Assembly (NCBI GenBank): GCA_964409365.1
Contig: CAYPCX010000004.1
Coordinates: forward strand, 21,015-85,014
Length of the DNA: 64,000 bases
Direction: 5' to 3'
From: an uncultured Planctomycetia bacterium
Lineage (GTDB): Bacteria; Omnitrophota; Gorgyraeia; Tantalellales; Tantalellaceae
Shown here: positions 1 through 64,000 of the stretch, piece after piece
Layout of the letters: each line of letters begins with the position of its first letter
Position numbering within the stretch: position 1 is the first letter of the stretch
Notes under the pieces: generated by a model
What the model was told of the DNA's origin: nothing
Databases searched by the model: none
The model's input: only the letters and a program-made list of their open reading frames with translations
Position numbers and translations under genes: made by a program

Positions 1-16
1 AAAAAATACCGACTGG

Positions 17-1402
17 ATGAAGAGGATAAGAAAACTGGACGATCTTGACGGTTACCTGGACGAATTGCACGCCCGTAAGCCGGGGGGGAGCTTTAAAAAG
101 AAGATCTCTTTTCTCGCTCTCCGCGACGAGGTGAGGAATTTAGCGCTTAAAGGCGGCGAAAAGCCCCTCTCGACGGATATCTACCAGCTGGTGATAATCC
201 CGGTAATGAAAGAGACGAAAGAGGTCATTGAACCCGGGATAAGGAGCCTTTACGAAGGCACGTTCCCGTCGAAGCAGATAATAGTGGCGCTCGCGCTGGA
301 AGAAAGGGCGAAAGATGAGGTCAAAAAAGGCGTAGAAGAAGTTTGCGCCTCTTACAGGGAGAGGTTCTTCGACATGTTCATAGTGGTGCATCCGGACGGG
401 ATAGCCGGCGAGGCGAAGGCCAAGGGGGCGAATACCACTTTTGCCGCAAAAAAAGCGGCGGAATACCTGACGGGAAAAGACATCCCTTACGGGAACGTCA
501 TATCTTCCTGTTTTGATTCGGATACTGTCGTTACGCCGGATTATTTCGCGGCTCTTACATATTATTACCTGACCTCTCCGGAAAGGGACCGCGCCAGTTT
601 CCAGCCGGTCCCGGTGTACAATAATAATATCTGGGATGCGCCGGGTATCACGCGTGTTCTTGAGACGGGCTCTTCTTTTTTCCAGCTCATCGAGGCCACC
701 AACCCGGAAAAATTAGTGACTTTTTCAAGTCATAGCATGAGCTTCAAGGCTCTTGTGGATGTCGGGTACTGGCCGGTGGACATGATCTCCGACGACTCGG
801 CCATATTCTGGAAAGCGTTCGTTCATTTCGACGGCCGGTACCACGTGGTACCGATGTACGCGACGCTTTCCATGGACGCGGTGGTGGCGGGCACGTGGTG
901 GCAGACCGTCATCAACGTTTATAAGCAGAAAAGGCGGTGGGCCTGGGGAGTGGAGAATTATCCTATAATAATGAGGGCTTTCCTGAAGGACAAACAAATA
1001 TCCTTTTTTGCCAAGCTGAAGCACTCTTTCAAGATGTTCGAGGGGCACATCTCATGGACCACCTGGGCGTTCCTTCTTACCATCATTGGATGGCTTCCGG
1101 CCATATTCGCGGGCAGGGCGTTCTCTCATTCTGTTTTTTATTATAGCGCGCCGCGCATAGCGGGAACGATATTTAACCTTGCTTCGTTCTCGCTTATAAC
1201 CAGCATAGTCCTCAGTTTGCTCCTTTTGCCGAAAAAGAAAGAGAGGCACCACATGTTGAAAAGGGCGGTATTCGCCTGCCAGTGGCTCCTGGTCCCGCTT
1301 ACGATAGTTTTTTTGAGCGCCCTGCCGGCCCTGGACGCGCAGACCAGGCTGATGCTGGGCAAATACATGACGTTCTGGGTGACGGATAAAGGAAGGAAAT
1401 GA
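17..1402 (+). CDS. Processive family-2 glycosyltransferase (cellulose/chitin-synthase-like); reading frame is open to window edge so may be 5'-partial
   Basis: GT-A core (LVIIPVMKE, DSD) and QKRRW (QxxRW) processivity motif followed by C-terminal TM helices; no in-frame stop between pos 2 and 17. Confidence 0.7.
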   Translation: MKRIRKLDDLDGYLDELHARKPGGSFKKKISFLALRDEVRNLALKGGEKPLSTDIYQLVIIPVMKETKEVIEPGIRSLYEGTFPSKQIIVALALEERAKDEVKKGVEEVCASYRERFFDMFIVVHPDGIAGEAKAKGANTTFAAKKAAEYLTGKDIPYGNVISSCFDSDTVVTPDYFAALTYYYLTSPERDRASFQPVPVYNNNIWDAPGITRVLETGSSFFQLIEATNPEKLVTFSSHSMSFKALVDVGYWPVDMISDDSAIFWKAFVHFDGRYHVVPMYATLSMDAVVAGTWWQTVINVYKQKRRWAWGVENYPIIMRAFLKDKQISFFAKLKHSFKMFEGHISWTTWAFLLTIIGWLPAIFAGRAFSHSVFYYSAPRIAGTIFNLASFSLITSIVLSLLLLPKKKERHHMLKRAVFACQWLLVPLTIVFLSALPALDAQTRLMLGKYMTFWVTDKGRK

Positions 1403-2511
1403 TCCAGGTTACAGGTTACAGGTTACAGGTTACAGGGGTGTGGCGGCGCAGGGTTTTTATATCTCTTGTTACCGCCGGGCTTGTATTTTTTCAGTCCGGA
1501 ACGGCGCATGCCAAGCCGCTGCGTATAGGCACGACTTTCAGCCCGCGCCAGTGCGTGTACCTGGGTATAAGCTGGAAAAAGGTCTACCTCGAGACGCTCG
1601 ATTACGGGTTCGATCTTATCCGGCTCGGCGCCTACTGGAGCGAGATAGAGAGAGCCGAAGGCGTTTATGATTTCACCATTCTGGACTGGCAGATCAAAAA
1701 GGCGAGAGAAAAAAGGATACCGGTAGTGCTTACGCTGGGAATGAAAGCGCCGCGCTGGCCCGAATATTATATACCGGACTGGGTACTGGAAAAAGTCACC
1801 CTTCCTTTGGGCATGGATGTGGCAAAAGACCCTTACCTGAGGGAGCGGACGCTCAAGTTCATCGAAAAGGTCGTGACCCGGTATAGAACGGAGAGGATCA
1901 TACTCTACTGGCAGGTGGAGAACGAGGCGCGCAACCATATCGGGACCAGATACTGGTATATCGGCAGTCATTTTCTCGGGCAGGAAGTCAGGCTGGTGCG
2001 CTCTCTCGACGGCAGAAAAAGGCCGATCATACTGACCGCGGCGACGTATCCCAACAAGATCATGCGTTTCATAGCGCGTATTTTCGTATGGCGGGACCCG
2101 TTCAAGGAATACGCGGAAATAGGCGATATTATCGGCCTGAATGTATATCCTGTAATAGGCCAGAAGATATGGCATATGGAGCGTTATTTCTTCTCCGGCG
2201 TGAAACAGCGAGAGAGTTACTACAAAGGCATTATTGATTATATAAAGGATATGGGCAAGGACGTATGGATAACGGAACTGCAGGCGGAGCCCTGGGAGCC
2301 GGGACAGTTGGTGTACAGGGCGCACGCGGTGCCGCCCACCGGGTGGCCCGAGATGACGAAGGAGTATTTCAGGGAGTTCCGCGAACTTGGGGTCGATACC
2401 ATACTTTTGTGGGGATGCGAATACTGGGCTTTCAGGAAGAAGGTGTTCGGATATGAGAAGTGGCCGGATACCGTACGCGGATTTTTGAAACAAAGGGAAG
2501 AAGTCGAATAA
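1399..2511 (+). CDS. Secreted TIM-barrel glycoside hydrolase (clan GH-A-like, GH5/GH42-type NE(A/P) acid-base motif)
   Basis: RBS ggaagga before ATG overlapping upstream stop (ATGA); signal-peptide-like RRRVFISLVTAGLVFFQSGTAHA; YWSEIE..G.YDF and WQVENEA motifs; alternative GTG start at 1438. Confidence 0.55.
   Translation: MIQVTGYRLQVTGVWRRRVFISLVTAGLVFFQSGTAHAKPLRIGTTFSPRQCVYLGISWKKVYLETLDYGFDLIRLGAYWSEIERAEGVYDFTILDWQIKKAREKRIPVVLTLGMKAPRWPEYYIPDWVLEKVTLPLGMDVAKDPYLRERTLKFIEKVVTRYRTERIILYWQVENEARNHIGTRYWYIGSHFLGQEVRLVRSLDGRKRPIILTAATYPNKIMRFIARIFVWRDPFKEYAEIGDIIGLNVYPVIGQKIWHMERYFFSGVKQRESYYKGIIDYIKDMGKDVWITELQAEPWEPGQLVYRAHAVPPTGWPEMTKEYFREFRELGVDTILLWGCEYWAFRKKVFGYEKWPDTVRGFLKQREEVE
1405..1432. 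repeat. (CAGGTTA)x4 heptanucleotide tandem array at 5' end of hydrolase gene
   Basis: perfect 7-nt period read directly; encodes VTGYRLQVTG if ATG 1399 is used. Confidence 0.9.
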
Positions 2512-2628
2512 GGGGGCGTGAAGGCGCCGCGCACCTTGCCAAAACAGTTTTTACATGATAATATTGGGGCGACTTTCAACGGCCCCCGATCGTTTCTAAA
2601 AAGTCCATATCAAAAGAAAGGAATCACA

Positions 2629-3669
2629 ATGAGAATAGGAATTATGGCCGCCTGGAACACCAACAGCGGGGTGGCCATGCATGCCGAACCCGTGGGGAAG
2701 GCCCTTATCGAGATGGGCCATAAAGTGACGGTGTTCACCTTCCACAAGAACGACTATCACGGGGAGTGGATAACAGCGAAAGATGAAAAATTCGTGAAAA
2801 GGTGTTTCGGCACAAGGACCGGCACGAACGCGCTCGATCCGCGCCCTTTCATGGAACATAAGTACGATATATTGGTGATAGAGGATATAGGCATGTTGCC
2901 GGTCGATAAGCTTAACAATATAATGTCGGTGGTCAAGAAAAAGGCGAAAGTGATACACGTGGTCCACGAGAACAAGATGTGCGATCACTCCTGGTTCTAT
3001 AAAGTAAACTTCGACCGCGTGGTCTATTTCGATCACAGGCAGGATTTCCTTAAAAAGGTTTACTCCGACGCGGTCTATATACCTTTCCCGTGCTATAAGC
3101 TGAGAAAGGGCAACAAAAAGACCGCCAGGAAAAGGCTCAACCTTCCCCTGGACAAGAAAATAATTTATTCTTTCGGACTGAGGGGATACCACTCGTATTA
3201 CCGGGACCTGCCTCCGAAACTTAAAAAAAAGGCGATCCTTTTACATGTCATTCCCAGGGGATACCAGATGCTCGAATCGCTCACACCGGAACCCTGGCGG
3301 ATCATAAGAACAGTGGGTTCCCTTTCTACGCGGGAGTTTGACGATTATCTTTTCGCTTCGGACGCCGCCATTTTTCACAAGTTCCAAAGCCGTTTTCACG
3401 CTGTGCTGTCATCCACCGTCTACCAGTCTCTCGGCACGGGGTGCCCTCTCTTCGTGCCGCAACAGTCGGATTTCTTCCACAATTTCAAGAACGAAGTGGT
3501 ACATTACAGGGATATAACCGCCCTGAACAAAAAGCTGAGCGATTACCTGGGGAGCACGCAAAAAAGGGATCGCCTTTACAAGGAGGCGGAGAAGTTCGTC
3601 ATAGCCCATTCCCCGAGGGCTATCGCCTGGGAGTTCACGAGGTTGTTCGAAGAGCTTTTAGGGCAGTAA
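2629..3669 (+). CDS. Putative GT-B fold glycosyltransferase (GT4-like)
   Basis: RBS aaagga before ATG 2629; N-terminal MRIGIMAAWNTNSGVAMH and C-terminal AS.AAIF...YQSLGTGCPLFVP resemble GT4 architecture; weak. Confidence 0.4.
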   Translation: MRIGIMAAWNTNSGVAMHAEPVGKALIEMGHKVTVFTFHKNDYHGEWITAKDEKFVKRCFGTRTGTNALDPRPFMEHKYDILVIEDIGMLPVDKLNNIMSVVKKKAKVIHVVHENKMCDHSWFYKVNFDRVVYFDHRQDFLKKVYSDAVYIPFPCYKLRKGNKKTARKRLNLPLDKKIIYSFGLRGYHSYYRDLPPKLKKKAILLHVIPRGYQMLESLTPEPWRIIRTVGSLSTREFDDYLFASDAAIFHKFQSRFHAVLSSTVYQSLGTGCPLFVPQQSDFFHNFKNEVVHYRDITALNKKLSDYLGSTQKRDRLYKEAEKFVIAHSPRAIAWEFTRLFEELLGQ

Positions 3670-3691
3670 GGGCGCAAGGTCAGCAAAAGAC

Positions 3692-4711
3692 ATGAAGATC
3701 CTCATCACCGGAGGGGCCGGGTTCATCGGGTGTAATGTCGGCAAGTTCTACCTCGAGAGGGGGGACGAGGTCATCATTCTGGACAATCTTTCCAGGAAAG
3801 GAGCTCCGTCCAATCTCGAATGGTTGAGATCCCTGGGAGACGTTCGGTTCATCAAGCAGGATATCCGTGATTTTGATGGGTTGAGGAACGCCGTGAAGGA
3901 ATGCGGCGAGGTCGACATCCTTTTCCACCTGGCCGCGCAGGTAGCGGTGACCACGTCCGTTGTAGAGCCGCGCGAAGATTTTGAAATAAACGCCCTTGGC
4001 ACGTTCAATCTACTTGAATCCGTCAGACAGAACGGCATGGACCCGGTCATCATATTCGCTTCGACTAACAAAGTCTACGGGGAAATGACGGACCTTGTCG
4101 TGGTGGAAGATGAAGGAAAATACCGCTATGCGGATATGCCTGAAGGGATACCCGAATCCAGGCAGCTCGATTTCCATTCGCCGTACGGATGCTCTAAGGG
4201 GTGCGCCGATCAGTATGCCGTGGATTATGCCAGGATATACGGCTTGAGGACCGTTTGCATGCGGCAATCATGCATTTACGGACCGAGGCAGTTCGGCGTG
4301 GAAGACCAGGGTTGGGTCGCCTGGTTCATTATAGCCACTGTGCTGGGGCATGCGCTGACCATTTACGGCGACGGAAAGCAGGTAAGGGATATACTCCATG
4401 TGCAGGACCTTGTGGAGCTTTTTCATCTCGTGTACGAGAACATAGACAGGGTCAAAGGCATGGCTTTCAACGTGGGCGGCGGAGCCGCGAACCAGATGTC
4501 GCTCCTGGAGCTGGTGGACTTTCTTGGGGAATGGTCCGGTGCAAGGTTGAACCCCGCGTTCGATGACTGGAGGCCCGGTGACCAGAAGATATATGTGAGT
4601 GACATCAACAGGGTTAAGGAATATCTCGGGTGGGAGCCCCGGATAGGAAAAGAGGAGGGCGTCCGGGCGCTATGGGACTGGGTAAAAGCAAACAGGACAT
4701 TATTTAAGTAA
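3692..4711 (+). CDS. NAD-dependent epimerase/dehydratase (SDR; CDP-paratose 2-epimerase / UDP-glucose 4-epimerase family)
   Basis: TGGAGFIG Rossmann motif, YGCSK (YxxxK) catalytic motif. Confidence 0.8.
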   Translation: MKILITGGAGFIGCNVGKFYLERGDEVIILDNLSRKGAPSNLEWLRSLGDVRFIKQDIRDFDGLRNAVKECGEVDILFHLAAQVAVTTSVVEPREDFEINALGTFNLLESVRQNGMDPVIIFASTNKVYGEMTDLVVVEDEGKYRYADMPEGIPESRQLDFHSPYGCSKGCADQYAVDYARIYGLRTVCMRQSCIYGPRQFGVEDQGWVAWFIIATVLGHALTIYGDGKQVRDILHVQDLVELFHLVYENIDRVKGMAFNVGGGAANQMSLLELVDFLGEWSGARLNPAFDDWRPGDQKIYVSDINRVKEYLGWEPRIGKEEGVRALWDWVKANRTLFK

Positions 4712-4760
4712 TTATAAACAATCCAGTTGCGCAATATTCTAACTTTTTATAAATTTTATT

Positions 4761-4788
4761 TTACAGGTTTCACGTTCTGTGATATAAT
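4761..4788 (+). promoter_or_regulatory. sigma70-like promoter (TTACAG-16-TATAAT, TG-extended) upstream of PilZ gene
   Basis: ttacag..tgtgatataat read in sequence 10 nt before ATG 4798. Confidence 0.4.
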
Positions 4789-4797
4789 ACAGGCACG

Positions 4798-5199
4798 ATG
4801 ACTGAAAGAAGGAAATGGAAAAGATACCCGATCGCCTACCCGATCGAGTGTGGGAGGGGGTGTAAGGACCCTTCTATTACATTGCGCGATATAAGTAAAG
4901 GGGGCGTCGCTTTTACTTCCGGTGAAGGTGTGCGTGAGGACGATAAGTTGGACCTGCGCATTTTCCTGAAGAACAGGATGTTCATCCTGAAAGCGATAGT
5001 GGTATACACCAAGAAGATAAAAGAGAAGATCTATAATACAGGCGTGAAGTTCTGTAACGCCCCGAAAGAGTTCCTTGCCATGCTAGAGAAAGAGATCGGA
5101 GAAATAACCGAGATCCACAGAGAAAGCAACCTTTACGAACATAAGGACATTTCTTTCAAAAAAGCTTCTGACGAATATCTTAAGAAGCCCTCCATTTAA
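4798..5199 (+). CDS. PilZ-domain c-di-GMP receptor
   Basis: RKWKR (RxxxR) and DISKGGVAF (DxSxGG) PilZ signature motifs. Confidence 0.75.
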   Translation: MTERRKWKRYPIAYPIECGRGCKDPSITLRDISKGGVAFTSGEGVREDDKLDLRIFLKNRMFILKAIVVYTKKIKEKIYNTGVKFCNAPKEFLAMLEKEIGEITEIHRESNLYEHKDISFKKASDEYLKKPSI

Positions 5200-5261
5200 G
5201 TCTTGCCGTTTTGACCGACGCTTATTTTATGGTATACTACTTCCTTGTAGGGGAGGTAATA

Positions 5262-7517
5262 GTGCCGTTTTCGGAACACGAAATAAAGCTTTTCGACCAG
5301 ATAATAAGAGACCTGGGGCTTGCCATAAAGAACAGCGTGCTGTATTCCACCGACCACCCCGTGTGCGCGCTTGCCATCAATAACCTCAAATCTTCGCTTG
5401 ACAAGTGGTTCCTGGGCAAGGACGGTTTTAATCTCGGGATATCCCAGGATGAACTTTTCCTCGATGGAGAGAACGTAAAAGAAAAGACCGAACGCTATAC
5501 CGAGATCGCGGAATATCTGCACCAGCGGGGGATAGTGTCCCTCGTTTTCCGGACGGGGCTGGACGAGAAAGGGTTAGAGGAATTTTTCGGCTTTATCAAG
5601 CAGGGCGGAAAGGAGATACGGAAAAAAGGGGGAATACGGAAGAACCTGAAAGCCATACCGCATCTTGAGATCAAAGAAGTGGATTACAGCGCGCTCTTGA
5701 CAAGCGCCAAAGGCGGCGGTAAGACCGACGAAGAAAAGATCTGGAAATTCCTTTTCGACGTGACGCAGGAAACCAAGGGAGGCGATATTCCCGAGTCGAA
5801 AGTGGAATTCATGGTGAACTTTTTCGAAAATACCGGCAACGCGGCGAAGGTCCTTAACAGGGTGTACAAGGAAGCGGTAAAGAACCTCCAGGACGAAGAG
5901 ACAGCGGAAGAGATACGCCATACGGTCGCGGAGATATGCAAGTATTTCGAAAAACGCTCCAAGCCCGAGGCGAAAAACCTCAAGGTCAAGCTTATGCATG
6001 TCGTTTCCCAGCTCCATCCGGACCTCATCAATACGCTCTTCGAGCAGACGGTGGTGGACGGCGAGACTTTCGACCTGGTGGAAGATATAACCAGGGATTT
6101 TTCGGACAGTTATATAGCCGGTTTTATCGAGACCCTTATAAGCGGGGAGGACACTTTCAACGAGAACCTGCTGAAGGTATTCGACAAGCTGGCTCCGGAC
6201 GCGCACAAGGCGGACAACGTCGTCGGGATGGTCGCGGACAAGCTTTTCCAGAAAAGGATCCTGAACCCCGACACCCTCTCCAAGCTTCAGATGTCCATCA
6301 AGGAGATATTCAGGGGCCATCCCGAAAGCAGTTTCATGACAGAGCTTTACAAAATAACGGTAGATGCCGTCGTCAACAAGAAGGTCGACACCCTCGTCTA
6401 TGTCGCGAGGCTTTCCCCTATCATAAACAAATTCGTTCAATCCATGGAGGAAGGCAAGCTGAAAAAGGAGGAGATATGGCTGCTCCTCAATATCCTCTGG
6501 CTCGAGAACGATTTTTCCGAGTTCGATAGATTCGGGCGCAAGATAGTGGATGTCCTCCCCGAGCTTCTCGACGGCCGGGAGATAGACAGGATAAAGGACA
6601 TACTGGAGTTTTTCACAGATAAGATGCGTCCCGAACAGAAAGAGGATGAAAAGATCTCGAAAGAAACACAGGAGGTGATGGAACAGATAACCACCAGGGA
6701 GATGAAGGACAGTGTTATCTCTTTCATACCTGACGCCACGCATACAGAGCTGGACGATATTACCGATATACTTAAAAGGTCCGGAGCCGGTTCGGCGAAA
6801 CAGCTTATAGACGCGTTCATTCAGGAAAAGAACCCGGCGCTCAGAAATAAATTCAGGACGGTGCTCTCCAGGATGAAAAAAGAGGTCTCGGAAGAGGTTA
6901 TAGACCGTCTGGAATACAGTGAACCGTACGTGATAAGGGACTTGTTCGGGATACTCAAGGAATACGCGCCCGAGAAGGCGCATCTGGTGGCCCTGAAACT
7001 CATAGTCCATAAGAACCCGCAGGTGCGCTGGGAAGGGCTGGAAGGATTTGAACCCGGGGATGGGGAAGAACTTGAGGCCGTTTTCAGGATGTTCAAGAGA
7101 GAAAGGGACAGGGAGGTCCAGAAAAAGGCGGCCGCGGTACTCTTGAAGACAAGGGATCCCGTTATAATCGAAAGGGTTTTCCGTTACGCGGAGAGGAGCT
7201 TCTTCAGGCCGGGGCTGCTTTTGCGGCTTGTCGAGCTTTGCGGGTATATCCGGTCACAGGAATCGTTCCCGCATCTTAAGAGGATATTCGTCAAGAGGCC
7301 GCTTATCAGCACGAAAAGAAGGGATGAGATCAGGGCGGCGGCGGTGACAAGTCTGGGCCGCCTTCACACGACACAGGCCATGGACCTCATAAAGCACGGT
7401 CTCAGGGATAAGCGGGAAAGGGTAAAAAAGATGTGCGAGATAATCCTTCTTCTCGATGAGAGGGGAGAAATAGAACAAGAGAGTAAAGAAGGTGGTGGCG
7501 ATGCCGGGAGAAGATAA
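5262..7517 (+). CDS. Large HEAT-repeat protein with N-terminal domain paralogous to the HD-GYP protein downstream (function unknown)
   Basis: GGGGAGG RBS 5 nt before GTG 5262 (ORF track begins at TTG 5211; ATG 5229 alternative); C-terminal HEAT-like repeats (NPQVRWEGLEG, DREVQKKAAAVLL, DEIRAAAVTSLGRL); overlaps next gene by 17 nt. Confidence 0.5.
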   Translation: MPFSEHEIKLFDQIIRDLGLAIKNSVLYSTDHPVCALAINNLKSSLDKWFLGKDGFNLGISQDELFLDGENVKEKTERYTEIAEYLHQRGIVSLVFRTGLDEKGLEEFFGFIKQGGKEIRKKGGIRKNLKAIPHLEIKEVDYSALLTSAKGGGKTDEEKIWKFLFDVTQETKGGDIPESKVEFMVNFFENTGNAAKVLNRVYKEAVKNLQDEETAEEIRHTVAEICKYFEKRSKPEAKNLKVKLMHVVSQLHPDLINTLFEQTVVDGETFDLVEDITRDFSDSYIAGFIETLISGEDTFNENLLKVFDKLAPDAHKADNVVGMVADKLFQKRILNPDTLSKLQMSIKEIFRGHPESSFMTELYKITVDAVVNKKVDTLVYVARLSPIINKFVQSMEEGKLKKEEIWLLLNILWLENDFSEFDRFGRKIVDVLPELLDGREIDRIKDILEFFTDKMRPEQKEDEKISKETQEVMEQITTREMKDSVISFIPDATHTELDDITDILKRSGAGSAKQLIDAFIQEKNPALRNKFRTVLSRMKKEVSEEVIDRLEYSEPYVIRDLFGILKEYAPEKAHLVALKLIVHKNPQVRWEGLEGFEPGDGEELEAVFRMFKRERDREVQKKAAAVLLKTRDPVIIERVFRYAERSFFRPGLLLRLVELCGYIRSQESFPHLKRIFVKRPLISTKRRDEIRAAAVTSLGRLHTTQAMDLIKHGLRDKRERVKKMCEIILLLDERGEIEQESKEGGGDAGRR

Positions 7518-8964
7518 AAGGCCGGAAGATACAAGACCTGACGATCTGAGAAGCCATGTGGAGGAAGCGATAGTGGCGTTTTCACGCGTCATGCAAGTGA
7601 GCGCCATGTACGGCGAAGCGCACCGGCTCACGGGAGAAGCCATAAACGACCTGTTCGTGAAGCTCGCGAGGGTCTTCATTGAAAGGGACGAGATGACAAT
7701 AGGGGTCATCGGCGACGAGATCGCTTTTGAAAAGGAACCTTTCTATGACGTAAGCGAAAGGATAAAGGGTTTTATCGACCACTTGAAGGAGATAGGGGTC
7801 AAAAAGATAAGTTTCGCCAGGGGGCTCAGCAAGGGGGAGCTTGCGGAGTTCAGCAAGGTGCTTACGATGAAGGCCGAGTTCCTCGAGAAGATGGGGGGCG
7901 TGGAAAAACTTTTCGAGCTGACGAATATACGTAATATAACGATAGGGGAACTGGGTTTTCGCAAAGGCGTGGGGGGTGAAGGACCGGAAGGAGGGCGTCC
8001 CGGCGGCGAAGCCGCGGCAATGGCCGCTATGGACGACGCGACCAAAAAGCAGTACCAGGAAGGCGTTGAGTACCTGTCGAAGACCTATAAGGAGATCAAG
8101 GGGAACCAGCCGATGAACGTCCAGTCCGCGCGGCAGATCGTGGACGGGATGATAAACAACCTCCTCAAGAACAAAAGCATGCTTCTTATGCTTACCTCTC
8201 TCCGGAGTCATGATGAAGGGGGGTTCGTTCACGGTGTCAATGTGACGATATTCACGCTTCTGCAGGCTGAGGTCCTCGGTATCGACAAGAAGTATCTTGC
8301 CGATATAGGCATGGCTTCGCTCCTGCATGACATAGGTAAGATCTCCGCTGCCGGCGAACAGGCAGGGCCGAAAGAAGAGGAGATGACGGAGGACGAAAAG
8401 TATGAAAGGTCCCAGCAGGACGTGCAGGGCGCGAAAATACTTCTCGAGATGGAAGGCATAGGCGTCCTGCCGGCGATAGCTGCCTTTGAGCATGGTATAT
8501 CGTACGACATGTCGGGGCACCCGAAGAAGCTTTACGGTAAGGACGAGCTCAACCTTGTCAGCATGATGATAGCCATATCCGAATACTACGATAAGTTGCG
8601 GACAAGCCCCGAATACCACGAAGAAGGCGGTCCCGAAAAGGCGTACGAGGATATGATGAAGCATTCCGGGACGAAATTTCACCCGGATCTTGTTAAGAAC
8701 TTCTTTTCCCTGATAGGGGTCTATCCTCCCGGAACGCTGGTCGAACTGGACACGGGAGAGATCGCGCTTGTCATCCAGGCCAGCATGCTCGATATCAAAC
8801 GCCCGCAGGTCGAAATACTCTATGACAAGAAAGGGGACAAGCTGGAAGAACCGCGCATTGTCAATCTTCTCGAGAAAGACCAGAAAGGGAAGTATAAGTG
8901 GAGCATAGTAAGATCGATATCGCCTGTAGATAAATTCAACCTTCCGGAGAAATATACCAAATGA
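7501..8964 (+). CDS. HD-GYP-family phosphohydrolase-like protein with degenerate GYP motif (GHP)
   Basis: RSHDEGGFVHGVNV...LLHDIGKI HD motifs; FEHGISYDMSGHPKKL in place of HHExxDGxGYP; RBS aaggtgg before ATG 7501. Confidence 0.7.
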   Translation: MPGEDKRPEDTRPDDLRSHVEEAIVAFSRVMQVSAMYGEAHRLTGEAINDLFVKLARVFIERDEMTIGVIGDEIAFEKEPFYDVSERIKGFIDHLKEIGVKKISFARGLSKGELAEFSKVLTMKAEFLEKMGGVEKLFELTNIRNITIGELGFRKGVGGEGPEGGRPGGEAAAMAAMDDATKKQYQEGVEYLSKTYKEIKGNQPMNVQSARQIVDGMINNLLKNKSMLLMLTSLRSHDEGGFVHGVNVTIFTLLQAEVLGIDKKYLADIGMASLLHDIGKISAAGEQAGPKEEEMTEDEKYERSQQDVQGAKILLEMEGIGVLPAIAAFEHGISYDMSGHPKKLYGKDELNLVSMMIAISEYYDKLRTSPEYHEEGGPEKAYEDMMKHSGTKFHPDLVKNFFSLIGVYPPGTLVELDTGEIALVIQASMLDIKRPQVEILYDKKGDKLEEPRIVNLLEKDQKGKYKWSIVRSISPVDKFNLPEKYTK

Positions 8965-10727
8965 AAATGCGTTTAAAGATCACCATATCTTTCTTTGCGG
9001 CCGGGTTTGTCCTTGCGGGGATAGGGTGGCTGGTCATAGTGCTGGGGCAGCCTGCCTTGGTGATGTTTGTGGCCATTCCGCTGGCGGCTCTTATTGTCGG
9101 GCTTTTTACGGGCGGGGTGGTCTTCAGGAACCTCGCGGGAGTGGCGAAAGGGGCCAGTATCGTGCGTTCTGGCAGTCTGGAGTACAAGATCGGCACGAAG
9201 GCCAACGACGAGGTCGGCCAGATCTCGAGGGATATTGACGGTATCGCGGAAGACCTGAAAAAAGCGCGTTTTTCGATCGACGTGCTTAACATGGAAAGGA
9301 CCAGGTTCGACAAGACCGAGAAAGAGCTCTCGGCAAGAGAGGAACACTTCAGGAATCTTTTTGAACATTCTAACGACGCGGTCTTTATACATGATCTTGA
9401 CGGAAAGCTCATAGACGTGAACAACAAGGCATGCGAGATGCTGGGTTACGATAAAGAAACGCTCCTGGGGATACCCTTCATGGATCTGCAGACAGAGGAA
9501 GAGCTTACCAGCTCCAAAGAGGCGCGCAGGATAGGCGATGAAAAGTGCGCGGTGCGTTTCGAATCCAAACTCAGGAAGGTCGACGGGGTGCCTATTAACG
9601 TCGAGATCAGTTCCAGCGTGGTGGACCTTAAGAAGGGGATAATGCAGGCGATAGTCCGCGATATAACCGAACGAAAAAAGCTGGAAGAGGCGCTGAAGGA
9701 GTCCGAGGAAAAATTCCGCACGTTCATGGAAACGGCCAGCGATCTGATGTACATAACAAGCAAATACGGCGAGCTGAAATACGTGAACCAGACCATGGCG
9801 AGCGCGCTCGGCTATACGGTTCAAGAGATGCAGGGAGGCATGCACATCACCGATATCATGGAGGACAAGACAAAAGAGGCCTTTAAGGGGCAGCACAGGC
9901 AGCTGGTCACGAACGGGGAAGTAATGTATGAGCCTGTCTGGGAGACCAAGAACCGGAGGAAGATCTACGGGGAAGTCAAAGAAAGCTCCATTTATGATAT
10001 GCAAGGCAGGTTTGCCGGGAGCAGGGGGGTCTTTCGTGATATAACCGAACGCAAGAAGATCGAAGAAGCCCAGCGGCTGGCGCAGCTGGGGAAACTGGCC
10101 GCTGACGTGGCGCATGAGGTGAACAACCCGGTGACAGTTATCTCGGCAAGGGCCCAGCTTTACCTGCGGGATGAAAAGGTTGACGAAAAGATCAAGAAGA
10201 ACCTTGAAATAATAGTCCAGCAGTGCGAGCAGGCCCAGAGCATCGTGCACAGGCTGCTCAAATTTTCCAAGCCCAGCAGAGGCGAGATAAAGGAGATAGA
10301 TATAAACGATACGATCAAAAGCGTGATAAACCTGGTAGAACCGCACTTCCGCGGTTCCGCGGTACGCCTGGCCACGGAACTCATGCCGTCACCTTCCCGC
10401 GTAAAGGCGGATGAAAAACATATGCAGGAAGTTTTCATGAACCTTCTCAGGAACGCCGCCGAAGCTATGCCGGACGGAGGCACGGTCACGGTGAAGACAT
10501 CGCTGGACGGTGATAATGTCCGCATAGATTTTATTGATACCGGCAGCGGGATCGCGGAAGAGGACCTGAAAAGGATATTCGACCCGTTCTTCACTACAAA
10601 AGAGAACGGGACCGGCCTGGGCCTTTCTGTTTGTTACGGCATACTCAAGAGCCACGGCGGCGACCTGAAGTATAAGTCCAGGCCGGGCGAAGGCACTACC
10701 GCCACTGTTCTTCTCCCCGCCGGGTAG
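8961..10727 (+). CDS. Membrane PAS/PAS sensor histidine kinase (HAMP, 2x PAS, HisKA, HATPase)
   Basis: N-terminal 2 TM; PAS signatures (NDAVFIHDLDGKLIDVNNKACEMLGY); H-box AHEVNNPVT; G-box GTGLGLSV; ATGA overlap with upstream gene. Confidence 0.85.
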   Translation: MKMRLKITISFFAAGFVLAGIGWLVIVLGQPALVMFVAIPLAALIVGLFTGGVVFRNLAGVAKGASIVRSGSLEYKIGTKANDEVGQISRDIDGIAEDLKKARFSIDVLNMERTRFDKTEKELSAREEHFRNLFEHSNDAVFIHDLDGKLIDVNNKACEMLGYDKETLLGIPFMDLQTEEELTSSKEARRIGDEKCAVRFESKLRKVDGVPINVEISSSVVDLKKGIMQAIVRDITERKKLEEALKESEEKFRTFMETASDLMYITSKYGELKYVNQTMASALGYTVQEMQGGMHITDIMEDKTKEAFKGQHRQLVTNGEVMYEPVWETKNRRKIYGEVKESSIYDMQGRFAGSRGVFRDITERKKIEEAQRLAQLGKLAADVAHEVNNPVTVISARAQLYLRDEKVDEKIKKNLEIIVQQCEQAQSIVHRLLKFSKPSRGEIKEIDINDTIKSVINLVEPHFRGSAVRLATELMPSPSRVKADEKHMQEVFMNLLRNAAEAMPDGGTVTVKTSLDGDNVRIDFIDTGSGIAEEDLKRIFDPFFTTKENGTGLGLSVCYGILKSHGGDLKYKSRPGEGTTATVLLPAG

Positions 10728-10744
10728 AATTTGCCCTTGCCTAA

Positions 10745-10772
10745 ATCATGTGCTATGTTATAATCTTTTTTA
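10745..10772 (+). promoter_or_regulatory. sigma70-like promoter (TTGCCT-16-TATAAT) upstream of tRNA-Phe region
   Basis: ttgcct aaatcatgtgctatgt tataat read in sequence. Confidence 0.4.
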
Positions 10773-10776
10773 ACCG

Positions 10777-10970
10777 GCGCCACGGTAGCTCAGCAGGTTC
10801 CCCGAACCCTTTTAGGGTTCGGGATAAAAGCAACCGGGCAGTCTCATTTTCCCCGAACCCTTTCAGGGTTCGGGATAAATTCGGCCATACAACTTATGTT
10901 CGCTGGCGCTCCATAAGTTGTGGCCTCATTTAGAGCAGGGATTTGGCATATAGAGGACTTGGCATTGTGG
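10777..10970 (+). repeat. Pseudo-tRNA-Phe fragment (5' 22 nt of tRNA-Phe duplicated) interrupted by two 33-bp palindromic direct repeats and a third hairpin
   Basis: ggcgccacggtagctcagcaggt at 10777 is identical to the 5' end of the intact tRNA at 10970; tagagcaggg fragment at 10931; repeats ttccccgaaccctttNagggttcgggataaa at 10798 and 10849. Confidence 0.6.
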
Positions 10971-10971
10971 C

Positions 10972-11047
10972 GCCACGGTAGCTCAGCAGGTAGAGCAGGG
11001 GACTGAAAATCCCTGTGTCGGTGGTTCGATTCCGCCCCGTGGCACCA
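10972..11047 (+). tRNA. tRNA-Phe (GAA)
   Basis: cloverleaf by eye; near-identical to E. coli tRNA-Phe core (AGAGCAGGGGAcTGAAAATCCC...GGTTCGATTCC); CCA encoded. Confidence 0.9.
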
Positions 11048-11054
11048 TTTTATT

Positions 11055-11089
11055 AAAAAACCCGGCTAATATTACAGCCGGGTTTTTTG
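11055..11089 (+). terminator. Rho-independent terminator (cccggct-N8-agccggg + T6), bidirectional-looking
   Basis: A-run, 7-bp GC stem, T-run read in sequence. Confidence 0.7.
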
Positions 11090-11514
11090 TTAATTCGGTT
11101 CTTCATAGGGGGAAACGAGAGTTTCCCCCTCTTGACGGTCGCTTCGCGACCTGTCACCCCCTTCCCATAGGTTTTAAGGAATCATGCCTGCTTTCTGGAT
11201 CAAAGAAGAAGGGGGAAGTATATCCCCCTTCTTCTTTGGAATAATATTCCCCTAAATTTGTGCTTTACTTTATATTATTGCTGGATGGGACAGGCCCCCT
11301 CAAGTTGTCTCTAGGATCGCATGCCACGTGTCGGGACCTTAGCTCGCTATGCTGGCGCTGGGGCGGTTACCGCTCCTTGTCCATGGTATTGCAGGAACGA
11401 CGAGGCGGGATTTTGTTCTGTTTTAAGACAAGATACAATATGTTCGGGTTGAGGGCTAGATCACTCGAAGAAACTTGAAAAAAGCCGAAGAGCCTCGTGT
11501 TCCATCTGTAAACC

Positions 11515-11730
11515 ATACGTAACCAGTTCCCAGTAACCAGTTCCCAGTAACCAGTAACCAGTAACCAGTAACAAGGAAAAAGGAAAAAGGAAAAAGTATC
11601 AAGTGTTGAGTTGTGAGTTGTTAGTCATGAGTTGTACGACTCAATACTAAGAACTAAAAGCTAACAACTAATATCTTCCAGGCATCTACGTTCTTCTGTC
11701 CTCTGTCTTCTGACCTCTGTTTTCTGACAC
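11515..11730. repeat. Composite heptad-array element: (CCAGTAA/CCAGTTC)n-(AGGAAAA)3-120-bp core (IR-L 11596..11715)-(NNCTGNN)5
   Basis: 7-nt periodicity throughout; core is the reverse complement of 18411..18530 (about 94% identity by eye). Confidence 0.85.
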
Positions 11731-11791
11731 CTGCGACCTTTCATCCCCCTCAAGTTGTATCTGGAATAGCAAGCCAGTATACTTACAAGAG

Positions 11792-12547
11792 ATGAAAGGG
11801 CCTTATTTGCTGGTGATCGGTTTTGTGGCGGGGTTTGCGAGCGGCGCGTTCGGGATTGGCGGGGGAGTGGTCATGGTCCCGGCGCTGGTACTCATCTGCA
11901 GGTATGAGATCAAGAAAGCCATTGGTATATCCCTGGCGACGATAGTTCCCACTGCCCTTGTGGGGGCCCTCACGCATTACCTGATATGTAGCAGTAATAT
12001 CGAATTCCCGGTGGTCCTTCTGGTCTCTCCCGGCGCTATTGCCGGCGCCTGGGTCGGGGCCAGGCTGGGGAACAGGCTCAGCAGCAGGCTGCTGTCCGGG
12101 CTGTTCGCCCTGTTTCTGACGTTCGTGGGCCTGAAACTCATGGGTATAGTTAGATTACCGATCAGTGTGCTCTCGAGTACGGCTGTCCACCCCGGGCTGG
12201 TCCTCCTTGGTCTGGCCGCCGGGGTTTGCTCGGCCCTGTTAGGGATAGGAGGAGGCGTCGTGATGGTGCCCTTTCTGAACCTTTTGTTCGGCCTTGGGAT
12301 ACACGAGGCCATAGCGACATCGCTCACGATCGTCGTGCCGACCACTTTTGCCGGGGCCGTGTTCCATAGGAGGCTGAATAACCTGGATGCCGGGCCCTTG
12401 AAATACCTGGTGCCGGCCGCTTTTCTTGGGGTCATCCTGGGAGCCGTTACGGCCAATTGTCTGTCGCAAGAGGTTTTAAAGGTCGCTTTCGGGGTCCTCA
12501 TGGTCCTGTGTTCTGTTAAGCTTTTTCTTGAAAAAAAACACCTTTGA
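11792..12547 (+). CDS. TauE/SafE (DUF81) sulfite/anion exporter family membrane protein
   Basis: two internal repeats each with GxGGGxxxxP motif (FGIGGGVVMVPAL; GIGGGVVMVPFL). Confidence 0.85.
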   Translation: MKGPYLLVIGFVAGFASGAFGIGGGVVMVPALVLICRYEIKKAIGISLATIVPTALVGALTHYLICSSNIEFPVVLLVSPGAIAGAWVGARLGNRLSSRLLSGLFALFLTFVGLKLMGIVRLPISVLSSTAVHPGLVLLGLAAGVCSALLGIGGGVVMVPFLNLLFGLGIHEAIATSLTIVVPTTFAGAVFHRRLNNLDAGPLKYLVPAAFLGVILGAVTANCLSQEVLKVAFGVLMVLCSVKLFLEKKHL

Positions 12548-12573
12548 TTATACAATCTATCGCATGTAGCGGA

Positions 12574-12649
12574 GCCAGCGTAGCTCAGTTGGCAGAGCAA
12601 GGCATTCGTAATGCCTAGGTCGGTGGTTCGAATCCACTCGCTGGCTCCA
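12574..12649 (+). tRNA. tRNA-Thr (CGT)
   Basis: cloverleaf; anticodon loop ATTCGTAAT; closely resembles E. coli tRNA-Thr(CGU); CCA encoded. Confidence 0.85.
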
Positions 12650-12668
12650 CAGTTTTACCATTCCTGAC

Positions 12669-13928
12669 ATGGCTCGTTTTCGAGACGTCCTTTTTAAAAG
12701 GAACTTCTTTTCCCTGTGGTCCGGCCAGATCATATCCGAATTCGGTGACCGTTTGAACCAGATGGCATTGATCTCGCTTGTCTATTCAAAAAGCCCCGGA
12801 TCCGTCATGGCCATGGCCAATCTGCTTTTTTTCATCGTTATACCCGTGTTCGTCATAGGGCCGGTGGCGGGCGTGTATGTCGACAGATGGGACCGCAAAA
12901 GGGTCATGATCATATCCGATATAATCAGGGGACTCCTGGTGCTGGCCGTACCGGTCTTTGTGCGTCTTGACCTGATGTGGCCGGTGTACATAATAGTATT
13001 CCTTATCTTTTCGGCCACGAGATTTTTTCTTCCCTCCAAACTGGCGTTGATCCCGACGATAGTGGCAAAGGATGATCTGGTCGTGGCCAATTCGCTTTCC
13101 AACACCACCCGCATGATCGCCACCATTCTCGGTTTTGCCCTGGCCGGGTTCATAGTAAAGTGGATAGGGTACATGTGGGGTTTTTATCTGGACAGCATGA
13201 GTTATTTTATTTCGGCCGGTTTTATAGCGATCATTACCCCGAAAAGGAAACTCGTCAACGTGCGGGAAGAGATCCAGATGACGGGAGAGATAATATCAAG
13301 ATCCATCAGAAGGAACGTATGGGGCGAGATAGTCGAGGGGATCGGTCATATGATGGGAAAAAGCAAGATGAGGGTGGTTACCAGCTCCTTGTTCCTTTTG
13401 ATGGCCGGCGCCGGATCGATCTTCTGTATCATCATAGTCTTTATCCAGCAGGCGTTCGGGTCTATAACCGAGGATCTGGGTCTTCTCGGGGTGTTCCTTG
13501 GCGCGGGGCTTTTCCTGGGTACCATCGTTTACGGAAAGTATGGCCAGAAGATGTCGAAGATACGCGCGATATTCGTCTGTTTCGGCCTTAGCGGCGTTGC
13601 GATCTCGCTTTTCGCGCTTTATTCAAGCAGGGACCCTGTTTTTCTGGTAGGAGGGCTCTTGATCATGCTTGTCGGGGCGGCGGTCGCCCCCATATTGACC
13701 TGCACCAACGTTTTGATACATACCCTTGTACCCGACGAGGTAAGGGGACGCATATTCAGCTCGATGGAGGCGGTCATGCACCTTGCGTTTATCGTGTTCA
13801 TGTTCATGACGGCGTATCTTTCCAAGCACGTGTCAAACCTGACGATATTACTGGCCAGCGGAACGATGTTCATAATAATCGGTTTTACGGGACAGGCCTT
13901 TTTCTCGGGGGGAAGGGCCGGAGGCTAA
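12669..13928 (+). CDS. MFS transporter (12 TM)
   Basis: hydrophobicity pattern and MFS-type loop motif VDRWDRKRVM between TM2 and TM3. Confidence 0.8.
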   Translation: MARFRDVLFKRNFFSLWSGQIISEFGDRLNQMALISLVYSKSPGSVMAMANLLFFIVIPVFVIGPVAGVYVDRWDRKRVMIISDIIRGLLVLAVPVFVRLDLMWPVYIIVFLIFSATRFFLPSKLALIPTIVAKDDLVVANSLSNTTRMIATILGFALAGFIVKWIGYMWGFYLDSMSYFISAGFIAIITPKRKLVNVREEIQMTGEIISRSIRRNVWGEIVEGIGHMMGKSKMRVVTSSLFLLMAGAGSIFCIIIVFIQQAFGSITEDLGLLGVFLGAGLFLGTIVYGKYGQKMSKIRAIFVCFGLSGVAISLFALYSSRDPVFLVGGLLIMLVGAAVAPILTCTNVLIHTLVPDEVRGRIFSSMEAVMHLAFIVFMFMTAYLSKHVSNLTILLASGTMFIIIGFTGQAFFSGGRAGG

Positions 13929-14116
13929 GATCTGGCCACTTTCTGGCTTTTCTTTTTCAGCGGGCTGGGTGACGGCGACCAGCAAGAGTCATAGAAAGTG
14001 CAAAGAGAACAACAGATGTTCTCCTTGTTATGCTCGCCCCGGTACCATTTGGTCTCACAGGTCCAGTAATATTGGCATTTTTCGCAGCAGTTCAGCTTTT
14101 TACGTCTTCCGGCCAT
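13925..14116 (-). CDS. Hypothetical small cysteine-rich protein (63 aa, 8 Cys, 3 Trp)
   Basis: ORF only; weak RBS; CCEKCQYYWTCETKW...ICCSLCTFYDSC. Confidence 0.2.
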   Translation of the reverse strand: MAGRRKKLNCCEKCQYYWTCETKWYRGEHNKENICCSLCTFYDSCWSPSPSPLKKKSQKVARS

Positions 14117-14206
14117 GGTGGTTTAGTGAGGTAATGATCTAAGCGGTAATATTAAATATCGTGAATTAATTATATAACGAATATGCGTGTATTTCAATAA
14201 AAATAC

Positions 14207-14241
14207 CCCGACACCCGATACCTGAGGCCCGGCACCTGATG
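14207..14241. repeat. (CCYGANN)x5 heptad array immediately upstream of rnf promoter
   Basis: cccgaca cccgata cctgagg cccggca cctgatg. Confidence 0.8.
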
Positions 14242-14244
14242 TGA

Positions 14245-14272
14245 TTGACAAACCCATTCCAATATGTATAAT
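14245..14272 (+). promoter_or_regulatory. sigma70-like promoter TTGACA-16-TATAAT (TG-extended) for rnf operon
   Basis: consensus hexamers read in sequence, about 40 nt before rnfC ATG. Confidence 0.55.
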
Positions 14273-14313
14273 GGGAATTCACCCTGATTTCTGGCAGTTA
14301 ACGGCATAAAAAC

Positions 14314-15651
14314 ATGAAGATATTGACGTTTCCCGGGGGAGTACATCCCGAATATTTCAAGGATATCAGCATACGGGAGCCGCTTAGAGAAGCCCCCCTT
14401 CCGCGTGTCGCCGTAGTACCCCTTTCGCAGCATATAGGCGCGCCCAACCAACCCGTTGTGGCAAAGGGAGATACGGTCGAAGAAGGGCAGCTTTTGGCGA
14501 GGACCGACAGTTATGTCTCCAGTCCGGTTCATGCTCCTGTATTCGGGAAAGTAGCGGAGATAAAAAAGGCGTTCCACCCCTCATTAGGATATACTCCATG
14601 CGTGTTCATAGAACGTGACGGAACAAAAAAACCCAAAAAATACGCCGAGCAGGACGTAGAAAACCTTACTCCGCAAGACCTTGTAGAAAAGATCAAGGAT
14701 GCCGGCATCGTGGGTATGGGCGGCGCCGCGTTCCCCACTCATGTGAAGCTTAACGTCCCGGAAGGCAGGAAAATAGAGACCCTGGTGGTCAACGGCGCGG
14801 AATGCGAGCCGTATCTTACCTGTGACCACGTACTGATGACCCGTAAGACAGGGGAGATACTTAAGGGCATCGCTATCGTGATGAAGATACTCCAGCCGAA
14901 AAAGACCATTATCGCGGTAGAGGATAATAAAAAAGCGGCTATCTTCGCTTTCCAGAAACTTATAAAGGATTCCACACATAAGGCTATATCCCAGATAGAG
15001 ATAGCGTGTCTGAAGACAAAATATCCCCAGGGCGGGGAAAAGCAGCTGATAAAAGCGGTAGCGAACAGGGAAGTGCCCCCGGGGGGGTTGCCGCTTGACA
15101 TAGGGTTCCTGGTGCATAACGTGGGGACGATCAATGCCATATATGAAGCGGTTTACCTGAATAAGCCCCTCATAGAACGGGTGGTCACCATCTCGGGCGA
15201 CTGCATGAACAGGCCGGGGAATTATGTGATAAGAGTAGGCGCGACCATAAAGGATATCATCGAACAGTACGGCATAGAACTTTACAAAGAACCGAAAAAG
15301 ATAATCGTAGGCGGCCCCATGATGGGGTTCGCCCAGCCGCAGACGGAAGTCTCCGTGCTCAAAAGCACTTCCGGCGTGCTTTTCCTTTCAGAACAGCTTG
15401 CCGGGACCTGTGAAGAAGGGCAGTGCATAAGGTGCGCCAAGTGCGTCGACGTGTGTCCGGTCAATCTGATCCCTACGGATATCATGAGGAACGTGGATAA
15501 GGACAAGTGGGACGCGGTGGAAGAGCTGAACGCCGGTGACTGCATGGAATGCGGAGCGTGCGCTTATATCTGCCCGGCGCGGATACCGCTCGTCCATTAC
15601 ATCAAGGAAGGGAAGGCCGTGCTGGCCCGGAATAACAGGGGGAAAAAGTAG
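14314..15651 (+). CDS. rnfC: Rnf electron transport complex subunit C
   Basis: GMGGAAFPTHVKL NADH/FMN site; two 4Fe-4S CxxCxxCxxxCP motifs. Confidence 0.9.
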   Translation: MKILTFPGGVHPEYFKDISIREPLREAPLPRVAVVPLSQHIGAPNQPVVAKGDTVEEGQLLARTDSYVSSPVHAPVFGKVAEIKKAFHPSLGYTPCVFIERDGTKKPKKYAEQDVENLTPQDLVEKIKDAGIVGMGGAAFPTHVKLNVPEGRKIETLVVNGAECEPYLTCDHVLMTRKTGEILKGIAIVMKILQPKKTIIAVEDNKKAAIFAFQKLIKDSTHKAISQIEIACLKTKYPQGGEKQLIKAVANREVPPGGLPLDIGFLVHNVGTINAIYEAVYLNKPLIERVVTISGDCMNRPGNYVIRVGATIKDIIEQYGIELYKEPKKIIVGGPMMGFAQPQTEVSVLKSTSGVLFLSEQLAGTCEEGQCIRCAKCVDVCPVNLIPTDIMRNVDKDKWDAVEELNAGDCMECGACAYICPARIPLVHYIKEGKAVLARNNRGKK

Positions 15652-15654
15652 CCG

Positions 15655-16599
15655 ATGAACAAGCTGGCGTTGAGCGTTTCACCGCATATAGTTTCACCTA
15701 TGGACACGCGCTTTATGATGAAAGGCGTCGTCAAGGCGCTCATCCCGGCCATCATTGCCAGCTTGTATTTTTTCAGGTGGAAAGCAGCCGGCGTTATGCT
15801 GGTCTCGCTGGCGGGTTGTGTCATTACCGAATATCTGTTCCAGAAGCTTAGGAAGAGGAAGGTAAAGATAAACGATTTCAGCGCTGTGGTAACGGGTCTC
15901 TTGCTGGCGATGGTGCTTCCGCCGGCCATCCCGTTGTGGATGGCGTTCCTCGGAGGCGTTTTCGCCGTCGCTCTCGGGAAAGAGCTTTTCGGCGGCCTGG
16001 GACAGAACGTGTTCAATCCCGCGCTTCTGGCAAGGGCTTTTCTGATGGCGGCATTTCCCGTAGCACTTACTACGTGGACTCATCCCATAACGCTTGATGC
16101 CATGACCGGCGCCACGCCTCTCGGGGTCGCGAAATTCGACCACATAATGACGCCGTATCTTTCGCTTTTTATAGGCAACATTGGGGGCTCTATCGGTGAG
16201 ACGTCCGCGCTGGCCATACTTTTGGGGCTGGTGTATCTTTTATACAATAAGATAATCGACTACAGGATACCCGTGGCTTTTATCGGAACGGTCGCGCTCT
16301 TCGGGACGGTTCTTTACTTAATAGCCCCGCAAAAATATATGTCACCTCTTTTTTACGTACTGGCGGGCGGGCTTTTACTGGGAGCGGTATTCATGGCGAC
16401 CGACCCCGTGACGACTCCGGTCACGGCGAAAGGCCGCTGGATCTTCGGGATAGGCTGCGGGGTAATAACGATGCTCATCCGTCTGTGGGGAGGGCTTCCC
16501 GAGGGCGTGATGTATTCGATACTTTTCATGAACGCGTTCACCCCTCTTATAAACAGGATATCAAGGCCCGGAAGATTTGGAGAGACAAGTGGAAAATAG
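15655..16599 (+). CDS. rnfD: Rnf complex subunit D (NqrB/RnfD family)
   Basis: polytopic membrane protein; TGATPL FMN-attachment-type motif. Confidence 0.85.
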   Translation: MNKLALSVSPHIVSPMDTRFMMKGVVKALIPAIIASLYFFRWKAAGVMLVSLAGCVITEYLFQKLRKRKVKINDFSAVVTGLLLAMVLPPAIPLWMAFLGGVFAVALGKELFGGLGQNVFNPALLARAFLMAAFPVALTTWTHPITLDAMTGATPLGVAKFDHIMTPYLSLFIGNIGGSIGETSALAILLGLVYLLYNKIIDYRIPVAFIGTVALFGTVLYLIAPQKYMSPLFYVLAGGLLLGAVFMATDPVTTPVTAKGRWIFGIGCGVITMLIRLWGGLPEGVMYSILFMNAFTPLINRISRPGRFGETSGK

Positions 16600-17173
16600 T
16601 CCCCTCAGGCGCATATTCGGCAACACGGTCGTGAAGATGATAATCGCGCTGACTCTGGTAGGCGTCGTTTCGGGAGCGACGCTGGTAATGGTCTACAACG
16701 CGACGATAGATAAGATAAAATTCAACGTCAACCAGGCCCAGGACAGGGCCATCAGGGAGATCTTCAAGGATGCCGACAAGATAGAAGAGACGAAGGAAGA
16801 AGGCGTTTTCAAGGTCACCGACAAGGAAGGAAAACTTCTCGGGTACGCGTTCACCGCCGAAGGCAACGGATACCAGGGGATCATAAAGATGATAGCGGGC
16901 GTCGATCCGGAGTTCACGAAACTGAACGGTATGGAGGTCATCGAATCACAGGAAACACCCGGCCTGGGAGCGGAAATAGCCGGGACCCCGTTCCGCAGCC
17001 AGTTCGAGGGGCTTTCGATCACGCATCCCATAGAGTATGTAAAGAACCAGAAACCGGTCGAGCCGTACCAGATAGAGGCCATAACCGGGGCCACGATATC
17101 TTCCCGGGCCGTGGTGAACATCCTGAACATAAGGATAGGCGAGATCAAGAAGGTTTTGAGAGGCGAAGGATGA
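16577..17173 (+). CDS. rnfG: Rnf complex subunit G (FMN-binding)
   Basis: single N-terminal TM; ITGATISS covalent-FMN motif. Confidence 0.85.
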   Translation: MERQVENSPLRRIFGNTVVKMIIALTLVGVVSGATLVMVYNATIDKIKFNVNQAQDRAIREIFKDADKIEETKEEGVFKVTDKEGKLLGYAFTAEGNGYQGIIKMIAGVDPEFTKLNGMEVIESQETPGLGAEIAGTPFRSQFEGLSITHPIEYVKNQKPVEPYQIEAITGATISSRAVVNILNIRIGEIKKVLRGEG

Positions 17174-17781
17174 TAAAAGATCTCATTAAAGGCCTGTGGC
17201 GGGAAAACCCCGTGTTCGTCCAGGTGCTGGGCATGTGCCCCACGCTGGCCGTGACTACAAAAGCCCTTTTCGGGTTTTCGATGGGGATGGCCACGACCTT
17301 TGTAGTGGTGTCTTCCGGCGTGGTCATCTCGGCCATCAGGAGGTTCGTTCCGGAGCAGGTCCGCATACCGATGTTCACGGTCATCATAGCTACGTTCGTT
17401 ACCGCGGCCGACTATTTTCTTAAGGCTAATTTTTACGAGATAAGCAAAGCCCTGGGTCCGTACGTACCGCTCATAGTCGTGAACTGTGTCATACTCGGAC
17501 GGGCGGAAGCGTTCGCTTCCAAGCACAACGTGTGGAGGTCCTTTCTGGACGCGCTGGGCATGGGTATAGGTTTTACCTGCGCGCTGATAGTTCTGGGAGC
17601 GGTAAGGGAACTTCTGGGTTCCGGCACGGTCTTCGGCTACAATGTTATGTGGGAAGGGTTCACGAAATGGGTCGTGATGGTCCTTCCGGCGGGCGCTTTT
17701 ATAACGCTTGGCCTTCTGGTAGGGATCTTCAACGTGATAGATAATAAGGTCAAGGCAAGAGGGGAGGGCAGGCAGAAATGA
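17170..17781 (+). CDS. rnfE: Rnf complex subunit E
   Basis: RnfA/RnfE/NqrDE family 6-TM protein; position in operon. Confidence 0.85.
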   Translation: MIKDLIKGLWRENPVFVQVLGMCPTLAVTTKALFGFSMGMATTFVVVSSGVVISAIRRFVPEQVRIPMFTVIIATFVTAADYFLKANFYEISKALGPYVPLIVVNCVILGRAEAFASKHNVWRSFLDALGMGIGFTCALIVLGAVRELLGSGTVFGYNVMWEGFTKWVVMVLPAGAFITLGLLVGIFNVIDNKVKARGEGRQK

Positions 17782-18368
17782 AGATCATAAATGATCTTAT
17801 CCTTATATTCCTGGCTGCCGTCATCACGAACAACTTCGTGCTGACGTACTTTCTGGGCATATGTCCCTTTATAGGCGTATCGAACAAGATAGACAGCGCG
17901 ATAGGGCTCGGTATGGCCACGACGTTCGTAATGACCATGGCCGCGACGGTCACGTGGATCATATATCATTACATACTTGTTCCGTTCAACCTGGAGTTTT
18001 TGCAGTACGTAACGTTCATCATAGTTATAGCGAGTTTCGTGCAGTTCGTGGAGATGTTTATAAAGAAGGTCTCTCCGCCTCTTTATAAGGCGTTAGGTAT
18101 TTTCCTTCCGCTTATCACCACGAACTGCGCAATTCTGGGTCTTACGCTTTTCATGGTGCTTAAAGATTACGAGTTCCTCGAGTCGGTCATCTTCGGTTTC
18201 GGCGCGGGTGTGGGTTTTACGCTGGCCCTTGTTCTCATGGCCGGGATACGCGAAGAACTCGAGTTCGCCGACATCCCGGGACCCCTTAAAGGGTCGGGCA
18301 TCACCCTGATACTGGCGGGGATGCTTGCCCTGGCGTTCATGGGTTTCGGCGGTATTATAAGCAGGTGA
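17778..18368 (+). CDS. rnfA: Rnf complex subunit A
   Basis: RnfA/NqrE family; position in operon. Confidence 0.85.
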   Translation: MKIINDLILIFLAAVITNNFVLTYFLGICPFIGVSNKIDSAIGLGMATTFVMTMAATVTWIIYHYILVPFNLEFLQYVTFIIVIASFVQFVEMFIKKVSPPLYKALGIFLPLITTNCAILGLTLFMVLKDYEFLESVIFGFGAGVGFTLALVLMAGIREELEFADIPGPLKGSGITLILAGMLALAFMGFGGIISR

Positions 18369-18410
18369 TCCGTTGCGTGAGGATCGAGAGTTTAGATGTC
18401 AGGTCTTAGG

Positions 18411-18572
18411 GGTCAGAAGACAGAGGACAGAAGGACGTAGATGTCTGGAGGATATTAGTTGTTAGCTTTTAGTTCTTAGTTTTTAGTCGTACAACTCATG
18501 ACTAACAACTTACAACTCAACACTTGATACTGGTAACTGGTAACTGGTAACTGGTAACTGGTAACTGGTAAC
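18411..18572. repeat. IR-R core (18411..18530, reverse complement of 11596..11715) followed by (CTGGTAA)x6
   Basis: manual reverse-complement comparison; few mismatches. Confidence 0.85.
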
Positions 18573-18591
18573 AGAACACACAATATGAACC

Positions 18592-19401
18592 ATGGATAAT
18601 CTGATGATAACGGCGATATTGAGCATGGCGGGACTGGCGATAGCGTTCGCGGCGGTCCTTGCGTTCGCCAACACGAAATTAAGGGTAGAGGAAGACCCGA
18701 GGGTGGACGTCATCAACCATCTTCTACCAGGGATCAATTGCGGCGCGTGCGGGTACCTCAGCTGCCACGACCTTGCGGAGCACGTGGTAAGGGAGGGGGA
18801 GGATCCCGCGAAATGCCGTGTAGTGGACGAGGAGACCAGGGAAAAACTTCTTGAGCTGACGGGCAGAGAGGGCGAAACGACTTATCCCTACATACCGCTT
18901 GTGCGGTGCGCGGCCGAATGGGAGCACAAGAAGAAAGAAGGAGTGGAGTATAAAGGCATCAAAACGTGCGCGGCGGCTAACCTCGCCTTCGGCGGGGGCA
19001 TGGACTGTGAATACGGCTGCATGGGGTTCGGCGACTGTGCCGAAGTATGTCCTTTCGACGCGCTCCATATGGAAAATGGCCTTCCCCGGCTCGACCAGGA
19101 GAAATGCACCGGTTGCGGAAAATGCGTCGAGGCATGCCCGCGCAACATCATAGTCCTTCAGGAGAAAAGGTTCGAGAAATTGTTTTACGTCGCTTGCAGC
19201 ACGCATGACGGGGCCTTAAGGGTCAGAGAGATCTGCAAGGTCGGCTGTATAGCCTGCGGGATATGCGAGAAACTTTCCCAGGAAGGGTTTTTCAAGGTAA
19301 CGGACAACCTCTCAAGGGCGGATTACTCCAAACAGGCCGACCCCGAAAAGGTAAGGCCCATAGCCGCCAAATGTCCGACGAAGGTGATAAAGGAAATTTA
19401 G
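18592..19401 (+). CDS. rnfB: Rnf complex subunit B (polyferredoxin)
   Basis: N-terminal TM; CGACGYLSC cluster; CTGCGKCVEACP and additional 4Fe-4S motifs. Confidence 0.85.
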   Translation: MDNLMITAILSMAGLAIAFAAVLAFANTKLRVEEDPRVDVINHLLPGINCGACGYLSCHDLAEHVVREGEDPAKCRVVDEETREKLLELTGREGETTYPYIPLVRCAAEWEHKKKEGVEYKGIKTCAAANLAFGGGMDCEYGCMGFGDCAEVCPFDALHMENGLPRLDQEKCTGCGKCVEACPRNIIVLQEKRFEKLFYVACSTHDGALRVREICKVGCIACGICEKLSQEGFFKVTDNLSRADYSKQADPEKVRPIAAKCPTKVIKEI

Positions 19402-19437
19402 GAAACAGGTGGCAGGAAACAGGTAACAGGGAAAACA

Positions 19438-21601
<2,164 letters not shown>

Positions 21602-21602
<1 letters not shown>

Positions 21603-22105
21603 TGAACATACGCCTTTTCGATGAAAAGTTCCGGGAGAATAAAACCCGGTATGTCGCCCAGGCCGTGTTGGGAAGCATGGCGGTAGGCGCGGCGCTTTTC
21701 TGGTTCGATATTGTCCGTAACCCCGTTGTGATAGCTTCTTTCGGCGCGAGCGGTTTTATCGCGTTCACCGAACCGCGGCAGAAATTCTCCGGCCCGCGGT
21801 ATCTCATAGGAGGGTACATAATAGGCATGGTCGTGGGGGCATCGGCCCATTACCTGACGGTCTTTCCCGTTCACCATTACATGACGCTCAAACTGATCCA
21901 TATTGCCGCCGGTGTCCTGGCGGTGGGATTGGCGATGTTCCTGATGTCGATAACGAACACGGAACATGCCCCAGCTTCCAGCATCGCCCTGGGGCTTGTG
22001 ATAAACGACTGGGATCATATCATCATAGTGAAGATCCTGGTGGGCATAATCATTATTTCCATGTCGCAGAGAGCGCTCAGGCGCTGGATGATCGATCTTG
22101 TCTAA
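21602..22105 (+). CDS. HPP-family-like membrane protein
   Basis: 4 TM; EHAPASSIALG resembles HPP motif; weak. Confidence 0.4.
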
Positions 22106-23046
22106 AGGAATTTTCTTGCCCGCCTGGGGTCTTTCAGGCCTTCGGTAGCGCCTCTGCCGGTGCAGGAGAGGGAGGATAAGGCAGAAGCGTATCGCAGATT
22201 TTCCTTCATTTCTTCCCAGAAAACGTCTTTTCCCGCGGAACAGTACCTGTGAATAAGGCCGGCGGTGAAACTGTCCCCGGCCCCGATCGTGTCCACGACA
22301 CGTACTCTGAAAGCGCTCTGGCGGAGTTTCTTTTTTCCGTCCCAGTAGAAAGATCCCTTTTCGCCCAATGTGACGATAAGTCCGCCTTTAAGATATTGTT
22401 CTATTCTTTTGATGGCGCCGTCCAGGCTTTTAGCCCCGGTAACACAGACCGCGTCTGTCTCACTGAGTTTTAAAAGGTCCACGAAAGGCAGGATCTTTTT
22501 TATCCTGCTCCTGGCGTTTCTCTTATCGGGTATTTTGGGAGCGCGCCAGTTAGGGTCATAAGTGACGAATACGTCTTCTTCTTTGGCGAGTTTCAGGAGG
22601 TCCCGGATAAGAGGGAAGAAGCGGTCGCTGTAGGAGAAAAAGGATCCCGTGTGCAGCACCGCCGTATCCCTGAAAAGGGCCTTGAGTTTTGTTTTGCCCG
22701 GTTTTTTATAAGGAGCGTCATATTCATAGAACTGGTATGTGGAGTTGCCTTTTTTGTCTACATGGGCGAAAGCAAGAGGGGCGTGTACTCTTTTATCCCT
22801 TATTATATGGCTTGTTTCTACACCTTGTTTGCTGAGTATTTCCACAAGGGCTGAGCTCATGGAGCCCACACCCAAACGTGATATCAGGACCGAAGGCAGC
22901 CCGAGGTGGGCAAGGATGATGGCGGTGTTGGTGGCCGATCCCCCTGCGTGGGCTTCAAGAACGAGATCGCCGGTCTTTTCATTCTTCTTAACTATAAGGT
23001 CAAAAAGCGATTCCCCGCAGCATATTATATGTTTCTTCTTTTTCAT
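22102..23046 (-). CDS. PfkB-family carbohydrate kinase (ribokinase/fructokinase-like)
   Basis: N-terminal GG motif region; DTIGAGDSF ATP-binding signature. Confidence 0.8.
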   Translation of the reverse strand: MKKKKHIICCGESLFDLIVKKNEKTGDLVLEAHAGGSATNTAIILAHLGLPSVLISRLGVGSMSSALVEILSKQGVETSHIIRDKRVHAPLAFAHVDKKGNSTYQFYEYDAPYKKPGKTKLKALFRDTAVLHTGSFFSYSDRFFPLIRDLLKLAKEEDVFVTYDPNWRAPKIPDKRNARSRIKKILPFVDLLKLSETDAVCVTGAKSLDGAIKRIEQYLKGGLIVTLGEKGSFYWDGKKKLRQSAFRVRVVDTIGAGDSFTAGLIHRYCSAGKDVFWEEMKENLRYASALSSLSCTGRGATEGLKDPRRARKFL

Positions 23047-23249
23047 GTCTGAACAATATTACCACGTCACCCCTGGCCTGACAAGTCCTATCCCGGATGG
23101 GAACCATTCTAAAACACCACCCGGATGAGGTCAGGCTGAAGAGGGGGACAAGGCAAGGGCTATTAGCTAATAAACCATTGTTAATAAATCACTTGTGTCA
23201 AAATCACAATAATTATTAAAGAATTAAGGCCATAAAAGCTGGATTTTTA

Positions 23250-23279
23250 TTGACATAACTAACTATTTTATGTTATAAT
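23250..23279 (+). promoter_or_regulatory. sigma70-like promoter TTGACA-18-TATAAT in AT-rich region upstream of giant ORF
   Basis: ttgacataactaactattttatgttataat read in sequence. Confidence 0.5.
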
Positions 23280-23344
23280 GCCGCTACTTAAATTTATTAA
23301 ATTAACAACTATGTCCAATATGACTGAAGTTTAGCGGCTAATAT

Positions 23345-26300
23345 ATGAATAATTACTTTAACATACATAGATTGTGGTTCAAAACAGTTGCGACAGGCGT
23401 AGTATGCCTGTTCCTTCTGAATAATTTCTCCTTCGCGCTGGAACCGACCACGGGTCAAAGATCCTGTCATACCCTTTCTCCGCAGTCACGATTCCCATTC
23501 GTGATCAAAGATAGAGTAAATGAAACGGAACTCACGCAGAGGCTCCAGAATGACGCGGGGCTGATATACGTGAGCCTGCTGATAGGAAAGGTCCTGGCTG
23601 CCAACGGTAGCGTGATCAGCGACAGAGGCTTAAGAACGCTGATCGAAAGACACATTCTGCATATAGAACCTGTAAGTTTTGATTGGGAAAACCTCAGGAA
23701 AGAAGGGAAGACCTTTTGTCTTCCTTATACCGAAAAGGGCGGCAACCGGACAAGGATCCTTCGTTATTATTTACCGGAGGATAAACCTGAAGAGGCAATA
23801 GGGAAACGGTCCATACCTCTCGGAACGGGAAATGCCAGGGTTATTTTAGAGGATACCCGGGTAGACGTATCGGAATCTGTGTTTATTTTTAACGTTGGCA
23901 CCGATGATATAAAGGGAGGAACAGGAAGAGAACTGTACGAGACAAATAGAATAGCTCAGGGAATTTATGATAGAGCGGCAGAGGCCCTGGGGTGCGATGT
24001 TTCCATGTTGTTTTTAGAGGAAAAGAACAGGGGTATAACCGAACGGTGGGCTGTCGGCAACATTTTGTATGGGGTAGCCCTGTATGCGGCATTTTCCGGC
24101 AGAATGGAGACGAATGATGCTCCGATCGCGCTGGCCGGTAACAGTATGGGTGAGATAGGAGCCCTTATCGTGAGCGGCGCCGTGTCTTTGGAGGACGGTG
24201 TCAGGCTTGCCCGGTTTTGTGGACATTTTTTTGAGACGGTCGTAGATAAGGTCGATTATGGCGTCGTCATACTGGAAGGCATTGAGAGTGATGCTATCAA
24301 GGGTTTTCTTGATCCCGGAAAGGTCGAGCTGTTCCAGGATGTTTCTCCCAGCAGCATTTCCCTGGCTGTAAGCAGGGATGTCGACCATGAAGAACTGGTC
24401 AACCGGTTAAAAGAGGCCGGAGCGAGAAGAGCGCAATATTTCGAAAAGCCTTTGGTCAAAGGGTCTCATGTAAGCTGGTACAGTCGTTATGGGCAGGGCC
24501 TTGTAGATCAGATCAGGGAAATGAAGATAAGCGATCCGGAGATCCCCGTTATCTCGCCCGCGACAGGGGAGATCCTCACGACCGCTGACCAGGTAAGGGA
24601 AGATATCCAGACGCAGTTTTTTAGGCCGATCGCATGGCGCGGTGTGGTAGATAAGGCCGTGGAAAGCGGCGCAAGATCGATGCTGGCCTTCGGGCCGGGA
24701 TGGCGGATCATAAAAAGAACAGAATCGATGGGTTCCGGTATTGAGATTATCCCGGCGACGGATCTTGCGGAGCTTGAATCCTTGAAACATAAGGTCAGGG
24801 GGTTCGGTTCCGAGAATTTAAGGCCGGATATCGGTACTGTGGTGAAAGGGCAGGATGGGCATACTTATGAAATCAAAGAGATAATAACGACCGGGGGAAC
24901 AGCCATTATTTTCGGGGCCAGGGATATGGAAACGAGCAAGAACGTCGCGATAAAATTCCTGGATTTTTCTATTGTGCCGGAACCGGAAGAATTTATAAAG
25001 CTGTTCAAACGGGAAGTGGATGTTTTGAAAAAAGGGTTCACGTTCGCGCCTGGTTTTTATGACTGGAATATCGTCGATGATCCCAAAGGTTATGGTTGGA
25101 TAGCTATGGAAAAGCTCGAAGGCGTTGAATTGTGGAAATGGGCAGCGGATAAATATCAGGATCAGACGATAGGTGTGCAGGAGAAGGTGAGAGATATAGT
25201 AGAAATAGTGCAGAAAGTCCTCAACCATATGAGTGCCTTATATGAAAACGGCATTCAGTATCGCGAAGTGAACCGGAAAAATATTATCGTTACTCCGGAG
25301 AGCGAACCGAAGCTAGTAGATTTCGTCGGCGCGTGCGTTCCCGGGCATGACCCAATACCATTGAATAAACTTCCGTGCACCCCGAACTATTTACCGCCTG
25401 ATAGACACCGTGAAATAAAACTCAAAGGTCCGGGGGTCCTTGACGATGTGACAACTCCGCAGTACGACGTTTTTCAGATGGGCGTGTTGCTGTTCCACCT
25501 GGCTCGCATGACAGGCCCACCTGATGACGGTTCTTATTGGGATGTCTCATTCACATACGAGACATATACCCGGGAAAAGATCGAAGATATGTTGCCGCCT
25601 GCTTGGAAAAGGTTTGCCGGTGTTATTTTTAAAGCCACCGCTCGGGAGCTTGAAGACCGCTACGAGAGCGCGGAAGAAATGAAACGCGCCATTGAGGAGC
25701 AGGAAGATGCACCAGGTTCCGAAGGATTTGGTGATGGGACTCATGGCCCGGATTTCGGAAAATCAAACCGAAAAAAGTTCTGTTTAGTCGCAATGGGCGC
25801 GGTATCTCCCTGGGTGGTGCTGATTCTATTAGCTGGCATGGTCATATGTGATATGGTCTACGGCGTAATAAACCACGAAAGGTTCTACCAGGTGATCCTC
25901 AACAAACACCCGAAGCTTACCCTCGCGCTTAAAAACCTCTTCTACCGCCAGTACTTGCCTGATCTTATCTCAAAACCCCTCCAGAGGTGGGCTGTTTCAG
26001 CGCTGGGCCGTTTGATGGACAAGATAAAAGAATTCACCGATAAACTCCCGGGAATAAGATTTAGGGATCCAGTTGTTGTCATGGAGGCCGAACTTGCGGG
26101 GACGGGAGACAAAGTAATCAGTGACATCGGCTTCCAGGTGCCGATCGTATTCGAGATGTCCAAGTCCGGCAGAAAGGGCAGAGGAAGGGGATCCAATAAA
26201 AGAAGGAAACAGATGTCCAAACGGCCCCCGGCCGCAGAGGAGCCCAAACCATACGATGACCTGATCTCCTGCGCGGGATATGCTTTAAATAACCTGGTGA

Positions 26301-29300
26301 TCGTCAGGGAACAACCTGAGATGCTACAAGCGGCAAAAGATTTTTACGCTTATTTATCTGAAGCAGGGAAAGACATCTTGGACCAGTTGAATATAGATGA
26401 GAACAAACTACAGGATATAAGATCGATTTTGGAAGGAAGGGGTTTGTCTCCGGACATGGTCCGGTGTTTGAGGCAGGATGCGGAGATCATAACCGGCAGA
26501 ACGAAGGGTAAAGGTACGGTCAAAGCCTCCCCGAAAAGATTTTCGGACGATTATGAAATAGTCGAGGTCGCCGATGTAAAAACACTTGTTCCCGTTATTA
26601 TGTATGTTCAGGAAATGAAAGCGCGTGAAGTCACGGATGCGGAACTCTCATTATACGCGGTGACTGATGATGATTTGAGAAAAGGAGTTCGGATGCCGGA
26701 GAAATTACCGGCCGCAAAAGAGATGCTTTACAGGAAAGCGTTGAGAAACCTGAAAGATGTAAATTGGTACAAAAGGGGCTGGCAGGAAGTTCAGGGTTTA
26801 TCCCCGGCGAATAAACGTTTTCTGAAAGAAAAAGCGGAAGAGATATGCGGGGATAAACTTGAAAAGTGCTGGGGTTTTGTAGAAGGCATTTCAAGCGAGC
26901 AGGATTATGCCGAGAAACTAATGAGAACTGAGATTGCCACCGTGAACAGTATGCGTGATTTCACGGAGTTTATAATATTGTTGGCGTGTATTTACGGAGG
27001 CGAGCAGACGCATGATGAGATGCGCGTGGCCTTGGAAAATATAGAAAAAGAGCATGAAAATGCCGCCCTTCTCGGTGATGCGCCTGTTCTCGACAGACTT
27101 GACGAAGATGTATCGGTAAATGTAGGGACTTTCGCAAAGATCGCTTTTTCCTTTCTTGAACATGAAAAGGGCTTGGAAAGAGACAGTAAAGAGTACAGGG
27201 CGATACTGGATGCGGTACGGCGTATAAATTCCTCCGCTAAAGTGCAATGCCGGCCGGAATCGAGCGAGAGATGGATAAGGGACTTTTTGGCATGGATACA
27301 CGCGGGATTCAGGTATTATCTGATGCCGAAAGGCGGCGAGATATACGACGATCGGCATGGGCCGGGTGTGTTGCGTGAAGGCGGGGCCATTGTTCCGGGA
27401 AGGGCGGTAACACCCTTTACACTGGTATCCGGTGCCGTAAAAACTTCGGACGCCGAGCTTTTCTCCGCTGAGGCGGGGAAACTGGGAATATTTACTTATG
27501 TCCTTCCTCCCGGGTTTGTGACATGCCGGATATCTTCTACCGGAAGGAATATAATCCTTAAAACGGGGCACATTGATGTAGTCATGGGTGTTGTTCCGCC
27601 GGAGTTTACAAGCGATGGCAGAGCCAAACTCCTGATGGATCCGAGTTATCACAACCTGGTGAAAGACAACCCCGAATTTCTGCGTCTTTTGGAAGAACAG
27701 GGTTCTAATATGGATGTGGTCCTAATACATCCGGAAGAAACTTACCTTAACCTGGCCAATTTCAGCTCGCTCCTGGATGAAAATGGGCAGGTCAAACTGC
27801 TTTTTAATCACGACAAAGGCCTTACTTTGCCATATTTGAATTTGAAAACGGGTGTTCTTTTCCAGACGGATATGGAAATAACGGGAATGGCGGTTCTTAG
27901 GGGCCTGGTAAGGTGTATGACAAATATGCTTCCCGGGAGCTACGTAAAGGGAGGCGCCTCTACCAGCATCGTGATCCGTGATAGCGGTATGCCACCCGGT
28001 GTGGCGACAGGCCTTCATGCGTTAAGTAAGGACCCGGAACTGAAAAGGGTGTTGCAGGAGCTTTGGATAAATAGATTGACGATAACTGGGACTAAATTTC
28101 GTCCTATGTCCCTGGTCCATTATGATTCGTCAACCCGGAGGATTCTCGTCCAGTTGGGGAATGATCTTGTAAATGATCCCAGCGCCGCCTGCGATTATGT
28201 TATTAATTACTTAGAAGCAACCCGGCAGCGTCTGTGCCAGGATATGGGTATATCTGTCCAGGGGTTTGGTGATACCCGACAGATGGGTGGATCGGCCCCG
28301 GCTCCGGCCGGTATGTTCCCGTGGATGTGGCGCGTCTATGATCCGATAAAAAGAGGTCTTGAGAAGAGGGACTGGCCGGCGCGCCGGATCGCCGGTCTGA
28401 TAGGCGGCCTGGAAGAGCTGGGGATCGCGGGCCTGGTCATGAACGGGGCAGCTTTTGCGTTAAGTTATTTTTGCGGGATGCCTTTTATAACAGCTCTTCT
28501 GGTGACTTCAGCGGTCGCGGTGCCGTTTTTTCCGGCAGGACATATTAGAGGACGGTATTATATTCAAGGAGGGGGATTTGCCCCCGCTTTGCCTTCTAAT
28601 TTCTGGAAGGATATGGGCGTCCTTACAGTTCTTGGACTTACGACAAGATCCCTGCAGCTATTGCCTGTCGCAATGGTATGCGTGTTTAACCTTAATCCTG
28701 CCTTTACGCTGGTCGGCATCCCGCTTGCCGTTATCGCGCATGCTTATTATAACCATTCCGTAGCGCCCGAACGCAACCGCCCTCTCGGCATGCCATGGAA
28801 AGGTAAACCCCACAAGTGGACGCCGGAACGTATATCTGAAGAGCTTCGCATGATGTATTTTGACGGAGTGGATTCAAGAGGTGTGAAGTGCACACGTGAA
28901 GACCTTCGGATCGAAAAAATAAGAGACCATTATCAGGGTCTTGCTGTTGCGGTCCCGAGGACTTGGAAGGAAATGCTGAAGGAACAGGGAGTATCAGAGA
29001 ACAGCCGCCTTTATATTTACATGTCCGGGGAAGGCAGAAATCCCAGGGAAGGTATTAATAAGGCAGGATGGGAGTATTTCTGGGCGACGATCGGAGTGAA
29101 TTACGAAAGAGATATTGAAAAGAAACCGGGTGCTGCAGAAGGGGCTTATATACCGAACGCGACCGATAGCGGCATAGAACACCGTGATTTGAAAAAGTTC
29201 GTTCCGGAAGAAGATGAGCTGTTCGGTATTGTCAGGGAAATGTTGGGCGGGGAAGATCTCACTGAACACGAGATAGCTGATATCATCCTCAACGCGCCCG

Positions 29301-32038
29301 ATGATGTTATTTCAGATGATCAGAGATTCATTTTAAGGGAATATTGCGGACTTAACAAGAGCGGCGTAGCAACGATGGTAAAAGATATCGCTGAGGAAAT
29401 GGGCATCTCCACGACCGCCGTGATCGATTCGAGGAAGAGAGCTTGTGAGAAGATCTATAACTGGCTTAAAGCCCAGCAGAGAACGGAAGGGGCGGAAAGG
29501 CAGGATCTGATCTTGCGGGACGAACCGGATCTTTATTACAGATTACAGGAAATGGGCATTAATACTGTCATCGAGCTTTCGGATCTTACGGAGAACGAGT
29601 TCGCGGAACAGCCGGGAATAAATTCCTGGCACGTTTCTGTTGCTAAGCAAAAGCTTGTTGAAGCTGGCCTGGGAGGATTCCGTTCGCCGTCGTTAGGGAG
29701 GAGCGCCCCTATAGAAAACTTGAGTCTGGCTGTGGAAAACCCGGAAAGGGTTCATGCGCTTTTGAGGAAAAAAGGCGTAAACACCGTTGCGGTGCTTTTG
29801 AAGATCGGGGTAGGGGGGCTTGCGGATAGGCTGGGAAAAGAGGCGTCACGACATATCATTGCCATAAGAAGGGCGGTAGCGCCGCATGGTTGGGAATTAA
29901 GGTTCCCCGCTGCAGTGAGTAACAACGATCCCATAGAATGTCTGCCTTTTCCCGCTTGGCACGAGTACGATACTTGTCAAAGGCTCAGGGAGGTCAATAT
30001 CAAGACTATCGGCCAGCTTCGGGACAAGACCCGAATAGAGCTAAAAAGGGTCGAGGGTATAGGGCAGGCGCGGCTGGAGATCATCACGAGAACTCTTGCT
30101 TATTATGACAAAGAATTAAGGGTTGACAGCGCGTTGAAGGAAGAGGATTCGATAAGAAAGCTTTGGATCTCTGCTTTTAAATCAGAAAATGTTTATAGCG
30201 CCCTTGAAGGGGCTGGTATTATTACTATCGGCCAGCTTTTAGATAAGACAAGAAAGGATCTCTTGCGGATCCCCAAGATCGGCGAACGTGCCGTTGCCGC
30301 TATTGAGGAAAAACTGGCTGTCTACGGCTGGAGATTACGTCAGGAGAGCACGATCGATGGTGTTCCTGCCGATATTCCGGCCGGAAGTATCGAAAACGTG
30401 CTCAGCTATTTTTGTGATCAAGACATAACCGATCCTGGGAAAGCCCTTACGCTGGAGCAGGCAGCAGATCGTTTGGGGCTTTCACCCTGGACAATAGAGC
30501 CGGACATAAGGGCGTTGAGCCTGCACCTGGATCTTTTGGAGGTCGTTCCTCCGGGTGGGACGGGTAAAAAGAAGAGGTATTACGTCCCGGAAAGCGTGAA
30601 GAAGAAACTCGATAGGATACTCCCGGTCCTATCCCAATTCCGCGGTGAGAATCTCCGCCCGAAAGTCGCACTTCTCGATGAAGTCTACGAAAAAGAAATA
30701 TTCCCGATTCTTGCCCCGGAAAAAAGTATTAAGCTTGAGATGATAAGACCGTCACCGGAATTGGAAAACAGAATTGAAAAATTCAGAGGAGTCGTGAAAA
30801 AACTTACCGATGACATACAAGGATCTTATGACGAAGAGCGGGGAACTTATTCATCAAAAGAATACGAAGCCGTGATAGCTGCCTTCGTGAATAGCCATAA
30901 GCCGTCCAGCATAGGCTACTACCATCCTTCTCCTTCATGGGCTATTCCTATTTTTCTCGAACATTTAGGGATAAACGAAAGTGATATAATGCTGGAAGCG
31001 GGAAGCGGAAAAGCTATTGTATCTTTTGAGGCCGCTTGTTTGTTCGGCGCTCGCGCGACGGCGGTGGAATATAGCGAAGCCTTCCACGTGTACGCCGGAC
31101 TGATACAAAAGGGGTTAATAAAAGAGGGTGTGCTGGAAGACAAACATGTGACTTTGTTCAATAAAGATTTTCTGGAGATGGATTTCTCTGAATACTCGCT
31201 GATCTATTACCAGTCACAAGGGACGCGCAAGAAGGAAGAACTGCTTAAGAAGATGTTGCAGATCAAACCGGGTGGCAGGATATTGATCTACGCGGGATAT
31301 GAACCCGAGATAGAGGACGAACTCAATGCGAATCCGGAGTTCGAAGCGAAGAAACTACAGATCGAAGGGCACCCCGGTGCTTTAGAGATGAGGGTCTATA
31401 CCAGGGTCGCCCGAGCGGATGAGGATGAGAAGCCGGTGGTCGATATTGCCAGCGAGGACAAGATCGCTCAGGATTTCATAGATGCGGTTATTCTGACGAT
31501 CGACGCGCTGGGAAGAAGATCCGGCAGGCAGAACAAGAAGATGATGATCGGTATTGACACAAGCTGGATACCGGAAGAGCAGCGGCATTCATCCGCGATG
31601 GTGCAGACCCTACTGGCGGCGATAAAAGATGCGCTTAGGGAGATAGGGCGGGAGGACATCGTTTTACTGGATGATAGTGACCCGGAGGGGTTAGCAGAGC
31701 AGCTCCGGACGGAAAGCGGGAAGACGGGAGTACCGCTTTCAAATATCGCGATAGTAAGTGCCGAAAAGACGTTCGAAGGAACGGACATTTTCGAGGAATT
31801 CAAGGGCGAGAGCAGGGAACAGGGCGCGTTTTTTGCGAAGGTGCCGCTGCCGGAAAAAGGACTTTCAAAGGATCTTGACATCAATATCGTCAAGATGTTG
31901 ACGATATTGATGAAGCATATATCCGACCCGGACAGCCCCCGCGAATTCTATTTGCCGATACCAGACGCGAAAGAGGTAGGGATAGACAAGCTCGGGGATG
32001 TTCATAAAGCCCGCGCCGAGGCGTTGATCAGGGCGTAA
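23345..32038 (+). CDS. Giant multidomain membrane protein (2,897 aa): N-terminal signal/anchor, FabD-like acyltransferase, degenerate protein-kinase-like domain, several TM blocks, sigma-70 region-4-like HTH (x2), four RNAP alpha-CTD-like HhH repeats, class I SAM methyltransferase
   Basis: single uninterrupted ORF; domain motifs identified by eye (see findings). Confidence 0.8.
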   Translation: MNNYFNIHRLWFKTVATGVVCLFLLNNFSFALEPTTGQRSCHTLSPQSRFPFVIKDRVNETELTQRLQNDAGLIYVSLLIGKVLAANGSVISDRGLRTLIERHILHIEPVSFDWENLRKEGKTFCLPYTEKGGNRTRILRYYLPEDKPEEAIGKRSIPLGTGNARVILEDTRVDVSESVFIFNVGTDDIKGGTGRELYETNRIAQGIYDRAAEALGCDVSMLFLEEKNRGITERWAVGNILYGVALYAAFSGRMETNDAPIALAGNSMGEIGALIVSGAVSLEDGVRLARFCGHFFETVVDKVDYGVVILEGIESDAIKGFLDPGKVELFQDVSPSSISLAVSRDVDHEELVNRLKEAGARRAQYFEKPLVKGSHVSWYSRYGQGLVDQIREMKISDPEIPVISPATGEILTTADQVREDIQTQFFRPIAWRGVVDKAVESGARSMLAFGPGWRIIKRTESMGSGIEIIPATDLAELESLKHKVRGFGSENLRPDIGTVVKGQDGHTYEIKEIITTGGTAIIFGARDMETSKNVAIKFLDFSIVPEPEEFIKLFKREVDVLKKGFTFAPGFYDWNIVDDPKGYGWIAMEKLEGVELWKWAADKYQDQTIGVQEKVRDIVEIVQKVLNHMSALYENGIQYREVNRKNIIVTPESEPKLVDFVGACVPGHDPIPLNKLPCTPNYLPPDRHREIKLKGPGVLDDVTTPQYDVFQMGVLLFHLARMTGPPDDGSYWDVSFTYETYTREKIEDMLPPAWKRFAGVIFKATARELEDRYESAEEMKRAIEEQEDAPGSEGFGDGTHGPDFGKSNRKKFCLVAMGAVSPWVVLILLAGMVICDMVYGVINHERFYQVILNKHPKLTLALKNLFYRQYLPDLISKPLQRWAVSALGRLMDKIKEFTDKLPGIRFRDPVVVMEAELAGTGDKVISDIGFQVPIVFEMSKSGRKGRGRGSNKRRKQMSKRPPAAEEPKPYDDLISCAGYALNNLVIVREQPEMLQAAKDFYAYLSEAGKDILDQLNIDENKLQDIRSILEGRGLSPDMVRCLRQDAEIITGRTKGKGTVKASPKRFSDDYEIVEVADVKTLVPVIMYVQEMKAREVTDAELSLYAVTDDDLRKGVRMPEKLPAAKEMLYRKALRNLKDVNWYKRGWQEVQGLSPANKRFLKEKAEEICGDKLEKCWGFVEGISSEQDYAEKLMRTEIATVNSMRDFTEFIILLACIYGGEQTHDEMRVALENIEKEHENAALLGDAPVLDRLDEDVSVNVGTFAKIAFSFLEHEKGLERDSKEYRAILDAVRRINSSAKVQCRPESSERWIRDFLAWIHAGFRYYLMPKGGEIYDDRHGPGVLREGGAIVPGRAVTPFTLVSGAVKTSDAELFSAEAGKLGIFTYVLPPGFVTCRISSTGRNIILKTGHIDVVMGVVPPEFTSDGRAKLLMDPSYHNLVKDNPEFLRLLEEQGSNMDVVLIHPEETYLNLANFSSLLDENGQVKLLFNHDKGLTLPYLNLKTGVLFQTDMEITGMAVLRGLVRCMTNMLPGSYVKGGASTSIVIRDSGMPPGVATGLHALSKDPELKRVLQELWINRLTITGTKFRPMSLVHYDSSTRRILVQLGNDLVNDPSAACDYVINYLEATRQRLCQDMGISVQGFGDTRQMGGSAPAPAGMFPWMWRVYDPIKRGLEKRDWPARRIAGLIGGLEELGIAGLVMNGAAFALSYFCGMPFITALLVTSAVAVPFFPAGHIRGRYYIQGGGFAPALPSNFWKDMGVLTVLGLTTRSLQLLPVAMVCVFNLNPAFTLVGIPLAVIAHAYYNHSVAPERNRPLGMPWKGKPHKWTPERISEELRMMYFDGVDSRGVKCTREDLRIEKIRDHYQGLAVAVPRTWKEMLKEQGVSENSRLYIYMSGEGRNPREGINKAGWEYFWATIGVNYERDIEKKPGAAEGAYIPNATDSGIEHRDLKKFVPEEDELFGIVREMLGGEDLTEHEIADIILNAPDDVISDDQRFILREYCGLNKSGVATMVKDIAEEMGISTTAVIDSRKRACEKIYNWLKAQQRTEGAERQDLILRDEPDLYYRLQEMGINTVIELSDLTENEFAEQPGINSWHVSVAKQKLVEAGLGGFRSPSLGRSAPIENLSLAVENPERVHALLRKKGVNTVAVLLKIGVGGLADRLGKEASRHIIAIRRAVAPHGWELRFPAAVSNNDPIECLPFPAWHEYDTCQRLREVNIKTIGQLRDKTRIELKRVEGIGQARLEIITRTLAYYDKELRVDSALKEEDSIRKLWISAFKSENVYSALEGAGIITIGQLLDKTRKDLLRIPKIGERAVAAIEEKLAVYGWRLRQESTIDGVPADIPAGSIENVLSYFCDQDITDPGKALTLEQAADRLGLSPWTIEPDIRALSLHLDLLEVVPPGGTGKKKRYYVPESVKKKLDRILPVLSQFRGENLRPKVALLDEVYEKEIFPILAPEKSIKLEMIRPSPELENRIEKFRGVVKKLTDDIQGSYDEERGTYSSKEYEAVIAAFVNSHKPSSIGYYHPSPSWAIPIFLEHLGINESDIMLEAGSGKAIVSFEAACLFGARATAVEYSEAFHVYAGLIQKGLIKEGVLEDKHVTLFNKDFLEMDFSEYSLIYYQSQGTRKKEELLKKMLQIKPGGRILIYAGYEPEIEDELNANPEFEAKKLQIEGHPGALEMRVYTRVARADEDEKPVVDIASEDKIAQDFIDAVILTIDALGRRSGRQNKKMMIGIDTSWIPEEQRHSSAMVQTLLAAIKDALREIGREDIVLLDDSDPEGLAEQLRTESGKTGVPLSNIAIVSAEKTFEGTDIFEEFKGESREQGAFFAKVPLPEKGLSKDLDINIVKMLTILMKHISDPDSPREFYLPIPDAKEVGIDKLGDVHKARAEALIRA

Positions 32039-32040
32039 TA

Positions 32041-32077
32041 CAGGTCTCAGGTCACAGGTTTCAGGTAGCAGGTCACA
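32041..32077. repeat. (CAGGTNN)x5 heptad array just after giant ORF stop
   Basis: caggtct caggtca caggttt caggtag caggtca. Confidence 0.8.
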
Positions 32078-32142
32078 CAGCATAAAACCCTTGCGCATGA
32101 GTTCTATATTTGCTATAATTTGACACTCTGAACGAGATTTGA

Positions 32143-32217
32143 CGCGGGGTGGAGCAGAGGTAGCTCGTGAGGCTCATAACCTCAAGGTCGGCGGTTCGAT
32201 TCCGCCCCCCGCAACCA
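32143..32217 (+). tRNA. tRNA-Met (CAT), initiator-like (C1:A72 mismatch, close to E. coli tRNA-fMet)
   Basis: CGCGGGGTGGAGCAG...GCTCATAACC...GGTTCGATTCC...CCCCCGCAACCA. Confidence 0.85.
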
Positions 32218-32221
32218 ATAT

Positions 32222-32253
32222 AAAAACCCGGCTGATTTTTAGCCGGGTTTTTC
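32222..32253 (+). terminator. Rho-independent terminator (cccggct-N7-agccggg + T5), same stem as terminator at 11055
   Basis: read in sequence. Confidence 0.7.
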
Positions 32254-32262
32254 TTACCCCGG

Positions 32263-32300
32263 TACCTGAAACCCGACACCCGACACCTGATACCTAACCC
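32263..32300. repeat. (ACCYGAN)x5 heptad array upstream of purB promoter
   Basis: acctgaa acccgac acccgac acctgat acctaac. Confidence 0.8.
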
Positions 32301-32301
32301 A

Positions 32302-32330
32302 TTGACACCGCTAATTATATATGCTATAAG
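32302..32330 (+). promoter_or_regulatory. sigma70-like promoter TTGACA-17-TATAAG for purB
   Basis: read in sequence; RBS gggaggg before ATG 32383. Confidence 0.5.
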
Positions 32331-32382
32331 AAATATTCCGATTTAGTTTTTTATTCCCCTTTATTTACGGGAGGGAGCGAAA

Positions 32383-33675
32383 ATGATAGAAAGATATACG
32401 CGCCCCGGAATGGGCAGGATCTGGGCGGACGAGAACAGGTTCCGCAAGATGCTGGACATAGAGATACTGGCCTGCGAAGCGTTCGCGAAACAGGGGCTTA
32501 TACCCAAAGACGCCCTGAAGAACATCAAGGAAAAAGCCGATTTCGATGTCGATCGCATCAAGGAGATAGAAGCCAGGACCCACCACGACGTCGTTGCCTT
32601 CATAAAGAGCATTTCGGAATATGTCGGTGAAGACGCCAAGTATATACATTTCGGCCTCACCTCGAGCGATGTGTTGGACACGGCCCTTTCGGTGCAGATG
32701 GTCGAAGCGATGGACCTTCTTCTGGAAGGGGCAAAGGCCCTCCGGGAAGCGCTGAAAGACAAAGCGCACAGGTACAAGAAGACCCCCATGATGGGCCGTT
32801 CGCACGGCGTGCATGCCGAGCCCATATCTTTCGGCCTGAAGATGGCGCTTTTTTGTAAAGAGATGGACCGTAATATCCACAGGTTGGAGGACGCCAGGGA
32901 AACGATAGCGGCGGGGAAGATATCGGGTTCGGTGGGGACTTTCGCTAACGTAGACCCCGTTGTGGAAGAATATGTATGCAAGCGGCTCGGGCTTAAACCG
33001 GCGGGTGTATCCAGCCAGGTCCTTCAGAGGGACAGGCATGCACAGTACCTGAACGCCATCGCCATCGTGGGAGCGACCCTGGAAAAAATAGCCCTTGAAG
33101 TGCGCGGTCTCCAGAAGACCGAGATCGGCGAAGTGCAGGAGTTTTTCGCCTCGGGCCAGACGGGTTCTTCGAGCATGCCGCACAAGAAGAATCCCATCAT
33201 CTGCGAGCGCATAACGGGACTTGCGAGGGTCTTGAGAGGTAACGCCATGGCGGCCATAGAGAACGTCGCCCTGTGGCACGAGCGGGACATATCGCATTCT
33301 TCGGTCGAACGCATAATAATACCGGATTCCGCTATCCTTCTTGATTATATGCTGGATAAAGCTACGAAACTGGTGGAAAAGCTCGTCGTGAACGAGGACA
33401 GGATGCTGGAGAACATGGGCGCGACAAAAGGCCTTGTGTATTCACAGCACGTGCTTCTCGAGCTTATAAAAAAAGGGGCGACACGCGTCGACGCTTATGA
33501 CATCGTCCAGGAGTTGTCGCTGAAGAGCCACGAACACGGTAGAGAGTTCAAGGACCTTCTTCTTGAGAGCGAGAAAATAAAAAAGTACCTTTCGGAAAAA
33601 GAGATCGAGGATTGCTTCAGCCTTGATTATCATCTCCGGCATATTGACAGCATCTTCAAGAAGATCGGTCTATAG
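32383..33675 (+). CDS. purB: Adenylosuccinate lyase
   Basis: MIERYTRPGMGRIW N-terminus; GSSSMPHKKNP fumarate-lyase signature. Confidence 0.95.
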   Translation: MIERYTRPGMGRIWADENRFRKMLDIEILACEAFAKQGLIPKDALKNIKEKADFDVDRIKEIEARTHHDVVAFIKSISEYVGEDAKYIHFGLTSSDVLDTALSVQMVEAMDLLLEGAKALREALKDKAHRYKKTPMMGRSHGVHAEPISFGLKMALFCKEMDRNIHRLEDARETIAAGKISGSVGTFANVDPVVEEYVCKRLGLKPAGVSSQVLQRDRHAQYLNAIAIVGATLEKIALEVRGLQKTEIGEVQEFFASGQTGSSSMPHKKNPIICERITGLARVLRGNAMAAIENVALWHERDISHSSVERIIIPDSAILLDYMLDKATKLVEKLVVNEDRMLENMGATKGLVYSQHVLLELIKKGATRVDAYDIVQELSLKSHEHGREFKDLLLESEKIKKYLSEKEIEDCFSLDYHLRHIDSIFKKIGL

Positions 33676-33696
33676 TTCCCGATAAATTCACCATTT

Positions 33697-34698
33697 ATGA
33701 AAAAGATATCCTATAAAAGCGCCGGTGTCGATATCGACAGGGCCGACCGCCTTATCCGGGACGTGAAGAAACTCGTTAATACCACGAGAGTCAGGGGAAG
33801 CATGGATACGGTCGGGGGGTTCGGGGGCTTTTTTGACCCTTCCGCCGCAGGGATAAAGGATCCTGTACTTGTCGCCTCTACCGACGGGGTGGGAACGAAG
33901 CTCAAGATAGCTCAACTGGCCGGGAAACACGATACCGTGGGAATAGACCTTGTGGCGATGTGCGTGAACGATATCCTTTGCTCGGGCGCGCGCCCGCTGT
34001 TTTTCCTGGATTATTTCGCTACGGGGAAACTCGAAGAAAAGGTCTGGAGCGATGTGATCAAGGGCGTAGTCATAGGTTGTCACGAGGCCAGGTGCGCTCT
34101 TCTGGGGGGTGAAACGGCCGAGATGCCCGGCATGTACGCGAAGGGTGAATATGACCTTGCCGGGTTCGCCGTCGGAGCGGTAAGCAGGAAAAAGGTCATC
34201 GACGGGAAAAAGATCAGGCCGGGGGACGTGCTTCTGGGTCTGGCTTCCAACGGGCTGCATTCCAACGGTTATTCGCTCCTCAGGAAGGTTTTTCCGAAAA
34301 GATACCTGAAAAAGAACCATAGTCTTTTTCTTAAACCCACTGTTATATATGTGCGGCCTTTTCTCGGGCTTGCGCGGAACGTTACGATAAAAGGAGCTGC
34401 CAATATAACGGGCGGCGGTTTCTATGACAATATCCCGAGGATGCTTCCCGCCGGAGTGAAAGCTGTCATCAGCAAGGGAAGCTGGAACGTGCATAAAGTG
34501 TTCAAGCTTATACGGGAAAGGGTGAAGATAAGCGAAAAAGAACTTTACCGGACGTTCAACATGGGGATCGGGATGGTACTTGCCCTTTCTCCGCAGGACG
34601 CCGAAAAAGCGCGAAAGATGCTTGCTAAAAAATTCAAACTGAAAAGCTGGGTCATCGGCAAGATCGTTAAAGGTAAAAAACGCGTCGAGCTCGTATAA
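33697..34698 (+). CDS. purM: Phosphoribosylformylglycinamidine cyclo-ligase (AIR synthetase)
   Basis: YKSAGVDIDRAD N-terminus; PurM-family glycine-rich motifs. Confidence 0.9.
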   Translation: MKKISYKSAGVDIDRADRLIRDVKKLVNTTRVRGSMDTVGGFGGFFDPSAAGIKDPVLVASTDGVGTKLKIAQLAGKHDTVGIDLVAMCVNDILCSGARPLFFLDYFATGKLEEKVWSDVIKGVVIGCHEARCALLGGETAEMPGMYAKGEYDLAGFAVGAVSRKKVIDGKKIRPGDVLLGLASNGLHSNGYSLLRKVFPKRYLKKNHSLFLKPTVIYVRPFLGLARNVTIKGAANITGGGFYDNIPRMLPAGVKAVISKGSWNVHKVFKLIRERVKISEKELYRTFNMGIGMVLALSPQDAEKARKMLAKKFKLKSWVIGKIVKGKKRVELV

Positions 34699-34733
34699 CT
34701 CAATACTCGACACTCAATACTTGATACTTGATA
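34698..34733. repeat. (CTYRANA)x5 heptad array between purM and purD
   Basis: ctcaata ctcgaca ctcaata cttgata cttgata. Confidence 0.8.
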
Positions 34734-34748
34734 AGAAGGAATAAACAC

Positions 34749-36029
34749 ATGAACATACTTGTTATAGGTTCCGGGGGCAGGGAGCACGCCCTGTGCTGGA
34801 AGATAAGGCAAAGCCCGAAGGTAAAGGAACTTTACTGCTCGCCCGGTAACGGGGGTACGGCGGCGGAAGCGATAAACGTGAAACTGAACGTTGACGAGCA
34901 CCACGCGGTGGTGGATTTCTGCAAAGCGAAGGATGTATCCCTAGTGGTCGTGGGGCCTGAAGCGCCCCTGGCGGTGGGATTAGCGGACGATCTGGAAAGG
35001 GCAGGGATAAAGGTGTTCGGGCCTTCTTATGCCGCGGCCAGGATGGAGTCCAGCAAGATATTCGCGAAGGAACTGATGGGACGTTATGGCATCCCGACGG
35101 CGCGTTTCAGGATATTCGACGAGCTCGAAAAGGCGGAAGAATATATCCGCTCGGAGGGCGCTCCCATAGTGGTGAAAGCGTACGGCCTGGCAGCCGGTAA
35201 GGGCGTGGTCGTGACCGAGGACGTCGAAGAAGCGGTGCTGGCCGCCCGCGCGTGCCTGATAGACAATAAGTTCGGCGCGGCAGGCAGCAGTATTATCGTG
35301 GAAGAGTGCTTGATAGGGGAAGAAGCCTCGATACTGGTCGTAACGGACGGGAGGAACGTGATACCCCTGGCCTCGAGCCAGGACCACAAGCGTGTCTTTG
35401 ACGGCGACACCGGCCCTAATACCGGGGGGATGGGCGCATATTCGCCGGCGCCCGTCATAGACGAGGCGCTTTTTGAAAACATAATGAAAGAAATAATCGC
35501 TCCGACGATAGAAGGTCTGCAGGAGGAGGGCATCGTTTACAGGGGCGTACTTTACGCCGGGATCATGGTGACGGATTCGGGCCCGAAGACGCTGGAATAC
35601 AACGTGCGTTTCGGCGATCCCGAGGCCGAGGCGATACTTCCGCGCCTTAAGTCGGACCTGGTGGAACTTCTGGAAGCGACGGCGGACGGGGACATTTCCG
35701 GGGTAAAGCTTAACTGGGACGAGCGGGAATGTGTCAGTGTGGTGATGGCCTCGGGCGGGTATCCGGGAGGCTACGAGAAAGGCAAGGAGATAACCGGCCT
35801 TAAGGACGCGGCCGATGAAGGCGCCATAGTCTTCCATGCCGGGACGCGTCTCGAGGACGACAAGCTGGTGACTTCCGGCGGAAGGGTCCTCAACGTCGTG
35901 GGTATGGGCTCGGGTATCAAGGAAGCAGTGGCGAATACCTACAGGGCGGTAGAGAAAGTGCGTTTTGACAATATGCATTATCGCAGGGATATAGGTTTCA
36001 GGGCCATTGAGAGGGCCGGGAATGAATGA
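34749..36029 (+). CDS. purD: Phosphoribosylamine-glycine ligase
   Basis: MNILVIGSGGREHAL; ATP-grasp motifs; ORF track start 34728 likely too long. Confidence 0.9.
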   Translation: MNILVIGSGGREHALCWKIRQSPKVKELYCSPGNGGTAAEAINVKLNVDEHHAVVDFCKAKDVSLVVVGPEAPLAVGLADDLERAGIKVFGPSYAAARMESSKIFAKELMGRYGIPTARFRIFDELEKAEEYIRSEGAPIVVKAYGLAAGKGVVVTEDVEEAVLAARACLIDNKFGAAGSSIIVEECLIGEEASILVVTDGRNVIPLASSQDHKRVFDGDTGPNTGGMGAYSPAPVIDEALFENIMKEIIAPTIEGLQEEGIVYRGVLYAGIMVTDSGPKTLEYNVRFGDPEAEAILPRLKSDLVELLEATADGDISGVKLNWDERECVSVVMASGGYPGGYEKGKEITGLKDAADEGAIVFHAGTRLEDDKLVTSGGRVLNVVGMGSGIKEAVANTYRAVEKVRFDNMHYRRDIGFRAIERAGNE

Positions 36030-36071
36030 CAAATGTCGAAATTCAAAAGGCAAAATGTCCGGGAGAATGAT

Positions 36072-36563
36072 ATGAAAAAGAAACCTCAGGTCAGTATAGT
36101 CATGGGAAGCGATTCGGACCTTCCCGTCATGAAAGAGGCAAGCGCTGTTCTCAGGGAGTTCAGCATACCCCATGAAGTGAGGATACTTTCGGCGCACCGT
36201 TCGCCGGACATGACGTCGGTCTTCGCGAAAGGCGCCAGGAAGAAGGGCATAAAGGTCATAATCGCCGGCGCGGGCGGAGCGGCCCACCTGGCGGGGGTGA
36301 TAGCGTCGCATACTACGCTCCCGGTCATAGGCGTTCCCATGGAGACGAAGCTGGACGGCATAGATTCGCTTCTTTCGACCGTGCAGATGCCGTCGGGGGT
36401 GCCGGTAGCGACAGTATCCATAGGGAAGGCGGGCGCGGTAAACGCCGCGATACTGGCGGCGCAGATAATCGGGGCGAACAATGCCGCGATCGGCAAAAAG
36501 GTGGGAACTTATAAGAAAAAGCTCGTCCGGAAGATCCGGGAGAAGAACCGGAAGCTGAAATAG
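36072..36563 (+). CDS. purE: N5-carboxyaminoimidazole ribonucleotide mutase
   Basis: GSDSDLPVMKEA and SAHRSP signatures; GGGAGA RBS before ATG 36072. Confidence 0.9.
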   Translation: MKKKPQVSIVMGSDSDLPVMKEASAVLREFSIPHEVRILSAHRSPDMTSVFAKGARKKGIKVIIAGAGGAAHLAGVIASHTTLPVIGVPMETKLDGIDSLLSTVQMPSGVPVATVSIGKAGAVNAAILAAQIIGANNAAIGKKVGTYKKKLVRKIREKNRKLK

Positions 36564-36565
36564 GG

Positions 36566-37027
36566 ATGAAAGACGTAAAGGCTATACTATTTGTTTGCAC
36601 GGGTAACAGCTGCAGAAGTATAATGGCTGAGGCTTACCTGAAGAAAAGGCTTGCCGAGGAAGATATGCCGATCGAGGTCAGGTCTGCCGGGACGCTGGGG
36701 ATAGACGGGATGACGCCCACGAAAGAAACGGTCATGGTCCTTGAAAAAGAAGAGATAGACGCGGCTGTTTATGAGTCTAAAGAACTGACGGAGGAACTTG
36801 TAGATTGGGCCGACCTTGTGCTCGTCATGGAACCTTCCCATAAGAACAGGGTCATAGAGATGGTGCGGGGGTCGGAGAACAAGATCCTTTACCTCGGACA
36901 GTTCGACGCAGATGGGGGAGATATCGTCATACCTGACCCCATAGGCAGGCAGCTTGCCTTTTACAGGGCGTCCTTCGGGAAAATAAAACGATCGATAGAG
37001 GGGTTGATAGAATGGCTAAAAGAATAG
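36566..37027 (+). CDS. Low-molecular-weight protein-tyrosine phosphatase family (LMW-PTP/ArsC-like)
   Basis: CTGNSCRS (CX5R) P-loop and DP general-acid motif. Confidence 0.8.
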   Translation: MKDVKAILFVCTGNSCRSIMAEAYLKKRLAEEDMPIEVRSAGTLGIDGMTPTKETVMVLEKEEIDAAVYESKELTEELVDWADLVLVMEPSHKNRVIEMVRGSENKILYLGQFDADGGDIVIPDPIGRQLAFYRASFGKIKRSIEGLIEWLKE

Positions 37028-37476
37028 TTATCGGGGCCGATCACGGGGGGTTCCCGCTCAAGGAGAAGTTGAAGAAAGCGCTTAAAAAAGCGCGGTACAG
37101 GATCGACGACGTGGGTACGGGTTCCGGGGAATCGTGCGACTATCCGGAGTACGGGTTTGCCGTGGCCGAAGAAGTATCGAAAAAGAAAGCGGCAAGGGGC
37201 ATCATCATATGTAAAACAGGTATAGGCATGGCTGTCGTAGCGAACAAAGTGCCCGGGGTAAGGGCGGGCGTCTGCAATTCCGTGAAAGACGCGGTTTCTT
37301 CCCGTGAACATAATGATACTAACGTGCTGGTCCTGGCGGCCACGAAGGTCGGCCCCGGGAAAGCCCTTGATATCACTAAGGCCTGGCTTAGGACGAAAGC
37401 GGAAGGCGGTCGGCACGCCAGGCGCGTAAGGCAGATCAAGGAGTACGAGAAGAAAGTATTCAAGAAGGCCAGATGA
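37012..37476 (+). CDS. rpiB: Ribose-5-phosphate isomerase B
   Basis: RIVIGADHGGFPLKEKL N-terminus; RpiB/LacAB family length. Confidence 0.85.
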   Translation: MAKRIVIGADHGGFPLKEKLKKALKKARYRIDDVGTGSGESCDYPEYGFAVAEEVSKKKAARGIIICKTGIGMAVVANKVPGVRAGVCNSVKDAVSSREHNDTNVLVLAATKVGPGKALDITKAWLRTKAEGGRHARRVRQIKEYEKKVFKKAR

Positions 37477-37482
37477 TAGAAT

Positions 37483-37545
37483 GCAGAAGGCAGAGGACAG
37501 ATTGTTCATTTCTTTTATCTGTTTTCTGACTTCTGATTTCTGAAA
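37483..37545. repeat. Forward (CAGANGG)x3 and reverse-complement (TCTGNNN)x4 heptad arrays forming imperfect long hairpin between rpiB and glyA
   Basis: read in sequence. Confidence 0.7.
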
Positions 37546-37568
37546 CGCATAGTATACGGAGGCACAAC

Positions 37569-38831
37569 ATGAGGCATTTACATAAGGCCGATCCTAAGAT
37601 ATTCCAGGCCGTGCTCGGGGAGACGAAAAGGCAGAACGAAGGGATAGAACTCATAGCGAGCGAGAATTTCGCGAGCCGCGCCGTCATGGAAGCGGTCTCT
37701 TCCGCGATGACCAATAAGTATGCCGAAGGGTACGCGCACAAACGCTATTACGGCGGGTGCGAGTTTGTCGATATCGCCGAAGATATCGCGATAGCGAGGG
37801 CGAAAGAGCTTTTCGGGGCGGAACACGTTAACGTACAGCCGCATTCCGGTTCTCAGGCCAACCAGGCGGTGTTCTTTTCGACGGTGGACATAGGCGATAC
37901 TGTTCTGGCCATGGACCTCGCTTGCGGGGGGCACCTTACTCATGGGCACAAGAAGAACTATTCCGGTAAGTATTTCAACATGGTCTTCTACGGGGTGAAC
38001 AGACAGACGGAGAAGCTGGACTTCGATGAGATACGCAAAAAGGCAAAAGAGGCGAGGCCCAAGATGATAATAGCCGGGGCATCGGCTTACCCGCGGCAGA
38101 TCGACTTCCCGAAATTCCGTGAGGTCTGCGATGAAGTAGGGGCGGTGCTCATGGTGGACATGGCGCACATAGCCGGGATTGTGGCGGCGAAACTGCACCC
38201 CGATCCCGTCGCGGTGGCGGAATTCGTGACGACAACGACGCATAAAACGCTCAGAGGGCCCCGCGCCGGCATGATACTTTGCAGGGAGGAGTTCGCGAAG
38301 AAAATAGATTCGGAGGTATTTCCCGGCATGCAGGGCGGGCCCCTCATGCACGTCATAGCCGGAAAGGCGGTCGCTTTCCAGGAAGCCCTCAAACCCGAGT
38401 TCAAGGAATATCAGAAGAGAGTAGTGGGTAACGGGAAGCGGCTTGCCGATGAACTGGCCGCCAGGGGATACAGGATAGTGTCCGGCGGGACGGATAATCA
38501 TCTGATGCTTGTGGACCTGAGCGGTAACGGTCTTACGGGAAAGATCGCGGAGGCGTGTCTGGACAAGGCTGGTATAACGGTGAACAAGAACCTCATCCCC
38601 TTCGATAAGGAAAAACCCTTTGTCACCAGCGGTATAAGGATCGGCACGCCCGCGGCGACGACCAGGGGCATGGGCGAGGGAGAGATGACGAAAATAGCGG
38701 GGTTCATCGACTCGGCCCTGAAAGCGTGCGGGGATGATAAGCGGCTCGCCGTGATACGCGAAGAGGTGAGAGAGTTCCTGAAGGATTTCCCGCTGTACAG
38801 GGAATGGATAGACGAGATGGAGAGGATGTAA
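37569..38831 (+). CDS. glyA: Serine hydroxymethyltransferase
   Basis: canonical SHMT motifs incl. [15 protein letters not shown]-lysine region. Confidence 0.95.
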
Positions 38832-38910
38832 AGAAGGATAAAGGATAAGGGAAAAAGGGTGAAGGGTAAAGGAAAAAGGATAAAGGAACAAAGAAAAAGG
38901 GAAAGAATAA
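38832..38910. repeat. (AAGGNNA)x11 heptad array spanning glyA-stop to dCMP-deaminase N-terminus
   Basis: aaggata aaggata agggaaa aagggtg aagggta aaggaaa ... Confidence 0.8.
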
Positions 38911-39353
38911 ACAGGCCGAGCTGGGATGATTATTTCATGAATATAGCCCGGCTTGTCGCGACACGATCGACCTGCCTGCGCAGACAGGTAGGCGCTGTTG
39001 TCGTCAAGGATAAGCAGATATTGGCCACCGGGTACAACGGCGCTCCTTCGGGGCTGACCCACTGCGACCAGGTCGGGTGCCTCAGGGAAGAGCTCGGGAT
39101 CCCTTCGGGCCAGCGGCACGAGCTTTGCCGCGCCTTGCACGCGGAGCAGAACGCCTTTTTGCAGGCGGCCAGGCACGGCGCCAGTCTTGCCGGCGGTACG
39201 CTGTACATAACGACGCAGCCCTGCAGTATCTGCGCGAAGATGCTGATAAATGTCGGCATAAAAAAGATCGTTATCGAGGGGGACTACCCCGATGACTTCG
39301 CCCTTCAATTCCTCAAGGAGTCCAAAATAGAAACGGTGGTGCTTGGGTCATGA
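38859..39353 (+). CDS. Deoxycytidylate (dCMP) deaminase, ComEB-type; start uncertain (GTG 38859 inside heptad array)
   Basis: RPSWDDYFM...RSTC N-terminus, HAEQNA and PCSICA zinc-binding motifs. Confidence 0.8.
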
Positions 39354-39799
39354 GATGTCCTTTCTGCGGAAGCGTGGAAGATAAGGTTATAGATTCCCGC
39401 ATGAGCGGCGAGGGCATGAGCATCAGGCGCCGCCGTGAGTGCCTGGGCTGCGCGAAAAGGTTCACGACCTACGAATACGTGGAACAGGCTCCGCTCATGG
39501 TCGTCAAAAGGGATGGCGCGCGCAAGAGGTTCGACAGGGAAAAGATAAAAACGGGTATCATGAAGGCCTGCGAGAAGCGGCCGGTAAGCATGGAACAGGT
39601 CGACCAGATCGTCGAGGAGATCGAAAGGGAGATCCAGAAAAAAGCCGACAGGGAGATCAAATCGACGGATATAGGCAATATGGTGATGGATAAACTGTTC
39701 AAGCTCGATGAAGTAGCCTACGTCCGTTTTGCCTCGGTATACAGGCGTTTCAAGGACGTCTCACACTTCATGAAAGAGCTCAGGAAATTCCTCGAGTAG
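39350..39799 (+). CDS. nrdR: Transcriptional repressor NrdR
   Basis: MRCPFCG...CLGC zinc ribbon + ATP-cone. Confidence 0.9.
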
Positions 39800-39804
39800 A
39801 CTTC

Positions 39805-41262
39805 TTATATCTCATCCAGCTTGGCCTTCAGTTCGACGTCGGAGGTGTTTTCTTTCAGCCACACGTCAAGGAACATCATCTGTTTCTGCATGAGGATATT
39901 GGCGCGGATAGCGTCTTTTTGCTCTTCATAGACGGTTTCGTCCGCTTCTATTATGGTATCGACCCTCGCCAGGATAACACCGTTCTGGGTAGTGATGGGC
40001 CTGATCACCTCGCCCTTGCCCGCGGTTACCGCGTTAAAGACGATATTTTTGGCGGGCCCCACGTTCTCGATATAACCACCGGCCGCGAGCGGGCCTATGT
40101 TCATGACCGGGATATCCATGAGGTTGGACGCTTCTTCCAGCGTTATGCCCTCGTCCGTGATCTTCGCGAAATATTCGTTCGCTTTCTGTTCGGCGTTCTT
40201 CAGGCGTTTCTGGTCCGTAAGAAGCTGGATAAGGTCGTCGTGGATCTCTTCGTAGCTTACGGGTTTTGTCGGGATATGACCGGTCTTGCGGAACACGTAT
40301 ACCGCTCCTTTTTGCGGCGATGAAAAGAGCGGCCGGCTGATATCGCCTTCCTCCATGTCAAAGGCCATTTCCTGCAGGCCGCGCGTATAGTTTACGCCGG
40401 GGATAACGCCCTCGCGCGAAAAAGGTTCGGTCTTGCCGTAACGCAGGCCGTGTTTTTCCGCGTATTCCCTGAACTTTTCGGGAGAGGTCTTGAGGTCCGG
40501 GTAGATCTCCTCGATCTTTTTTCCCGCCAGGTCGCGCTGGTCGACGCCGTCGTATTCCATTTCTATGTACTCGACCTCCACCTTTTCCGGCGAATAGAAC
40601 CTGTCTTTATTGTCTTCATATAACTTTTTCGCTTCTTCTTCGGTAACGGTCGTATCGCCGAGGGGGAGTGTCTTGCTTATGAATATATAAGAGAGTTCGA
40701 CCTGGTCGTTGGTTTTGTGGAAGGTGTCCCGTATGTTCTCGTCCGGGACGTCCAGGTCTTCTATGATGCTCTGGCGGAACTTCTGTATCTGTATGTTCTC
40801 CCTGATGAGTTCTTCGAACGTTCGCGGGGTCATCGAGAGGTTGTTCCTCAGGATGTTCGTGTACAGTTCCGTGTTGAAGCTGCCGCTTCTCTGAAAGAGG
40901 GGATGCGTGGATATGGCGGTCACGACCTCGTTATTAGTGGCCTTGAGGCCCTTTTCCCGGGCTTTTTCCAGGAATATAAGCCGTTCCCAGGCCATCTGGT
41001 TGATCACCGGGCGGTTCTGGAACAGTTTTGAGAGCATCTCATAATTGTTGAAATACGTGAGCAGGATCTGTACTTTGGTCGCCTGCCGGCTCTTGGCGAA
41101 ATCCTCCATGGATATCTTCCTGTCCCCGATCGTGCCGACCGGTGCGGGGCTCCTGGTGACGTTGCCTACTCCCCAGAGGACGAAAGCTGGAATAATGAGG
41201 ATGAGCAGGCCCCAAAGGACCCGCTTCGCGAACTTTTTACTTCTCAGGACGCTCATTACCAT
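39805..41262 (-). CDS. Periplasmic chaperone PpiD/SurA-like (N-terminal TM, SurA-N domain, parvulin-like domain)
   Basis: AAGGAG RBS before ATG 41262; N-terminal TM; overall architecture ~490 aa. Confidence 0.6.
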   Translation of the reverse strand: MVMSVLRSKKFAKRVLWGLLILIIPAFVLWGVGNVTRSPAPVGTIGDRKISMEDFAKSRQATKVQILLTYFNNYEMLSKLFQNRPVINQMAWERLIFLEKAREKGLKATNNEVVTAISTHPLFQRSGSFNTELYTNILRNNLSMTPRTFEELIRENIQIQKFRQSIIEDLDVPDENIRDTFHKTNDQVELSYIFISKTLPLGDTTVTEEEAKKLYEDNKDRFYSPEKVEVEYIEMEYDGVDQRDLAGKKIEEIYPDLKTSPEKFREYAEKHGLRYGKTEPFSREGVIPGVNYTRGLQEMAFDMEEGDISRPLFSSPQKGAVYVFRKTGHIPTKPVSYEEIHDDLIQLLTDQKRLKNAEQKANEYFAKITDEGITLEEASNLMDIPVMNIGPLAAGGYIENVGPAKNIVFNAVTAGKGEVIRPITTQNGVILARVDTIIEADETVYEEQKDAIRANILMQKQMMFLDVWLKENTSDVELKAKLDEI

Positions 41263-41419
41263 ATCTATCAACTCCTTGATATTGTGAGATTGTCGCAGGA
41301 GTATATTATAAGCCATTTTTTCCCGGAGACAAGCCTAAATTGTTCGAGCCGCCTGTTGAATGTAAAGGGGTTATATGTTAGACTAACCCGTAAACCCGTA
41401 AAATAAGGAGGTACGCAAA

Positions 41420-42226
41420 ATGGACTGGGGAATGAAGAACAGACTGAGCCAGCTTATCCAACCCGATGGTCATTGTTTCTTTCTGCCTATAGATCATGGA
41501 TATTTTCAGGGGCCTACCAGTTGCCTGGAGAGGCCCGGTGAGACTATCGAACCACTTCTCTCGTATTGTGATGCTCTCTTCGTCACCAGGGGCGTGTTGC
41601 GCTCGGCCGTGAAAGCGGCGGGCAGCAAACCGATCATTTTGAGGGTATCGGGAGGGACCAGCATGGTGGGGAAGGACCTGGCCAATGAAGGGATCACTAC
41701 GTCCATCCAGGAGATCATCCGGCTTAACGCGGCCGCCGTGGGCGTTTCTGTTTTTGTGGGGAGCGATCATGAGCGCCAGACACTGCTGAACCTCGCGAGA
41801 CTTGTCAATGAATGTGAAGATTACGGTATACCCGTGATGGCCGTTACGGCTGTCGGTAAGGAAACGGAGAAAATGGAAGCCCGCTACCTCGCTTTAAGCT
41901 GCCGTATCGCCGCCGAACTGGGCGCGAAAGTGGTAAAGACCTACTGGTGCGCGAAGGATTTTGACAAGGTCGTGAACGGCTGTCCTGTCCCGGTGGTAAT
42001 GGCGGGCGGACCCAGATGCAAAACAGAACTTGAGGTATTGGAATTTGTCCATGACGGCATGCAAAAAGGCGCGATCGGTATAAATCTCGGGAGGAACGTC
42101 TGGCAGAACGCTCAACCGGTAGCCATGGCCAGGGCCCTAAGGGCCATTATCCACGAGAACGCCACGGCCAGAGAAGCCCATGAGCTGTTCAACGAAGCCA
42201 AGGGTAAGGAGAGATCTTGCGTGTAG
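41420..42226 (+). CDS. DhnA/FbaB-type class I aldolase family protein
   Basis: AAGGAGG RBS; Schiff-base lysine context VVKTYW; family-typical length. Confidence 0.65.
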   Translation: MDWGMKNRLSQLIQPDGHCFFLPIDHGYFQGPTSCLERPGETIEPLLSYCDALFVTRGVLRSAVKAAGSKPIILRVSGGTSMVGKDLANEGITTSIQEIIRLNAAAVGVSVFVGSDHERQTLLNLARLVNECEDYGIPVMAVTAVGKETEKMEARYLALSCRIAAELGAKVVKTYWCAKDFDKVVNGCPVPVVMAGGPRCKTELEVLEFVHDGMQKGAIGINLGRNVWQNAQPVAMARALRAIIHENATAREAHELFNEAKGKERSCV

Positions 42227-43242
42227 CGATGTATTATAACAACCGGGATGTGCGGTTGGAGGAGATGCCGGACCCGCGGATCGAGCCGGGAGAGCTGTTG
42301 GTGAAGGTCATGGCCAGCGGTATCTGCGGCAGTGACGTGATGGAATGGTATCGTATCAAAAAGGCGCCCCTGGTGCTGGGACATGAGATCACGGGCCGGA
42401 TCGTCGAAGTGGGTAAGGGTGTAAAACAGTACAAGCCCGGTGACAGGGTTTTCGTGGCCCACCATGTACCCTGTAATACCTGTCGCTATTGCCTGAGAGG
42501 TCATCATACCGTTTGTGAAACACTGCATACCACGAACTATATCCCCGGCGGGTTCGCGGAATACTTACGGGTGCCCCGGATTAACGTGGACCGCGGAGTG
42601 TTTCTCCTGCCTGAAGAGGTCTCCTACGAGGATGGGACGTTCATCGAGCCGTTGGCCTGTGTTGTGCGCGGGCAGAGATTGGCGCGTTTTGAACCGGGGC
42701 AAAGCGTGCTTATCATCGGAAGCGGTATTTCCGGGCTTTTGCATCTGCTTTTGGCCCGCGCCTGCGGGGCCGGCCGGGTGACAGCGACGGATATCAACGA
42801 GTATCGCCTTAAGACGGCGCTTGAGTTCGGCGCGGACGCGGTGATAGACGCCCGCGAATATACCGCTGAGTATTTGCTGCAGGTCAATGACAACAGGCTT
42901 GCCGACCTGGTGATCGTGTGCGCAGGCGCGTTATCCGCTTTCACTCAGGCATTGAAGTCCGTGGATCGCGGAGGGACCGTTCTGTTCTTCGCGCCGACGG
43001 AACCGGGAGTGGATCTCCCTGTCCCGGTCAATGAATTCTGGCGTAACGGCATAACGTTAATGCCTTCGTATGGCAGCAGCCCGTCTGATACCGCCGAAGC
43101 TATAGAATTGCTCCAAACCGGTCGCATTCCCGTGAACAAAATGATCACGCACCGGTTGCCTCTGTCGGAGACAGGCCTGGGGTTCAAGCTTGTCGCTGAA
43201 GCCGGGGAATCCATTAAAGTGGTCGTTGAACCGCAAAAATGA
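42217..43242 (+). CDS. Zinc-dependent alcohol dehydrogenase family (threonine/sorbitol dehydrogenase-like)
   Basis: GICGSDV and GHE motifs, second Cys cluster CNTCRYC; TTG start with GGAG RBS; overlaps aldolase gene. Confidence 0.8.
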   Translation: MRVAMYYNNRDVRLEEMPDPRIEPGELLVKVMASGICGSDVMEWYRIKKAPLVLGHEITGRIVEVGKGVKQYKPGDRVFVAHHVPCNTCRYCLRGHHTVCETLHTTNYIPGGFAEYLRVPRINVDRGVFLLPEEVSYEDGTFIEPLACVVRGQRLARFEPGQSVLIIGSGISGLLHLLLARACGAGRVTATDINEYRLKTALEFGADAVIDAREYTAEYLLQVNDNRLADLVIVCAGALSAFTQALKSVDRGGTVLFFAPTEPGVDLPVPVNEFWRNGITLMPSYGSSPSDTAEAIELLQTGRIPVNKMITHRLPLSETGLGFKLVAEAGESIKVVVEPQK

Positions 43243-43412
43243 ACCCTCGTCCGCAAATACTTATACGCCTTGACTATATATTAAGTTTGGTATACAATTG
43301 ACACGAAAATTTTATTTATTATATACTGACGCTTCCGGTCAGAAAGGGTGAGCCCTGCCCGGCGTCAGCAAGAGGATTATTTTTTCTGTTCTTTTGCCGA
43401 AAAGAGGTAGAA

Positions 43413-44291
43413 ATGAGCGAGAACAAATTGAGATTAGGCATTCCCAAGGGTAGTCTGCAGGACACGACCGTCAGGCTTTTTGGGAAAGCCGGGTATAAGA
43501 TAAAGGTCTCAACGAGATCATATTTTCCCGATATTGATGACGAGGAAATAGAAGTGATACTGTTCCGCGCCCAGGAGATGTCCAGGTATGTGGAGGACGG
43601 GCTCATCGACTGCGGCATAACCGGTAATGACTGGATAGAGGAGAATTCGTCCACGGTCGAGCGGGTAGCGGAACTGGTATACGCCAAAAGGAGCATGAAG
43701 CCGGTAAAATGGGTGCTTGCCGTGCCGAGCTCATCCGCCGTGAAATGCGCAAAAGACCTGCAGGGCAAGAGAATAGCGACGGAGCTGGTAAAGGTCACGA
43801 GCAAGTACCTTGAAAAAAAAGGCGTGAAGGCCGACGTGGAATTCAGCTGGGGGGCTACCGAAGTGAAGCCCAAGATGGGGATAGACGCGATAGTCGAAGT
43901 GACCGAAACCGGTGCCAGCCTCCGGGCCAACGACCTCCGGATAGTGGAAACGATATGCGAATCCACCACGCAGTTCATAGCCAACACCGGCGCATGGAAG
44001 GATCCCTGGAAAAAGGAAAAAATGGAAAGAATAGTCATGCTTCTCCAGGGAGCGATACTCGCCGAAGGTAAAGTAGGGCTGAAGATGAACGCCAAAAAAG
44101 AAGACGTGGAAAAGATAGTAGGGATACTTCCCGCCATGAAAATGCCCACCGTTTCCCCGCTGTTCGGGGGGGAATGGGTGGACATCGACACGGTCATAGA
44201 CGAGGAAGATGTGAAACGGTTGATACCCGAGCTCAGAAAAGCCGGGGCTCAGGGCATCATAGAGTATCCGTTGAACAAGGTGATAGACTAG
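43413..44291 (+). CDS. hisG: ATP phosphoribosyltransferase, long form
   Basis: [11 protein letters not shown]-terminus; C-terminal regulatory domain present. Confidence 0.9.
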
Positions 44292-44336
44292 AACACCGGG
44301 CCATGCCCGGAAAAATCGGAAAGGGACACCGAAAAC

Positions 44337-44432
44337 ATGCCTTGCGGAAAGAAAAGGAAGATAAAAAAGGTCAAGCGGCATAAGCGCAAAAAGCGCATGA
44401 AGAGAGATAGGCATAAGAAGAAAAAGAGCTAA
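44337..44432 (+). CDS. Hypothetical 31-aa hyper-basic peptide (MPCGKKRKIKKVKRHKRKKRMKRDRHKKKKS)
   Basis: manual translation; below ORF-track threshold; ends 3 nt before next gene. Confidence 0.25.
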   Translation: MPCGKKRKIKKVKRHKRKKRMKRDRHKKKKS

Positions 44433-44435
44433 AGC

Positions 44436-45884
44436 ATGGCTTTGAAGAGAAAAGTCGCACTTTCCGTCGCATTTTCTTTTTCTGTTCTTTCATTTGCCGG
44501 TGTTTCGGGAGCATTCACTTTTGTCGGTTTCGGAGGGACGCTTGTAGACGAGACCCGCGTGGAAGATGCCGCTATCAGGACCTTTTCGAACGCACTTGCC
44601 CATTATCTGATGGGGCAGCTCTATGACAATAACGGTGACGTAAAGTCAGCTGTTGCCGAGTATGAGAAAGCCCTTGTTTACAGGGATGACATAGCCGACA
44701 TCTACCTGCGGCTCGGTTCCGACCTTCTTCTTTTGGGCAGGATGGACGAGGCGACAGGTGTGCTCAAGAAGGCTCTCCAGGTTGAACCCAAGACGGTGCG
44801 GGCGTATATGCTCTTGGCTATCGTCCACACCGCGAAAGGCGAGTTCGATCAGGCGCAGGCCCGCTATGAAGAAGCCCTGGGGCATGAGCCGGAAAATATC
44901 AAGGTGCTGACGTTCCTGTCCGACCTTTTTGTCATCCAGAAGAAACTCGACAAGGCGGCCGAGGTCTACCAGAGGATCATCGAGGTAAGAGGGGACGATG
45001 CCTTTCTATATTTCAACCTCGGTATCATTTACAGCAAGCTGGAGCAGATGGAAAAGGCGAAGGCGAACCTCAGGAAGGCCATCGAAAAAAATAAGGATTA
45101 TCTTGAGGCGCACCTCGTGCTCGGTTTTATCTGCGAGATAGAGGCAGATCCGAAAGAGGCCATAAAGCAGTATAGAGCGGTCACCGAAATAGATCCGAAG
45201 AACAGGGAAGCCCGGGTCAGGATAGCGCACCTTTATTACACTTTGGGCGAGACAGAGAAGGCCGTGCAGGAGAACCGGGAGCTGATCGCTTTAGGTGTTC
45301 GTTCTCCCGAACCGTACCTGCAGATCTTCGGCATATATGTTTCCGGGAAGAAATACGACCGCGCGGAGAATATACTGCGCGAAGCATTGAATGACGGCGT
45401 AACGAGCGCCGTGATCTACGCCAATTTCGGATATCTGGCCGGCCTTAAGGAAGATTACGCACAGGCGGCGCGTTATTACAGGGAAGCCATAGAAAAAGCT
45501 CCCGGGAACGAGAAATACCGGTTTTCACTCGCCGTCGTAACGGACCGTTCGGGAGAGAGGGACGAAGCGGTAGAGATGCTCGAGGATCTGGTCTCGAAGG
45601 AACCCGACCTTCCCGAAGCTTATAATTATCTCGGCTATTTGTATGCCGAAGAAGGCGTTAAGCTCGACCGCGCGATCGAGCTGATAAAAAAAGCCCTGGA
45701 GTATGATCCGGATAACGGCGCTTATCTGGACAGTCTCGGCTGGGCTTATTACAAGAAAGGTATGCTGGATGAAGCGCTGGGGGAGCTTTCCCGGGCGGCG
45801 GAGTTCATGCCGGACGATCCGGTGATAGAAGATCATCTGAAAGCGGCAAAAGAGAGACTTAAGGTCTTGAAAAGGTCGAGATAA
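44436..45884 (+). CDS. Secreted tetratricopeptide-repeat (TPR) protein
   Basis: signal peptide then ~10 TPR-like 34-aa repeats. Confidence 0.8.
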   Translation: MALKRKVALSVAFSFSVLSFAGVSGAFTFVGFGGTLVDETRVEDAAIRTFSNALAHYLMGQLYDNNGDVKSAVAEYEKALVYRDDIADIYLRLGSDLLLLGRMDEATGVLKKALQVEPKTVRAYMLLAIVHTAKGEFDQAQARYEEALGHEPENIKVLTFLSDLFVIQKKLDKAAEVYQRIIEVRGDDAFLYFNLGIIYSKLEQMEKAKANLRKAIEKNKDYLEAHLVLGFICEIEADPKEAIKQYRAVTEIDPKNREARVRIAHLYYTLGETEKAVQENRELIALGVRSPEPYLQIFGIYVSGKKYDRAENILREALNDGVTSAVIYANFGYLAGLKEDYAQAARYYREAIEKAPGNEKYRFSLAVVTDRSGERDEAVEMLEDLVSKEPDLPEAYNYLGYLYAEEGVKLDRAIELIKKALEYDPDNGAYLDSLGWAYYKKGMLDEALGELSRAAEFMPDDPVIEDHLKAAKERLKVLKRSR

Positions 45885-45898
45885 AAGAAAAGAGGGAC

Positions 45899-46735
45899 AT
45901 GAACAGGATAGAAGACATCACGGGTCTGAAGAAAAAAGCCATAGATCTCCGCCGGGATATACTGCGCATGCTGGAGAAAGCCGGCAGCGGCCATACCGGG
46001 GGGTCGTTGTCGATGGTCGAGATACTCGTCGAATTATATTACCGGAAGATGAACTTTGACCCGAGAAAACCCGACTGGAAAGGACGCGACAAGTTCGTGC
46101 TTTCCAAGGGGCACGGGTGCCCGGCGTTGTACGCGGTGCTCGCTGACCTGGAGTTCTTCCCGAAAAAAGAACTGTTGACCCTGCGCGAACTGGGATCACG
46201 GCTTCAGGGGCATCCCCAGCTGGGCCTGCCGGGACTTGAGATCTCGAGTGGTTCCCTCGGGCAGGGGCTTTCCATCGCGGTGGGTTTCGCGCTTGCCGAT
46301 AAGATGGACGGGGTGAATGCCAGGGTGTACTGCCTGATGGGCGATGGGGAGACCAACGAAGGCCAGATATGGGAAGCGGCCATGACAGGGTCGCATTATG
46401 GACTGGACAACCTGTGCGGGATAATAGATTTCAACAAGCTGCAGATAGACGGCCTTTGCTGCGATGTAAAGTCTCTCGGCCAGTATAAAGAAAAATGGGC
46501 ACATTTCGGATGGCATGCGATCGAAATAGACGGACACGATTTTGACCAGCTCGACAAGGCGTTCGAAGAGGCCGCTTCGGTAAAGGGCAAGCCGCAGGTC
46601 ATAATAGCTCACACGGTGAAGGGCAAGGGCGTATCGTTCGTGGAGAACAAGGTCAACTGGCACGGCATCGCCCCGAAAAAGGACGAGCTGGAAAAGGCCC
46701 TTGCCGAATTGGACGAGCAGGAAAAACAGCTTTAA
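45899..46735 (+). CDS. Transketolase, N-terminal (TPP-binding) subunit of split enzyme
   Basis: GHTGGSLSMVEIL and GDGE TPP-binding motifs; ~278 aa. Confidence 0.9.
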   Translation: MNRIEDITGLKKKAIDLRRDILRMLEKAGSGHTGGSLSMVEILVELYYRKMNFDPRKPDWKGRDKFVLSKGHGCPALYAVLADLEFFPKKELLTLRELGSRLQGHPQLGLPGLEISSGSLGQGLSIAVGFALADKMDGVNARVYCLMGDGETNEGQIWEAAMTGSHYGLDNLCGIIDFNKLQIDGLCCDVKSLGQYKEKWAHFGWHAIEIDGHDFDQLDKAFEEAASVKGKPQVIIAHTVKGKGVSFVENKVNWHGIAPKKDELEKALAELDEQEKQL

Positions 46736-46750
46736 CAAGGAGACATTGTT

Positions 46751-48403
46751 ATGCTTAGCAGAAAAATGAAAATGTATTTAAGACAATACAGGACGATCAT
46801 CATCCTCGTCACAGTAGTGGTCATCCTGCTGATACTCGCGGTTATAGGGATGATGTCGCTGGAATCGTTCTACCGGAAGATGACCCTGGCCACGATGCCC
46901 GTACAGTTCATAATGGCTGGCATACACGCCGGCATATTCGTCTTTATGTACCTTACCTTCCTGCGGGGCGGGTTCGCCAAGCTGGACAAGGCCCCGATAA
47001 AAGGGAGGGACGTGTCGATCAGCTGGGAAGACGTTATCGGGATGCAGGATGCGAAGCAGGAAGCCGCCGAGGTAGTCTCGCTCATAAAAGACAGGGCCGG
47101 CGTCCAGAAGATGGGCGGCAGCGTTGTGAAAGGCCTTTTGATGCTCGGCCCCCCGGGATGCGGTAAGACCTACCTGGCCAAGGCCATGGCCACCGAGGCC
47201 AACCTGCCTTTTCTCTCGATGTCGGGAAGCGAGTTTGTGGAGGTGTTCGTCGGCGTGGGCGCTTCGCGCGTCCGCAAACTTTTCAAAAAGGCGCGTGACC
47301 TTGCCTACGGGTACGGCGGGTGCATCATCTTCATCGACGAGATAGACGCGATAGGAAGGTCCAGGACGTTCAGTTTCATGGGCGGGCAGGAGACTAACTC
47401 GACGCTTAACCAGGTCCTTGCCGAGATGGACGGGCTCAAGGGCAAAGAGGAGAACATCGTGGTCATCGGTGCCACGAACGCTCCTGAAGAGCACCTGGAT
47501 CAGGCGCTCCTGAGGCCCGGCCGGTTCGACAGGAAGATAATGATCACCAAGCCCTCCCAGGACGACAGGGCGGACCTTTTTAAATTTTATCTCAACAAGG
47601 TCAAGGCGGAAGAGGATCTTGACGTTGGTCGCCTGGCGCGGCGTGCCGTGGGGAAGAGCCCGGCCGATATCGCCAATATAGTCAAGGAATCCGCGCTAAT
47701 CGCCACCAGGAACAAGAAGACAGCCATAGGGCAGAAGGAGATAAGCGAGGCGTTCGAAAGGGTCGACCTCGGTATAAAATACCGTCTCACGGTGACGCCC
47801 AGGGAAAAGGAGATGACGGCTTATCACGAGTCGGGCCACTTAATAGTGACATATTTGAAAGCGCCTCAAAAAAGCGTTTTTAAGGCCAGCATCATCCCCA
47901 GGAGGGGTGCGCTGGGAGTGGTATGGTCGCCGGAGAAGGAAGAGCTGCATTCAAGAAGCAAGGAACAGCTGCTTTCGGAGATCATGATAGCCCTCGGCGG
48001 ATACGTCGCCGAGAAGATCAAATACGGCACGTCGACGACCGGGGTAAGCAGCGATTTCAAGAAGGCCACGCTGATCGCCCATTCAATGACATGGATGCTG
48101 GGCATGGGAGCTTCGGGTTATGTCGGCGACTATTCGGCGATCCCTAAAGAAGAACTTTCCGAGGAAATAAAACTGGCGCTTAATAAAGATACGAACGCGA
48201 TAGTCACCGGCTGCGTTGAAGAAACGAAAAAGACGCTCGAAGAGAACAAGAAGCTCCTTGACAGGTTCGCCAAGGAACTCCTGGAGAGGGAAGAGCTGGA
48301 ATACGACGAGATAATAGCGATCTTCGAGGAATACGGCTTCAAGGAAACCCCTTATGACGGGGATATGCCGCCGCAGGATCGGAACTGGGATGAAAAAGCG
48401 TAA
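46751..48403 (+). CDS. FtsH-family AAA+ zinc metalloprotease with minimal extracytoplasmic domain
   Basis: 2 TM with short loop; Walker A GPPGCGKT; HESGH zinc motif. Confidence 0.8.
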
Positions 48404-49421
48404 AACAAGGATAGAACACGTAACGGTGCTGACCGCCGCGGTGACGTTTTTGGCGGTCGCCGTGCTTTTTCTCCCGGCGTGTGTGCCCACTTATCCCAAA
48501 GAGAAACTCGCCGGTGCCGTCCAATCCGTCTGCAAGACAGAATACAATATGGACGTGGACGTCATCGTGGTGGATTCCACAATGGGCATCTATTACCCCA
48601 TGAAAGGCCTTCTGGACGTGGGTCTGGGCATAAGCGAAAGCGCCTGGGACGAGATAAGCAATCTTATCCTCGTCGCTTCGCGTGTTGTTTTGAGTACGGA
48701 TGCTGATATCAAATTCTACTGTGTGATAACGCAGGACGCAAGACTGCCGGAACTCCAGGTGGTCATAATAAAGTACGTAGAGGACGTGAAACGCGGGATG
48801 TACCGCAACATTTCGAGGAACGAATCGTTCAAGAGAACGCTTTTCAGCATCAACCTCACGCCCCAGGCGAAGAAAGAACGTTCCATAGAGAAGGTCTTCG
48901 ACAAGCTGGGAGTTGAGGATGAGACCCGCCAGAAGGTGCTGAACGAGTTCTTCAGGACCACCCCCACCAAACTAAGCGACATAGGCTACTGGCGCGACAG
49001 GTTCTACCTCAAGGATATTACGATGCCGGAATTCCTGGCGTCGCAGATAGCCAACAGGGTAAAGATAGATTTCAGGGGCGAAAATAAACTGAAAGAGAAC
49101 TTTAATTTTAAATCTTCCGAAGGCACTTATATCTCCGGCGCGGAAGGCGGATTTTTCATGATCAAGTTCAAGATAGCCGACCAGGTGAGCGACGCGGAAC
49201 TGACGAACCCTAAGGTCAAAAAAGTGCAGGAGATATTACATGTAGCCAACGTAGTGTTGACCGGGTACAAGTTCAAGGATTTTGAATACCTGGTCATGGA
49301 TGACCAGCTTGAGAACGCCAGGCTCACGGTCAAAGGCGAGGACGTCTATGATTTCAACCGGAAAAAGCTGGCGGTCAAAGATATCGTGACAGCCCCGGAG
49401 GGTTATTTTTCCAGCATGTAA
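48390..49421 (+). CDS. Hypothetical lipoprotein
   Basis: lipobox LPAC after N-terminal hydrophobic region; no recognisable domain. Confidence 0.5.
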   Translation: MKKRKTRIEHVTVLTAAVTFLAVAVLFLPACVPTYPKEKLAGAVQSVCKTEYNMDVDVIVVDSTMGIYYPMKGLLDVGLGISESAWDEISNLILVASRVVLSTDADIKFYCVITQDARLPELQVVIIKYVEDVKRGMYRNISRNESFKRTLFSINLTPQAKKERSIEKVFDKLGVEDETRQKVLNEFFRTTPTKLSDIGYWRDRFYLKDITMPEFLASQIANRVKIDFRGENKLKENFNFKSSEGTYISGAEGGFFMIKFKIADQVSDAELTNPKVKKVQEILHVANVVLTGYKFKDFEYLVMDDQLENARLTVKGEDVYDFNRKKLAVKDIVTAPEGYFSSM

Positions 49422-49451
49422 ATACTGAAGACAATCGAAGGAGATCATTCG

Positions 49452-50405
49452 ATGGGTGAGGAGAAAGTGGTTAAAAAAGAAGCTACGAGAGACGGTTTCG
49501 GAAAGGGACTGTTGGAACTCGGCCAGACCAATAAAAACGTGGTGGTATTGTCAGCCGACCTTACCGAATCATGCAGGGCTCACTGGTTCAAGGATAAGTA
49601 TCCCGAGAGGTTCGTCAGCCACGGGGTCGCGGAACAGGATATGATAGGGACGGCCGCGGGCCTTGCCCTTTCCGGAAAGATCCCTTTTGCCTGCACGTTC
49701 GGCGCTTTCGCGAGCGGACGGGCATGGGACCAGGTGAGGGTCTCCGTGGCATACATGAACCTTAACGTCAACATAGCGGGCAGCCACGGCGGGATCTCGG
49801 TCGGGGGGGACGGGGCCACGCATCAGGCCATCGAGGAGATATCCCTGATGAGGATACTTCCCAACATGACGGTCGTCGTCCCGGCTGACTCGGACGAAGC
49901 TTGCCAGGCTACCAAGCAGGCCACAGAGATACAGGGGCCCGTTTATCTCAGGTTGGGCCGGGCTCCCGTGCCTTTTCTTGAAAAGAAGGCTCCTTTCAGG
50001 ATAGGCAAGGCGGAGGTTCTGACAGAAGGAATGGACCTTACCATAATCGCATGCGGACATATGGTCTTCAAGGCGGTCGAGGCGGCGGAACGGCTGAAGT
50101 CAAAGAACATAAACGCAAGGGTAATAAATCTCCATACCCCCAAACCCATAGATGAAGAAACCATTGTGAAAGCTGCCGAGGAAACGGGCGCTGTCCTGAC
50201 CGTAGAAGAGCACACTGTCTATGGCGGTATGGGAAGCGCCGTTGCCGAGGTCCTTGTGGAAAGAAAGCCCGTTCCGATGAGGTTCATGGGGATAAGGGAC
50301 CAGTTCGGCGTAAGCGGTAAACCGGACGAGCTTTTCAAACACTTTGGATTGACCACGGATGATATAGCGCGCGAAGCGGAAGAACTCCTGAAGAAAAAAA
50401 CATGA
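49452..50405 (+). CDS. Transketolase, C-terminal (pyrimidine-binding) subunit
   Basis: transketolase Pyr and C-terminal domain motifs; ~317 aa. Confidence 0.9.
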   Translation: MGEEKVVKKEATRDGFGKGLLELGQTNKNVVVLSADLTESCRAHWFKDKYPERFVSHGVAEQDMIGTAAGLALSGKIPFACTFGAFASGRAWDQVRVSVAYMNLNVNIAGSHGGISVGGDGATHQAIEEISLMRILPNMTVVVPADSDEACQATKQATEIQGPVYLRLGRAPVPFLEKKAPFRIGKAEVLTEGMDLTIIACGHMVFKAVEAAERLKSKNINARVINLHTPKPIDEETIVKAAEETGAVLTVEEHTVYGGMGSAVAEVLVERKPVPMRFMGIRDQFGVSGKPDELFKHFGLTTDDIAREAEELLKKKT

Positions 50406-51262
50406 TCCTGACCGCACCCGCCAAGGTAAATCTTTACCTTAGAGTCATCTCGCGCAGAGAAGATGGTTATCACGAGATAGAGACCCTGTTCGAAAGGGTC
50501 TCCCTTTTTGACCGCGTTTCGATCGAGCCTGCAGAGGACAGAACAATAATATCCTGCGATGACGAAAAGGTCCCTACGGACGGCGACAGCCTGATGGCAC
50601 GGACGGTGGACGCTTTCAGGGACCGGACCGGCGAGAAAGGCCATTTCCGGATCGGTTTGGAGAAAAATATACCCGTGAGCGCCGGCCTGGGAGGAGGGTC
50701 AAGCGATGCCGCGGCGCTGCTTAAAGGGCTTAACGAGCTGACCGGTTCGCCTCTCGAAGATAATAGCCTGCGGGATATCGGGGCCGTCCTGGGAGCGGAT
50801 ATACCGTTTTTCCTGAGTGATTGCAGTTTTGCCCTGGGGACGGGCCGCGGCGACGTGATCAGCGTAGTGGATACAGAGACCAGTATCCGGCATATCATCG
50901 TCACTCCCCCCTTTGGGGTATCCACAAAGGATATATATGATAAGGCGTCCGCTTTTGACTTGACAGAAGAAAGGGGCGTTGATAGAATAATCACCGCTTT
51001 TCTGAAAGAAAATGACGCAAAGAACATAGCCGAAAATCTTCGTAACGATTTACAACAAATAGTATTACGAGATTTCCCGGTGCTTGAAGAGGTTATTTCC
51101 GAATTGAGGGAAGCGGGGGCGCAAGGGGTGCTTTTGTCCGGAAGCGGCCCCACTGTTTTCGGTATATTCGGCCGAACGGAAGCCATTCAAGCGGAAAAGC
51201 TCATCAGACAGGCGTTCAGGGCAGAAGAAGGCTGGCGCATTTTTGCAGCTAAGACGTGCTGA
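50402..51262 (+). CDS. ispE: 4-diphosphocytidyl-2-C-methyl-D-erythritol kinase
   Basis: APAKVNLYLRV N-terminus; GHMP kinase motif PVSAGLGGGSSDAAA. Confidence 0.9.
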   Translation: MILTAPAKVNLYLRVISRREDGYHEIETLFERVSLFDRVSIEPAEDRTIISCDDEKVPTDGDSLMARTVDAFRDRTGEKGHFRIGLEKNIPVSAGLGGGSSDAAALLKGLNELTGSPLEDNSLRDIGAVLGADIPFFLSDCSFALGTGRGDVISVVDTETSIRHIIVTPPFGVSTKDIYDKASAFDLTEERGVDRIITAFLKENDAKNIAENLRNDLQQIVLRDFPVLEEVISELREAGAQGVLLSGSGPTVFGIFGRTEAIQAEKLIRQAFRAEEGWRIFAAKTC

Positions 51263-51298
51263 TAGCGGATCATACGCATCCACAGAAAGGAGAATGAT

Positions 51299-51820
51299 AT
51301 GCAGATCACGGAAGTCAGGATATTCCCCACGGAGAGCAAGGACGGCAAGCTGAAGGCGTTCGCTACCATGACCTTCGACGACTGGTTTGTTGTCCGGAAC
51401 GTCAAGATCATACAGGGGAACAACGGGCTTTTTGTGGCGATGCCTTCCAGAAAGGCCATGGACCCCTGTCCCAAGTGCAGGTTCAAGAACGCAAGAGGGA
51501 GCAAATACTGCAACCAGTGCGGCGGGCCCTTGCCCCAGCAGGAGGCGCAGGAAGACAGGGGAAAAAAGGGGCAGGGCGCTCATATGGACGTGGCCCATCC
51601 CGTAACTCAGGACTGCAGGGTGTATATACAGGAAAAGATACTTGCGGCTTACAACAGCGAGAAAGACAGGCAAAAGGCGGAAGGAAGCGCGTATAGGCCC
51701 GCGAGCGAAGCGGACCTTGACGCGGTGGTCGATAAGCTTTCCACCGACGGTAAGGTTGCCCCCGGAGGCGAAGGCATCGGGCCCGGCGATGTGGACGAGG
51801 CGCAAGATATAGAATTGTGA
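51299..51820 (+). CDS. spoVG: SpoVG-family protein with C-terminal zinc-ribbon extension
   Basis: MQITEVRIFP...FVVRNVKIIQGNNGLFVAMPS matches SpoVG; extra CPKC...CNQC tail. Confidence 0.85.
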   Translation: MQITEVRIFPTESKDGKLKAFATMTFDDWFVVRNVKIIQGNNGLFVAMPSRKAMDPCPKCRFKNARGSKYCNQCGGPLPQQEAQEDRGKKGQGAHMDVAHPVTQDCRVYIQEKILAAYNSEKDRQKAEGSAYRPASEADLDAVVDKLSTDGKVAPGGEGIGPGDVDEAQDIEL

Positions 51821-51844
51821 TTTTTGAGAATGCTGATCCCGCGG

Positions 51845-51918
51845 TGGCGGGTAGTGTAACGGTAGCACAGCAGCTTTTGGAGCTGCGCGTCAAGGTTCGA
51901 ATCCTTGCCCGCCAGCCA
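51845..51918 (+). tRNA. tRNA-Gln (TTG)
   Basis: cloverleaf; anticodon loop CTTTTGGAG; GGTTCGAATCC T-loop; CCA encoded. Confidence 0.85.
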
Positions 51919-52116
51919 GCGTGATGAGGTTTTAACGAGTATCGGCATGGAATTGTGCAGCGAGGATTCGAAGGGAGCTGCCGAGCCGAAAATAGGGAGC
52001 CGCGACGAGCAGGAGCGGCGACAACAACCGAGGCAGCGGGTGGCCGACCGGAGGGCGAAAATGTTTTCTGGCACGAGCGGTAGTGAGGGACGGTAAGAGA
52101 AGAAAAGCCCGCAGGC

Positions 52117-52139
52117 GCCGAATCCTTGCCCGCCAGCCA
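52117..52139 (+). repeat. 23-nt direct repeat of tRNA-Gln 3' end (att-like)
   Basis: cgaatccttgcccgccagccagc identical to 51896..51918(+gc). Confidence 0.8.
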
Positions 52140-52306
52140 GCAAATTGCGCTGTGCGCAATTTGCAGAGTATTCGAGATTCGAAAGTCGACAGTCGGAGAG
52201 AATAGAGAATCAAGAATACGGTCGAATTTCGATTATCGATTTCTCGGGAAACAATATCAAAGAACACAACAGAGCTTTTCGGCAGGTTCGATTCTAGAGA
52301 GGCATT

Positions 52307-53563
52307 ATGGAGAACATGACAGTTGTAATACTCGCGGCTGGATTGGGTACCAGGATGAAGACGGATATCCCCAAGGCGCTTCATCCGCTGTCGTCCGGGA
52401 CTATTATGGGAAAAATAGTCTCGAACCTGAAAAATGCCGGCGCGACCGACATGGTCGCGGTCGTAGGTTACAAGGCGGATCAGGTGGAAGAACGTTTCAA
52501 GGGAGAAATGAGGTTCGTCAGGCAGAAAGAGCTCCTCGGCAGCGGCGACGCTCTTGCGGCCGCCCTTAAATCCGTGCCTGAAGACAGGGGAGATGTCCTC
52601 GTCACGTGCGGGGATACACCGCTGATAACGGATACCACGTACAAGTTCCTTGTGAAGTCTCACCTGGGCGAGGAAGCGTCGTGCACTCTTTTGACCTGCA
52701 GGACGAGCGATCCTTATTCATACGGCAGGATAGTGAGAGATGATAGCGGCAAGGTGCTTAAGATAGTCGAGGAAAAGGACGCCTCCGAGGATGAAAAGAA
52801 GATCACGGAGATCAACGTCGGCACTTATTGTTTCCGCGTGTCCGATCTGAAAGAGTATATCCGTGGAATAGAGATGAACCAGAAGAAGAAAGAGTTCTAT
52901 CTCACGGATATCGTGGATATCCTTACTAAAAATGGGAAAAGGATAGTTACGCACAGCTGTGACCCGGAGGAAGCCATCGGGGTGAACTCGAGGAAAGACC
53001 TGGCCGAGGCCAACAAAGCGGTGAACAGACGGACGCTGGAAAAACTCATGGATTCCGGCGTGACCATCATGGATCCGGAGACCACTTACATAGACGATTC
53101 CGTTGCGATCGGGAAGGACACGGTCATATTCCCGTGCACGGTCATAGAAAATGACGTGGTAATAGCCGGCAGGTGCAAGATAGGCCCTTTTGCGCGCCTC
53201 AGGCCCGGCACGAAATTGTCCGAAGGCGTGGAAGTGGGCAATTACGCGGAACTCTGCCGGACAGAGGTCGGCAAGAACACGAAAATAAAGCACCAGTCAT
53301 ACCTGGGCGATACGGTGGTCGGCTCGGGCGTGAACATAGGGGCCGGGGTCATTACGGCCAATTATGACGGGAAGAATAAACACCGCACGGTGATCGAAGA
53401 TGCCGCTTTCATCGGGGTAGGCGTGATGCTGGTCGCCCCCGTGAAGATAGGAAAAGGCGCTGTTGTCGGGGCGGGCAGTGTCGTTACCAAGAATAAGGAC
53501 GTTCCCCCGGGAGTGACGGTCATAGGGATACCGGCGAGACCCCTTGTTTCCAGCAAAAAATAA
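52307..53563 (+). CDS. glmU: Bifunctional UDP-GlcNAc pyrophosphorylase / GlcN-1-P acetyltransferase
   Basis: VVILAAGLGTRMK nucleotidyltransferase motif + C-terminal left-handed beta-helix hexapeptide repeats. Confidence 0.85.
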   Translation: MENMTVVILAAGLGTRMKTDIPKALHPLSSGTIMGKIVSNLKNAGATDMVAVVGYKADQVEERFKGEMRFVRQKELLGSGDALAAALKSVPEDRGDVLVTCGDTPLITDTTYKFLVKSHLGEEASCTLLTCRTSDPYSYGRIVRDDSGKVLKIVEEKDASEDEKKITEINVGTYCFRVSDLKEYIRGIEMNQKKKEFYLTDIVDILTKNGKRIVTHSCDPEEAIGVNSRKDLAEANKAVNRRTLEKLMDSGVTIMDPETTYIDDSVAIGKDTVIFPCTVIENDVVIAGRCKIGPFARLRPGTKLSEGVEVGNYAELCRTEVGKNTKIKHQSYLGDTVVGSGVNIGAGVITANYDGKNKHRTVIEDAAFIGVGVMLVAPVKIGKGAVVGAGSVVTKNKDVPPGVTVIGIPARPLVSSKK

Positions 53564-53574
53564 GGAGATGTGCC

Positions 53575-54510
53575 ATGGATAAACTGACGATTTTCAGCGG
53601 GAACGCCAATCCCGCCCTGGCGAGGAAGATATGCGAGAACATGGGCGTGGAACCGGGAGATATAGAAGTGGCGAGGTTCCGCGACGGTGAAACGCGGGTC
53701 AAGATAAGAGAGAACGTCAGAGGCAAGGATGTGTTCGTGGTACAGTCTACGTGCTTTCCCGCGAACGAGAACCTGATGGAACTGCTGATAATGCTGGATG
53801 CCATAAAACGCGCTTCCGCGCAGAGGATAACGGCTGTCCTGCCTTATTTCGGGTACGCCCGGCAGGACCGCAAGGACCAGCCGAGAGTGCCGATAACGGC
53901 AAAACTCGTGGCTAACCTGTTGAGCAGGGCGGGAGCGAACAGGATATTGACCATAGACCTCCATGCCGGTCAGATACAGGGCTTCTTCGACATGCCCATG
54001 GACCATCTGTACGCCGTGAGCATATTTCAGCAATACTTCGAGCGGAAAAAATTGAAGGACATAGTGATCGTTTCTCCGGATGTAGGAGGCATAAAGATGG
54101 CCAGGGCCTATGCTAAAAGGTTCAGGGCGGGGCTGGCTATCGTGGATAAACGCCGGATAAACGACGAAGCCGCCGAGGTCATGCATATAATGGGCGACGT
54201 GGAAGGGAAGAACGTGCTTCTGGTGGATGATATGGTGGCTACGGCGGGGAGCCTCGTGGAGGCCACCGGCGCGCTAAAGAAAAACGGCGCGAGAGATATC
54301 TACGCCGCGATAACGCACCCGGTGCTGTGCGGTCCGGCCCTGGAAAGATTGGGATCTTCCCAGGTAAAGGAACTGGTCGTGACTGATACTATACCGATGG
54401 ACAAGGATAAGTTCCTGAAGAACATAAAACAGCTTTCGGTGGCGGAGCTTCTGGCGGAGGCTATAAGAAGGATACACAACGAGGAATCCATAAGCGCCTT
54501 GTTTGAATAA
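53575..54510 (+). CDS. prs: Ribose-phosphate pyrophosphokinase
   Basis: canonical PRPP synthetase motifs (DLHAGQIQGFFD, VLLVDDMVATAGS). Confidence 0.95.
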   Translation: MDKLTIFSGNANPALARKICENMGVEPGDIEVARFRDGETRVKIRENVRGKDVFVVQSTCFPANENLMELLIMLDAIKRASAQRITAVLPYFGYARQDRKDQPRVPITAKLVANLLSRAGANRILTIDLHAGQIQGFFDMPMDHLYAVSIFQQYFERKKLKDIVIVSPDVGGIKMARAYAKRFRAGLAIVDKRRINDEAAEVMHIMGDVEGKNVLLVDDMVATAGSLVEATGALKKNGARDIYAAITHPVLCGPALERLGSSQVKELVVTDTIPMDKDKFLKNIKQLSVAELLAEAIRRIHNEESISALFE

Positions 54511-54630
54511 CAGAAGACAGAGGACAGAGAACAGAAGACAGATAACAGAAAACAGATCATAGTATCTTTTAACATCAAACACCTAATATCTGACTTCTGA
54601 ATTCTGACATCTGACGTCTGATTTCTGAAA
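54511..54630. repeat. (CAGANNA)x6 and inverted (TCTGANN)x6 heptad arrays between prs and rplY
   Basis: read in sequence; arrays are mutual reverse complements. Confidence 0.85.
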
Positions 54631-54649
54631 AAGAGGGAAGGTGGTATAG

Positions 54650-55366
54650 ATGGAAAAGGTGGTATTGAAAGCGTTAGTTAGAGAAGGCGTGGGGAAAAGC
54701 GCCTGTAAGCACCTGAGGAAAGACGGCAGGATACCGGCGGTGGTGTATAAGGACGGCAAGCGCGGCCTCGGCATCCAGGTCGACAACAAAGACCTGTGGC
54801 ACGCACTGCATACCGAAGCCGGGGAGAACGTCATCATCACGATGAACATCTCGGGCGGCGACAAACCGGCCAAAAAAACGGTGATAGTGAAGGATATCCA
54901 GGTAGACCCGATCAATGAAAAATTCCTCCATGTGGATTTCAAGGAGATCTCTCTGAAAGATAAACTGAAGGTAAAAGTACCTGTTATCGTCAAGGGTGAA
55001 GCCGCAGGCGTGAAGGAAGAAGAAGGCGTTTTAAGCCAGATCCTGTGGGAGATCGAGGTAGAGTGTCTGCCGACCGAGATACCCGAACATATCGAGGTTC
55101 ACGTGGAAGACCTGCACATTAACGACTCTATCCATGTCAGGGACATAAAGATCGAGGGAAATATCCAGGTCCTTGATGACCCGGAACAGCCGGTAGTGAC
55201 CGTTTCCCCGCCGATGAAAGAAGAGGAAGAGGTTGTGGCCGAAGTACCGGGAGAAGAGGCGGAAGAGCCGGAAGTTATCAAGAAAGGCAAGAAAGAGGAA
55301 GAAGAAGCTCCCGAAGAGGAAGCAGCCGGTGGTGCCGGTGGCGGCAGGGAAGAGGCAGAAAGCTGA
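54650..55366 (+). CDS. rplY: Ribosomal protein bL25 / general stress protein Ctc with acidic C-terminal tail
   Basis: L25/Ctc N-terminal motif RKDGRIPAVVY; long E/K-rich tail. Confidence 0.9.
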   Translation: MEKVVLKALVREGVGKSACKHLRKDGRIPAVVYKDGKRGLGIQVDNKDLWHALHTEAGENVIITMNISGGDKPAKKTVIVKDIQVDPINEKFLHVDFKEISLKDKLKVKVPVIVKGEAAGVKEEEGVLSQILWEIEVECLPTEIPEHIEVHVEDLHINDSIHVRDIKIEGNIQVLDDPEQPVVTVSPPMKEEEEVVAEVPGEEAEEPEVIKKGKKEEEEAPEEEAAGGAGGGREEAES

Positions 55367-55368
55367 TA

Positions 55369-55926
55369 ATGAAGATCATCATAGGGCTCGGCAACCCGGG
55401 CCTGAGGTACAGGAACACCCGGCACAACGTCGGTTTTTTTGTCATAAGAACGCTTGCTAAAAGGCACGGGATAAACATCAGGAAAAAGGGCTTCGGAGGC
55501 CGCCGCGGCACGGGACGTATCGGGGGCCGGGAGGTCATGTTGTTCGAGCCTTTGACGTATATGAACCTTTCCGGGGAAGCGGTGAAAGCCGTCTGTTCCT
55601 CCCGCCTGGGCGACCGTGAAGATCTTCTGGTCATCAGTGACGATGTGAACCTGCCGCTGGGGAGTATACGGCTGAGGCAGAAAGGGTCCGCAGGCGGACA
55701 TAACGGGCTCCAGTCCATTATAGATCTCTGGGGCCCCGATTTCGCCAGATTGAGGGTCGGAATAGGACGGGAAGGCGCAATGGCGGACATGACCGGTTAT
55801 GTGCTTTCCTCTTTCCCGCGCGGGGAAAGGGCGGCCCTTGAAAAAGCGGTACAGGCCGCGTCAGATTGCGCGGAAATATGGCTGAAAGAGGGCGTGAAAA
55901 CGGCCATGAGCAGCTGTAATAGTTAG
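55369..55926 (+). CDS. pth: Peptidyl-tRNA hydrolase
   Basis: IIGLGNPG...RHNVGF signature. Confidence 0.95.
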   Translation: MKIIIGLGNPGLRYRNTRHNVGFFVIRTLAKRHGINIRKKGFGGRRGTGRIGGREVMLFEPLTYMNLSGEAVKAVCSSRLGDREDLLVISDDVNLPLGSIRLRQKGSAGGHNGLQSIIDLWGPDFARLRVGIGREGAMADMTGYVLSSFPRGERAALEKAVQAASDCAEIWLKEGVKTAMSSCNS

Positions 55927-55997
55927 CGTATATATAATAGTTGAATAAACAAAAGGGTTGTGTTATCATCTAACAAACAAATTCGATAGGTAAAAAC

Positions 55998-56288
55998 ATG
56001 GATGAGGCCAGATCGTATTTAGGAGTGTTTATAATCGCTCCCGAGAAGGAAGAGTCGATAGACGAGGTGCGAAAGAGCATAAGTTCTGTTATCGGCGACA
56101 ATTCCGGGAACGTGACGGAAGAGACCCTTAAGGGTAAGAGAAGACTGTCTTACCCCGTCAAGAAGAAGGCGGAGGGTATCTACTACGAGGTGGTCTTCAG
56201 CGCGGATCCCGGTGTCATAGCCAAGATAAAACGCCAGTGTGAGATCAAAGCGGACATTCTGAGAGTGCTGATAGACAGCAAAAAATAG
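55998..56288 (+). CDS. rpsF: Ribosomal protein bS6
   Basis: S6 fold motifs; conserved S6-ssb-S18-L9 gene order. Confidence 0.85.
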   Translation: MDEARSYLGVFIIAPEKEESIDEVRKSISSVIGDNSGNVTEETLKGKRRLSYPVKKKAEGIYYEVVFSADPGVIAKIKRQCEIKADILRVLIDSKK

Positions 56289-56299
56289 GAGGAGCCGTC

Positions 56300-56749
56300 A
56301 TGGCTGCCAGTCTGAACAAGGTCTTCTTGATGGGAAATCTGACCAGGGACCCGGAGCTGAGGTATGTGCCCAGCGGGACCGCTGTCGCCAACTTTACTAT
56401 TGCCGTTAACCGGCCTTACAAGGATTCTTCCGGCGAGAAGAAGGAAGAGGTCTCCTTTATAAGGGTGGTCGTTTGGGGCAAGATGGCGGAAGTCTGCGGT
56501 GAGTATCTTGCAAAAGGCAGGCCGGTGCTGGTGGAAGGGCGCCTTAAGACAAGATCATGGGAAGGGCAGGACGGCCAGAAACGGAGCACCATGGAAGTGG
56601 TGGCGACCAGCGTACAGTTCATAGGCGCCAGGGCGAGGGGCGAAGCGCAGCAAAGGCCCGCTGCCGGGGCGGCCGTGAACGAAACGTACGGAGAAGTAGA
56701 GTCGATAGATATGGACCAGCAAACCGGGGGAGAAGAGATCCCGTTTTAA
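56300..56749 (+). CDS. ssb: Single-stranded DNA-binding protein
   Basis: LNKVFLMGNLTRDPELRY OB-fold start; C-terminal acidic EEIPF tail. Confidence 0.95.
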   Translation: MAASLNKVFLMGNLTRDPELRYVPSGTAVANFTIAVNRPYKDSSGEKKEEVSFIRVVVWGKMAEVCGEYLAKGRPVLVEGRLKTRSWEGQDGQKRSTMEVVATSVQFIGARARGEAQQRPAAGAAVNETYGEVESIDMDQQTGGEEIPF

Positions 56750-56761
56750 GTAATGAGGTGA

Positions 56762-57076
56762 GTGAAAGAGATGGCTAAAAAAAAGCAGGTAAAGAAGACC
56801 AGGAGAATATTCAAAAAAAGGCCCTGCCGTCTGTGCAAGGAGAAACTGGAGTCTATTGATTACATCAAAGACGTCGATCTTTTGGGCAGGTTCGTTTCGG
56901 ACAGGGGCAAGATCATACCTTCGCGTGTTTCGGGCAACTGCGCCAAACATCAACGCATGGTGTCCAAAGGCATCAAAAAGGCGAGAGTAGCCGCCCTTCT
57001 GCCGTTCGTAAAGATCAAACCCGGGCTCAGCAGGAGAGGCGACAGGGGCGACAGGGGCGACAGGGGGGACAGATGA
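56762..57076 (+). CDS. rpsR: Ribosomal protein bS18 with repeat-encoded C-terminal (RGD)4 tail
   Basis: CRLC...IDYKDVDLL...KHQR S18 motifs; 3' end runs through (GGCGACAGG) 9-mer array. Confidence 0.85.
57038..57072. repeat. (GGCGACAGG)x3 + degenerate copy, 9-nt tandem array at rpsR/rplI junction
   Basis: read in sequence. Confidence 0.9.
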
Positions 57077-57516
57077 AGGTCATCCTCCTGAAGGAAGTGG
57101 GCGGCTTAGGCGATATAGGTGATGAAGTGGAGGTCAAGGACGGGTACGCCAGGAACTACCTGATACCCCGGAAGCTCGTGATAGCGTCTACAAAGGGCGC
57201 TCTTAAGATACTGGAGCAGAAGAGGCACCAAAGGGAACGTAAAGAAAAGCAGCTTAAGGAAGAAGCCGAGCGAATAGCCGAGAAACTGGCGAACGTTTCC
57301 TGTACGATCTCCATGGAAGCCGGCGAAGAAGAGAAGCTCTTCGGTTCCGTGACCTCTGAGATGATAGCCGAGAGCCTGCACGGTGAAGGGTTCGAAATAG
57401 ACAAGAAGAACGTTCGGCTGGAAGAACCTATAAAGTCATTAGGCGTGTATAATGTTGACGTTTGGTTGCATTCGGAAGTCAAGGCCCAGATACGTATCTG
57501 GGTCGTTAAAAAATAG
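57073..57516 (+). CDS. rplI: Ribosomal protein bL9
   Basis: MKVILLKEV...[17 protein letters not shown]. Confidence 0.95.
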
Positions 57517-57560
57517 ATTTTCCTTCCTTGAGATTTAACTCGACAAAGTAGGGTCGTAAA

Positions 57561-58919
57561 ATGGGCACAAAGGCTCTGATCGAGAAAGTACCTCCTCACA
57601 ATATAGAGGCGGAAAGCGAAGTCCTGGGGGCGATGCTGCTTGACAGGGATGCTATAGCCCGTGCGATCGAACTGCGTCTGGAAGATAAGGCTTTTTACAA
57701 CGAAGCCAACAAGGAGATCTTCCGCAGCATACTCAAGCTTTACGACAACAACGAAGTAGTGGATATCGTCACCCTTGCCGAAGAGCTGAAGAAAAGGAGC
57801 GCCCTGGACAAGGTAGGGGGGTATCCTTATGTCACCGAACTCACGAAAAAGGTCCCCACTTCGACGGCTATCGAACACTACGTTAAGATCGTAAGGGAGA
57901 AGTACCTGTTAAGGAACCTTATCAATACGGCCAACCAGATAATATCAGAGAGTTTTGAGCCTTCGAGCGAGGTCGAGGAGCTTCTGGATAAGGCCGAACA
58001 GCTGATATTCGACATAACTTCCGACAAGAGACGGGAAATGAGCGTCTCCGAGATGAAGGACATAGTCAAGGACAGCATAGAGACCATAGACCGCCTTTAC
58101 CAGAGGAAGGAGAACATAACAGGTATCGCCACCGGGTTCCACGATCTTGACGTGATGACGGCGGGTTTGCAGAAAGCGGATTTTATCGTTCTCGCGGGAC
58201 GGCCGTCCATGGGAAAAAGCGCGCTCGCCGCTTCCATCACCGAGTACGCGGGGTTGGTGGAAAAGATCCCCTGCGCGTTCTTCAGTCTCGAGATGTCAAA
58301 AGAACAGCTGGTACAGAGAATGCTCTGTTCGGTGGCCGGGGTCAACGCCCACAAGGTAAGGACCGGGTTCTTTTCGCAATCGGACTGGCCCAAGCTGGTC
58401 AGCGCGGCCGGTAAGCTTTCGGAATCGCCTATTTATATCGACGACACGCCGGCGATATCGGTGCTGGAACTGAGGGCGAAGGCAAGGAGGTTGAAAGCCA
58501 GGTACGACATACGGCTTCTGATCCTGGATTATCTCCAGTTGATGAAAGGGCCTTCGGGCGCGGAAAACCGCCAGCAGGAAATATCGGAGATATCACGTTC
58601 GATGAAAGCCCTTGCGCGTGAGCTCAACGTGCCGGTCATAGCCATAAGCCAGCTTTCCAGAGCGGTCGAGCAAAGGGCCGACCACAGGCCTCAACTTTCC
58701 GATCTCAGGGAATCGGGGGCGATTGAACAGGACGCGGACCTGGTCGTTCTGCTTCTCAGGGAAGAATATTACAATCCCTCGGAGGAGAACAAAGGCCTCG
58801 CGGACGTGATCATCGCGAAACAAAGGCACGGTCCTGTCGGAACGATCAAGCTCGCGTTCCTTTCCGAATATACCAAATTCAGCAATCTTTCAAGGACAGA
58901 CGAAGAAGAGGGCTTTTGA
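57561..58919 (+). CDS. dnaB: Replicative DNA helicase
   Basis: N-terminal PHNIEAE...GAML, Walker A GRPSMGKS, no intein. Confidence 0.95.
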   Translation: MGTKALIEKVPPHNIEAESEVLGAMLLDRDAIARAIELRLEDKAFYNEANKEIFRSILKLYDNNEVVDIVTLAEELKKRSALDKVGGYPYVTELTKKVPTSTAIEHYVKIVREKYLLRNLINTANQIISESFEPSSEVEELLDKAEQLIFDITSDKRREMSVSEMKDIVKDSIETIDRLYQRKENITGIATGFHDLDVMTAGLQKADFIVLAGRPSMGKSALAASITEYAGLVEKIPCAFFSLEMSKEQLVQRMLCSVAGVNAHKVRTGFFSQSDWPKLVSAAGKLSESPIYIDDTPAISVLELRAKARRLKARYDIRLLILDYLQLMKGPSGAENRQQEISEISRSMKALARELNVPVIAISQLSRAVEQRADHRPQLSDLRESGAIEQDADLVVLLLREEYYNPSEENKGLADVIIAKQRHGPVGTIKLAFLSEYTKFSNLSRTDEEEGF

Positions 58920-61240
58920 TGAGAGGTAAAGCTTTTTTGACAGTAATGGTCCTTGTCCTCTTCATTGTGTTTTCATGCGTTCCTTCATGGGCGCAGTATC
59001 CTTCATCCCGAGACTCAAAGCGCATCAGTGACATCAAAATAAAAGGCAACTATTCCGTAAGTACTATCACGATACTGAACAAGCTGAAGATGAAGACCGG
59101 CGATGTGTTCGAAGAAAGCGCGCTCAATAAGGAGCTGAGGCGTCTTTACGCCACCGGTTTTTTCAGCGACGTTTTCGTGGAGACCGAGGACCGGCCGGAA
59201 GGGGTCGTTGTTATCTTCACCGTGGTCGAAAAACCCATTGTAAGCAAGATCGAGTTCCAGGGCAATACCAAGGCCCGGACCGGGCGCCTTATGAAGAAGA
59301 TATCGGTCAAGGAAGGGGATATCCTGGATTTCAGTGTGCTTTCCCGCGACGTGGCCGCGATCAGAAATTATTATATAGAAGAGGGTTACAGCAACGTGAG
59401 GGTCGATTACAGGATCGACACCGACAGGGATACAGGCAGATCCACGCTCGTTTTCGAGATAAACGAGGGAGTCCCTCTGAAGATCAGGTCCATAGCCATA
59501 GAGGGGAACAAGCACATCCCGAACGCCGAGATACTGAAATACATGTCCACTAAGACCGCCTGGTGGTTCATCAGAAAAGGCGCTTATGATCCGGAAAAAC
59601 TACAGGCCGATCTTGACAGGATAAGGTCCCTTTACAGGAGCAAGGGGTTCCTGGATGCCCGTGTTACGAGTAAGACCGATCTTGGCAAGGAGGACAATGA
59701 TATATTGCTCACCGTGATCATCGAGGAGGGCAACCAGTATCAGATAGGTGATATCACCATAAATGGACAGCTGGCGTTCCCGGAACACCAGATACGGGCT
59801 ATGATCAAGTCAAGGCCGGGCGACCCGTTCGATTATCAGAGGATAAAGGAGGATATGGAGGATGTCCGCGCGTTCTACTACGACCGTGGTTATATGAACG
59901 CGGAAATAAACCTCGAGCGCAAATACGACCATGCCACGGGCAGGATGAACCTTATTTATGATATCACGGCCCACGAAGAGGTCTACGTGGGCAAGGTCAA
60001 TATCCTGGGTAACACCAAGACCAGGGACAAGGTCATCCGCAGGGAGCTCAGGGTCTACCCAGGCGACAAATATAACGGTGAAAAGCTCAAGGTCAGTAAG
60101 GAACGCATCTATAACCTGGGCTTCTTCGAGGACGTCTACTTCGAGACCATACCGACCGGCCAGAAGAACGTCAAGGATCTCCACGTGACCGTCAAGGAAA
60201 CAAAGACCGGGGAATTCTCCTTCGGCGGCGGTTACAGTTCTATAGACGCTTTCCTGGGTTTTGTCCAGGTGAACCAGAAGAATTTCGATATATTGAATTT
60301 CCCGACGTTCACCGGCGGCGGCCAGAACCTTACGATAAGAGGCGAAATGGGAAGCGCGAGGACCAATTACCTCCTGAGCTGGACAGACCCGTGGATATTC
60401 GATTACCCGTATCTTTTCGGGTTCGATGTCTACCGGCAGGAACATAAGAGGTACGGTAAGACCGGATACGGGTACGATGAGACCCGTACCGGCGGCGCCC
60501 TGAGGTTCGGCAAGGAAATAACGGATCAGTTAAGCACCGGTCTCATATACAACCTCGAAGAGGTCGATATAGGCAATATCCCGGATAACGCGACGAACGA
60601 TCTTAAAAAAGAAGAAGGCAAGAACTGGATAAGCCGCGTCACATGGAACCTGGGGTATGACTCCAGGGACAATAAGTATTCACCGACACACGGCTGGGTC
60701 GGGAACATCTCACTTGAGAACGCGGGAGGTTTTATAGGCGGGGATAAGGATTTCGTGAAGGGGTTCCTGGATGTCACTTTCTATCACGGTTTCTGGGAGG
60801 ACAATATCGTGCTTTCGCTCAGGGGACGTCTGGGGCTTGGCGACAGTTACGGAGACTCGAACGAAATACCTATTTATGAACGCTTTTTTACCGGCGGCGC
60901 TACGACGCTGCGCGGATATAAACAAAGAGGTGTAGGGCCGCGGGATCTCGGCACCAATACGGCGTTGGGAGGAGAAGCTGTTGTTGTCGGTAACGCAGAG
61001 GTGACATTCCCGATATGGAAGGGCCTTATAAAAGGAGCGGTGTTCTACGATGTAGGTAACCTCTGGGGAAAGATAGAGGACGCTTTCACCACAACGGATT
61101 ACAAGAACGACGTTGGCATCGGGGTGCGCGTAAAAACGCCTATAGGCCCGGTAAAACTGGATTATGGATACCCGCTCAACGATAACCATGACGACAAGAA
61201 GGAAGGCCAATTCTGGTTCAGTGTGAGCCACGGATTCTAA
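58916..61240 (+). CDS. bamA: Outer membrane protein assembly factor BamA (POTRA repeats + Omp85 barrel)
   Basis: signal peptide, 5 POTRA-like modules, C-terminal barrel ending ...WFSVSHGF. Confidence 0.9.
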   Translation: MMRGKAFLTVMVLVLFIVFSCVPSWAQYPSSRDSKRISDIKIKGNYSVSTITILNKLKMKTGDVFEESALNKELRRLYATGFFSDVFVETEDRPEGVVVIFTVVEKPIVSKIEFQGNTKARTGRLMKKISVKEGDILDFSVLSRDVAAIRNYYIEEGYSNVRVDYRIDTDRDTGRSTLVFEINEGVPLKIRSIAIEGNKHIPNAEILKYMSTKTAWWFIRKGAYDPEKLQADLDRIRSLYRSKGFLDARVTSKTDLGKEDNDILLTVIIEEGNQYQIGDITINGQLAFPEHQIRAMIKSRPGDPFDYQRIKEDMEDVRAFYYDRGYMNAEINLERKYDHATGRMNLIYDITAHEEVYVGKVNILGNTKTRDKVIRRELRVYPGDKYNGEKLKVSKERIYNLGFFEDVYFETIPTGQKNVKDLHVTVKETKTGEFSFGGGYSSIDAFLGFVQVNQKNFDILNFPTFTGGGQNLTIRGEMGSARTNYLLSWTDPWIFDYPYLFGFDVYRQEHKRYGKTGYGYDETRTGGALRFGKEITDQLSTGLIYNLEEVDIGNIPDNATNDLKKEEGKNWISRVTWNLGYDSRDNKYSPTHGWVGNISLENAGGFIGGDKDFVKGFLDVTFYHGFWEDNIVLSLRGRLGLGDSYGDSNEIPIYERFFTGGATTLRGYKQRGVGPRDLGTNTALGGEAVVVGNAEVTFPIWKGLIKGAVFYDVGNLWGKIEDAFTTTDYKNDVGIGVRVKTPIGPVKLDYGYPLNDNHDDKKEGQFWFSVSHGF

Positions 61241-61250
61241 CTCGAGGAGG

Positions 61251-61766
61251 ATGAAGATGTGTAGAAACTTTAGAAAAATATTCGTCGGCCTGGTGGCTAT
61301 GTTCATAGCGTTCGGCATGCTGGTGCCTGCGGCATATTCGGCTGAAAAGATCGGTTACGTGGACCTCAGACGCGCATTCTATGACTATGAAAGGACGAAA
61401 ACCTTCGAAGAAGAGCTTAACGCTCTTACCGAGGAGCGCCAGAGCGCCCGCACCAAGAAGATAGAGGTGATCACCAAGATGAGGGACGAGGCCGAACTTC
61501 TCAAAGATAAAGCCAAACAGCAGAAACAGGCAGAGATAGACGCGAAGATAAACGAGCTGCAGGAGTTCGACAGGGAGACCAGGCAGCAGCTTCTTAACAA
61601 GAAGAACGATATGTTCCGGCAGGTCATAGACGACATACAAAAGGTCGTCGAGGACCTCGGTAAAAAGGACAATTACGATTACATCCTTGATTCCCGGAAT
61701 ATCATGTACGGGAAGGAAGAATTCGACCTGACGGACCAGGTGGTCACGCGGCTTAACAAGAAGTAA
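61251..61766 (+). CDS. skp: Periplasmic chaperone Skp (OmpH)
   Basis: signal peptide, coiled-coil rich 170 aa, immediately after bamA. Confidence 0.85.
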   Translation: MKMCRNFRKIFVGLVAMFIAFGMLVPAAYSAEKIGYVDLRRAFYDYERTKTFEEELNALTEERQSARTKKIEVITKMRDEAELLKDKAKQQKQAEIDAKINELQEFDRETRQQLLNKKNDMFRQVIDDIQKVVEDLGKKDNYDYILDSRNIMYGKEEFDLTDQVVTRLNKK

Positions 61767-61780
61767 ACCCTCGCCTTGCC

Positions 61781-62629
61781 ATGTCCGAGAAACAAAAGAC
61801 TATCAGCCGGGAAGCGAACTTTTCGGGGAAAGCCCTCCAGACCGGGCGCGCGGTCAACGTTGTGTGTAAACCTTCCGGTCCGGATTCGGGTATAATTTTT
61901 AAAAGGATGGACCTTGACGGGCAGCCTTCGATACGTGTGGGAGGCCAGATGTTGTCCGAAGGCCCCTCGAGGAGGAGCACCATAGGGCTGGGTGAGGCCG
62001 AGATACAGACCGTTGAACACTTCCTGGCGGCTCTCTGGGGGGTCGGGGTCGACAACGTTCTTGTGGAGATAGACGGGGAGGAACTCCCCGCGTTCGACGG
62101 CAGCGCGCTCACGTTCCTCAAGGGACTGAAAGAAGCTGGATCGGAAGATCAGCCGGCCGAGCGGCGTACGATAAAGGTCCTCGAACCGCAACGGGTGGAG
62201 GAGGGCGGATCGTCACTGGCCGTTTTTCCTGATGGGGGCTTCAGCATAGATTATCTTATCGATTACGATGTAGCTTCAATAGGCCGCGAGAATTTTCATA
62301 TAGAATTGAATAGCGAGTCCTTCGAGAGAGAAATAGCCCCGGCAAGGACTTTTTGCCTCAGGAAAGAGGCGGAGGCGCTTCTCCGTGCGGGCCTGGGACA
62401 GGGGGCCAACCTGGACAACACTCTTGTCATGGATGAGGAAGGCCCTATAGGCACGACATTACGTTTTCCCGATGAACCCGTGCGGCACAAGGTGCTGGAC
62501 CTTGTAGGGGACCTTTATATGCTGGGGCGGCCTGTCGCGGGCAGGTTCGTGGCAGAGAAGTCCGGACACGCGGTCAATGCCCGGATGGTGCGAATTATAT
62601 ATGAAAAGTATATAGTTGGAAGGAGTTAG
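61781..62629 (+). CDS. lpxC: UDP-3-O-acyl-N-acetylglucosamine deacetylase
   Basis: LpxC motifs incl. HKVLDL-type zinc ligand region (RHKVLDLVGDLY). Confidence 0.9.
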   Translation: MSEKQKTISREANFSGKALQTGRAVNVVCKPSGPDSGIIFKRMDLDGQPSIRVGGQMLSEGPSRRSTIGLGEAEIQTVEHFLAALWGVGVDNVLVEIDGEELPAFDGSALTFLKGLKEAGSEDQPAERRTIKVLEPQRVEEGGSSLAVFPDGGFSIDYLIDYDVASIGRENFHIELNSESFEREIAPARTFCLRKEAEALLRAGLGQGANLDNTLVMDEEGPIGTTLRFPDEPVRHKVLDLVGDLYMLGRPVAGRFVAEKSGHAVNARMVRIIYEKYIVGRS

Positions 62630-63090
62630 TGATGAGCGGCAAGACATTAGACATAAAAAAGATCATGGAAAAGATACCGCACAGGTATCCTTTTCTCCTG
62701 GTGGACAGGGTCGTGGATTACGAAGAAGGGAAATGGATAAAGGCGATCAAGAACGTTACCATGAACGAACCCTTTTTCCAGGGGCATTTCCCCGGTGAAC
62801 CGATAATGCCGGGTGTTCTTCAGATCGAGGCGCTGGCACAGGTAGGCGGGATCCTTGCCATGATGGATGATCACACCAAAGGCAAACTGGCCTTTTTCAT
62901 GACCATAGATAACGCGAAGTTCAGGAAACCAGTTACTCCGGGGGACCAACTGCTTTTTCACGTGGAAGTAAAAAAGGTGGTTCGCGGGAGGATCATACAG
63001 ACCCATGGAAAAGCCAGCGTGGACGGTAAAGTAGTGTGCGAAGCGGATCTCATGTTCAGTTTGATCGACAGGGAAGGGCCGGCGGCTTAG
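62629..63090 (+). CDS. fabZ: 3-hydroxyacyl-ACP dehydratase
   Basis: HFPGEPIMPGVLQIEALAQ hot-dog active site. Confidence 0.95.
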   Translation: MMSGKTLDIKKIMEKIPHRYPFLLVDRVVDYEEGKWIKAIKNVTMNEPFFQGHFPGEPIMPGVLQIEALAQVGGILAMMDDHTKGKLAFFMTIDNAKFRKPVTPGDQLLFHVEVKKVVRGRIIQTHGKASVDGKVVCEADLMFSLIDREGPAA

Positions 63091-63092
63091 AC

Positions 63093-63893
63093 ATGAGGAA
63101 GGTGGGATTGATCGCCGGGGAAGGGATATTGCCCCTGGAATTCATCCGGGCGGCCAGGGAACGGGGCGAAAGGGTAATAGTGTTCGGCCTGGAAGGAATG
63201 GCTGACCCCTCGGTCGAAAAGGCAGCGGACAGGGTATACTGGGTCAACATATGGCAGTACAGGAAATTTGTTTTTCTGCTCTTGAAGGAAAGGATCCGCC
63301 GGTTGGCCTTTCTCGGTAAAGTGAAGAAGAACGTGATCTATGACGATAAGAGCAACAATACAGCGGGAAAGACGGAACTGAACCGTTTGCGCGACAGAAA
63401 AGACAGTTCAATATTCAACGAGATCACAAAACGCCTCAAGAAGATAGGGATAGAAGTGATCGAGGGCACGCAGTATCTTTCGCACCTTCTGCCGGAGAAA
63501 GGGGTGTTGAGCCGCACGGTCCCGGACGCCCGCGTGGGGGAAGATATAAAGTTCGGGTATGAGATGGCCAAGAAGCTCGCCGGCATGGATATCGGGCAAA
63601 CGGTGGTCATAAAGGATAAAAGCGTCGTGGCCATAGAGGCTATGGAAGGGACTGACGCCACGATCGAAAGGGCCGGGCGTCTGGCGGGGGAAGGATGCGT
63701 CATGATAAAAGTGAGCCGCCCCGATCAGGACCTGAGATGGGACGTACCTACCGTGGGGCCGAAGACGATGGCAAAACTCGTCGAACAGGGCTTTAGCGCC
63801 CTGGCGATAGAAAGCGGCAGGATGTTCCTGGTAGAGAAAGAAAAAATGGTAGGGATGGCCGACTCGGCTAAAATAGCGGTGAGTGTGATATGA
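63093..63893 (+). CDS. lpxI: UDP-2,3-diacylglucosamine hydrolase LpxI (DUF1009 family)
   Basis: MRKVGLIAGEGILP N-terminus typical of LpxI; located after lpxC-fabZ. Confidence 0.65.
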   Translation: MRKVGLIAGEGILPLEFIRAARERGERVIVFGLEGMADPSVEKAADRVYWVNIWQYRKFVFLLLKERIRRLAFLGKVKKNVIYDDKSNNTAGKTELNRLRDRKDSSIFNEITKRLKKIGIEVIEGTQYLSHLLPEKGVLSRTVPDARVGEDIKFGYEMAKKLAGMDIGQTVVIKDKSVVAIEAMEGTDATIERAGRLAGEGCVMIKVSRPDQDLRWDVPTVGPKTMAKLVEQGFSALAIESGRMFLVEKEKMVGMADSAKIAVSVI

Positions 63894-64000
63894 ACGATTA
63901 TCCGGACCTTCTTAAGATAGACACGGAACAGAAGACGGAAGAACTGGTAAAAAGGCTGAAAGAAGTCTTTCAGGGGAAGGGTTTCTCAAAGGCCGTCATC
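63890..64000 (+). CDS. 3'-truncated ORF (N-terminal 37 aa only; function unresolved)
   Basis: ATGA overlap with lpxI stop; MNDYPDLLKIDTEQKTEELVKRLKEVFQGKGFSKAVI; too short to classify. Confidence 0.25.
   Translation, partial: MNDYPDLLKIDTEQKTEELVKRLKEVFQGKGFSKAVI

Follow-up and report, generated by a model that had tools for sequence, protein, structure and literature searches.

This locus raises the question of whether four neighboring genes, encoding a PilZ protein, a HEAT/alpha-solenoid protein, an HD-GYP-family protein and a TM-HAMP-PAS-PAS histidine kinase, form a single c-di-GMP operon that controls an exopolysaccharide (EPS) cluster, as a first-pass annotation had proposed. The genes lie on the forward strand of a 64-kb stretch of DNA (the window) from an uncultured Omnitrophota bacterium, in which they fall into two adjoining units. 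The genes were judged to be real, and all four domain calls were confirmed against Pfam and NCBIfam.

The first unit (17-5199) appears to be an EPS cluster of GT2 synthase, glycoside hydrolase, GT4, and epimerase genes that ends with the PilZ gene, which has a promoter-like site of its own. The GT2 gene (17-1402; Pfam Glyco_trans_2_3) encodes a processive-type glycosyltransferase, and its 5' end lies outside the window: the ORF has no in-frame stop upstream, and its orthologue at locus L021 is 86 N-terminal residues longer. The GT2 was 65% identical to residues 87-547 of that orthologue and 76% identical to its counterpart at L090. As had been noted earlier, it contains a QKRRW motif and no PilZ domain, and the same was found for the full-length L021 orthologue. 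The GT2 gene is followed by a glycoside-hydrolase-like gene (1399-2511; N-terminal region of Pfam Glyco_hydro_42, 38 bits; 57% identity with the L090 orthologue), a GT4-like glycosyltransferase gene (2629-3669, likely starting at M38 of the 2518 ORF; weak GT4/GT1 Pfam matches; 68% identity with the 346-aa L090 orthologue), and an NDP-sugar epimerase/dehydratase gene (3692-4711; Pfam Epimerase, 170 bits; 70.5% identity with the L090 orthologue). The final gene, encoding the stand-alone PilZ (4798-5199), is preceded by a promoter-like site (4760-4788; TTTACA-17-TATAAT with TG) that agrees with the consensus at 11 of 12 positions; the promoter calls reported here are consensus matches, and their regional count was not above the shuffled expectation.

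The second unit (5262-10727), predicted to be a translationally coupled three-gene signalling module, is separated from the end of PilZ at 5199 by a 62-nt gap that contains another promoter-like consensus match (5211-5238; TTGACC-16-TATACT with TG). Its first gene (5262-7517) encodes the HEAT/alpha-solenoid partner and starts with a GTG at 5262, which lies downstream of GGGGAGG and yields a protein of 751 aa, in agreement with database protein P0121. The second gene (7501-8964; 487 aa) encodes a degenerate HD-GYP protein, hereafter the HD protein, and its start at 7501 agrees with database protein P0001. The third gene (8961-10727) encodes a membrane-anchored sensor histidine kinase. The HEAT and HD genes overlap by 17 nt, and the HD and kinase genes overlap by 4 nt, with the kinase start codon overlapping the HD stop codon (ATGA). 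The earlier description of four translationally coupled genes fits these three overlapping genes and does not extend to PilZ, which neither overlaps nor abuts the HEAT gene.

We examined the distribution of this HEAT-HD-kinase triad and found it in ~30 loci, nearly all of which lack PilZ and EPS genes. In all 58 distinct loci having upstream sequence, including those of Actinomycetota, Desulfobacterota, and Bdellovibrio relatives, the HD gene was directly preceded by a partner gene. HD proteins were classed as degenerate when H250, H277, and R314 were lost (positions are numbered by PmGH, the alignment reference), and canonical members, such as those of L005 and L030, kept all scorable positions (H189, H221, D222, H250, H276, H277, and D305). 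An orthologous kinase, full-length and with 40-58% identity, was encoded immediately downstream of the degenerate HD gene in 31 of the 32 determinable loci, whereas only one of ~20 canonical HD genes had a downstream kinase, which was of an unrelated dCache type. In a neighbor-joining tree, the degenerate-plus-kinase loci formed one clade, nested among two-gene pairs of an N-domain/HEAT partner and a canonical HD-GYP from several phyla, and the HEAT, HD, and kinase proteins diverged in step. Some members of the clade had lost the HD dyad itself (NN, KD, or HN), with the triad kept. Judged from gene order and divergence, the HEAT-HD-kinase set is an autonomous, co-inherited, and co-evolving triad. 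On the tree topology, the loss of catalytic residues coincides with the gain of the kinase, and this association comes from one evolutionary transition, not from many independent ones.

The PilZ protein (133 aa) matched PF07238 over aa 3-96 with 36.0 bits (cutoff, 22.5) and ends in a conserved C-terminal tail of ~35 aa. Its c-di-GMP motifs, R5-K-W-K-R9 (with R4) and D31-I-S-K-G-G36, were intact, as the first-pass annotation had stated for this stand-alone receptor, and were identical or conservatively altered in aligned orthologues, with RRKWKR and DISKGG kept at L021 and DVSSGG present at L089. PilZ was syntenic with the GT2, GT4, and epimerase genes wherever the upstream region was readable (the window, L021, L089, L090/L091, and L092), and at L089 the GT4-like orthologue lies directly 5' of PilZ. 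L090, the closest syntenic relative found, matches the window in gene order on both sides and reads EPS-PilZ-...-MFS-Rnf without the triad, and in one MAG the PilZ contig (L092) differs from the triad contig (L010). The best reading of these data is that PilZ serves as the putative c-di-GMP receptor of the EPS cluster and travels with the EPS genes rather than with the triad. The order GT2-PilZ-HEAT-HD-HK recurs at L021, and PilZ is found near the triad at L023. Among the loci compared, the adjacency of the triad to PilZ and the EPS genes is lineage-specific (the window, L021, and perhaps L023) and not a conserved operon. It may reflect a shared c-di-GMP/biofilm regulon; because PilZ adjoins the triad in two or three loci, the two units may also be functionally coupled to some degree.

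PilZ-dependent exopolysaccharide synthases include BcsA, with its C-terminal PilZ domain, and the GT2 Alg8, with the PilZ protein Alg44. Like these, the PilZ studied here is genetically linked to the cluster of a processive GT2 (QxxRW), with conserved synteny in five loci; unlike BcsA and Alg44, it is free-standing and cytoplasmic, being neither fused to the synthase nor anchored in the membrane. By analogy, PilZ would bind c-di-GMP and most likely activate or license the GT2 synthase post-translationally. Of the earlier proposal that kinase-set c-di-GMP levels control the GT2 through PilZ, the link from PilZ to the synthase is reasonable, given the intact PilZ motifs and the synteny with EPS genes in every readable locus; the part assigned to the kinase was not supported, as described below.

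We investigated the HD protein by comparison with the GAF-HD-GYP protein PmGH of Persephonella marina, an active tri-iron c-di-GMP phosphodiesterase (PDB 4mcw) that, of all solved structures, matched it best in sequence (E 5.7e-6). The HD protein consists of an N-terminal domain (N-domain; aa 14-152), two long helices, the HD-GYP core (~aa 240-405), and a C-terminal beta-domain (~aa 406-475), and its HD-GYP fold was recovered in profile searches. Three metal ligands are changed (H250Q, H277G, and D305E), as are two substrate ligands (R314P and K317H, in a loop that reads SPEYH), and GYP has become GHP (Y285H); in place of HHExxDGxGYP the sequence is FEHGISYDMSGHP. The retained residues are H189, H221, D222, K225 (the HDxGK Lys), H276, D308, and the Tyr316 equivalent. 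The full set of metal ligands (E185, H189, H221, D222, H250, H276, H277, and D305) is not present; the E185 equivalent falls outside the alignment, and a near-invariant Glu is found at H189-5. The HD motifs, previously called intact, are so in the HD dyad only, and the GYP-to-GHP change, on which emphasis had been placed earlier, is the least consequential: in PmGH, Y285A barely affects activity, whereas H250A and H277A abolish it (PMC4159591). Across the degenerate clade, the GYP Tyr position varies (P, G, H, S, F, L, I, V, and others), and Pro predominates at the R314 position. Since the core lacks two metal-binding His residues and the substrate Arg, the HD protein is predicted to be a pseudo-phosphodiesterase, and for the degenerate clade, the label "HD-GYP domain c-di-GMP phosphodiesterase" is probably incorrect. 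Identity in the HD core was 0.54 within the degenerate clade versus 0.56 within the canonical clade, which indicates that the degenerate core is still under purifying selection.

A precedent for such a protein is DvhD of Desulfovibrio vulgaris, a dCache-PAS-degenerate HD-GYP protein (PDB 9rbz/9rc0) that acts as a metal-free c-di-GMP receptor (PMC13090378). The binding-only role that the first-pass annotation had offered as an alternative would fit both the residue losses and this precedent. DvhD differs, however, in being a membrane receptor that controls a periplasmic protease (Lap-like), in its substitutions (HD to SQ and HH to MN), and in lacking an N-domain, a HEAT partner, and a kinase. 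It also keeps the c-di-GMP-binding Arg (R650) and the GYP Tyr, both of which are changed in the HD protein; of the contacts made in DvhD-like receptors, the HDxGK Lys and the loop Tyr are kept. Because the Arg that contacts c-di-GMP (R314 in PmGH and R650 in DvhD) is replaced by Pro and the GYP Tyr by His, canonical c-di-GMP binding by the HD protein is doubtful.

The N-terminal regions of the HEAT and HD proteins had been called paralogous, and this was confirmed by BLASTP (27% identity over 120 aa, E 2e-9) and by hhalign profile-profile alignment (141 columns, probability 97.4%, E 1e-11). In the 751-aa HEAT protein, the N-domain spans ~aa 5-148 (nt 5274-5705) and is followed by a helical region and the HEAT region, which was identified by profile match and by its solenoid fold. 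The N-domain is predicted to begin with two long helices, and it gave no match in Pfam, NCBIfam, or PDB sequences. The family comprised 6,634 cluster representatives (50%-identity clusters), among them five proteins of GGDEF-AAA_16-N-domain-HEAT (GGDEF-STAND-HEAT) architecture and one of N-domain-PAS-HisKA-HATPase architecture. By these database comparisons, the N-domain family is undescribed and uncurated. Membership in the family of Bd1817 of Bdellovibrio bacteriovorus (DUF3391 plus degenerate HD-GYP; PDB 3tm8) was considered and rejected: DUF3391 (PF11871) gave no match at E<=0.1 on the full HD protein or at E<=1 on 34 N-domains, and the published DUF3391 has four beta-strands followed by two helices, the opposite of the predicted order here. 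Bd1817 also lacks a paired HEAT gene and a kinase. An anti-phage defence system was likewise rejected, as PADLOC models gave only a spurious 19-bit Csn2 match on the HEAT protein.

The kinase contains two TM helices without a periplasmic domain, followed by HAMP, PAS, PAS, HisKA (52 bits), and HATPase_c (99.5 bits). The phospho-acceptor His and the N, G1, and G2 boxes of HATPase_c were all found (motifs VAHEVNNP, DTGSGI, and GTGLGL). No response regulator is encoded beside it, as had been reported earlier: tblastn with three REC proteins detected none in the 64-kb window, and Pfam searches of the large ORFs of the window found no REC, GGDEF, or EAL. In a sister subclade, the triad is followed by a hybrid HK-REC plus a REC. 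With no GGDEF or EAL in the window and an HD-GYP protein that lacks H250 and H277, two His ligands whose replacement by Ala abolishes the activity of PmGH, no gene of the locus could set c-di-GMP levels, contrary to the role that had been proposed for the PAS kinase pathway.

The explanation that we favor, to which we give about an even chance, is that two units lie side by side: an EPS cluster with its PilZ receptor and a pseudo-phosphodiesterase/HEAT complex that gates a kinase. Through their paralogous N-domains of ~140 aa, the HEAT and HD proteins would most likely pair, and together they would control the downstream kinase, which is predicted to sense in the cytoplasm through PAS-PAS. The pseudo-phosphodiesterase is most likely a ligand-binding or protein-binding regulatory subunit, with c-di-GMP or a related nucleotide, bound in an altered mode, as a possible ligand. 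The phosphorelay partners, a hybrid HK-REC and a single REC in the sister subclade, are presumed to be encoded elsewhere in this genome. The triad would have arisen a single time, in Omnitrophota and uncultured lineages related to them, from a widespread pair of an N-domain/HEAT partner and a catalytically canonical N-domain HD-GYP. In the c-di-GMP-controlled histidine kinases CckA, ShkA, and RavS, c-di-GMP binds the kinase itself. The triad shares with them the concept of a cyclic dinucleotide signal that feeds a His-Asp phosphorelay, but its putative sensor is a separate pseudo-phosphodiesterase/HEAT pair.

We weighed three alternatives. One, which we consider unlikely, places the triad outside c-di-GMP signalling altogether: its pseudo-HD-GYP would bind no nucleotide and would act for the kinase only as a structural adaptor or, via the N-domain or the C-terminal beta-domain, as a sensor of another cue. 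In its favor, the Arg and Tyr with which PmGH and DvhD contact c-di-GMP are lost or variable, conservation is highest in the C-terminal beta-domain (identity 0.64) and not in the nucleotide pocket, and a Y and an H are invariant in the N-domain. Against it, the HDxGK Lys and the Tyr316 equivalent are kept, conservation of the HD core matches that in active relatives, fusion or pairing of the N-domain family with GGDEF and HD-GYP domains is seen repeatedly, and PilZ/EPS adjacency recurs. It is improbable that the HD protein is still an enzyme (a "trigger enzyme") in which a remodelled and probably mononuclear metal site (H..HD..E) hydrolyses c-di-GMP, pGpG, or some other nucleotide, its kinetics or specificity being altered, and whose activity the HEAT partner and kinase regulate or respond to. 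The retained H189, H221/D222, K225, and H276, with Glu at D305, amount to the minimal arrangement (H..HD..D) seen in mononuclear HD hydrolases, so residual or altered hydrolysis is conceivable; D308 is also kept, the core is strongly conserved in the clade, and the ancestral pairs have fully canonical HD-GYPs. Against an enzyme stand the inactivity of the PmGH H250A and H277A mutants and the replacement of the substrate ligands R314 and K317 by P and H. Moreover, NN or KD replaces the HD dyad in close relatives with the same triad (L007/L027, L008, and L009), so that the conserved function of the clade cannot rest on that metal site. The single four-gene operon, in which the PAS kinase sets c-di-GMP levels via HD-GYP and PilZ switches the upstream GT2 on, was considered quite improbable, since, despite intact PilZ motifs, a common strand with short gaps, and the gene orders at L021 and L023, the triad stands without PilZ/EPS in ~30 loci and PilZ with EPS genes stands without the triad at L089, L090/L091, and L092, PilZ and HEAT are not translationally coupled, the window contains no DGC or active PDE, and the HD protein lacks H250, H277, and any REC domain for kinase control.

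The reading of two adjoining units leads to a broader and more tentative proposal, possible yet short of probable: the N-domain family would mediate obligate HD-GYP/HEAT pairing, and in one Omnitrophota-centred clade the phosphodiesterase would have turned into a pseudoenzyme upon capturing a PAS kinase, giving a new kind of three-protein sensor. If so, a dinucleotide-binding pseudo-phosphodiesterase/HEAT complex would convert second-messenger status into His-Asp phosphorelay output. To our knowledge, no arm of c-di-GMP signalling is less well understood than the HD-GYP proteins, and the roles of their accessory domains are largely open. An abundant accessory N-domain, outside Pfam, NCBIfam, and PDB by sequence, appears to tie HD-GYP to a dedicated HEAT partner across several phyla, and a stand-alone PilZ appears to be a constant component of a polysaccharide cluster in Omnitrophota. 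Each protein either is soluble or contains soluble domains, and heterologous expression should be possible even though the organisms are uncultured. One gene family spans a natural series that runs from an active enzyme to a conserved pseudoenzyme, in which the switch coincides with the recruitment of a histidine kinase, suggesting a route by which a second-messenger enzyme may become a phosphorelay sensor subunit.

The start of the locus carries an exopolysaccharide (EPS) cluster on the forward strand, comprising a GT2 gene (17-1402), a GH-like gene (1399-2511), a GT4-like gene (~2629-3669), and an NDP-sugar epimerase gene (3692-4711). The start of the GT2 gene is cut by the window edge; its ORF continues past the window start, and its orthologues are ~86 residues longer at the N terminus. 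The GT4-like ORF is open from 2518, and its start is probably M38 (nt 2629), judging from 345-346-aa orthologues at two other loci (L089 and L090). There follow, on the same strand, the PilZ gene (4798-5199; Pfam PilZ, 36 bits) and three genes that we refer to as the triad (5262-10727). These encode a 751-aa HEAT protein (5262-7517; Pfam HEAT_2 at aa 701-741 only), a 487-aa HD-GYP-family protein (7501-8964), and a 588-aa histidine kinase (8961-10727; Pfam two PAS, HisKA, and HATPase_c). The assignment of the HD domain held in the profile search (Pfam HD_5, 37 bits), and NCBIfam added nothing specific to Pfam for the locus proteins.

The first-pass annotation had described PilZ and the triad as four translationally coupled genes. 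Coupling was found within the triad, where the HEAT and HD genes overlap by 17 nt, with the HD start taken from an identical database protein (P0001), and the HD and kinase genes overlap by 4 nt. It did not extend to PilZ, the stop codon of which lies 62 nt from the start of the HEAT gene, a GTG at 5262 preceded by GGGGAGG (751 aa, as in the database protein P0121). A promoter-like consensus match was found within this 62-nt gap, and a better one, with 11 of 12 matches and a TG, was found before PilZ. The sites fall in the expected gaps, and their total count is not above the shuffled expectation, so they serve as hints only.

Nearly all homologues of the locus proteins came from Candidatus Omnitrophota; some belonged to KSB1 or to unclassified MAGs. 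The remaining genes of the window are diderm housekeeping genes (Rnf, purine genes, FtsH, DnaB, BamA, LpxC, and LpxI). Among the large ORFs of the 64-kb window, Pfam detected no GGDEF, EAL, or REC domain. The reported lack of a response regulator beside the kinase was confirmed for the whole window by tblastn and Pfam. The only Rfam matches in the window were tRNAs, and no riboswitch was detected close to the locus. Membership in a defence system was rejected, as PADLOC gave no meaningful match.

We examined the neighbourhoods of PilZ orthologues. The PilZ motifs RRKWKR (RxxxR) and DISKGG (DxSxxG) are intact, as originally noted, and proved to be conserved in orthologues of 42-61% identity. 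These orthologues are rare: the protein search yielded eight clusters, and a metagenome scan with the PilZ pair returned a single 2-kb locus, L089, in which a GT4 orthologue is followed by PilZ and an unrelated gene. At L090 and L091, PEGA, GT2, GH, and trehalose genes, GT4, two epimerases, and PilZ are followed by PMT_2/TPR, ferritin, MFS, and Rnf genes; the orthologues on both sides are 57-76% identical to the window genes, and the triad is absent. Window 4798-13928 is syntenic with L090 10001-14589 at 50-76% identity, with EPS/PilZ on one side and MFS/Rnf on the other. Between PilZ and MFS, the window carries the triad, tRNA-Phe, TauE, and tRNA-Thr, and L090 carries a PMT_2/TPR glycosyltransferase and a ferritin-like protein. 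At L092, epimerases precede PilZ on a contig separate from that of the triad (L010) of the same MAG. A PEGA protein, an orthologous GT2 (65% identity), and PilZ (53% identity) precede the triad at L021, and at L023 a fragment of PilZ lies on the edge of the contig, 1.4 kb upstream of the triad, with an opposite-strand gene in between. The triad thus adjoins PilZ in the window and at L021, and perhaps at L023. These neighbourhoods indicate that PilZ is the final gene of the EPS cluster and that the triad is a separate unit. The proposal of one c-di-GMP operon was therefore abandoned in favour of an EPS cluster that has a PilZ receptor of its own, beside a conserved pseudo-HD-GYP/HEAT/kinase module. 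Overall, the first-pass annotation was confirmed in part, and its interpretation was supported in part.

To define the state of the HD core, we aligned the HD protein to the active phosphodiesterase PmGH of Persephonella marina (4mcw), whose ligands are established from its structure and by mutagenesis. The first-pass annotation had reported intact HD motifs with GYP replaced by GHP. The HD dyad is indeed kept and GHP is real, but the degeneration goes further: H189, H221/D222, K225, H276, and D308 (PmGH numbering) are retained, and the substitutions are H250Q, H277G, and D305E, together with P/H at the substrate ligands R314/K317. Since PmGH activity is abolished by H250A and H277A and not by Y285A (PMC4159591), GHP is the least important of these changes. 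About one-third of the 120 closest homologues are fully canonical (HHDKHHH..GYP..R), and the others have degenerated at the same sites, in some cases with the HD dyad itself replaced by NN, KD, or HN. The proteins of loci L005 and L030 are examples of canonical family members. Mean pairwise identity of the HD core is 0.54 in the degenerate clade and 0.56 in the canonical clade, above the 0.39 of the N-terminal domain, and purifying selection is evident. This equal conservation points to a pseudoenzyme that is maintained and not decaying. Some residual mononuclear hydrolase activity may persist in the HD protein, but near relatives without the HD dyad still keep the entire triad, an argument against catalysis as the conserved function. 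The small C-terminal beta-domain of the HD protein (aa ~406-475, window 8716-8925; GVYPPGTLVELD...RPQVEILYD) shows the highest conservation (mean identity 0.64) and also occurs in ordinary HD-GYP proteins without the N-terminal domain, from Marinobacter and other Gammaproteobacteria.

Seven further loci were obtained by exact protein look-up, and all of them contained a HEAT protein of ~735-753 aa, the HD gene, and a sensor kinase in this order; PilZ or EPS genes were found upstream of the triad in none of the seven. We then extended the survey to one genome per GTDB species, using the HD alignment as the query, and read the loci with HMMs built from our own alignments. A partner gene with the N-terminal domain lay immediately upstream of the HD gene in all 58 distinct loci having upstream sequence. 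The distant partners in Actinomycetota, Desulfobacterota, and Bdellovibrio are ~560 aa long and consist of the N-terminal domain and HEAT_2. Degenerate HD genes were followed by a kinase gene at -55 to +382 nt in 31 of the 32 determinable loci, and canonical HD genes in a single exception, with an unrelated kinase of the dCache-HAMP type. Throughout the degenerate clade the kinase is a full-length orthologue (40-58% identity, ~99% coverage), and its divergence parallels that of the HEAT and HD proteins. A neighbour-joining tree grouped the degenerate-plus-kinase loci in a single clade that nests within canonical Omnitrophota pairs, which rules out many independent events. These results indicate that HD degeneration and kinase gain were one evolutionary transition, kept through deep divergence. 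One triad subclade, which is not that of the window, has genes for a hybrid HK-REC and for a lone REC downstream; at L002 this pair spans 11239-13414. A 521-aa protein with no Pfam match is encoded directly upstream of the HEAT gene at L008 (5041-6606) and 3.5 kb upstream of it at L007 (1619-3184).

The suggested paralogy of the HEAT and HD N termini was borne out by BLASTP (27% identity over 120 residues, E 2e-9) and by comparison of the family profiles, which aligned 141 columns with 97.4% probability (E 1e-11). In predicted structures of both proteins, this ~140-aa N-domain has a pLDDT above 90 and is modelled as two long helices and a beta-hairpin followed by alternating helices and strands. 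One Tyr and one His are invariant in both paralogue families. The N-domain gave no Pfam match even at E ≤ 1 (34 members), no NCBIfam match, and no credible match to PDB chain sequences; hits to the artificial protein Octarellin and weak hits to beta-alpha units were judged spurious. DUF3391, a known N-terminal partner of HD-GYP, was ruled out by the lack of a Pfam match and by its secondary structure, which opens with four beta-strands instead of two long helices. A profile search of 1.84 billion representatives recovered 6,634 proteins at E ≤ 1e-3, of which 2,173 reached E ≤ 1e-10. In addition to the HD-GYP and HEAT architectures, they include one N-domain-PAS-HisKA-HATPase protein and five GGDEF-AAA_16(STAND)-N-domain-HEAT proteins of 1,000-1,435 aa (P0255, P0303, P0339, P0346, and P0352). 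The latter, in which the N-domain appears as two matched stretches, are in effect a diguanylate cyclase fused to a HEAT-type partner.

In the window, the triad sits in a variable segment between the EPS/PilZ and MFS/Rnf blocks, which further contains tRNA-Phe, a duplicated 23 nt of the tRNA 5' end, and palindromic repeats. The exact 23-nt copy of the tRNA-Phe(GAA) 5' end follows the kinase gene directly and precedes the intact tRNA by 193 nt (10776-10880 and 10969-11047), with two 31-nt palindromic repeats (TTCCCCGAACCCTTTYAGGGTTCGGGATAAA) in between. A rearrangement or insertion may have left this region as a scar at the border of the triad-bearing variable segment. A promoter-like site (10737-10764) and a terminator-like hairpin (11050-11093) were also observed. 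A 32-nt direct repeat of 84% identity (11295-11326 and 11745-11776) surrounds a 450-bp non-coding stretch upstream of TauE that contains short tandem repeats of GTAACCA/GTTCCCA and AAGGAAA units (11519-11574). Elsewhere, a giant ORF of 2,897 aa (23345-32038, forward strand) combines a region resembling acyltransferases with a Ser/Thr protein kinase domain and a domain like the alpha-CTD of RNA polymerase. At L007, a Pkinase protein of 2,841 aa is encoded ~8.5 kb downstream of the triad.

We propose that the HEAT and HD proteins form a complex through their N-domains, in which the HD protein, having lost c-di-GMP hydrolysis, would act as a regulatory or sensing subunit, and that this complex would control the kinase. 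Because the kinase has two TM helices and practically no periplasmic loop, it would have to sense cytoplasmic or membrane cues. High c-di-GMP would let PilZ license the GT2 synthase. The metal-free degenerate HD-GYP protein DvhD is a high-affinity c-di-GMP receptor that uses R650 and the GYP Tyr (PMC13090378), whereas both contacts are replaced in the HD protein, which keeps the HDxGK Lys and a loop Tyr; its ligand may be c-di-GMP or another molecule. A literature search found no paper on HEAT/HD-GYP pairing or on HD-GYP with HEAT repeats and a histidine kinase. The components of the locus are of known kinds; what appear to be undescribed are the N-domain family common to the HEAT and HD proteins, the obligate pairing with a HEAT protein, and a switch from enzyme to pseudoenzyme that is coupled to the capture of a kinase.

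Follow-up and report, generated by a model that had tools for sequence, protein, structure and literature searches.

Decayed and cis-mobilizable integrative elements are att-flanked remnants that have no recombinase of their own; the known examples are kilobases long, and their att sites are common to an identified autonomous element. Integrase crossover sites lie in the loops of symmetric stem-loops. At the tyrT locus of E. coli, for which Rfam lists rtT, repeats of ~178 bp each end in the last 19 nt of tRNA-Tyr, and the repeat units are cotranscribed with the tRNA. As far as Williams 2002 is cited in PMC4383910, attL and attR with a displaced fragment of the tRNA gene are a signature of integration, and Islander recognizes tRNA-integrated islands by this fragment configuration and its orientation (PMC4383910). 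Islander requires an integrase in the interval and a length of 2-200 kb, and its survey gave 3' fragments in 3760 islands and 5' fragments in 159, an attP of ~250 bp, and crossover sublocations in the anticodon loop, the T-loop, and the T/acceptor junction (PMC4383910). Integrative elements and tyrosine recombinases are reported to be common in Omnitrophota genomes (bioRxiv 10.64898/2026.06.07.730766).

We analyzed 64 kb of DNA from an uncultured Omnitrophota bacterium (this whole stretch is the window; coordinates refer to it and features to its + strand) and found 170 bp of hairpin-rich DNA between a promoter and the body of a tRNA-Phe gene. We read this locus as the footprint of recombination targeted at tRNA-Phe, most likely integration by an element of the tyrosine-integrase type, and our confidence in this reading is about even. 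A preliminary description of the DNA had proposed a scar or a partial duplication of the tRNA-Phe gene, and the anatomy supports this: the extra DNA lies between the gene and its promoter and comes with an exact 23-nt duplication. The intact tRNA-Phe(GAA) gene is at 10972-11047 (ARAGORN; 68.2 bits with the Rfam tRNA model). In a repeat scan, GGCGCCACGGTAGCTCAGCAGGT occurred in exactly two copies, at 10776-10798 and 10969-10991 (193 nt from start to start), each consisting of 3 leader or flanking nucleotides (GGC) and nt 1-20 of tRNA-Phe; shuffled sequences gave 0 matches for the duplication. The right copy is within the intact tRNA-Phe segment (10969-11047). The left copy is an orphan, an exact 5'-end fragment (23/23) of the kind that Islander uses, and its last base is the penultimate base of the D-loop. 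It had been described as the first 22 nt of tRNA-Phe, 193 bp upstream. The duplication and the spacing hold, but the extent is 3 flanking nucleotides plus nt 1-20, and the repeat starts at 10776 rather than at 10777.

A second piece of the tRNA gene is present within the interval. The repeat scan placed TAGAGCAGGG at 10931-10940, where it equals nt 20-29 of tRNA-Phe (10991-11000) and spans the end of the D-loop, the 3' strand of the D-stem, A26, and the first 3 nt of the anticodon stem; this agrees with the earlier match of a tagagcaggg fragment to the D/anticodon-stem junction. TAGAGCAGGG resumes the tRNA-Phe sequence exactly where the first orphan fragment ends. Because the two are collinear, together they make up an orphan copy of -3 to +29 with an interruption of ~132 nt, which implies at least two events. 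By our own arithmetic, the chance of a 9-nt continuation at any of ~170 positions is ~6e-4. The 132-nt block opens with TCCCCGAA and closes with GGCCTCATT. Neither in this block nor in the 170-nt block do the two ends form inverted repeats, and only a single T is ambiguous at the junction. If the insert is read as a circle, the predicted junction has GGCATTGT directly before the 23-mer and TCCCCGAA after it. Directly upstream of the intact gene, a 28-nt joint (10941-10968; repeat scan and leader fold) pairs with the orphan fragment when the leader is folded alone. The joint region contains two direct 11-mers, GGATTTGGCAT and GGACTTGGCAT (10939-10949 and 10955-10965), which are 16 nt apart, and a second TAGAG.

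The orphan copy is not recognized as a pseudo-tRNA. ARAGORN and the Rfam model called only 10972-11047, with no second tRNA in 10700-11300 even at E up to 10, so the suggestion that such a search might yield a pseudo-tRNA call was not borne out. A GTGGC resembling an acceptor 3' end just upstream of tRNA-Phe was discarded; 3 of its 5 bases come from the 23-nt repeat, and the match is not significant. After the gene, an inverted-repeat scan found a terminator-type hairpin with a 13-bp stem and a T-run (11055-11088). Further downstream, a heptamer-rich intergenic module at 11554-11732 is repeated at 18394-18572.

The filler between the repeats contains three hairpins. The palindrome CCCGAACCCTTT(T/C)AGGGTTCGGG occurs at 10801-10823 and 10852-10874, in each case as the stem of a 31-nt direct repeat (repeat scan and folding). 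Hairpin repeat 1, TTCCCCGAACCCTTTTAGGGTTCGGGATAAA, covers 10798-10828 and has a perfect 10-bp stem and a 3-nt loop; hairpin repeat 2 covers 10849-10879. The repeats are identical at 30 of 31 positions, with the single difference in the loop, and recur with a period of 51 nt, leaving 20 nt between repeats and 28 nt between palindromes. Each folds at -18.8 kcal/mol (repeat 1, z = -4.2). Two direct repeats of a perfect palindrome had already been noticed; their lengths are corrected here from 33 to 31 nt, and the gap from 18 to 20 or 28 nt. The third hairpin, reported before as one with a 10-bp stem, is unrelated to the other two and lies at 10883-10925 (inverted-repeat scan and folding). It reads GGCC-AT-ACAACTTATG, a 13-nt loop, and CATAAGTTGT-GGCC, so that its arms at 10889-10898 and 10912-10921 are lengthened by GGCC/GGCC, and it folds at -19.6 kcal/mol (z = -5.0).

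Two 31-nt palindromic direct repeats around a unique 20-nt spacer (AGCAACCGGGCAGTCTCATT, 10829-10848) recall a CRISPR-like mini-array, which might be an RNA anti-CRISPR, a single stand-alone repeat unit, or an RNA that acts as an antitoxin or regulates Cas. In addition, the flanks of the repeat, GTTCCCCG...CGGGATAAA, appear similar to the ends of the type I-E repeat GAGTTCCCCGCGCCAGCGGGGATAAACCG, including the AUAAA at the start of the crRNA 5' handle. However, a 20-nt spacer with a period of 51 nt departs widely from real arrays, with their 60-61 nt; the palindrome has a stem of 10 bp rather than 6-7 bp, and the setting is the leader of a housekeeping tRNA. Moreover, a search of the 64-kb window gave no other match to the spacer, not even a partial target, there was no Cas domain among the ORFs scanned, and no CRISPR-DR family matched the leader with Rfam at E up to 10. 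We therefore give a mini-array a very slight probability. Redrawing the region as a "neo-CRISPR" with a 32-nt repeat and a 28-nt spacer was also rejected, as these lengths are inverted relative to real arrays and the scanned ORFs include no cas genes.

A chimeric join at a short repeat would make all of this an artefact: the short exact repeats lie at tRNA genes, where metagenome assemblies often break, and Logan contigs do end inside tRNAs. However, the tRNA-Phe region, with both copies and the insert, is 100% identical in the Logan assemblies SRR6963311 and SRR14699967 and in the JGI contig Ga0310068_1000203. A second locus in the window, at tRNA-Gln, is likewise 100% identical in Logan assemblies. 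Since three further assemblies are identical, the structure at tRNA-Phe is not an assembly artefact, and the residual doubt is negligible. We also compared the gene neighborhood with that of relatives. Orthologues of the kinase (55-58% identity) retain the upstream HEAT-HD-kinase order, and in the relatives examined none is followed by a tRNA. TauE orthologues share no gene order with the locus, and a 100%-identical TauE cluster yielded only an identical contig. None of the relatives examined keeps a tRNA at this position or has a homologous leader for tRNA-Phe.

The promoter of the gene lies on the far side of the insert. A consensus scan found only one promoter-like site on the + strand upstream of tRNA-Phe, a sigma-70-like TTGCCT, 16 nt, TGtTATAAT at 10737-10764 (10/12 matches, with an upstream TG), 10 nt past the stop codon of the histidine-kinase gene. 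A good sigma-70 promoter had been reported at 10745-10772; it is present, but slightly to the left of that position. It adjoins the orphan fragment as expected for a normal tRNA gene, and between the 23-nt repeats the consensus scan found no promoter-like or terminator-like site. Because tRNA-Phe lacks a promoter-like site closer to it and the insert lacks a terminator, the gene would have to use the old promoter. We infer that it is now made as a precursor with a ~200-nt, three-hairpin leader, which RNase P would remove. An ORF of 61 aa at 10748-10933 was rejected as a gene: it starts inside the promoter, its repeats are the translated DNA repeat, and it has no PHROGs match.

The leader could instead be a selected functional RNA, namely, a structured 5' leader, a stable small RNA that RNase P sets free, or a regulatory device that tunes tRNA-Phe maturation through competition of the orphan fragment for the acceptor 3' strand. 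A strong promoter immediately precedes the leader and no terminator intervenes, the predicted fold is much more stable than those of shuffled sequences (z = -4.3 for the leader and -4.7 for the full precursor), and the sole difference between the hairpin repeats is in the loop. In an equilibrium model, the orphan fragment pairs with the acceptor 3' strand with P = 0.96, favored by 4.2 kcal/mol, and the leader folded alone closes on itself through the orphan fragment; the orphan 5' fragment is thus predicted to be able to rival the genuine 5' strand in pairing with the acceptor 3' strand. However, strong folding is a trivial consequence of the perfect palindromes and of the duplication, and one loop substitution cannot separate selection from recency. 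No homologous leader was seen in the relatives examined, and over the leader no Rfam family besides tRNA was found at the gathering score or at E up to 10, where the sole weak match overlapping the hairpin repeats was to a microRNA precursor. Taken together, selection for a functional leader seems improbable.

The hairpins might also mark a small nonautonomous transposable element (a MITE, a REP/BIME cluster, or an IS200/IS605-derived element) inserted into the tRNA gene. Subterminal hairpins at IS200/IS605-type ends have an arrangement comparable to that of the two perfect hairpins, which are nearly identical and directly oriented. The ~132-nt block splits a collinear tRNA fragment with a duplication of at most 1 nt and without inverted ends, which fits an element that makes no target duplication, and the genome has other repeated intergenic modules, such as the heptamer-rich one. 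However, the 64-kb window contains the palindrome nowhere else (0 expected), and 185,579 GTDB species representatives, JGI metagenome contigs, and IMG/VR, when scanned for exact matches, returned only 7 unrelated single ones, in high-GC organisms; this search covers the window and those collections, which do not include the source genome. The insert lacks terminal inverted repeats, and the earlier idea of a MITE-like, multicopy hairpin element finds no support in these results.

We searched as well for a donor element and for a recombinase. The 23-mer and a 20-mer of tRNA-Phe, the 21-mer of tRNA-Gln, the third hairpin, and a core of the tRNA-Gln insert gave nothing in IMG/VR. With blastn, the tRNA-Phe region likewise had no match in INPHARED phages or PLSDB plasmids, and the tRNA-Gln region had none in INPHARED phages. 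Among the ORFs scanned in the window, no Pfam match to an integrase, a transposase, or a phage protein was found; the scan left out 12 ORFs, one of 2897 aa and eleven identified only by gene order with L023. The unannotated ORFs had no PHROGs match. With no transposase domain among the scanned ORFs, and with both the 23-nt duplication and the tRNA-Gln case, whose filler is unrelated, left unexplained, a hairpin-bearing transposable element is distinctly unlikely.

At tRNA-Gln, 41 kb from tRNA-Phe, we found the mirror image of the tRNA-Phe pattern. An intact tRNA-Gln(TTG) at 51845-51920 (ARAGORN and repeat scan) includes the left copy of a second exact 23-nt repeat (51898-51920), which starts at the third T-loop base and consists of the last 21 nt of the tRNA plus 2 flanking nucleotides. 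Similarity and repeat scans define an insert of 198 nt between the repeats (51921-52118), with an inverted T-arm-like 13-mer at 51960-51972. The orphan 3' fragment lies downstream at 52119-52141 (23/23 exact, 221 bp from start to start) and is followed by a perfect hairpin with 11 bp and a 3-nt loop at 52140-52164, so that the two features occupy 52119-52164 (repeat scan and folding). Alignment and the repeat scan also point to a possible older, degenerate tRNA-Gln relic at 52269-52294, made of two collinear weak matches to the anticodon arm and the T-arm; these score 17 each and are individually inside the shuffle range. The preliminary description did not mention the pattern at tRNA-Gln. The tRNA-Phe and tRNA-Gln inserts show no similarity to each other or to the rest of the window, and Rfam gave no rtT match at either locus at E up to 10. 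In two relatives with the identical ispE-spoVG-tRNA-Gln-glmU-prs order, only 64 and 47 nt are found at this place, and there is no duplication. Since relatives with the conserved order lack it, the tRNA-Gln structure is a lineage-specific insertion. The 64 kb contains no exact close direct repeats of at least 16 nt other than the two 23-nt ones, each of which lies at a tRNA gene. The mirror-image case points to tRNA-directed recombination rather than to a hairpin transposon.

The tRNA-Gln case also bears on a local rearrangement without a mobile element. Here, an ancestral tandem tRNA-Phe pair, or a duplication of the part of the gene near the promoter by slippage or template switching, would have been followed by decay of the upstream copy and by small tandem duplications (two hairpin units and two TAGAG...TTGGCAT units). 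Short duplications of local sequence do make up the region: the 31-nt repeats recur at a distance of 51 nt, the 11-mers recur at 16 nt, and TAGAG is present twice. The orphan copy also preserves collinearity with the tRNA over -3 to +29, and neither a recombinase among the scanned ORFs nor a donor element in the searched collections was found. The E. coli tyrT repeats would be a precedent for recombination products at tRNA loci. However, a tandem duplication should leave similarity past 23 nt, and identity ends abruptly at both edges. The filler hairpins have no source elsewhere in the window, and the tRNA-Gln structure is an insertion relative to the relatives, with unrelated filler. Loop boundaries and terminal fragments are expected for site-specific recombination, and by our own estimate random breakpoints would give them in ~8% of cases. 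We consider local rearrangement rather unlikely.

An integration scar would account for the shared features of the two loci. Both have an end fragment on the correct side and in the correct orientation, 5' upstream for tRNA-Phe and 3' downstream for tRNA-Gln. The inner repeat boundaries fall in the loops of symmetric stem-loops, the D-loop for tRNA-Phe and the T-loop for tRNA-Gln. The intervals, 193 and 221 bp with one repeat included, are near the size of attP, and both hold palindromes and short direct repeats such as occur in att arms. If this reading is right, the original tRNA-Phe gene would have sat directly behind the promoter at 10737-10764, and incoming DNA would have entered by recombination within the 5' half of this gene. 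The piece next to the promoter (-3 to +20, or -3 to +29 with the TAGAGCAGGG relic) would then have been displaced upstream, and a replacement 5' piece from the incoming DNA would have regenerated an intact tRNA-Phe. The inserted DNA may since have been almost wholly lost, or may never have been larger than an att-sized module; what would remain is 170 bp with two repeated hairpins, a third hairpin, and two direct 11-mers. In a later step, the displaced fragment, which reached the anticodon stem, was probably split in the D-loop by a ~132-nt hairpin module. The relics at both loci suggest repeated use of the sites.

Several points weigh against the scar reading. No recombinase was seen among the scanned ORFs and no donor element in the searched collections, and the D-loop is not among the listed crossover sublocations of tRNA-targeting integrases (PMC4383910). 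The TAGAGCAGGG relic does not fit a single integration event. That both inserts are ~200 bp would be an odd coincidence if they arose by random internal deletion. Finally, no relative keeps a tRNA next to the kinase gene, and hence the ancestral state is unobserved there. A tentative proposal, to which we give only a small chance, is that the ~200-bp, recombinase-less inserts are complete miniature integrative modules that recur at tRNA genes of this lineage. Each would be essentially an attP (a core with arms that carry repeated, protein-binding palindromes) moved in trans by a tRNA-targeting integrase encoded elsewhere, and the tRNA-Phe copy would represent an undescribed crossover sublocation in the D-loop that replaces the 5' end. 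Such inserts are carried by 2 of the 4 tRNA genes in the window. If this proposal were true, the modules would impose long structured leaders and trailers on the tRNA precursors of the lineage.

Most likely, both loci are integration scars or att-sized mini-insertions, which appear to be of an ordinary kind and not a new system. The main value of the scar reading, if right, is in annotation: it would explain an odd tRNA leader and mark tRNA-Phe and tRNA-Gln as hot spots of recombination in a phylum about which little is known. Should the att-sized inserts themselves be mobile, or define a class of integration in the D-loop, they would add to the known target sublocations of integrases. Should the orphan fragment measurably interfere with tRNA-Phe folding, the locus would be a natural tRNA gene burdened by a competing copy of its acceptor strand.

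We compared both loci with the known systems. REP/BIME sequences, MITEs, and IS200/IS605-derived elements share with the tRNA-Phe insert the short, very stable extragenic palindromes that occur as a local pair, and IS200/IS605 ends also share hairpins in direct orientation without inverted ends. However, the palindrome here had no further copies where searched and no transposase was seen among the scanned ORFs, the terminal inverted repeats and target duplication of MITEs are absent, and the geometry relative to the insertion point is unlike that of characterized elements. The tRNA-Gln case resembles E. coli tyrT/rtT in having a unit of ~180-220 bp beside a tRNA gene that ends in a copy of the tRNA 3' terminus. 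It differs in being a single unit rather than a tandem array and in having no Rfam match, and the tRNA-Phe case differs further in lying upstream and involving the 5' end. As in cis-mobilizable and decayed elements, attL/attR-like repeats flank DNA without recombination genes; the remnant here, however, is att-sized, and no partner element was found in our searches. Compared with Islander-type islands, the intervals of 170 and 198 bp (193 and 221 bp from start to start) are under 2 kb, and neither contains an integrase, the only ORF of the tRNA-Phe interval being the one of 61 aa. The 23-nt repeat at tRNA-Phe ends in the D-loop (counting TAGAGCAGGG, the orphan copy extends as far as the anticodon stem), that interval contains an additional collinear tRNA relic, and the searches returned no donor element. 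Nevertheless, both loci share with these islands an intact tRNA gene accompanied by an exact fragment of its own end, on the correct side and in the same orientation, with identity that runs from a loop to a few nucleotides past the end of the gene, and at tRNA-Gln the boundary, at the third T-loop base, falls in a listed sublocation.

The source organism is an uncultured Candidatus Omnitrophota, and the best named homologues of the histidine kinase adjoining tRNA-Phe are from Omnitrophota, at no more than 58% identity. ARAGORN and Rfam call a sole tRNA-Phe gene, tRNA-Phe(GAA), at 10972-11047. We found that GGCGCCACGGTAGCTCAGCAGGT, which consists of 3 flanking nt and tRNA-Phe nt 1-20, has two exact copies, at 10776-10798 (the orphan fragment, a displaced 5' piece of the gene) and at 10969-10991; by chance, no match would be expected for this 23-nt repeat. 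The insert between the two copies carries two 31-nt direct repeats, TTCCCCGAACCCTTT[T/C]AGGGTTCGGGATAAA, at 10798-10828 and 10849-10879, separated by a unique 20-nt spacer. They are identical at 30/31 positions, the sole mismatch being the loop base, and each folds into a perfect 10-bp hairpin (-18.8 kcal/mol). An unrelated third hairpin follows at 10883-10925 (-19.6 kcal/mol), and TAGAGCAGGG, at 10931-10940, is the same as tRNA-Phe nt 20-29. Because TAGAGCAGGG resumes exactly at the end of the first fragment, the orphan copy is best seen as tRNA-Phe -3 to +29, split in the D-loop by about 132 nt. The insert also contains a 28-nt joint that holds the direct 11-mers GGATTTGGCAT and GGACTTGGCAT. 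Every element of the preliminary description (duplicated tRNA-Phe start, palindromes, third hairpin, tRNA fragment, and promoter) is present; its start shifts by 1 base, the repeats measure 31 nt rather than 33 nt, and their spacing is 20 or 28 nt, not 18 nt. Over the promoter, the insert, and the two copies of the 23-nt repeat, identity is 100% in two Logan assemblies from different sequencing runs and in one JGI assembly. Since these independent assemblies agree over the locus, an assembly artefact can in practice be excluded.

We searched for other copies of the hairpin and the insert. The palindrome has no other copy within the 64-kb window. In collections that lack the source genome, as its own two copies were not returned, exact scans with CCCGAACCCTNNNAGGGTTCGGG gave 3 matches in 185,579 species-representative genomes, 4 in JGI metagenome contigs, and 0 in IMG/VR. 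All seven are single palindromes on unrelated contigs, 6 of them at 64-71% GC, and are chance or terminator-like matches. The insert shows no similarity to the rest of the window, and blastn against phage and plasmid collections gave no match. The 132-nt block could be explained by a MITE, REP, or IS200/IS605-type hairpin element. However, no further copies in the window or, chance matches apart, in these collections, no terminal inverted repeats in the insert, and no transposase domain among the scanned ORFs were found, which leaves the proposed MITE-like reading unsupported, and such an element does not explain the 23-nt repeat; we consider it unlikely. The earlier suggestion of a scar or partial duplication of tRNA-Phe was right. 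The ends of the insert repeats presumably resemble a type I-E CRISPR repeat, and this prompted a reading as a CRISPR-like mini-array. However, Rfam, at E values up to 10, returned nothing in the leader, neither a CRISPR-DR family nor a second tRNA. Spacing and stem length also fail, and there are no cas genes among the scanned ORFs; a mini-array is barely credible.

Scans for partial tRNA duplications and for all close exact direct repeats yielded only two close repeats of at least 16 nt in the window, each 23 nt and each at a tRNA gene. The second is a mirror image at tRNA-Gln, where the last 21 nt plus 2 flanking nt (51898-51920, from the third T-loop base to 2 nt past CCA) recur downstream at 52119-52141, 221 bp apart. 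A perfect 11-bp hairpin with a 3-nt loop (52140-52164) directly follows the fragment copy, and Logan contigs confirm the sequence of the locus. The distance from tRNA-Gln to glmU is 388 nt in the window versus 64 and 47 nt in two relatives, L023 and L026, which have the same gene order and 70% GlmU identity and lack the duplication, hairpin, and relic. By this sequence comparison, the tRNA-Gln structure is clearly a lineage-specific insertion. Earlier events that have since decayed are suggested by weak collinear matches to tRNA-Gln at 52269-52294, farther downstream, and by inverted T-arm-like motifs. The tRNA-Phe and tRNA-Gln fillers are unrelated. A history of local duplication and decay, with no mobile element involved, would fit the many small local repeats at tRNA-Phe. 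However, the abrupt identity edges, the foreign filler, and the tRNA-Gln insertion do not fit, and we regard this explanation as possible but doubtful.

Eight perfect hairpins with stems of 9 bp or more and loops of 3-8 nt occur in the window, and every one adjoins a tRNA gene; shuffles give 0-4 per window. Five lie around tRNA-Phe (10801-11238), two around tRNA-Met (31879-32252), and one after the tRNA-Gln fragment (52140-52164). The terminator that follows tRNA-Phe is 74% like the one that follows tRNA-Met. Tandem arrays of 7-nt units (GTAACCA, AAGGAAA, TCTGACY, ACAGAAG, CAGGTTA, and others) occupy many intergenic spacers (1405-1436, 11519-11728, 18455-18572, 19400-19430, 32040-32074, 38834-38911, and 54509-54628); in this they bring to mind the short heptamers that occur in tandem in cyanobacteria. 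One heptamer-rich module, roughly 180 nt long, has two inverted copies, 84% complementary and 6.7 kb apart, one between tRNA-Phe and TauE (11554-11732) and the other between rnfA/E and rnfB (18394-18572). Unlike the tRNA-Phe hairpin, this module is a genuinely repeated intergenic element in the source genome. A 32-nt direct repeat (11295-11326 and 11745-11776, 84% identical) brackets the module immediately 5' of the TauE start codon, making it a third insert with a long flanking direct repeat, less than 1 kb from tRNA-Phe.

The surrounding DNA is a housekeeping part of the chromosome, with glycosyltransferases, an epimerase, PilZ, a HEAT-HD-kinase operon, TauE, tRNA-Thr, an MFS transporter, rnf genes, enolase, purB, nrdR, hisG, transketolase, ftsH, and ispE-spoVG-tRNA-Gln-glmU-prs. 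Genes 3' of prs, starting with ribosomal protein L25 and pth, have housekeeping roles too; Pfam was run on L25 and pth, and the others were named by gene order with L023. Among the ORFs scanned, which leave out one of 2897 aa at 23345-32038 and those named by gene order, there were no integrase, transposase, Cas, or phage protein domains. Very long proteins have been reported as a typical feature of Omnitrophota (bioRxiv 10.64898/2026.06.07.730766). Six consecutive minus-strand ORFs (33688-39308, 84-576 aa) downstream of tRNA-Met and purB have no Pfam or PHROGs match. The rnf cluster (14314-19401) is oddly spaced: rnfC and rnfD precede a gap of about 1.2 kb whose only long ORF (16693-17526, opposite strand) has no family match, beyond which lie the gene for an Rnf-Nqr membrane subunit (17778-18368), the heptamer module, and rnfB; rnfG and rnfE, which would be expected in the cluster, were not located. 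In four relatives, the genes upstream of the kinase orthologue stand in the same order as here, but those downstream differ and include no tRNA, and TauE orthologues share no gene order with the window. Thus, the available relatives give no readable ancestral state and no covariation alignment for the kinase/tRNA-Phe junction.

A strong promoter-like site (10737-10764; TTGCCT, 16 nt, TGtTATAAT) lies just 5' of the orphan fragment, the usual place for a tRNA promoter, and no further promoter-like or terminator-like site was found between it and tRNA-Phe. Transcription of tRNA-Phe from this site would give a precursor whose leader, about 200 nt long, holds three stable hairpins, none of them followed by a T-run, and RNase P would have to cut at 10972. 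The acceptor 5' strand and the 5' half of the D-arm are perfectly duplicated at the start of the leader, so two tRNA-like folds are in competition. In an equilibrium model of the precursor (10772-11047), the acceptor 3' strand is paired with the orphan fragment in preference to the genuine 5' strand, with probability 0.96 and an advantage of 4.2 kcal/mol. Folded alone, the leader closes on itself, the orphan fragment pairing with 10955-10971; such closure during transcription would sequester the fragment before the tRNA 3' end emerges. The modeled competition may affect tRNA-Phe in vivo. That the leader itself, or a small RNA, was selected upstream of tRNA-Phe seems very unlikely.

Site-specific integration into tRNA genes leaves a recognizable signature: the intact gene, together with an exact copy of part of its own end that lies on the correct side and points the same way as the gene. 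Islander relies on exactly these criteria and counts 3' fragments at 3760 islands and 5' fragments at 159 (PMC4383910). Both loci show this fragment, configuration, and orientation. However, both lack an integrase and the length of an island (193 and 221 bp), and therefore we do not call them islands; attP is described as about 250 bp (PMC4383910). At both, the inner repeat boundary lies in the loop of a symmetric stem-loop, the D-loop in tRNA-Phe and the T-loop in tRNA-Gln. We read both, at about even odds, as scars of tRNA-directed integration, or as att-sized mini-insertions. At tRNA-Phe, the local duplications and the collinear TAGAGCAGGG relic would call for at least one extra event. An element parting a tRNA gene from its promoter would bring selection to delete the element's interior, an attractive if unproven idea; that pressure, if it acted, would explain why little insert is left. 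Integrative elements and tyrosine recombinases are reportedly frequent in Omnitrophota genomes (bioRxiv 10.64898/2026.06.07.730766). Against an integration scar, the scanned ORFs include no recombinase, no donor was found, and random deletion would make the near-equal sizes of the remnants an awkward coincidence. The D-loop boundary is also not among the crossover sublocations listed for tRNA-targeting integrases (PMC4383910). Att-only mini-elements mobilized in trans, with a D-loop target, are an improbable alternative. Compared with known systems, the tRNA-Phe structure is a variant of the well-known tRNA-gene integration footprint, without a recombinase, unusually small, and paired with a mirror case at tRNA-Gln.

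Follow-up and report, generated by a model that had tools for sequence, protein, structure and literature searches.

What are the short tandem arrays that recur between genes in this 64,000-nucleotide stretch of DNA (hereafter the window), and how did they arise? The DNA comes from a Candidatus Omnitrophota bacterium. A sequence-only reading described pervasive 7-nt tandem units in the spacers, compared them with cyanobacterial STRR heptamers, and suggested either a lineage-specific repeat-generating process or a periodic DNA-binding protein.

Period-7 arrays in the intergenic spacers

The window arrays are real and restricted to spacers; TRF, a separate scan and self-match by lag agree on this, and their description as STRR-like heptanucleotide repeats of non-coding DNA holds. 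In the 3,654 nt of intergenic spacers, self-match at lag 7 is 0.375, against 0.241 in coding DNA, and multiples of 7 also stand out (0.345 at lag 14, 0.323 at lag 21) from the remaining lags (about 0.25-0.28). A significant period-7 array is found in 13 of the 24 spacers, each compared with its own shuffles (P<=0.024). Arrays occupy about 690 nt, roughly 19%, of the spacer DNA. The earlier statement that almost every spacer longer than 60 bp holds an array was too generous, the actual figure being 9 of 16. The separate scan of the window gave 12 tandem arrays of period 7, one of period 9, and none at periods 4-6, 8 and 10-12. TRF placed period-7 arrays at nearly all positions listed before: 11519-11572, 11573-11596, 11607-11635, 11646-11671, 11692-11728, 18414, 18455, 18529-18572 (ACTGGTA x6.3, 100%), 19400, 32041, 32264, 34717, 37524, 38834-38911, 54510-54556 and 54589-54628. 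The CCCGTAA heptamer proposed at 41389 is instead an 8-nt unit repeated 2.2 times, which is not significant against shuffles (P=0.29). Arrays are not limited to the window and continue outside it (L087:7246-7285). A JGI contig is 100% identical to the window across 12.5 kb, and in two Logan assemblies from different runs the array sequence is unchanged, each contig starting within an array. Since these independent assemblies carry identical arrays, the arrays are no assembly artefact; all available assemblies of the organism are also identical in array length.

Individual arrays can be followed along the + strand. CAGGTTA x4.6 (1405..1436; TRF, 100% matches) lies where two overlapping genes meet and falls within ORF 1399-2511 as gene callers delimit it, for which an exact 370-aa product is on record; the ORF belongs to a glycosyltransferase/polysaccharide cluster, with the array in its called 5′ end. 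The degenerate ACCYGAN x5 array (14206..14240) is present as claimed but weak, below the TRF threshold with a shuffle P=0.024. It ends 4 nt before the -35 box of the rnfC promoter (14245-14272), a 12/12 match to the sigma-70 consensus, and is one example of the placement described earlier and upheld here, 3′ of a stop codon or terminator and ahead of the next promoter or RBS. AGGNNNC x5 (19400..19434; TRF) occupies the entire 35-nt rnfB-purN spacer. CAGGTNN x5 (32041..32075; TRF) lies immediately 3′ of the stop codon of a giant ORF and upstream of tRNA-Met, and its variation sits mainly in two columns (P=0.016). The inverse of this family, ACCYGAN x5 (32264..32298; TRF), is found 3′ of the tRNA-Met terminator, 3 nt ahead of a TTGACA box upstream of purB. 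In the purM-purD spacer, CTCAATA/CTYGATA x5 (34699..34733; TRF) is a cyclic rotation of the unit previously read as CTYRANA; it is similar to the TGAGTTG/CAACTCA portion of the composite module described below. AAGGNNA x11 (38834..38911; TRF), in the glyA-dCMP deaminase spacer, has a higher-order periodicity of 14/21/28 nt and overruns the only in-frame start codon (GTG 38859). A weak AGAGAAT x3 array (52197..52218; TRF; spacer test P=0.001) lies in the 388-nt spacer upstream of glmU.

It had been proposed that the first 4-5 nt of each unit are fixed and the last 2-3 vary. This pattern is clear at 54510 (P=2e-4), 54589, 32041 and 18455, and in all window arrays pooled (Fisher P=0.014 with hand-set and P=0.002 with scan-set boundaries), but not in three perfect arrays (1405, 11573, 18529) or in several others that vary at scattered positions. 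Such column-concentrated variation is absent in 82 arrays of other loci (Fisher P=0.92). In some window arrays, variation limited to two adjacent columns hints at a constraint on a 5-nt core. The window holds at least eight unrelated heptad families, and cores are likewise diverse across other loci, without a dominant motif; the mechanism would thus be linked to the period and not to the sequence. The supposedly shared CAG/CTG core occurs in about four of the eight distinct families, which is not clearly above chance. In seven arrays, period 14 or 21 matches better than period 7 (TRF).

Paired arrays and the composite module

Two features escaped the sequence-only reading: an inverted-pair (hairpin) architecture and a duplicated composite module. 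Arrays are frequently laid out as two oppositely oriented arms that can pair in an imperfect hairpin, and such paired arms fold with z of -3.4 to -5.0. For example, the rpiB-glyA spacer contains GCAGARG x3, a 12-nt loop and TTTCTGA x4 (37483..37543, + strand), and this hairpin folds at -27.9 kcal/mol (z = -4.96 on the + strand, -3.96 on the - strand). In the prs-ctc (L25) spacer, ACAGANN x7, a centre of about 29 nt and TCTGANN x6 (54510..54629, + strand) take up everything between the stop codon and a point about 20 nt ahead of the start codon; column tests gave P=2e-4 and 0.015, and folding z is -3.4 / -3.8. In 2.0 Mb of unrelated loci, related neighbouring arrays no more than 200 nt apart are inverted in 24 cases and direct in none. 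Complementarity of the arms is 83% at conserved columns and 58% at variable ones, and older pairs (L092, L150, the window, L090) have kept their cores with tails at chance-level complementarity. In 11 of the 13 pairs adjoining genes of known orientation, the purine-rich arm precedes the other when read in the sense direction (P=0.022), which suggests a strand-specific constraint; folds of the sense and antisense strands of arrays showed no consistent energy difference.

The composite module is present as two inverted copies (179 nt, 84% complementary), with a core about 95% identical. The left copy (11517..11735, + strand), upstream of a TauE-family gene, is built of (CCAGTWM)x8, (AAGGAAA)x3, TGAGTTG-like x5, a GTAC dyad, ACTAAxA x4, a spacer and (TCTGNCC/TCTTCTG)x5, and its central part folds with z = -2.9. 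The right copy (18394..18572, - strand) is inverted within the rnf operon, in the rnfA-rnfB spacer, and reads on the + strand CAGARGA x3, TTAGTTN x5, ACAACTY x3 and ACTGGTA x6.3. The copies differ in their unit, CCAGTAA vs CCAGTTA, and in one additional AAGGAAA x3 block.

Arrays in relatives and other genomes

In the closest syntenic relative, L175 (RnfB 78%), arrays are found in the same spacers as in the window (upstream of rnfC, rnfA-rnfB and rnfB-purN) with other heptads, and the promoter and ribosome-binding region align despite the heptad turnover. The rnfC promoter is kept there next to an array that differs from the window's, and the rnfB-purN spacer is 109 nt long with paired TAGGTNT/AAACCTA arrays. 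The nearest relative has retained arrays at the same spacers, with turnover of heptad sequence and copy number. L176 (RnfB 72%) is syntenic, compact (about 5 nt between rnfB and purN) and array-free, yet still carries a giant ORF in the syntenic position, the N-terminus of which is homologous (48% over 183 aa); L171 and L082 are also syntenic, compact and without arrays. Matched arms in the prs-ctc spacer are particular to each relative: CAGA/TCTGA in the window and in L090, where L25 identity is only 66%, CAGGAG/CTCYGA in L174, and AAGCG/CGCTT in L092. Related cores recur in orthologous spacers, namely CCTG upstream of rnfC, AGGT in rnfB-purN, and CAGA or CAGG in prs-ctc. The TTAGT/ACTAA family occupies different rnf spacers in the window and L175. 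L092 and L175 are among the array-rich genomes. Among tandem periods, 7 also dominates in two sets of loci drawn from many phyla (1.29 Mb and 0.62 Mb). Together with the cases published for cyanobacteria, Xanthomonas, Beggiatoaceae and Geobacter (PMC4679880, PMC4692102, PMC2700814), this speaks against a lineage-specific process.

Comparison with known repeats

The window arrays are matched most closely by the paired MTYCTGA sites of Geobacter metallireducens. These 'class 3 global regulator binding sites' consist of five tandem heptanucleotides and lie as opposite-strand pairs in intergenic spacers, one of them intra-operon (proB-proA) (Aklujkar et al. 2009, PMC2700814). The window arms at 54588-54629 and 37516-37543 read NTCTGAN and TTTCTGA, each with an inverse CAGA arm. 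However, the phylum is different, only eight pairs of one BLAST-found family were reported there (PMC2700814), and CAGA/TCTGA is one among at least eight heptad families in the window. The IHF/HU binding proposed for them (PMC2700814) finds no support in the window analysis. STRRs and heptanucleotide long SSRs, in the accounts given of them by PMC4679880 and PMC4692102, share tandem 7-nt units, a strong non-coding bias, many loci with several unit families per genome, and some inverted pairs (Mazel 1990; Mrazek 2007), whereas their units CCCCAGT, TTGGTCA, CAACAGT and GGGGAYT are all absent from the window, the arrays of which are shorter (3-11 copies), more degenerate, and hosted by Omnitrophota. 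TAACTGA repeats of marine Beggiatoaceae, cyanobacteria and Bacteroidetes are short arrays as well (2-6 copies), with CTGA-like cores, placed directly before start codons, those of ribosomal-protein genes among them (MacGregor 2015, PMC4679880). A single heptamer dominates there, nearly always as direct repeats in the same orientation (PMC4679880), in contrast to the many families, both orientations and common inverted pairs of the window. GGGAATC repeats of Xanthomonas are intergenic heptamers, mostly transcribed and with some inverted pairs (Rehm et al. 2015, PMC4692102), but they are G-rich and form G-quadruplexes (PMC4692102), and the window units are not G-tract repeats.

REP/BIME elements of enterobacteria are likewise intercistronic, hairpin-forming, genome-specific, often inverted pairs and patchy between relatives. 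They differ in lacking an internal 7-nt periodicity, and their hallmarks, a GTAG-type tetranucleotide and a tie to RAYT transposases, were not found for the window arrays. It is well established that one protein, the omega repressor of inc18 plasmids, reads a 7-bp period; its operators (WATCACW) are contiguous 7-bp heptads, direct and inverted, beside promoters. Their heptad sequence is different, orientations join without a gap, their context is plasmid partition and copy control, and no omega-like gene was identified in the window analysis.

Origin of the arrays

The arrays are an STRR-like heptanucleotide simple-sequence class, probably expanded in one Omnitrophota branch by slippage and block duplication, and the paired ones may form intercistronic hairpins. 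The repeat class itself is already known from other bacteria, and the window is a striking example of it. Replication slippage would generate arrays, duplication of 7-, 14- and 21-nt blocks would also remodel them, and entire modules would occasionally be duplicated into new spacers; the arms may stay complementary because pairing is selected for or because templates are switched between them. Perfect arrays, period 14/21 matches and module copies differing in unit variant are signs of recent expansion. The literature points the same way: among long SSRs, heptanucleotides form the most abundant class, for which polymerase slippage has been proposed (Mrazek et al. 2007, in the accounts given by PMC4679880 and PMC4692102), and in Xanthomonas repeats lie between the same genes across species with differing length and sequence (PMC4692102). 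Most arrays lie within co-directional spacers of apparent operons (rnfA-rnfB, rnfB-purN, purM-purD, rpiB-glyA, glyA-dcd, prs-ctc), so they would be transcribed, and paired arrays in mRNA might form stem-loops that act, like REP/BIME, on stability, processing or translational coupling. This RNA-level effect is the weakest step of the explanation, and numerous arrays may be neutral passengers.

Proteins that read heptads would provide a different explanation: a nucleic-acid-binding protein would oligomerise along the arrays, contacting a 4-5-nt core every 7 nt, with a regulatory role near promoters and start codons. Omega is a model for this on DNA; on RNA, the models are HutP (NAG-N4 repeats) and cold-shock-domain proteins that have 6-7-nt footprints. 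Several window arrays with their variation gathered in a pair of neighbouring columns, cores kept over decayed tails in older pairs, the CAGA/TCTGA family shared with L090, three ACCYGAN arrays that stop 3-11 nt ahead of TTGACA boxes, and the leading purine-rich arm are all consistent with it, and similar speculation has been published for Beggiatoaceae, Nostoc and G. metallireducens (PMC4679880, bioRxiv 10.1101/2022.06.06.494920, PMC2700814). However, at least eight unrelated families in 64 kb would require several binders, no dominant motif emerges across genomes, column concentration is not found elsewhere, syntenic relatives lack arrays in the same operons, and no candidate binder was identified, so that we regard such platforms as unlikely. 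The candidate named in the sequence-only reading, the 2,897-aa giant protein (23345-32038), is the least credible of all. It contains internal 73-aa repeats and, at residues 2283-2325, a helix-hairpin-helix segment resembling the RNA-polymerase alpha-CTD, and the array at 32041..32075 begins directly after its stop codon. Helix-hairpin-helix (HhH) domains bind through the backbone or minor groove and have little sequence specificity, the arrays have many unrelated cores, and HhH/alpha-CTD-type domains are not known to read such motifs; comparable arrays are common in loci of other phyla, and L176 has the giant ORF without arrays.

The paired arrays and composite module might also be miniature non-autonomous mobile elements whose transposase is encoded elsewhere. 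Their arms repeat a short motif directly, with the opposite arm inverted, as do the subterminal repeats of some transposon ends. The arm-centre-arm layout of 65-125 nt, the recurrence of a ~180-nt module in opposite orientation between unrelated flanks, patchy occupation of orthologous spacers among relatives and the displaced TTAGT/ACTAA family fit this, but a target-site duplication was seen at neither the composite copies nor the paired arrays, the module ends are not inverted repeats of each other, and no transposase gene is among the roughly 30 annotated window genes. Related cores in orthologous spacers favour in-situ evolution over repeated insertion, and the 7-bp spacing is too tight for known transposase-binding sites; mobility is thus improbable. 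Copy-number change could also switch neighbouring genes, as in phase-variation (contingency) loci. A one-unit change in the perfect CAGGTTA array would cause a frameshift in ORF 1399-2511, and heptanucleotide cases are known (NeuO, HMW1A; PMC13001214, PMC8262952). Almost all of the remaining arrays adjoin housekeeping genes (rnf, pur, glyA, prs, L25) and are degenerate, so that slippage is suppressed, and the available assemblies show no length differences; switching is very improbable.

Expansion by slippage and block duplication has its own difficulties. Two-column variation counts against it because neutral decay of slipped copies does not predict such a pattern, the leading purine-rich arm suggests a strand-specific constraint, and slippage alone does not explain the sharp preference for period 7. 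Arrays also persist at the same spacers over deep divergence, which is unusual for useless bacterial DNA.

Distribution of heptad arrays in the window

TRF confirms period 7 at essentially all positions where the sequence-only reading had named heptad arrays. In a lag-match scan of the window, 12 strong arrays were found at period 7, one at period 9 and none at periods 4-6, 8 and 10-12. A gene map curated from Pfam and NCBIfam matches, tRNA calls and conserved N-termini gives 24 spacers, 3,654 nt in total. Lags 7, 14 and 21 give self-match values of 0.375, 0.345 and 0.323 in these spacers, and other lags stay at 0.25-0.28. The remaining window gives only 0.241 at lag 7, a strong bias toward non-coding DNA. 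By a per-spacer shuffle test, 13 of the 24 spacers lie above their own shuffles at period 7 (P ≤ 0.024). The 64-kb window holds about 18 arrays. The initial impression that almost every spacer longer than 60 bp carries arrays was too strong, as they are present in 9 of 16 spacers of at least 60 nt. The presumed heptamer at 41389 turned out to have an 8-nt unit (×2.2, non-significant), and the array at 14207 is real but weak.

Chance or assembly artefact as the source of the arrays is excluded by the period scan, the spacer shuffles and matching independent assemblies. A JGI contig (3300029267, Ga0310068_1000203) matches the window without a difference across 12.5 kb, and the array sequence is the same in two Logan assemblies from different runs, both of whose contigs start within an array. 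Where the JGI 3300029267, SRR14699969 and SRR6963311 assemblies overlap, there are no differences between them, at the level of assemblies rather than reads. Since these independent assemblies are identical, the arrays are not assembly artefacts. In practical terms, the arrays break short-read assemblies.

At least eight unit families occur in the window, most of them in both orientations on the + strand. CAGGTNN (1405, 32041) has its inverse, ACCYGAN, at 14206 and 32264; CAGANNN (18412, 37483, 54510) is mirrored by TCTGANN at 11690, 37516 and 54588; CCAGTWA (11517) by ACTGGTA at 18529; and TTAGTTN (18455) by ACTAAxA at 11644. Further families are TGAGTTG-like, CTYGATA, AAGGNNA and AGGNNNC. 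A common CAG/CTG core, suggested at first sight, did not hold up: it is found in about four of eight families, against about 0.22 expected per family, which is non-significant, and the cores of other genomes are unrelated (CAGA/TCTG in 9 of 33 loci). Three arrays (1405, 11573 and 18529) are perfect. For seven arrays, TRF fits period 14 or 21 better than 7, which points to growth via duplication of two- or three-unit blocks.

Most arrays are located in spacers between co-directional housekeeping genes, namely rnfA-rnfB, rnfB-purN, purM-purD, rpiB-glyA, glyA-dcd and prs-ctc. The usual array extends from or beside the upstream stop codon to 10-20 nt 5′ of the ribosome-binding site, and others stop just 5′ of a -35 box, for example that of a 12/12 consensus promoter at 14245-14272. 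Called ORF starts are reached by two arrays only, those at 1405 and 38834, and the former is the sole array inside a called ORF. This perfect CAGGTTA ×4.6 array (1405-1436) lies in the 5′ end of a GH42-like ORF (1399-2511) that belongs to a glycosyltransferase/polysaccharide cluster and whose exact 370-aa product has a database record. Gain or loss of a single unit would alter the reading frame, which makes the ORF a possible phase-variable gene. The AAGGNNA array (38834-38911) overlaps the sole in-frame start (GTG 38859) of a dCMP deaminase ORF (38859-39353); the overlap endows the ORF with an N-terminal extension rich in Lys, Arg and Gly and with a series of AAGGA motifs that resemble Shine-Dalgarno sequences.

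Inverted pairs as a common unit

Several window arrays form inverted pairs 12-30 nt apart, an arrangement overlooked in the sequence-only reading. The rpiB-glyA pair (37483-37543) has a fold of -27.9 kcal/mol (z = -5.0), and for the prs-ctc pair (54510-54629) the fold has z = -3.4. Both pairs fold well on both strands, as expected of a DNA-level inverted repeat. In a G-U asymmetry test for RNA-specific hairpins, the sense fold is more stable than the antisense fold in only 9 of 13 pairs, and the fold energies do not distinguish an RNA from a DNA role. A terminator role was rejected, as the U-tract is missing after the hairpins. Rfam at gathering thresholds returned four tRNAs and no family match to the arrays, and no credible hit came from a permissive Rfam search of 10700-11800. 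Inverted CAGGTNN ×5 and ACCYGAN ×5 arrays (32041-32298) flank the tRNA-Met gene (32143-32217), which has a promoter-like region and a terminator of its own and looks as if nested within the loop of a paired element.

The preference for period 7 extends to other genomes. Control loci were collected from GlyA-based contig matches, all at ≤65% identity and from many phyla, and from the L25-based metagenome matches listed, mostly of distant taxa. In 1.29 Mb around glyA, there are 17 arrays at period 7 and 0-9 at any other period; in 0.62 Mb around the L25 genes among the metagenome matches listed, the numbers are 50 and 0-12. Arrays concentrate in certain genomes, such as a Chloroflexia MAG (L060) and those of comparison loci L092, L161 and L104. 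Among related neighbouring arrays no more than 200 nt apart in the pooled 2.0 Mb, 24 are inverted and none are direct. This excess shows that the hairpin pair, not the lone array, is a common unit of the heptanucleotide repeat class. Complementary bases occupy 83% of the conserved and 58% of the variable columns of the arms, and pairs range from near-perfect palindromes (L060:12455, L115, L122) to those with variable columns at chance level (L092, L150, L090 and the window). In L115 and L122, similar hairpins directly follow the L25 gene and show one compensatory change. Cores vary widely across loci, with no single 4-mer predominating.

A duplicated composite module

Also overlooked before was an approximately 180-nt composite of four to five arrays that is present twice in opposite orientation (11554-11732 and 18394-18572). 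The core of the two copies is about 95% identical, the terminal unit is CCAGTAA in one and CCAGTTA in the other, and only one copy has an extra AAGGAAA ×3 block. One copy resides within the rnfCDGEAB operon, between rnfA and rnfB. The whole 220-nt composite as a single structured RNA was rejected (z = +0.3), and an exact 20-mer of the core has no match in 185,579 species genomes. The two modules bracket 6.6 kb containing TauE, tRNA-Thr, MFS and rnfCDGEA. A 32-nt direct repeat (84% identical), CCCCCTCAAGTTGT..., at 11295-11326 and 11745-11776 flanks the left module, and its second copy overlaps a promoter-like TTGTAT-17-TATACT directly 5′ of the TauE-family gene.

Arrays in the same genome and at orthologous spacers

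In the same genome, the downstream 7.9 kb contain one to two arrays, with TCAGGTN ×6 in the next divergent spacer (L087:7246-7285, outside the window), and the upstream 8.6 kb contain none. All named homologues of L25 and RnfB belong to Candidatus Omnitrophota, and the nearest relatives on record reach at most 72% identity for L25 and 78% for RnfB. The closest syntenic relative, L175 (RnfB 78%), has 5.5 arrays per 10 kb versus 2.8 in the window. They are mostly inverted pairs, located upstream of rnfC and in the rnfE-rnfA, rnfA-rnfB and rnfB-purN spacers. The heptads of L175 differ from those of the window, and good alignment is seen at the rnfC promoter and around the purN ribosome-binding site. 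In L175, purN is called as two fragments of 72 and 116 aa (7751-8304), possibly through a frameshift or through misassembly close to the arrays. Gene order is the same in the syntenic locus L176 (RnfB 72%), where spacers measure 5-27 nt and arrays are absent. Both L175 and L176 have a 64-aa minus-strand gene at the position of a small Cys-rich ORF of the window (about 63 aa, 13925-14116, - strand), which lies between the MFS gene and rnfC.

The prs-ctc spacer allows comparison over a wider range, including L090 and L092, which were obtained from the L25-based metagenome contig scan. It holds ACAGANN ×7 / TCTGANN ×6 in the window, CAGANNN ×6 / YCTGANN ×4 in L090 (L25 66%), CAGGAGN ×5 / ACTCYGA ×3 in L174 (L25 72%) and AAGCGNN ×4 / NNCGCTT ×4 in L092 (L25 55%), where the AAGCG/CGCTT family also fills the glmU-prs spacer. 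L170 (L25 72%) has nothing but one GTCAG/CTGAC palindrome, and the spacers of L171, L082 and L091 are 13-32 nt long and free of arrays. In all occupied spacers the arms match each other, and the core is uniform within a genome and drifts between genomes. Such a pattern is the hallmark of tandem units that evolve in concert, together with maintained arm complementarity.

Relation to known repeat classes

Heptanucleotide repeats have been known since 1990, and according to PMC4679880 and PMC4692102, heptanucleotides are the most abundant and over-represented class of long SSRs in prokaryotes, for which polymerase slippage was proposed (Mrazek et al., 2007). Cyanobacterial STRR and the Nostoc heptamers are precedents, and the Nostoc experiments are at most suggestive on function (bioRxiv 10.1101/2022.06.06.494920). 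GGGAATC repeats of Xanthomonas occupy the same gene gaps in related species with varying length and sequence, some as inverted pairs (PMC4692102), and TAACTGA repeats of Beggiatoaceae are located 5′ of start codons (PMC4679880). In tandem structure and non-coding bias, the window arrays show defining features of the heptanucleotide long-SSR class, and are not strict STRR, REP/BIME or omega operators. The likeness to STRR noticed earlier stands for this general class, with tandem 7-nt units beyond chance and non-coding bias, but not for STRR sensu stricto, whose CCCCAGT, TTGGTCA and CAACAGT units in cyanobacteria differ from those of the window, the host of which, going by the names attached to its L25 and RnfB relatives, belongs to Candidatus Omnitrophota. 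REP/BIME elements consist of a 20-40-nt imperfect palindrome with a GTAG-type tetranucleotide and are associated with a RAYT gene, whereas the window arms are heptad arrays without a shared terminal tetranucleotide, and no RAYT-like gene is among the annotated window genes. Omega-type operators are contiguous WATCACW heptads bound by one ribbon-helix-helix dimer per heptad, and WATCACW is found in no window array.

By published consensus and layout, the closest match is the class-3 sites of G. metallireducens, which are pairs of five MTYCTGA heptads on opposite strands, one of them in an intra-operon spacer, and for which a putative binding factor was proposed (PMC2700814). The MTYCTGA unit coincides with the TCTGANN arms of the window, and the consensus recurs at 54588-54629 (ATCTGAC, TTCTGAA, TTCTGAC, ATCTGAC, GTCTGAT, TTCTGAA) and 37516-37543 (TATCTGT, TTTCTGA, CTTCTGA, TTTCTGA). 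The 54510/54588 and 37483/37516 pairs also share the opposite-strand arrangement in intergenic DNA.

Our literature search found no description of heptanucleotide arrays for Candidatus Omnitrophota, a phylum of uncultured bacteria in which the window is a well-resolved case. To the descriptive picture of the class are added the inverted pair as a common unit, the persistence of arrays at orthologous spacers despite sequence turnover, and the contrast among syntenic sister genomes between array-rich ones (L175, L092) and wholly array-free ones (L176, L171, L082). With such sisters, phylogenetic profiling can ask which genes for repair, polymerases or nucleic-acid-binding proteins vary with array density.

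Origin and possible functions

The best-supported reading is that the arrays belong to the STRR / long-SSR heptanucleotide class and are made and constantly remodelled via slippage and block duplication. Perfect arrays, the higher-order periods of seven arrays, unit and block differences between the composite copies, fast heptad turnover at fixed spacers and the many unrelated unit families all count for such a mutational origin. On this reading they are commonly arranged as hairpin-forming inverted pairs, are sometimes copied as composite modules, and have bloomed in some Omnitrophota lineages and are missing from streamlined sister lineages. Since most arrays lie inside apparent operons, paired ones would form intercistronic mRNA stem-loops, and these might have REP-like effects on stability, processing or coupling.

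Two observations favour some constraint in addition. In the window, unit differences concentrate in two adjacent columns (54510, P = 2e-4; over the window arrays, Fisher P = 0.014 with hand-set and P = 0.002 with scan-set boundaries), and in 11 of 13 pairs beside genes of known orientation, the arm rich in purines precedes the other one in the sense direction (P = 0.022). The fixed core and variable tail described earlier are seen in the window (Fisher P = 0.002-0.014) but find no support as a general rule, as 82 arrays elsewhere give P = 0.92. The core constraint and the orientation bias would both suit a periodic protein-binding platform of the omega, HutP or Csp type, which we regard as rather doubtful. 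It is a tentative and unlikely proposal that the paired arrays are functional cis-elements, in which a 4-5-nt core every 7 nt on complementary arms would build a periodic hairpin or protein-coating platform on mRNA or DNA, read by a putative oligomeric factor of many uncultured bacteria. If true, it would explain why period 7 is so sharply preferred, why cores are retained, why the purine-rich arm leads and why the same spacers keep arrays over deep divergence. The idea of a three-frame stop barrier leaves the preference for 7 unexplained, because a stop-bearing unit would reach every frame at any period that is not a multiple of 3.

Other explanations are less likely. As regards a MITE-like mobile element, inverted arms are present and only one module is seen twice. 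This quite improbable origin is weakened by the lack of visible target-site duplications and by the related cores in orthologous spacers. Phase variation is plausible for the 1405 array only and, for the arrays as a whole, very improbable. Binding by the giant HhH protein, proposed from the sequence alone, found no support and deserves hardly any credence: the cores are many and unrelated, arrays are found across phyla, and L176 keeps a syntenic giant ORF with a homologous N-terminus, yet has no arrays.

Other features of the region

The giant ORF itself (23345-32038, 2,897 aa) contains an acyltransferase-like region (192-363), a protein-kinase domain (508-724), an RNA-polymerase alpha-CTD-like segment (2283-2325) and internal 73-aa repeats. 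Its L176 counterpart is 3,704 aa on record, with the first 2,061 aa in the locus, and only the first ~180 residues are common to both. The first 23 nt of the tRNA-Phe gene (10972-11047) are duplicated at 10777-10799, followed by two copies of a 31-nt palindromic unit, TTCCCCGAACCCTTTYAGGGTTCGGGATAAA; the segment 10777-10880 resembles a small insertion, or a rearrangement, next to the tRNA gene. In the ribosomal protein S18 ORF (56762-57076), a 9-nt repeat, GGCGACAGG ×3.9 (57038-57072), encodes a C-terminal (GDR)×4 tail, and the protein is 101-104 aa long in the window versus 92 aa in relatives.

Follow-up and report, generated by a model that had tools for sequence, protein, structure and literature searches.

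Why should a near-identical inverted repeat bracket most of an rnf operon and leave its last gene outside? Rnf is an energy-conserving ferredoxin:NAD+ oxidoreductase, and in the window analysed here, a 64,000-nt stretch of DNA from an uncultured Omnitrophota-like bacterium whose nearest named relative is Ca. Tantalella remota, a first-pass annotation had described such a pair of arms as splitting rnfCDGEA from rnfB, either as a hotspot for inversion and phase variation or as two copies of a MITE-like element. On our analysis, the inverted repeat looks like a by-product of a heptad-rich genome rather than a genetic switch that splits the operon. The features concerned are the following:

11519..11735, forward strand: entire left-arm composite, made up of 31 back-to-back heptads sharing one register
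11596..11718, forward strand: left-arm core, 123 nt in common with the right arm at 94% identity
11602..11669, forward strand: weak central hairpin of the left-arm core, 72% complementary, AGTTGTT.../...AACAACT around GAGTTGTACGACTC
11792-12547, forward strand: tauE/TSUP gene, directly downstream of the left arm
12574-12649: tRNA-Thr, within the bracketed segment
12669-13928: MFS transporter gene, within the bracketed segment
13925-14116, reverse strand: Cys-rich ORF of 63 aa
14245..14272, forward strand: perfect sigma-70 consensus TTGACA-16-TATAAT upstream of rnfC
14314-18368: rnfC/D/G/E/A, within the bracketed segment
17778..18368, forward strand: rnfA (PF02508, 5e-64), the last gene within the segment
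18394..18572, reverse strand: right arm, whole composite, holding a perfect (ACTGGTA)6.3 array
18408..18530, reverse strand: right-arm core in the rnfA-rnfB spacer, reverse complement of the left core with seven mismatches
18592..19401, forward strand: rnfB (PF04060 and Fer4 families), just beyond the right arm and co-oriented with rnfCDGEA

The repeat had been placed at 11596-11715 and 18411-18530 with six to seven mismatches, and this description holds: 11596-11718 on the forward strand and the reverse complement of 18408-18530 are identical at 116 of 123 positions in a gapless alignment with seven mismatches, and BLAST aligns the core pair at 95% over 121 nt (E = 1e-51). In a repeat search the pair reaches 179 nt at 84% (11554-11732 and 18394-18572), with 6661 nt between the extended arms and a longest perfect run between them of 30 nt. 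Within the window, the core is present at these two sites only; no third copy was found in 79.3 kb of contiguous genome, and scans of public genome and metagenome contigs returned no full copy. The central 20-mer of the core has zero matches in genome and metagenome collections, and a second 20-mer has 11, all of them just 20-32-nt array-type matches in unrelated contexts. All retrieved assemblies of the window's own population are identical to each other, and Logan short-read contigs from two runs end at 11596 and 18496, inside the arms. No 30- or 31-mer at these break points is repeated within the window, and the breaks may point to additional copies elsewhere or to population variants.

The arms had also been described as embedded in heptad arrays, and TRF indeed finds period-7 arrays all through both of them, each arm being an uninterrupted single-register heptad run that is at the same time a degenerate palindrome. 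The left arm begins with (GTAACCA/GTTCCCA)8, continues through (GGAAAAA)3, which is extra in this arm, and a diverse GTnnnnA series to a central turn, and then passes from an nnCTnnn series into (TTCTGTC/CTCTGTC)n. Its first part has G at position 1 in 17 of 17 units and A at position 7 in 16 of 17, and its second part has C at position 3 in 13 of 14 units and T at position 4 in 12 of 14. The outer flanks are (GTAACCA)n on the left arm as against (GTTACCA)6 on the right, where the perfect (ACTGGTA)6.3 array occupies 18529-18572 and ends 19 nt ahead of the rnfB ATG. In canonical heptad modules, folding is significantly better than in shuffled controls (z = -3.4 to -6.5), but the same is true of neither core (left, z = -1.0; right, z = -0.5), and no Rfam family was found in either arm.

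Period 7 stands out as the one enriched across the whole window: self-matching positions number 88 at lag 7 as against 13 at lag 9, whereas lags 3-6, 8 and 10-12 have none. The loci fetched from other genomes show lag 7 with essentially nothing at lags 6 or 8. Period-7 arrays occur in at least 10 further junctions between same-strand genes within the window, so the arms are part of a genome-wide habit; given correct calling of the forward-strand genes, all arrays are intergenic. Array positions also include the 3′ side of stop codons and the flanks of tRNA genes. Palindromic or complementary arrangements are displayed by these loci:

32041..32295, forward strand: complementary heptad arrays flanking tRNA-Met, (CAGGTnn)n at 32041-32074 and (ACCTGnn)n at 32264-32295
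37480..37545, forward strand: palindromic heptad module (GCAGAAG..)/(TCTGAnT)n between rpiB and glyA, z = -5.0
54510..54628, forward strand: palindromic heptad module (ACAGAAG)n, loop, (TCTGACT)n, between prs and the L25 gene, z = -3.4

The bracketed segment carries the genes first reported for it (tauE/safE, tRNA-Thr, the MFS transporter, the Cys-rich ORF and rnfCDGEA), that is, eight complete genes and one tRNA with their own promoters, of which the sigma-70 consensus at 14245..14272 is likely that of the rnf operon. Relative to the L086 locus, tauE and the left arm constitute a ~1.5-kb insertion between tRNA-Phe and tRNA-Thr. From the rnfA stop (18368) to the rnfB ATG (18592) the gap is 223 nt, as the first-pass annotation had it, and its supposed unusualness stands in part: among 40 fetched loci in which rnfB directly neighbors rnfA, whose gaps are approximate projections, it is below 50 nt in 26 and 96-324 nt in about ten, so that the gap here is long and yet not unique. 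To say that the arms split rnfB from rnfCDGEA is an overstatement, since rnfB is co-oriented, a consensus scan of the spacer (18369-18591) found no promoter or terminator consensus, and relatives hold other heptad modules at the same position. As far as the sequence can tell, then, the operon is not functionally split, rnfB lying co-oriented behind a long spacer free of terminator consensus.

This spacer varies among relatives. It is free of arrays in L086 (27 nt) and L004 (33 nt), contains heptads in L005 (136 nt) and holds a palindromic heptad module in L085 (335 nt); the heptad hairpins of the long spacers (136-335 nt) are unrelated to the window's arms, which are conserved in none of the relatives compared. 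Despite the close kinship of L102 and L085 (RnfB at least 90% identical, flanking coding DNA 89-94%), their rnfA-rnfB spacers hold entirely different modules. The start of the L102 module matches the rnfE-rnfA spacer of L085 (96% over 28 nt), and the rnfE-rnfA hairpin common to the two differs by exactly one 7-nt unit. The one-unit difference and the match between spacers together indicate slippage and inter-spacer copying in the clade, and turnover and copying of modules are, on these alignments, evident among the relatives.

Against this background, we consider it unlikely that RecA recombination between the arms inverts the 6.7-kb segment in a fraction of the population, an event that would cut off rnfB, purN, eno and later genes from the rnfC promoter. 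The inverted arms do offer 123 nt at 94%, and their 30-nt perfect run roughly equals the shortest length at which RecA-dependent exchange is efficient in E. coli, but the seven mismatches would lower recombination further. The contig breaks inside the arms in two SRA runs are without explanation, and in L085 tRNA-Phe is inverted relative to tRNA-Thr, which marks the spacer between them as an earlier rearrangement breakpoint. However, the window and L103, the two assemblies that span the arms, agree in orientation, and theirs is the ancestral one, as three findings indicate: the window's order of tRNA-Phe, tRNA-Thr, MFS, rnfCDGEA, rnfB, purN and eno is that of relatives lacking the repeat (e.g., L086, with tRNA-Phe and tRNA-Thr adjacent on the same strand, then MFS, rnfCDGEAB, purN and eno); GC skew is positive and unbroken throughout the segment; and the independent JGI contig L103 (110 kb) matches at 100% across 1807-22547 in the same orientation. 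The invertible segments of the Hin/Gin/Cin, fimS and shufflon systems have recombinase-specific sites of about 9-40 bp with an adjacent serine or tyrosine recombinase gene, and carry a promoter or alternative gene ends. The locus shares with them an inverted repeat pair bracketing a DNA segment, whereas short sites, an adjacent recombinase and an orientation-dependent promoter or alternative gene ends are all absent: a Pfam search of ORFs across 1-54 kb of the window found no recombinase, integrase or transposase family, hence no site-specific recombinase nearby, and the segment's content is eight complete genes and a tRNA. Moreover, inversion would leave rnfB promoterless, which looks deleterious rather than adaptive. 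A phase-variation switch uncoupling rnfB, as first suggested, is thus unsupported, while occasional RecA-mediated inversion of the segment would be physically possible.

It is likewise improbable that the ~200-nt mosaic is a non-autonomous MITE-, REP/BIME- or PATE-like element, mobilized by a transposase in trans, that inserted twice, although this would fit a near-identical pair at unrelated intergenic sites, the absence of one arm from the orthologous spacer in L086 and L004 and the internal hairpin of the mosaic, and the assembly breaks could mean more copies elsewhere. The module resembles MITEs in being ~200 nt long, non-coding, intergenic and AT-richer than its surroundings, but it differs from them in having no terminal inverted repeats (its ends, GTAACCA... 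and ...TTCTGAC, are not complementary); the homology limits fall inside tandem arrays and leave any target-site duplication undefinable, and with two core copies in 79.3 kb and nothing beyond short array-type matches to its 20-mers in the collections there is no sign of a multi-copy family. The left arm, together with about 190 nt more, lies between the two copies of a 32-nt direct repeat (11295/11745, 84%), which may be due to chance. REPs, imperfect palindromes of 20-40 nt, follow a conserved family consensus, occur in hundreds of copies and are linked to RAYT transposases. The REP/BIME elements of enterobacteria and pseudomonads, for which a role in mRNA stability has been proposed, resemble the arms as intergenic, hairpin-forming mosaics that lie within operons in both orientations and are absent from the orthologous spacers of relatives. 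The arms, however, are built from a 7-nt tandem unit, their core occupies two sites only with no recurring palindromic consensus, and neither a transposase gene nor a RAYT-like or IS200-like ORF was found in the window. Of the proposed "MITE-like composite repeat", therefore, the two copies of a composite repeat stand and the likeness to MITEs does not. Most unlikely, in our estimate, is that the core is a DNA or RNA binding platform through which one factor co-regulates tauE and rnfB. Each of the two genes begins 20-75 nt past an arm: about 60-75 nt separate the left arm from tauE, and 19 nt separate the right arm from rnfB, which here has no obvious Shine-Dalgarno sequence whereas the rnfB of L086 has GGAGAA, and the 94% identity exceeds what rapid array turnover leads one to expect. 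Yet the arms are oppositely oriented to their genes and would thus present complementary, not identical, sequences on RNA; the likely tauE promoter region (TTGTAT-17-TATACT, 11754-11782), which was picked out by eye and fails the consensus scan, lies downstream of the left arm, so that the arm is probably outside the tauE transcript; and the arms neither fold better than shuffled sequence nor are conserved in relatives.

We favor the reading that the arms are probably paralogous copies of one heptanucleotide mosaic of the STRR/LSSR type that was copied between spacers. Heptanucleotide arrays are described as the commonest long simple repeats in bacteria (Mrazek 2007, cited in PMC4679880), and in filamentous cyanobacteria a 7-bp STRR hairpin lies between hupS and hupL of the hupSL operon (PMC2670836). 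The arrays here share with STRR/LSSR repeats, to the extent that these sources describe them, intergenic tandem 7-nt units with many unit sequences per genome, evolution by slippage, a tendency to form hairpins and a presence inside operons (hupS/hupL, PMC2670836). They display 7-nt tandem arrays, over-representation of period 7 and a non-coding location, and unit number varies in relatives (L085 versus L102, by one 7-nt unit). They differ from STRR/LSSR repeats in their Omnitrophota-like host, in that modules typically consist of an array followed by its complement, and in the duplication of a composite module of about 25-31 units as an inverted block 6.7 kb apart. With the TAACTGA repeats of marine Beggiatoaceae, Cyanobacteria and Bacteroidetes (PMC4679880) they share heptamer arrays directly before start codons and spacers often devoid of a canonical ribosome-binding site, and some units (AACTAAG, AACTAAA, GTAACCA) are related to TAACTGA in sequence; unlike those repeats, they comprise many unit families, none of them dominant, and are palindromic rather than direct-only. 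We found no literature report of such heptad repeats in an Omnitrophota-like lineage.

Under the copied-mosaic reading, whose mechanism we infer from the patterns in relatives, heptad modules of the STRR/LSSR type (intergenic tandem 7-mers tending to run as an array and then its complement) widely colonize the co-directional gene junctions of the host, lengthen and shorten through replication slippage, and are occasionally overwritten or copied from spacer to spacer, presumably when template switching or ectopic gene conversion takes place at hairpin-prone arrays that have stalled. A single such event may have left a module of ~180-215 nt in inverted orientation at two sites, the rnfA-rnfB spacer and the insertion-prone tRNA-Phe/tRNA-Thr spacer just upstream of tauE. 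Any effect of the module would probably be modest and cis-acting on the transcript, through stability or decoupling of translation. Weighing against this reading, the 94% identity across 123 nt is high given the otherwise rapid turnover of such sequence, and selection or ongoing gene conversion, as opposed to simple recency, could account for it. A bolder proposal, which we hold to be doubtful, is that the palindromic heptad modules of this Omnitrophota lineage are an active copy-and-paste system that time and again overwrites hairpin-prone 7-mer arrays and duplicates them between nearby spacers. Were it true, operons such as rnf would be remodelled by it, inverted copies would make segments invertible at low frequency, and the assembly breaks in the arms would stem from additional copies or from recombinant molecules within the natural population.

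Had the repeat been a switch, the uncoupling of RnfB would have meant drastic on/off control, and the evidence points elsewhere. The finding opens no long-standing question, and what it contributes is a description: the operon spacers of an uncultured Omnitrophota-like lineage are densely populated by fast-evolving palindromic heptanucleotide modules, which among close relatives undergo replacement and copying between neighboring spacers. In practice, such modules interrupt assembly from short reads and can be mistaken for mobile elements or switches, and the spread of heptad arrays can be studied in this lineage as a natural system.

The spacer upstream of tauE and the rnfA-rnfB spacer carry two copies of one core in opposite orientations, which are identical at 116 of 123 positions with no gaps (95% over 121 nt, E = 1e-51 by BLAST); the 120-bp inverted repeat of the first-pass annotation is thus real. 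A repeat search of the window lengthens the match to 179 nt at a lower identity of 84%; the longest stretch that the arms share without a mismatch is 30 nt. Two sub-patterns of the core match only these two sites within the window. The gene content ascribed to the bracketed segment also holds, namely tauE, tRNA-Thr, an MFS transporter, a small Cys-rich ORF on the minus strand and rnfC/D/G/E/A, as does the 223-nt gap from the rnfA stop to the rnfB start.

Core copies and the small ORF of the bracketed segment
11596-11718, left core, in the spacer upstream of tauE
13925-14116, minus strand, Cys-rich 63-aa ORF between the MFS gene and rnfC, on the strand opposite them
18408-18530, right core (inverted relative to the left), in the rnfA-rnfB spacer

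That the repeats are embedded in heptad arrays is correct for both arms, each of which is one unbroken, single-register heptad run and not merely a repeat beside arrays. The left arm comprises 31 heptads in a single register without interruption: of units 1-17, which follow the pattern GTnnnnA, all 17 have the G and 16 the A, and of the remaining 14, which follow nnCTnnn, 13 have the C and 12 the T. The AGT that stays constant in the first half is complementary to the ACT of the second, and therefore the arm is itself a long degenerate palindromic heptad array centered near 11638. As its outer flank the left arm has (GTAACCA/GTTCCCA)8 and the right arm a perfect (GTTACCA)6; the units of these two flank arrays differ at a single, consistent base, a sign of homogenization inside each array. 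The left arm has an additional (GGAAAAA)3 that is absent from the right. Both cores have weak predicted hairpins (z = -1.0 and -0.5), and a structured-RNA reading was dropped because RNA folding of the arms and of the whole spacers was not better than that of shuffled sequence. Rfam, applied with gathering and with E-value thresholds, matched neither arm, and none of the small ORFs around the left arm has a Pfam match. A 32-nt direct repeat with 84% identity (CCCCCTCAAGTTGT..., 11295-11326 and 11745-11776) brackets the left arm together with some 190 nt that have no assigned feature, and its second copy overlaps what is likely the promoter region of tauE. The direct repeat may be due to chance or be the footprint of the insertion.

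Seven is the uniquely enriched period in the window, and heptad arrays fill many of its same-strand gene junctions.

Heptad arrays at gene junctions of the window
1405, GT2/GH42 junction
19400, rnfB/purN junction
32041-32074, giant ORF/tRNA-Met junction, (CAGGTnn)n
32264-32295, tRNA-Met/purB junction, (ACCTGnn)n, complementary to 32041-32074
34696, purM/purD junction
37480-37545, rpiB/glyA junction
38834-38911, glyA/dCMP deaminase junction
54510-54628, prs/L25 junction

Two junction modules are clean array-plus-complement hairpins (z = -5.0 and -3.4). The sub-arrays of the arms have unit types common to the other array loci, and BLAST detected no recurrence of the 123-nt core at those loci. 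The complementary arrays at 32041-32074 and 32264-32295 lie on either side of tRNA-Met, its promoter and its terminator, an arrangement that mirrors the 6.7-kb inverted pair at short range. The array at 38834-38911 consists of about 11 Shine-Dalgarno-like heptads (AAGGATA, AAGGAAA, AAGGGTA), and several other plus-strand arrays are AGG- or GGA-rich (e.g., 19400-19430 and the complement of 18414-18436).

RnfD and RnfB have their best relatives in Omnitrophota MAGs (74% identity for RnfD of Ca. Tantalella remota; named RnfB matches are to 'Candidatus Omnitrophota bacterium'), and these matches point to an Omnitrophota-like host. At three related loci with 72% identical RnfB (L086/L087/L088), the order is GT87, tRNA-Phe, tRNA-Thr, MFS, small ORF, rnfCDGEA, rnfB, purN, eno, divIC, HPP, pfkB and giant ORF, with the two tRNA genes 130 nt apart on the same strand, an rnfA-rnfB gap of 27 nt and heptad arrays essentially absent. 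Another locus (L004, RnfD 68%) has tRNA-Thr, MFS and rnfCDGEAB with a gap of 33 nt. Given these gene orders, the present orientation of the segment is ancestral. Compared with L086, the window has an insertion of about 1.5 kb between tRNA-Phe and tRNA-Thr, made up of the left arm and tauE, whose product has its nearest non-identical homologue at only 59% identity. The Ca. Tantalella remota locus (L005) has a 136-nt rnfA-rnfB spacer with heptads, and a locus with 78% identical RnfB (L085) has a 335-nt spacer with a palindromic heptad module, a second such module in its rnfE-rnfA spacer and others at most junctions. The window's spacer is weakly similar to these two, without orientation specificity; this similarity reflects shared unit types and not demonstrable homology. 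At 40 fetched loci with adjacent genes, the rnfA-rnfB gap, as an approximate projection, is mostly below 50 nt and about 10 times lies between 96 and 324 nt, so the gap that had been called unusual is long, yet not unique.

Several further features concern the neighboring genes. A duplicate of the first 23 nt of tRNA-Phe lies at 10776-10798, right after a promoter-like site (10737-10764) and about 170 nt ahead of the intact gene (10972-11047), and the intervening stretch contains two 31-nt hairpin repeats with 97% identity (10798-10828 and 10849-10879); in L086, the promoter directly precedes tRNA-Phe. Within 10737-11047, the tRNA-Phe gene thus appears to have either received an insertion or been partly duplicated. 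In L085, tRNA-Phe (12-87) is on the strand opposite to tRNA-Thr (966-1041), with a 164-aa membrane ORF between them, whereas in L086 the two are adjacent and co-oriented; hence, this spacer is a recurrent site of insertion and rearrangement. The Cys-rich ORF recurs in L086 (5543-5737, 63% identity, E = 7e-30) and L085 (1768-1962); it matches no Pfam family and is evidently a real small gene of no known function that is always beside rnfC. Downstream of pfkB, the giant ORF (23345-32038, 2897 aa; L086 counterpart >3700 aa) has acyltransferase and protein-kinase Pfam matches in Logan gene calls, which agrees with a report of very long proteins in Omnitrophota (bioRxiv 10.64898/2026.06.07.730766).

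Over window 1807-22547, a 110-kb JGI contig of a different sample (3300029267) shows 100% identity, both arms and every array length included; three further JGI contigs are reported as similar, the identity figure covering the 3300029267 contig. Logan short-read contigs from SRR6963311 and SRR14699969 are likewise identical and stop at 11596, 18496 and 18543. The stop at 18543 is accounted for by a perfect 44-nt array, and no 30- or 31-mer is repeated within the window at 11596 and 18496 (the ends of L003 and L002), where the breaks could stem from additional copies at other places in the genome or community, or from population variants. These breaks say nothing on the orientation of the segment. 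Across 79.3 kb of contiguous genome (the window extended by L104, 7.4 kb to the left, and L100, 7.9 kb to the right), the core occurs twice, with no third copy, and public scans found no further full copy. A central 20-mer (TAGTCATGAGTTGTACGACT) has 0 matches in genome_contigs and 0 in metagenome_contigs. A second one (GAACTAAAAGCTAACAACTA) has 11 metagenome matches of 20-32 nt, all array-type and all lacking the core; it is exact in contigs L089-L099 from seven unrelated contexts, in one of which, L097, it ends a (AACTTCGAACTAAG)6 array. From this recurrence, heptads of the (nACTAAn) type seem to have repeated origins across organisms. GC skew is positive throughout the segment and on both sides of it. 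The scan of ORFs across 1-54 kb detected no gene for a recombinase, an integrase or a transposase; the other ORFs scanned there are housekeeping genes or of no known function.

The behavior of such modules is best seen by comparing L085 with a close relative, L102, whose RnfB is at least 90% identical and whose flanking coding DNA is 89-94% identical. The rnfA-rnfB spacer of L102 holds a module, (AAGCTAT)n ... (CTTATAG)n, entirely unlike that of L085, and the start of this module is 96% identical over 28 nt to the rnfE-rnfA spacer of L085; the rnfE-rnfA hairpin common to both differs by exactly one 7-nt unit. Heptad modules in this clade thus undergo slippage, wholesale replacement and copying between neighboring spacers. 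The arms are most economically read as a pair of paralogous copies of a single composite heptad module. Copying like that between L085 and L102 would have given rise to them, here inverted and over 6.7 kb, the likely route being a template switch or ectopic gene conversion at arrays prone to form hairpins.

RecA-driven inversion at the arms, with 123 nt shared at 94% and a 30-nt perfect run, is physically possible; however, there is no positive evidence for it and it would strand rnfB without a promoter, and our verdict on the proposed phase-variation or rearrangement hotspot is that it is probably not a switch. The suggestion of a MITE-like composite repeat stands as to the composite repeat family but probably not as to the MITE: for a MITE/REP-like mobile element, the shared region has no terminal inverted repeats, its limits of homology fall inside tandem arrays and so delimit no target-site duplication, and the 79.3 kb and the public scans gave no sign of a multi-copy family. 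A regulatory platform shared by tauE and rnfB is weakened by the opposite orientations of the arms relative to these genes, by the position of the left arm upstream of the likely tauE promoter and by the lack of conservation of the arms in relatives. As for the proposed splitting of rnfB from rnfCDGEA, the operon is apparently not functionally split, because rnfB is co-oriented, the spacer lacks a terminator consensus and relatives tolerate other modules there. A consensus scan found neither promoter nor terminator in the rnfA-rnfB spacer, and a perfect TTGACA-16-TATAAT lies upstream of rnfC.

The rnfA-rnfB arm resembles the 7-bp short tandemly repeated repetitive (STRR) hairpin between hupS and hupL of filamentous cyanobacteria, for which an effect on transcript stability or translational coupling has been proposed (PMC2670836). 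[quoted passage not shown] The arms are heptanucleotide repeats of this STRR/LSSR type, for which we found no earlier report in this lineage, and the pattern of copying between spacers is of modest interest.
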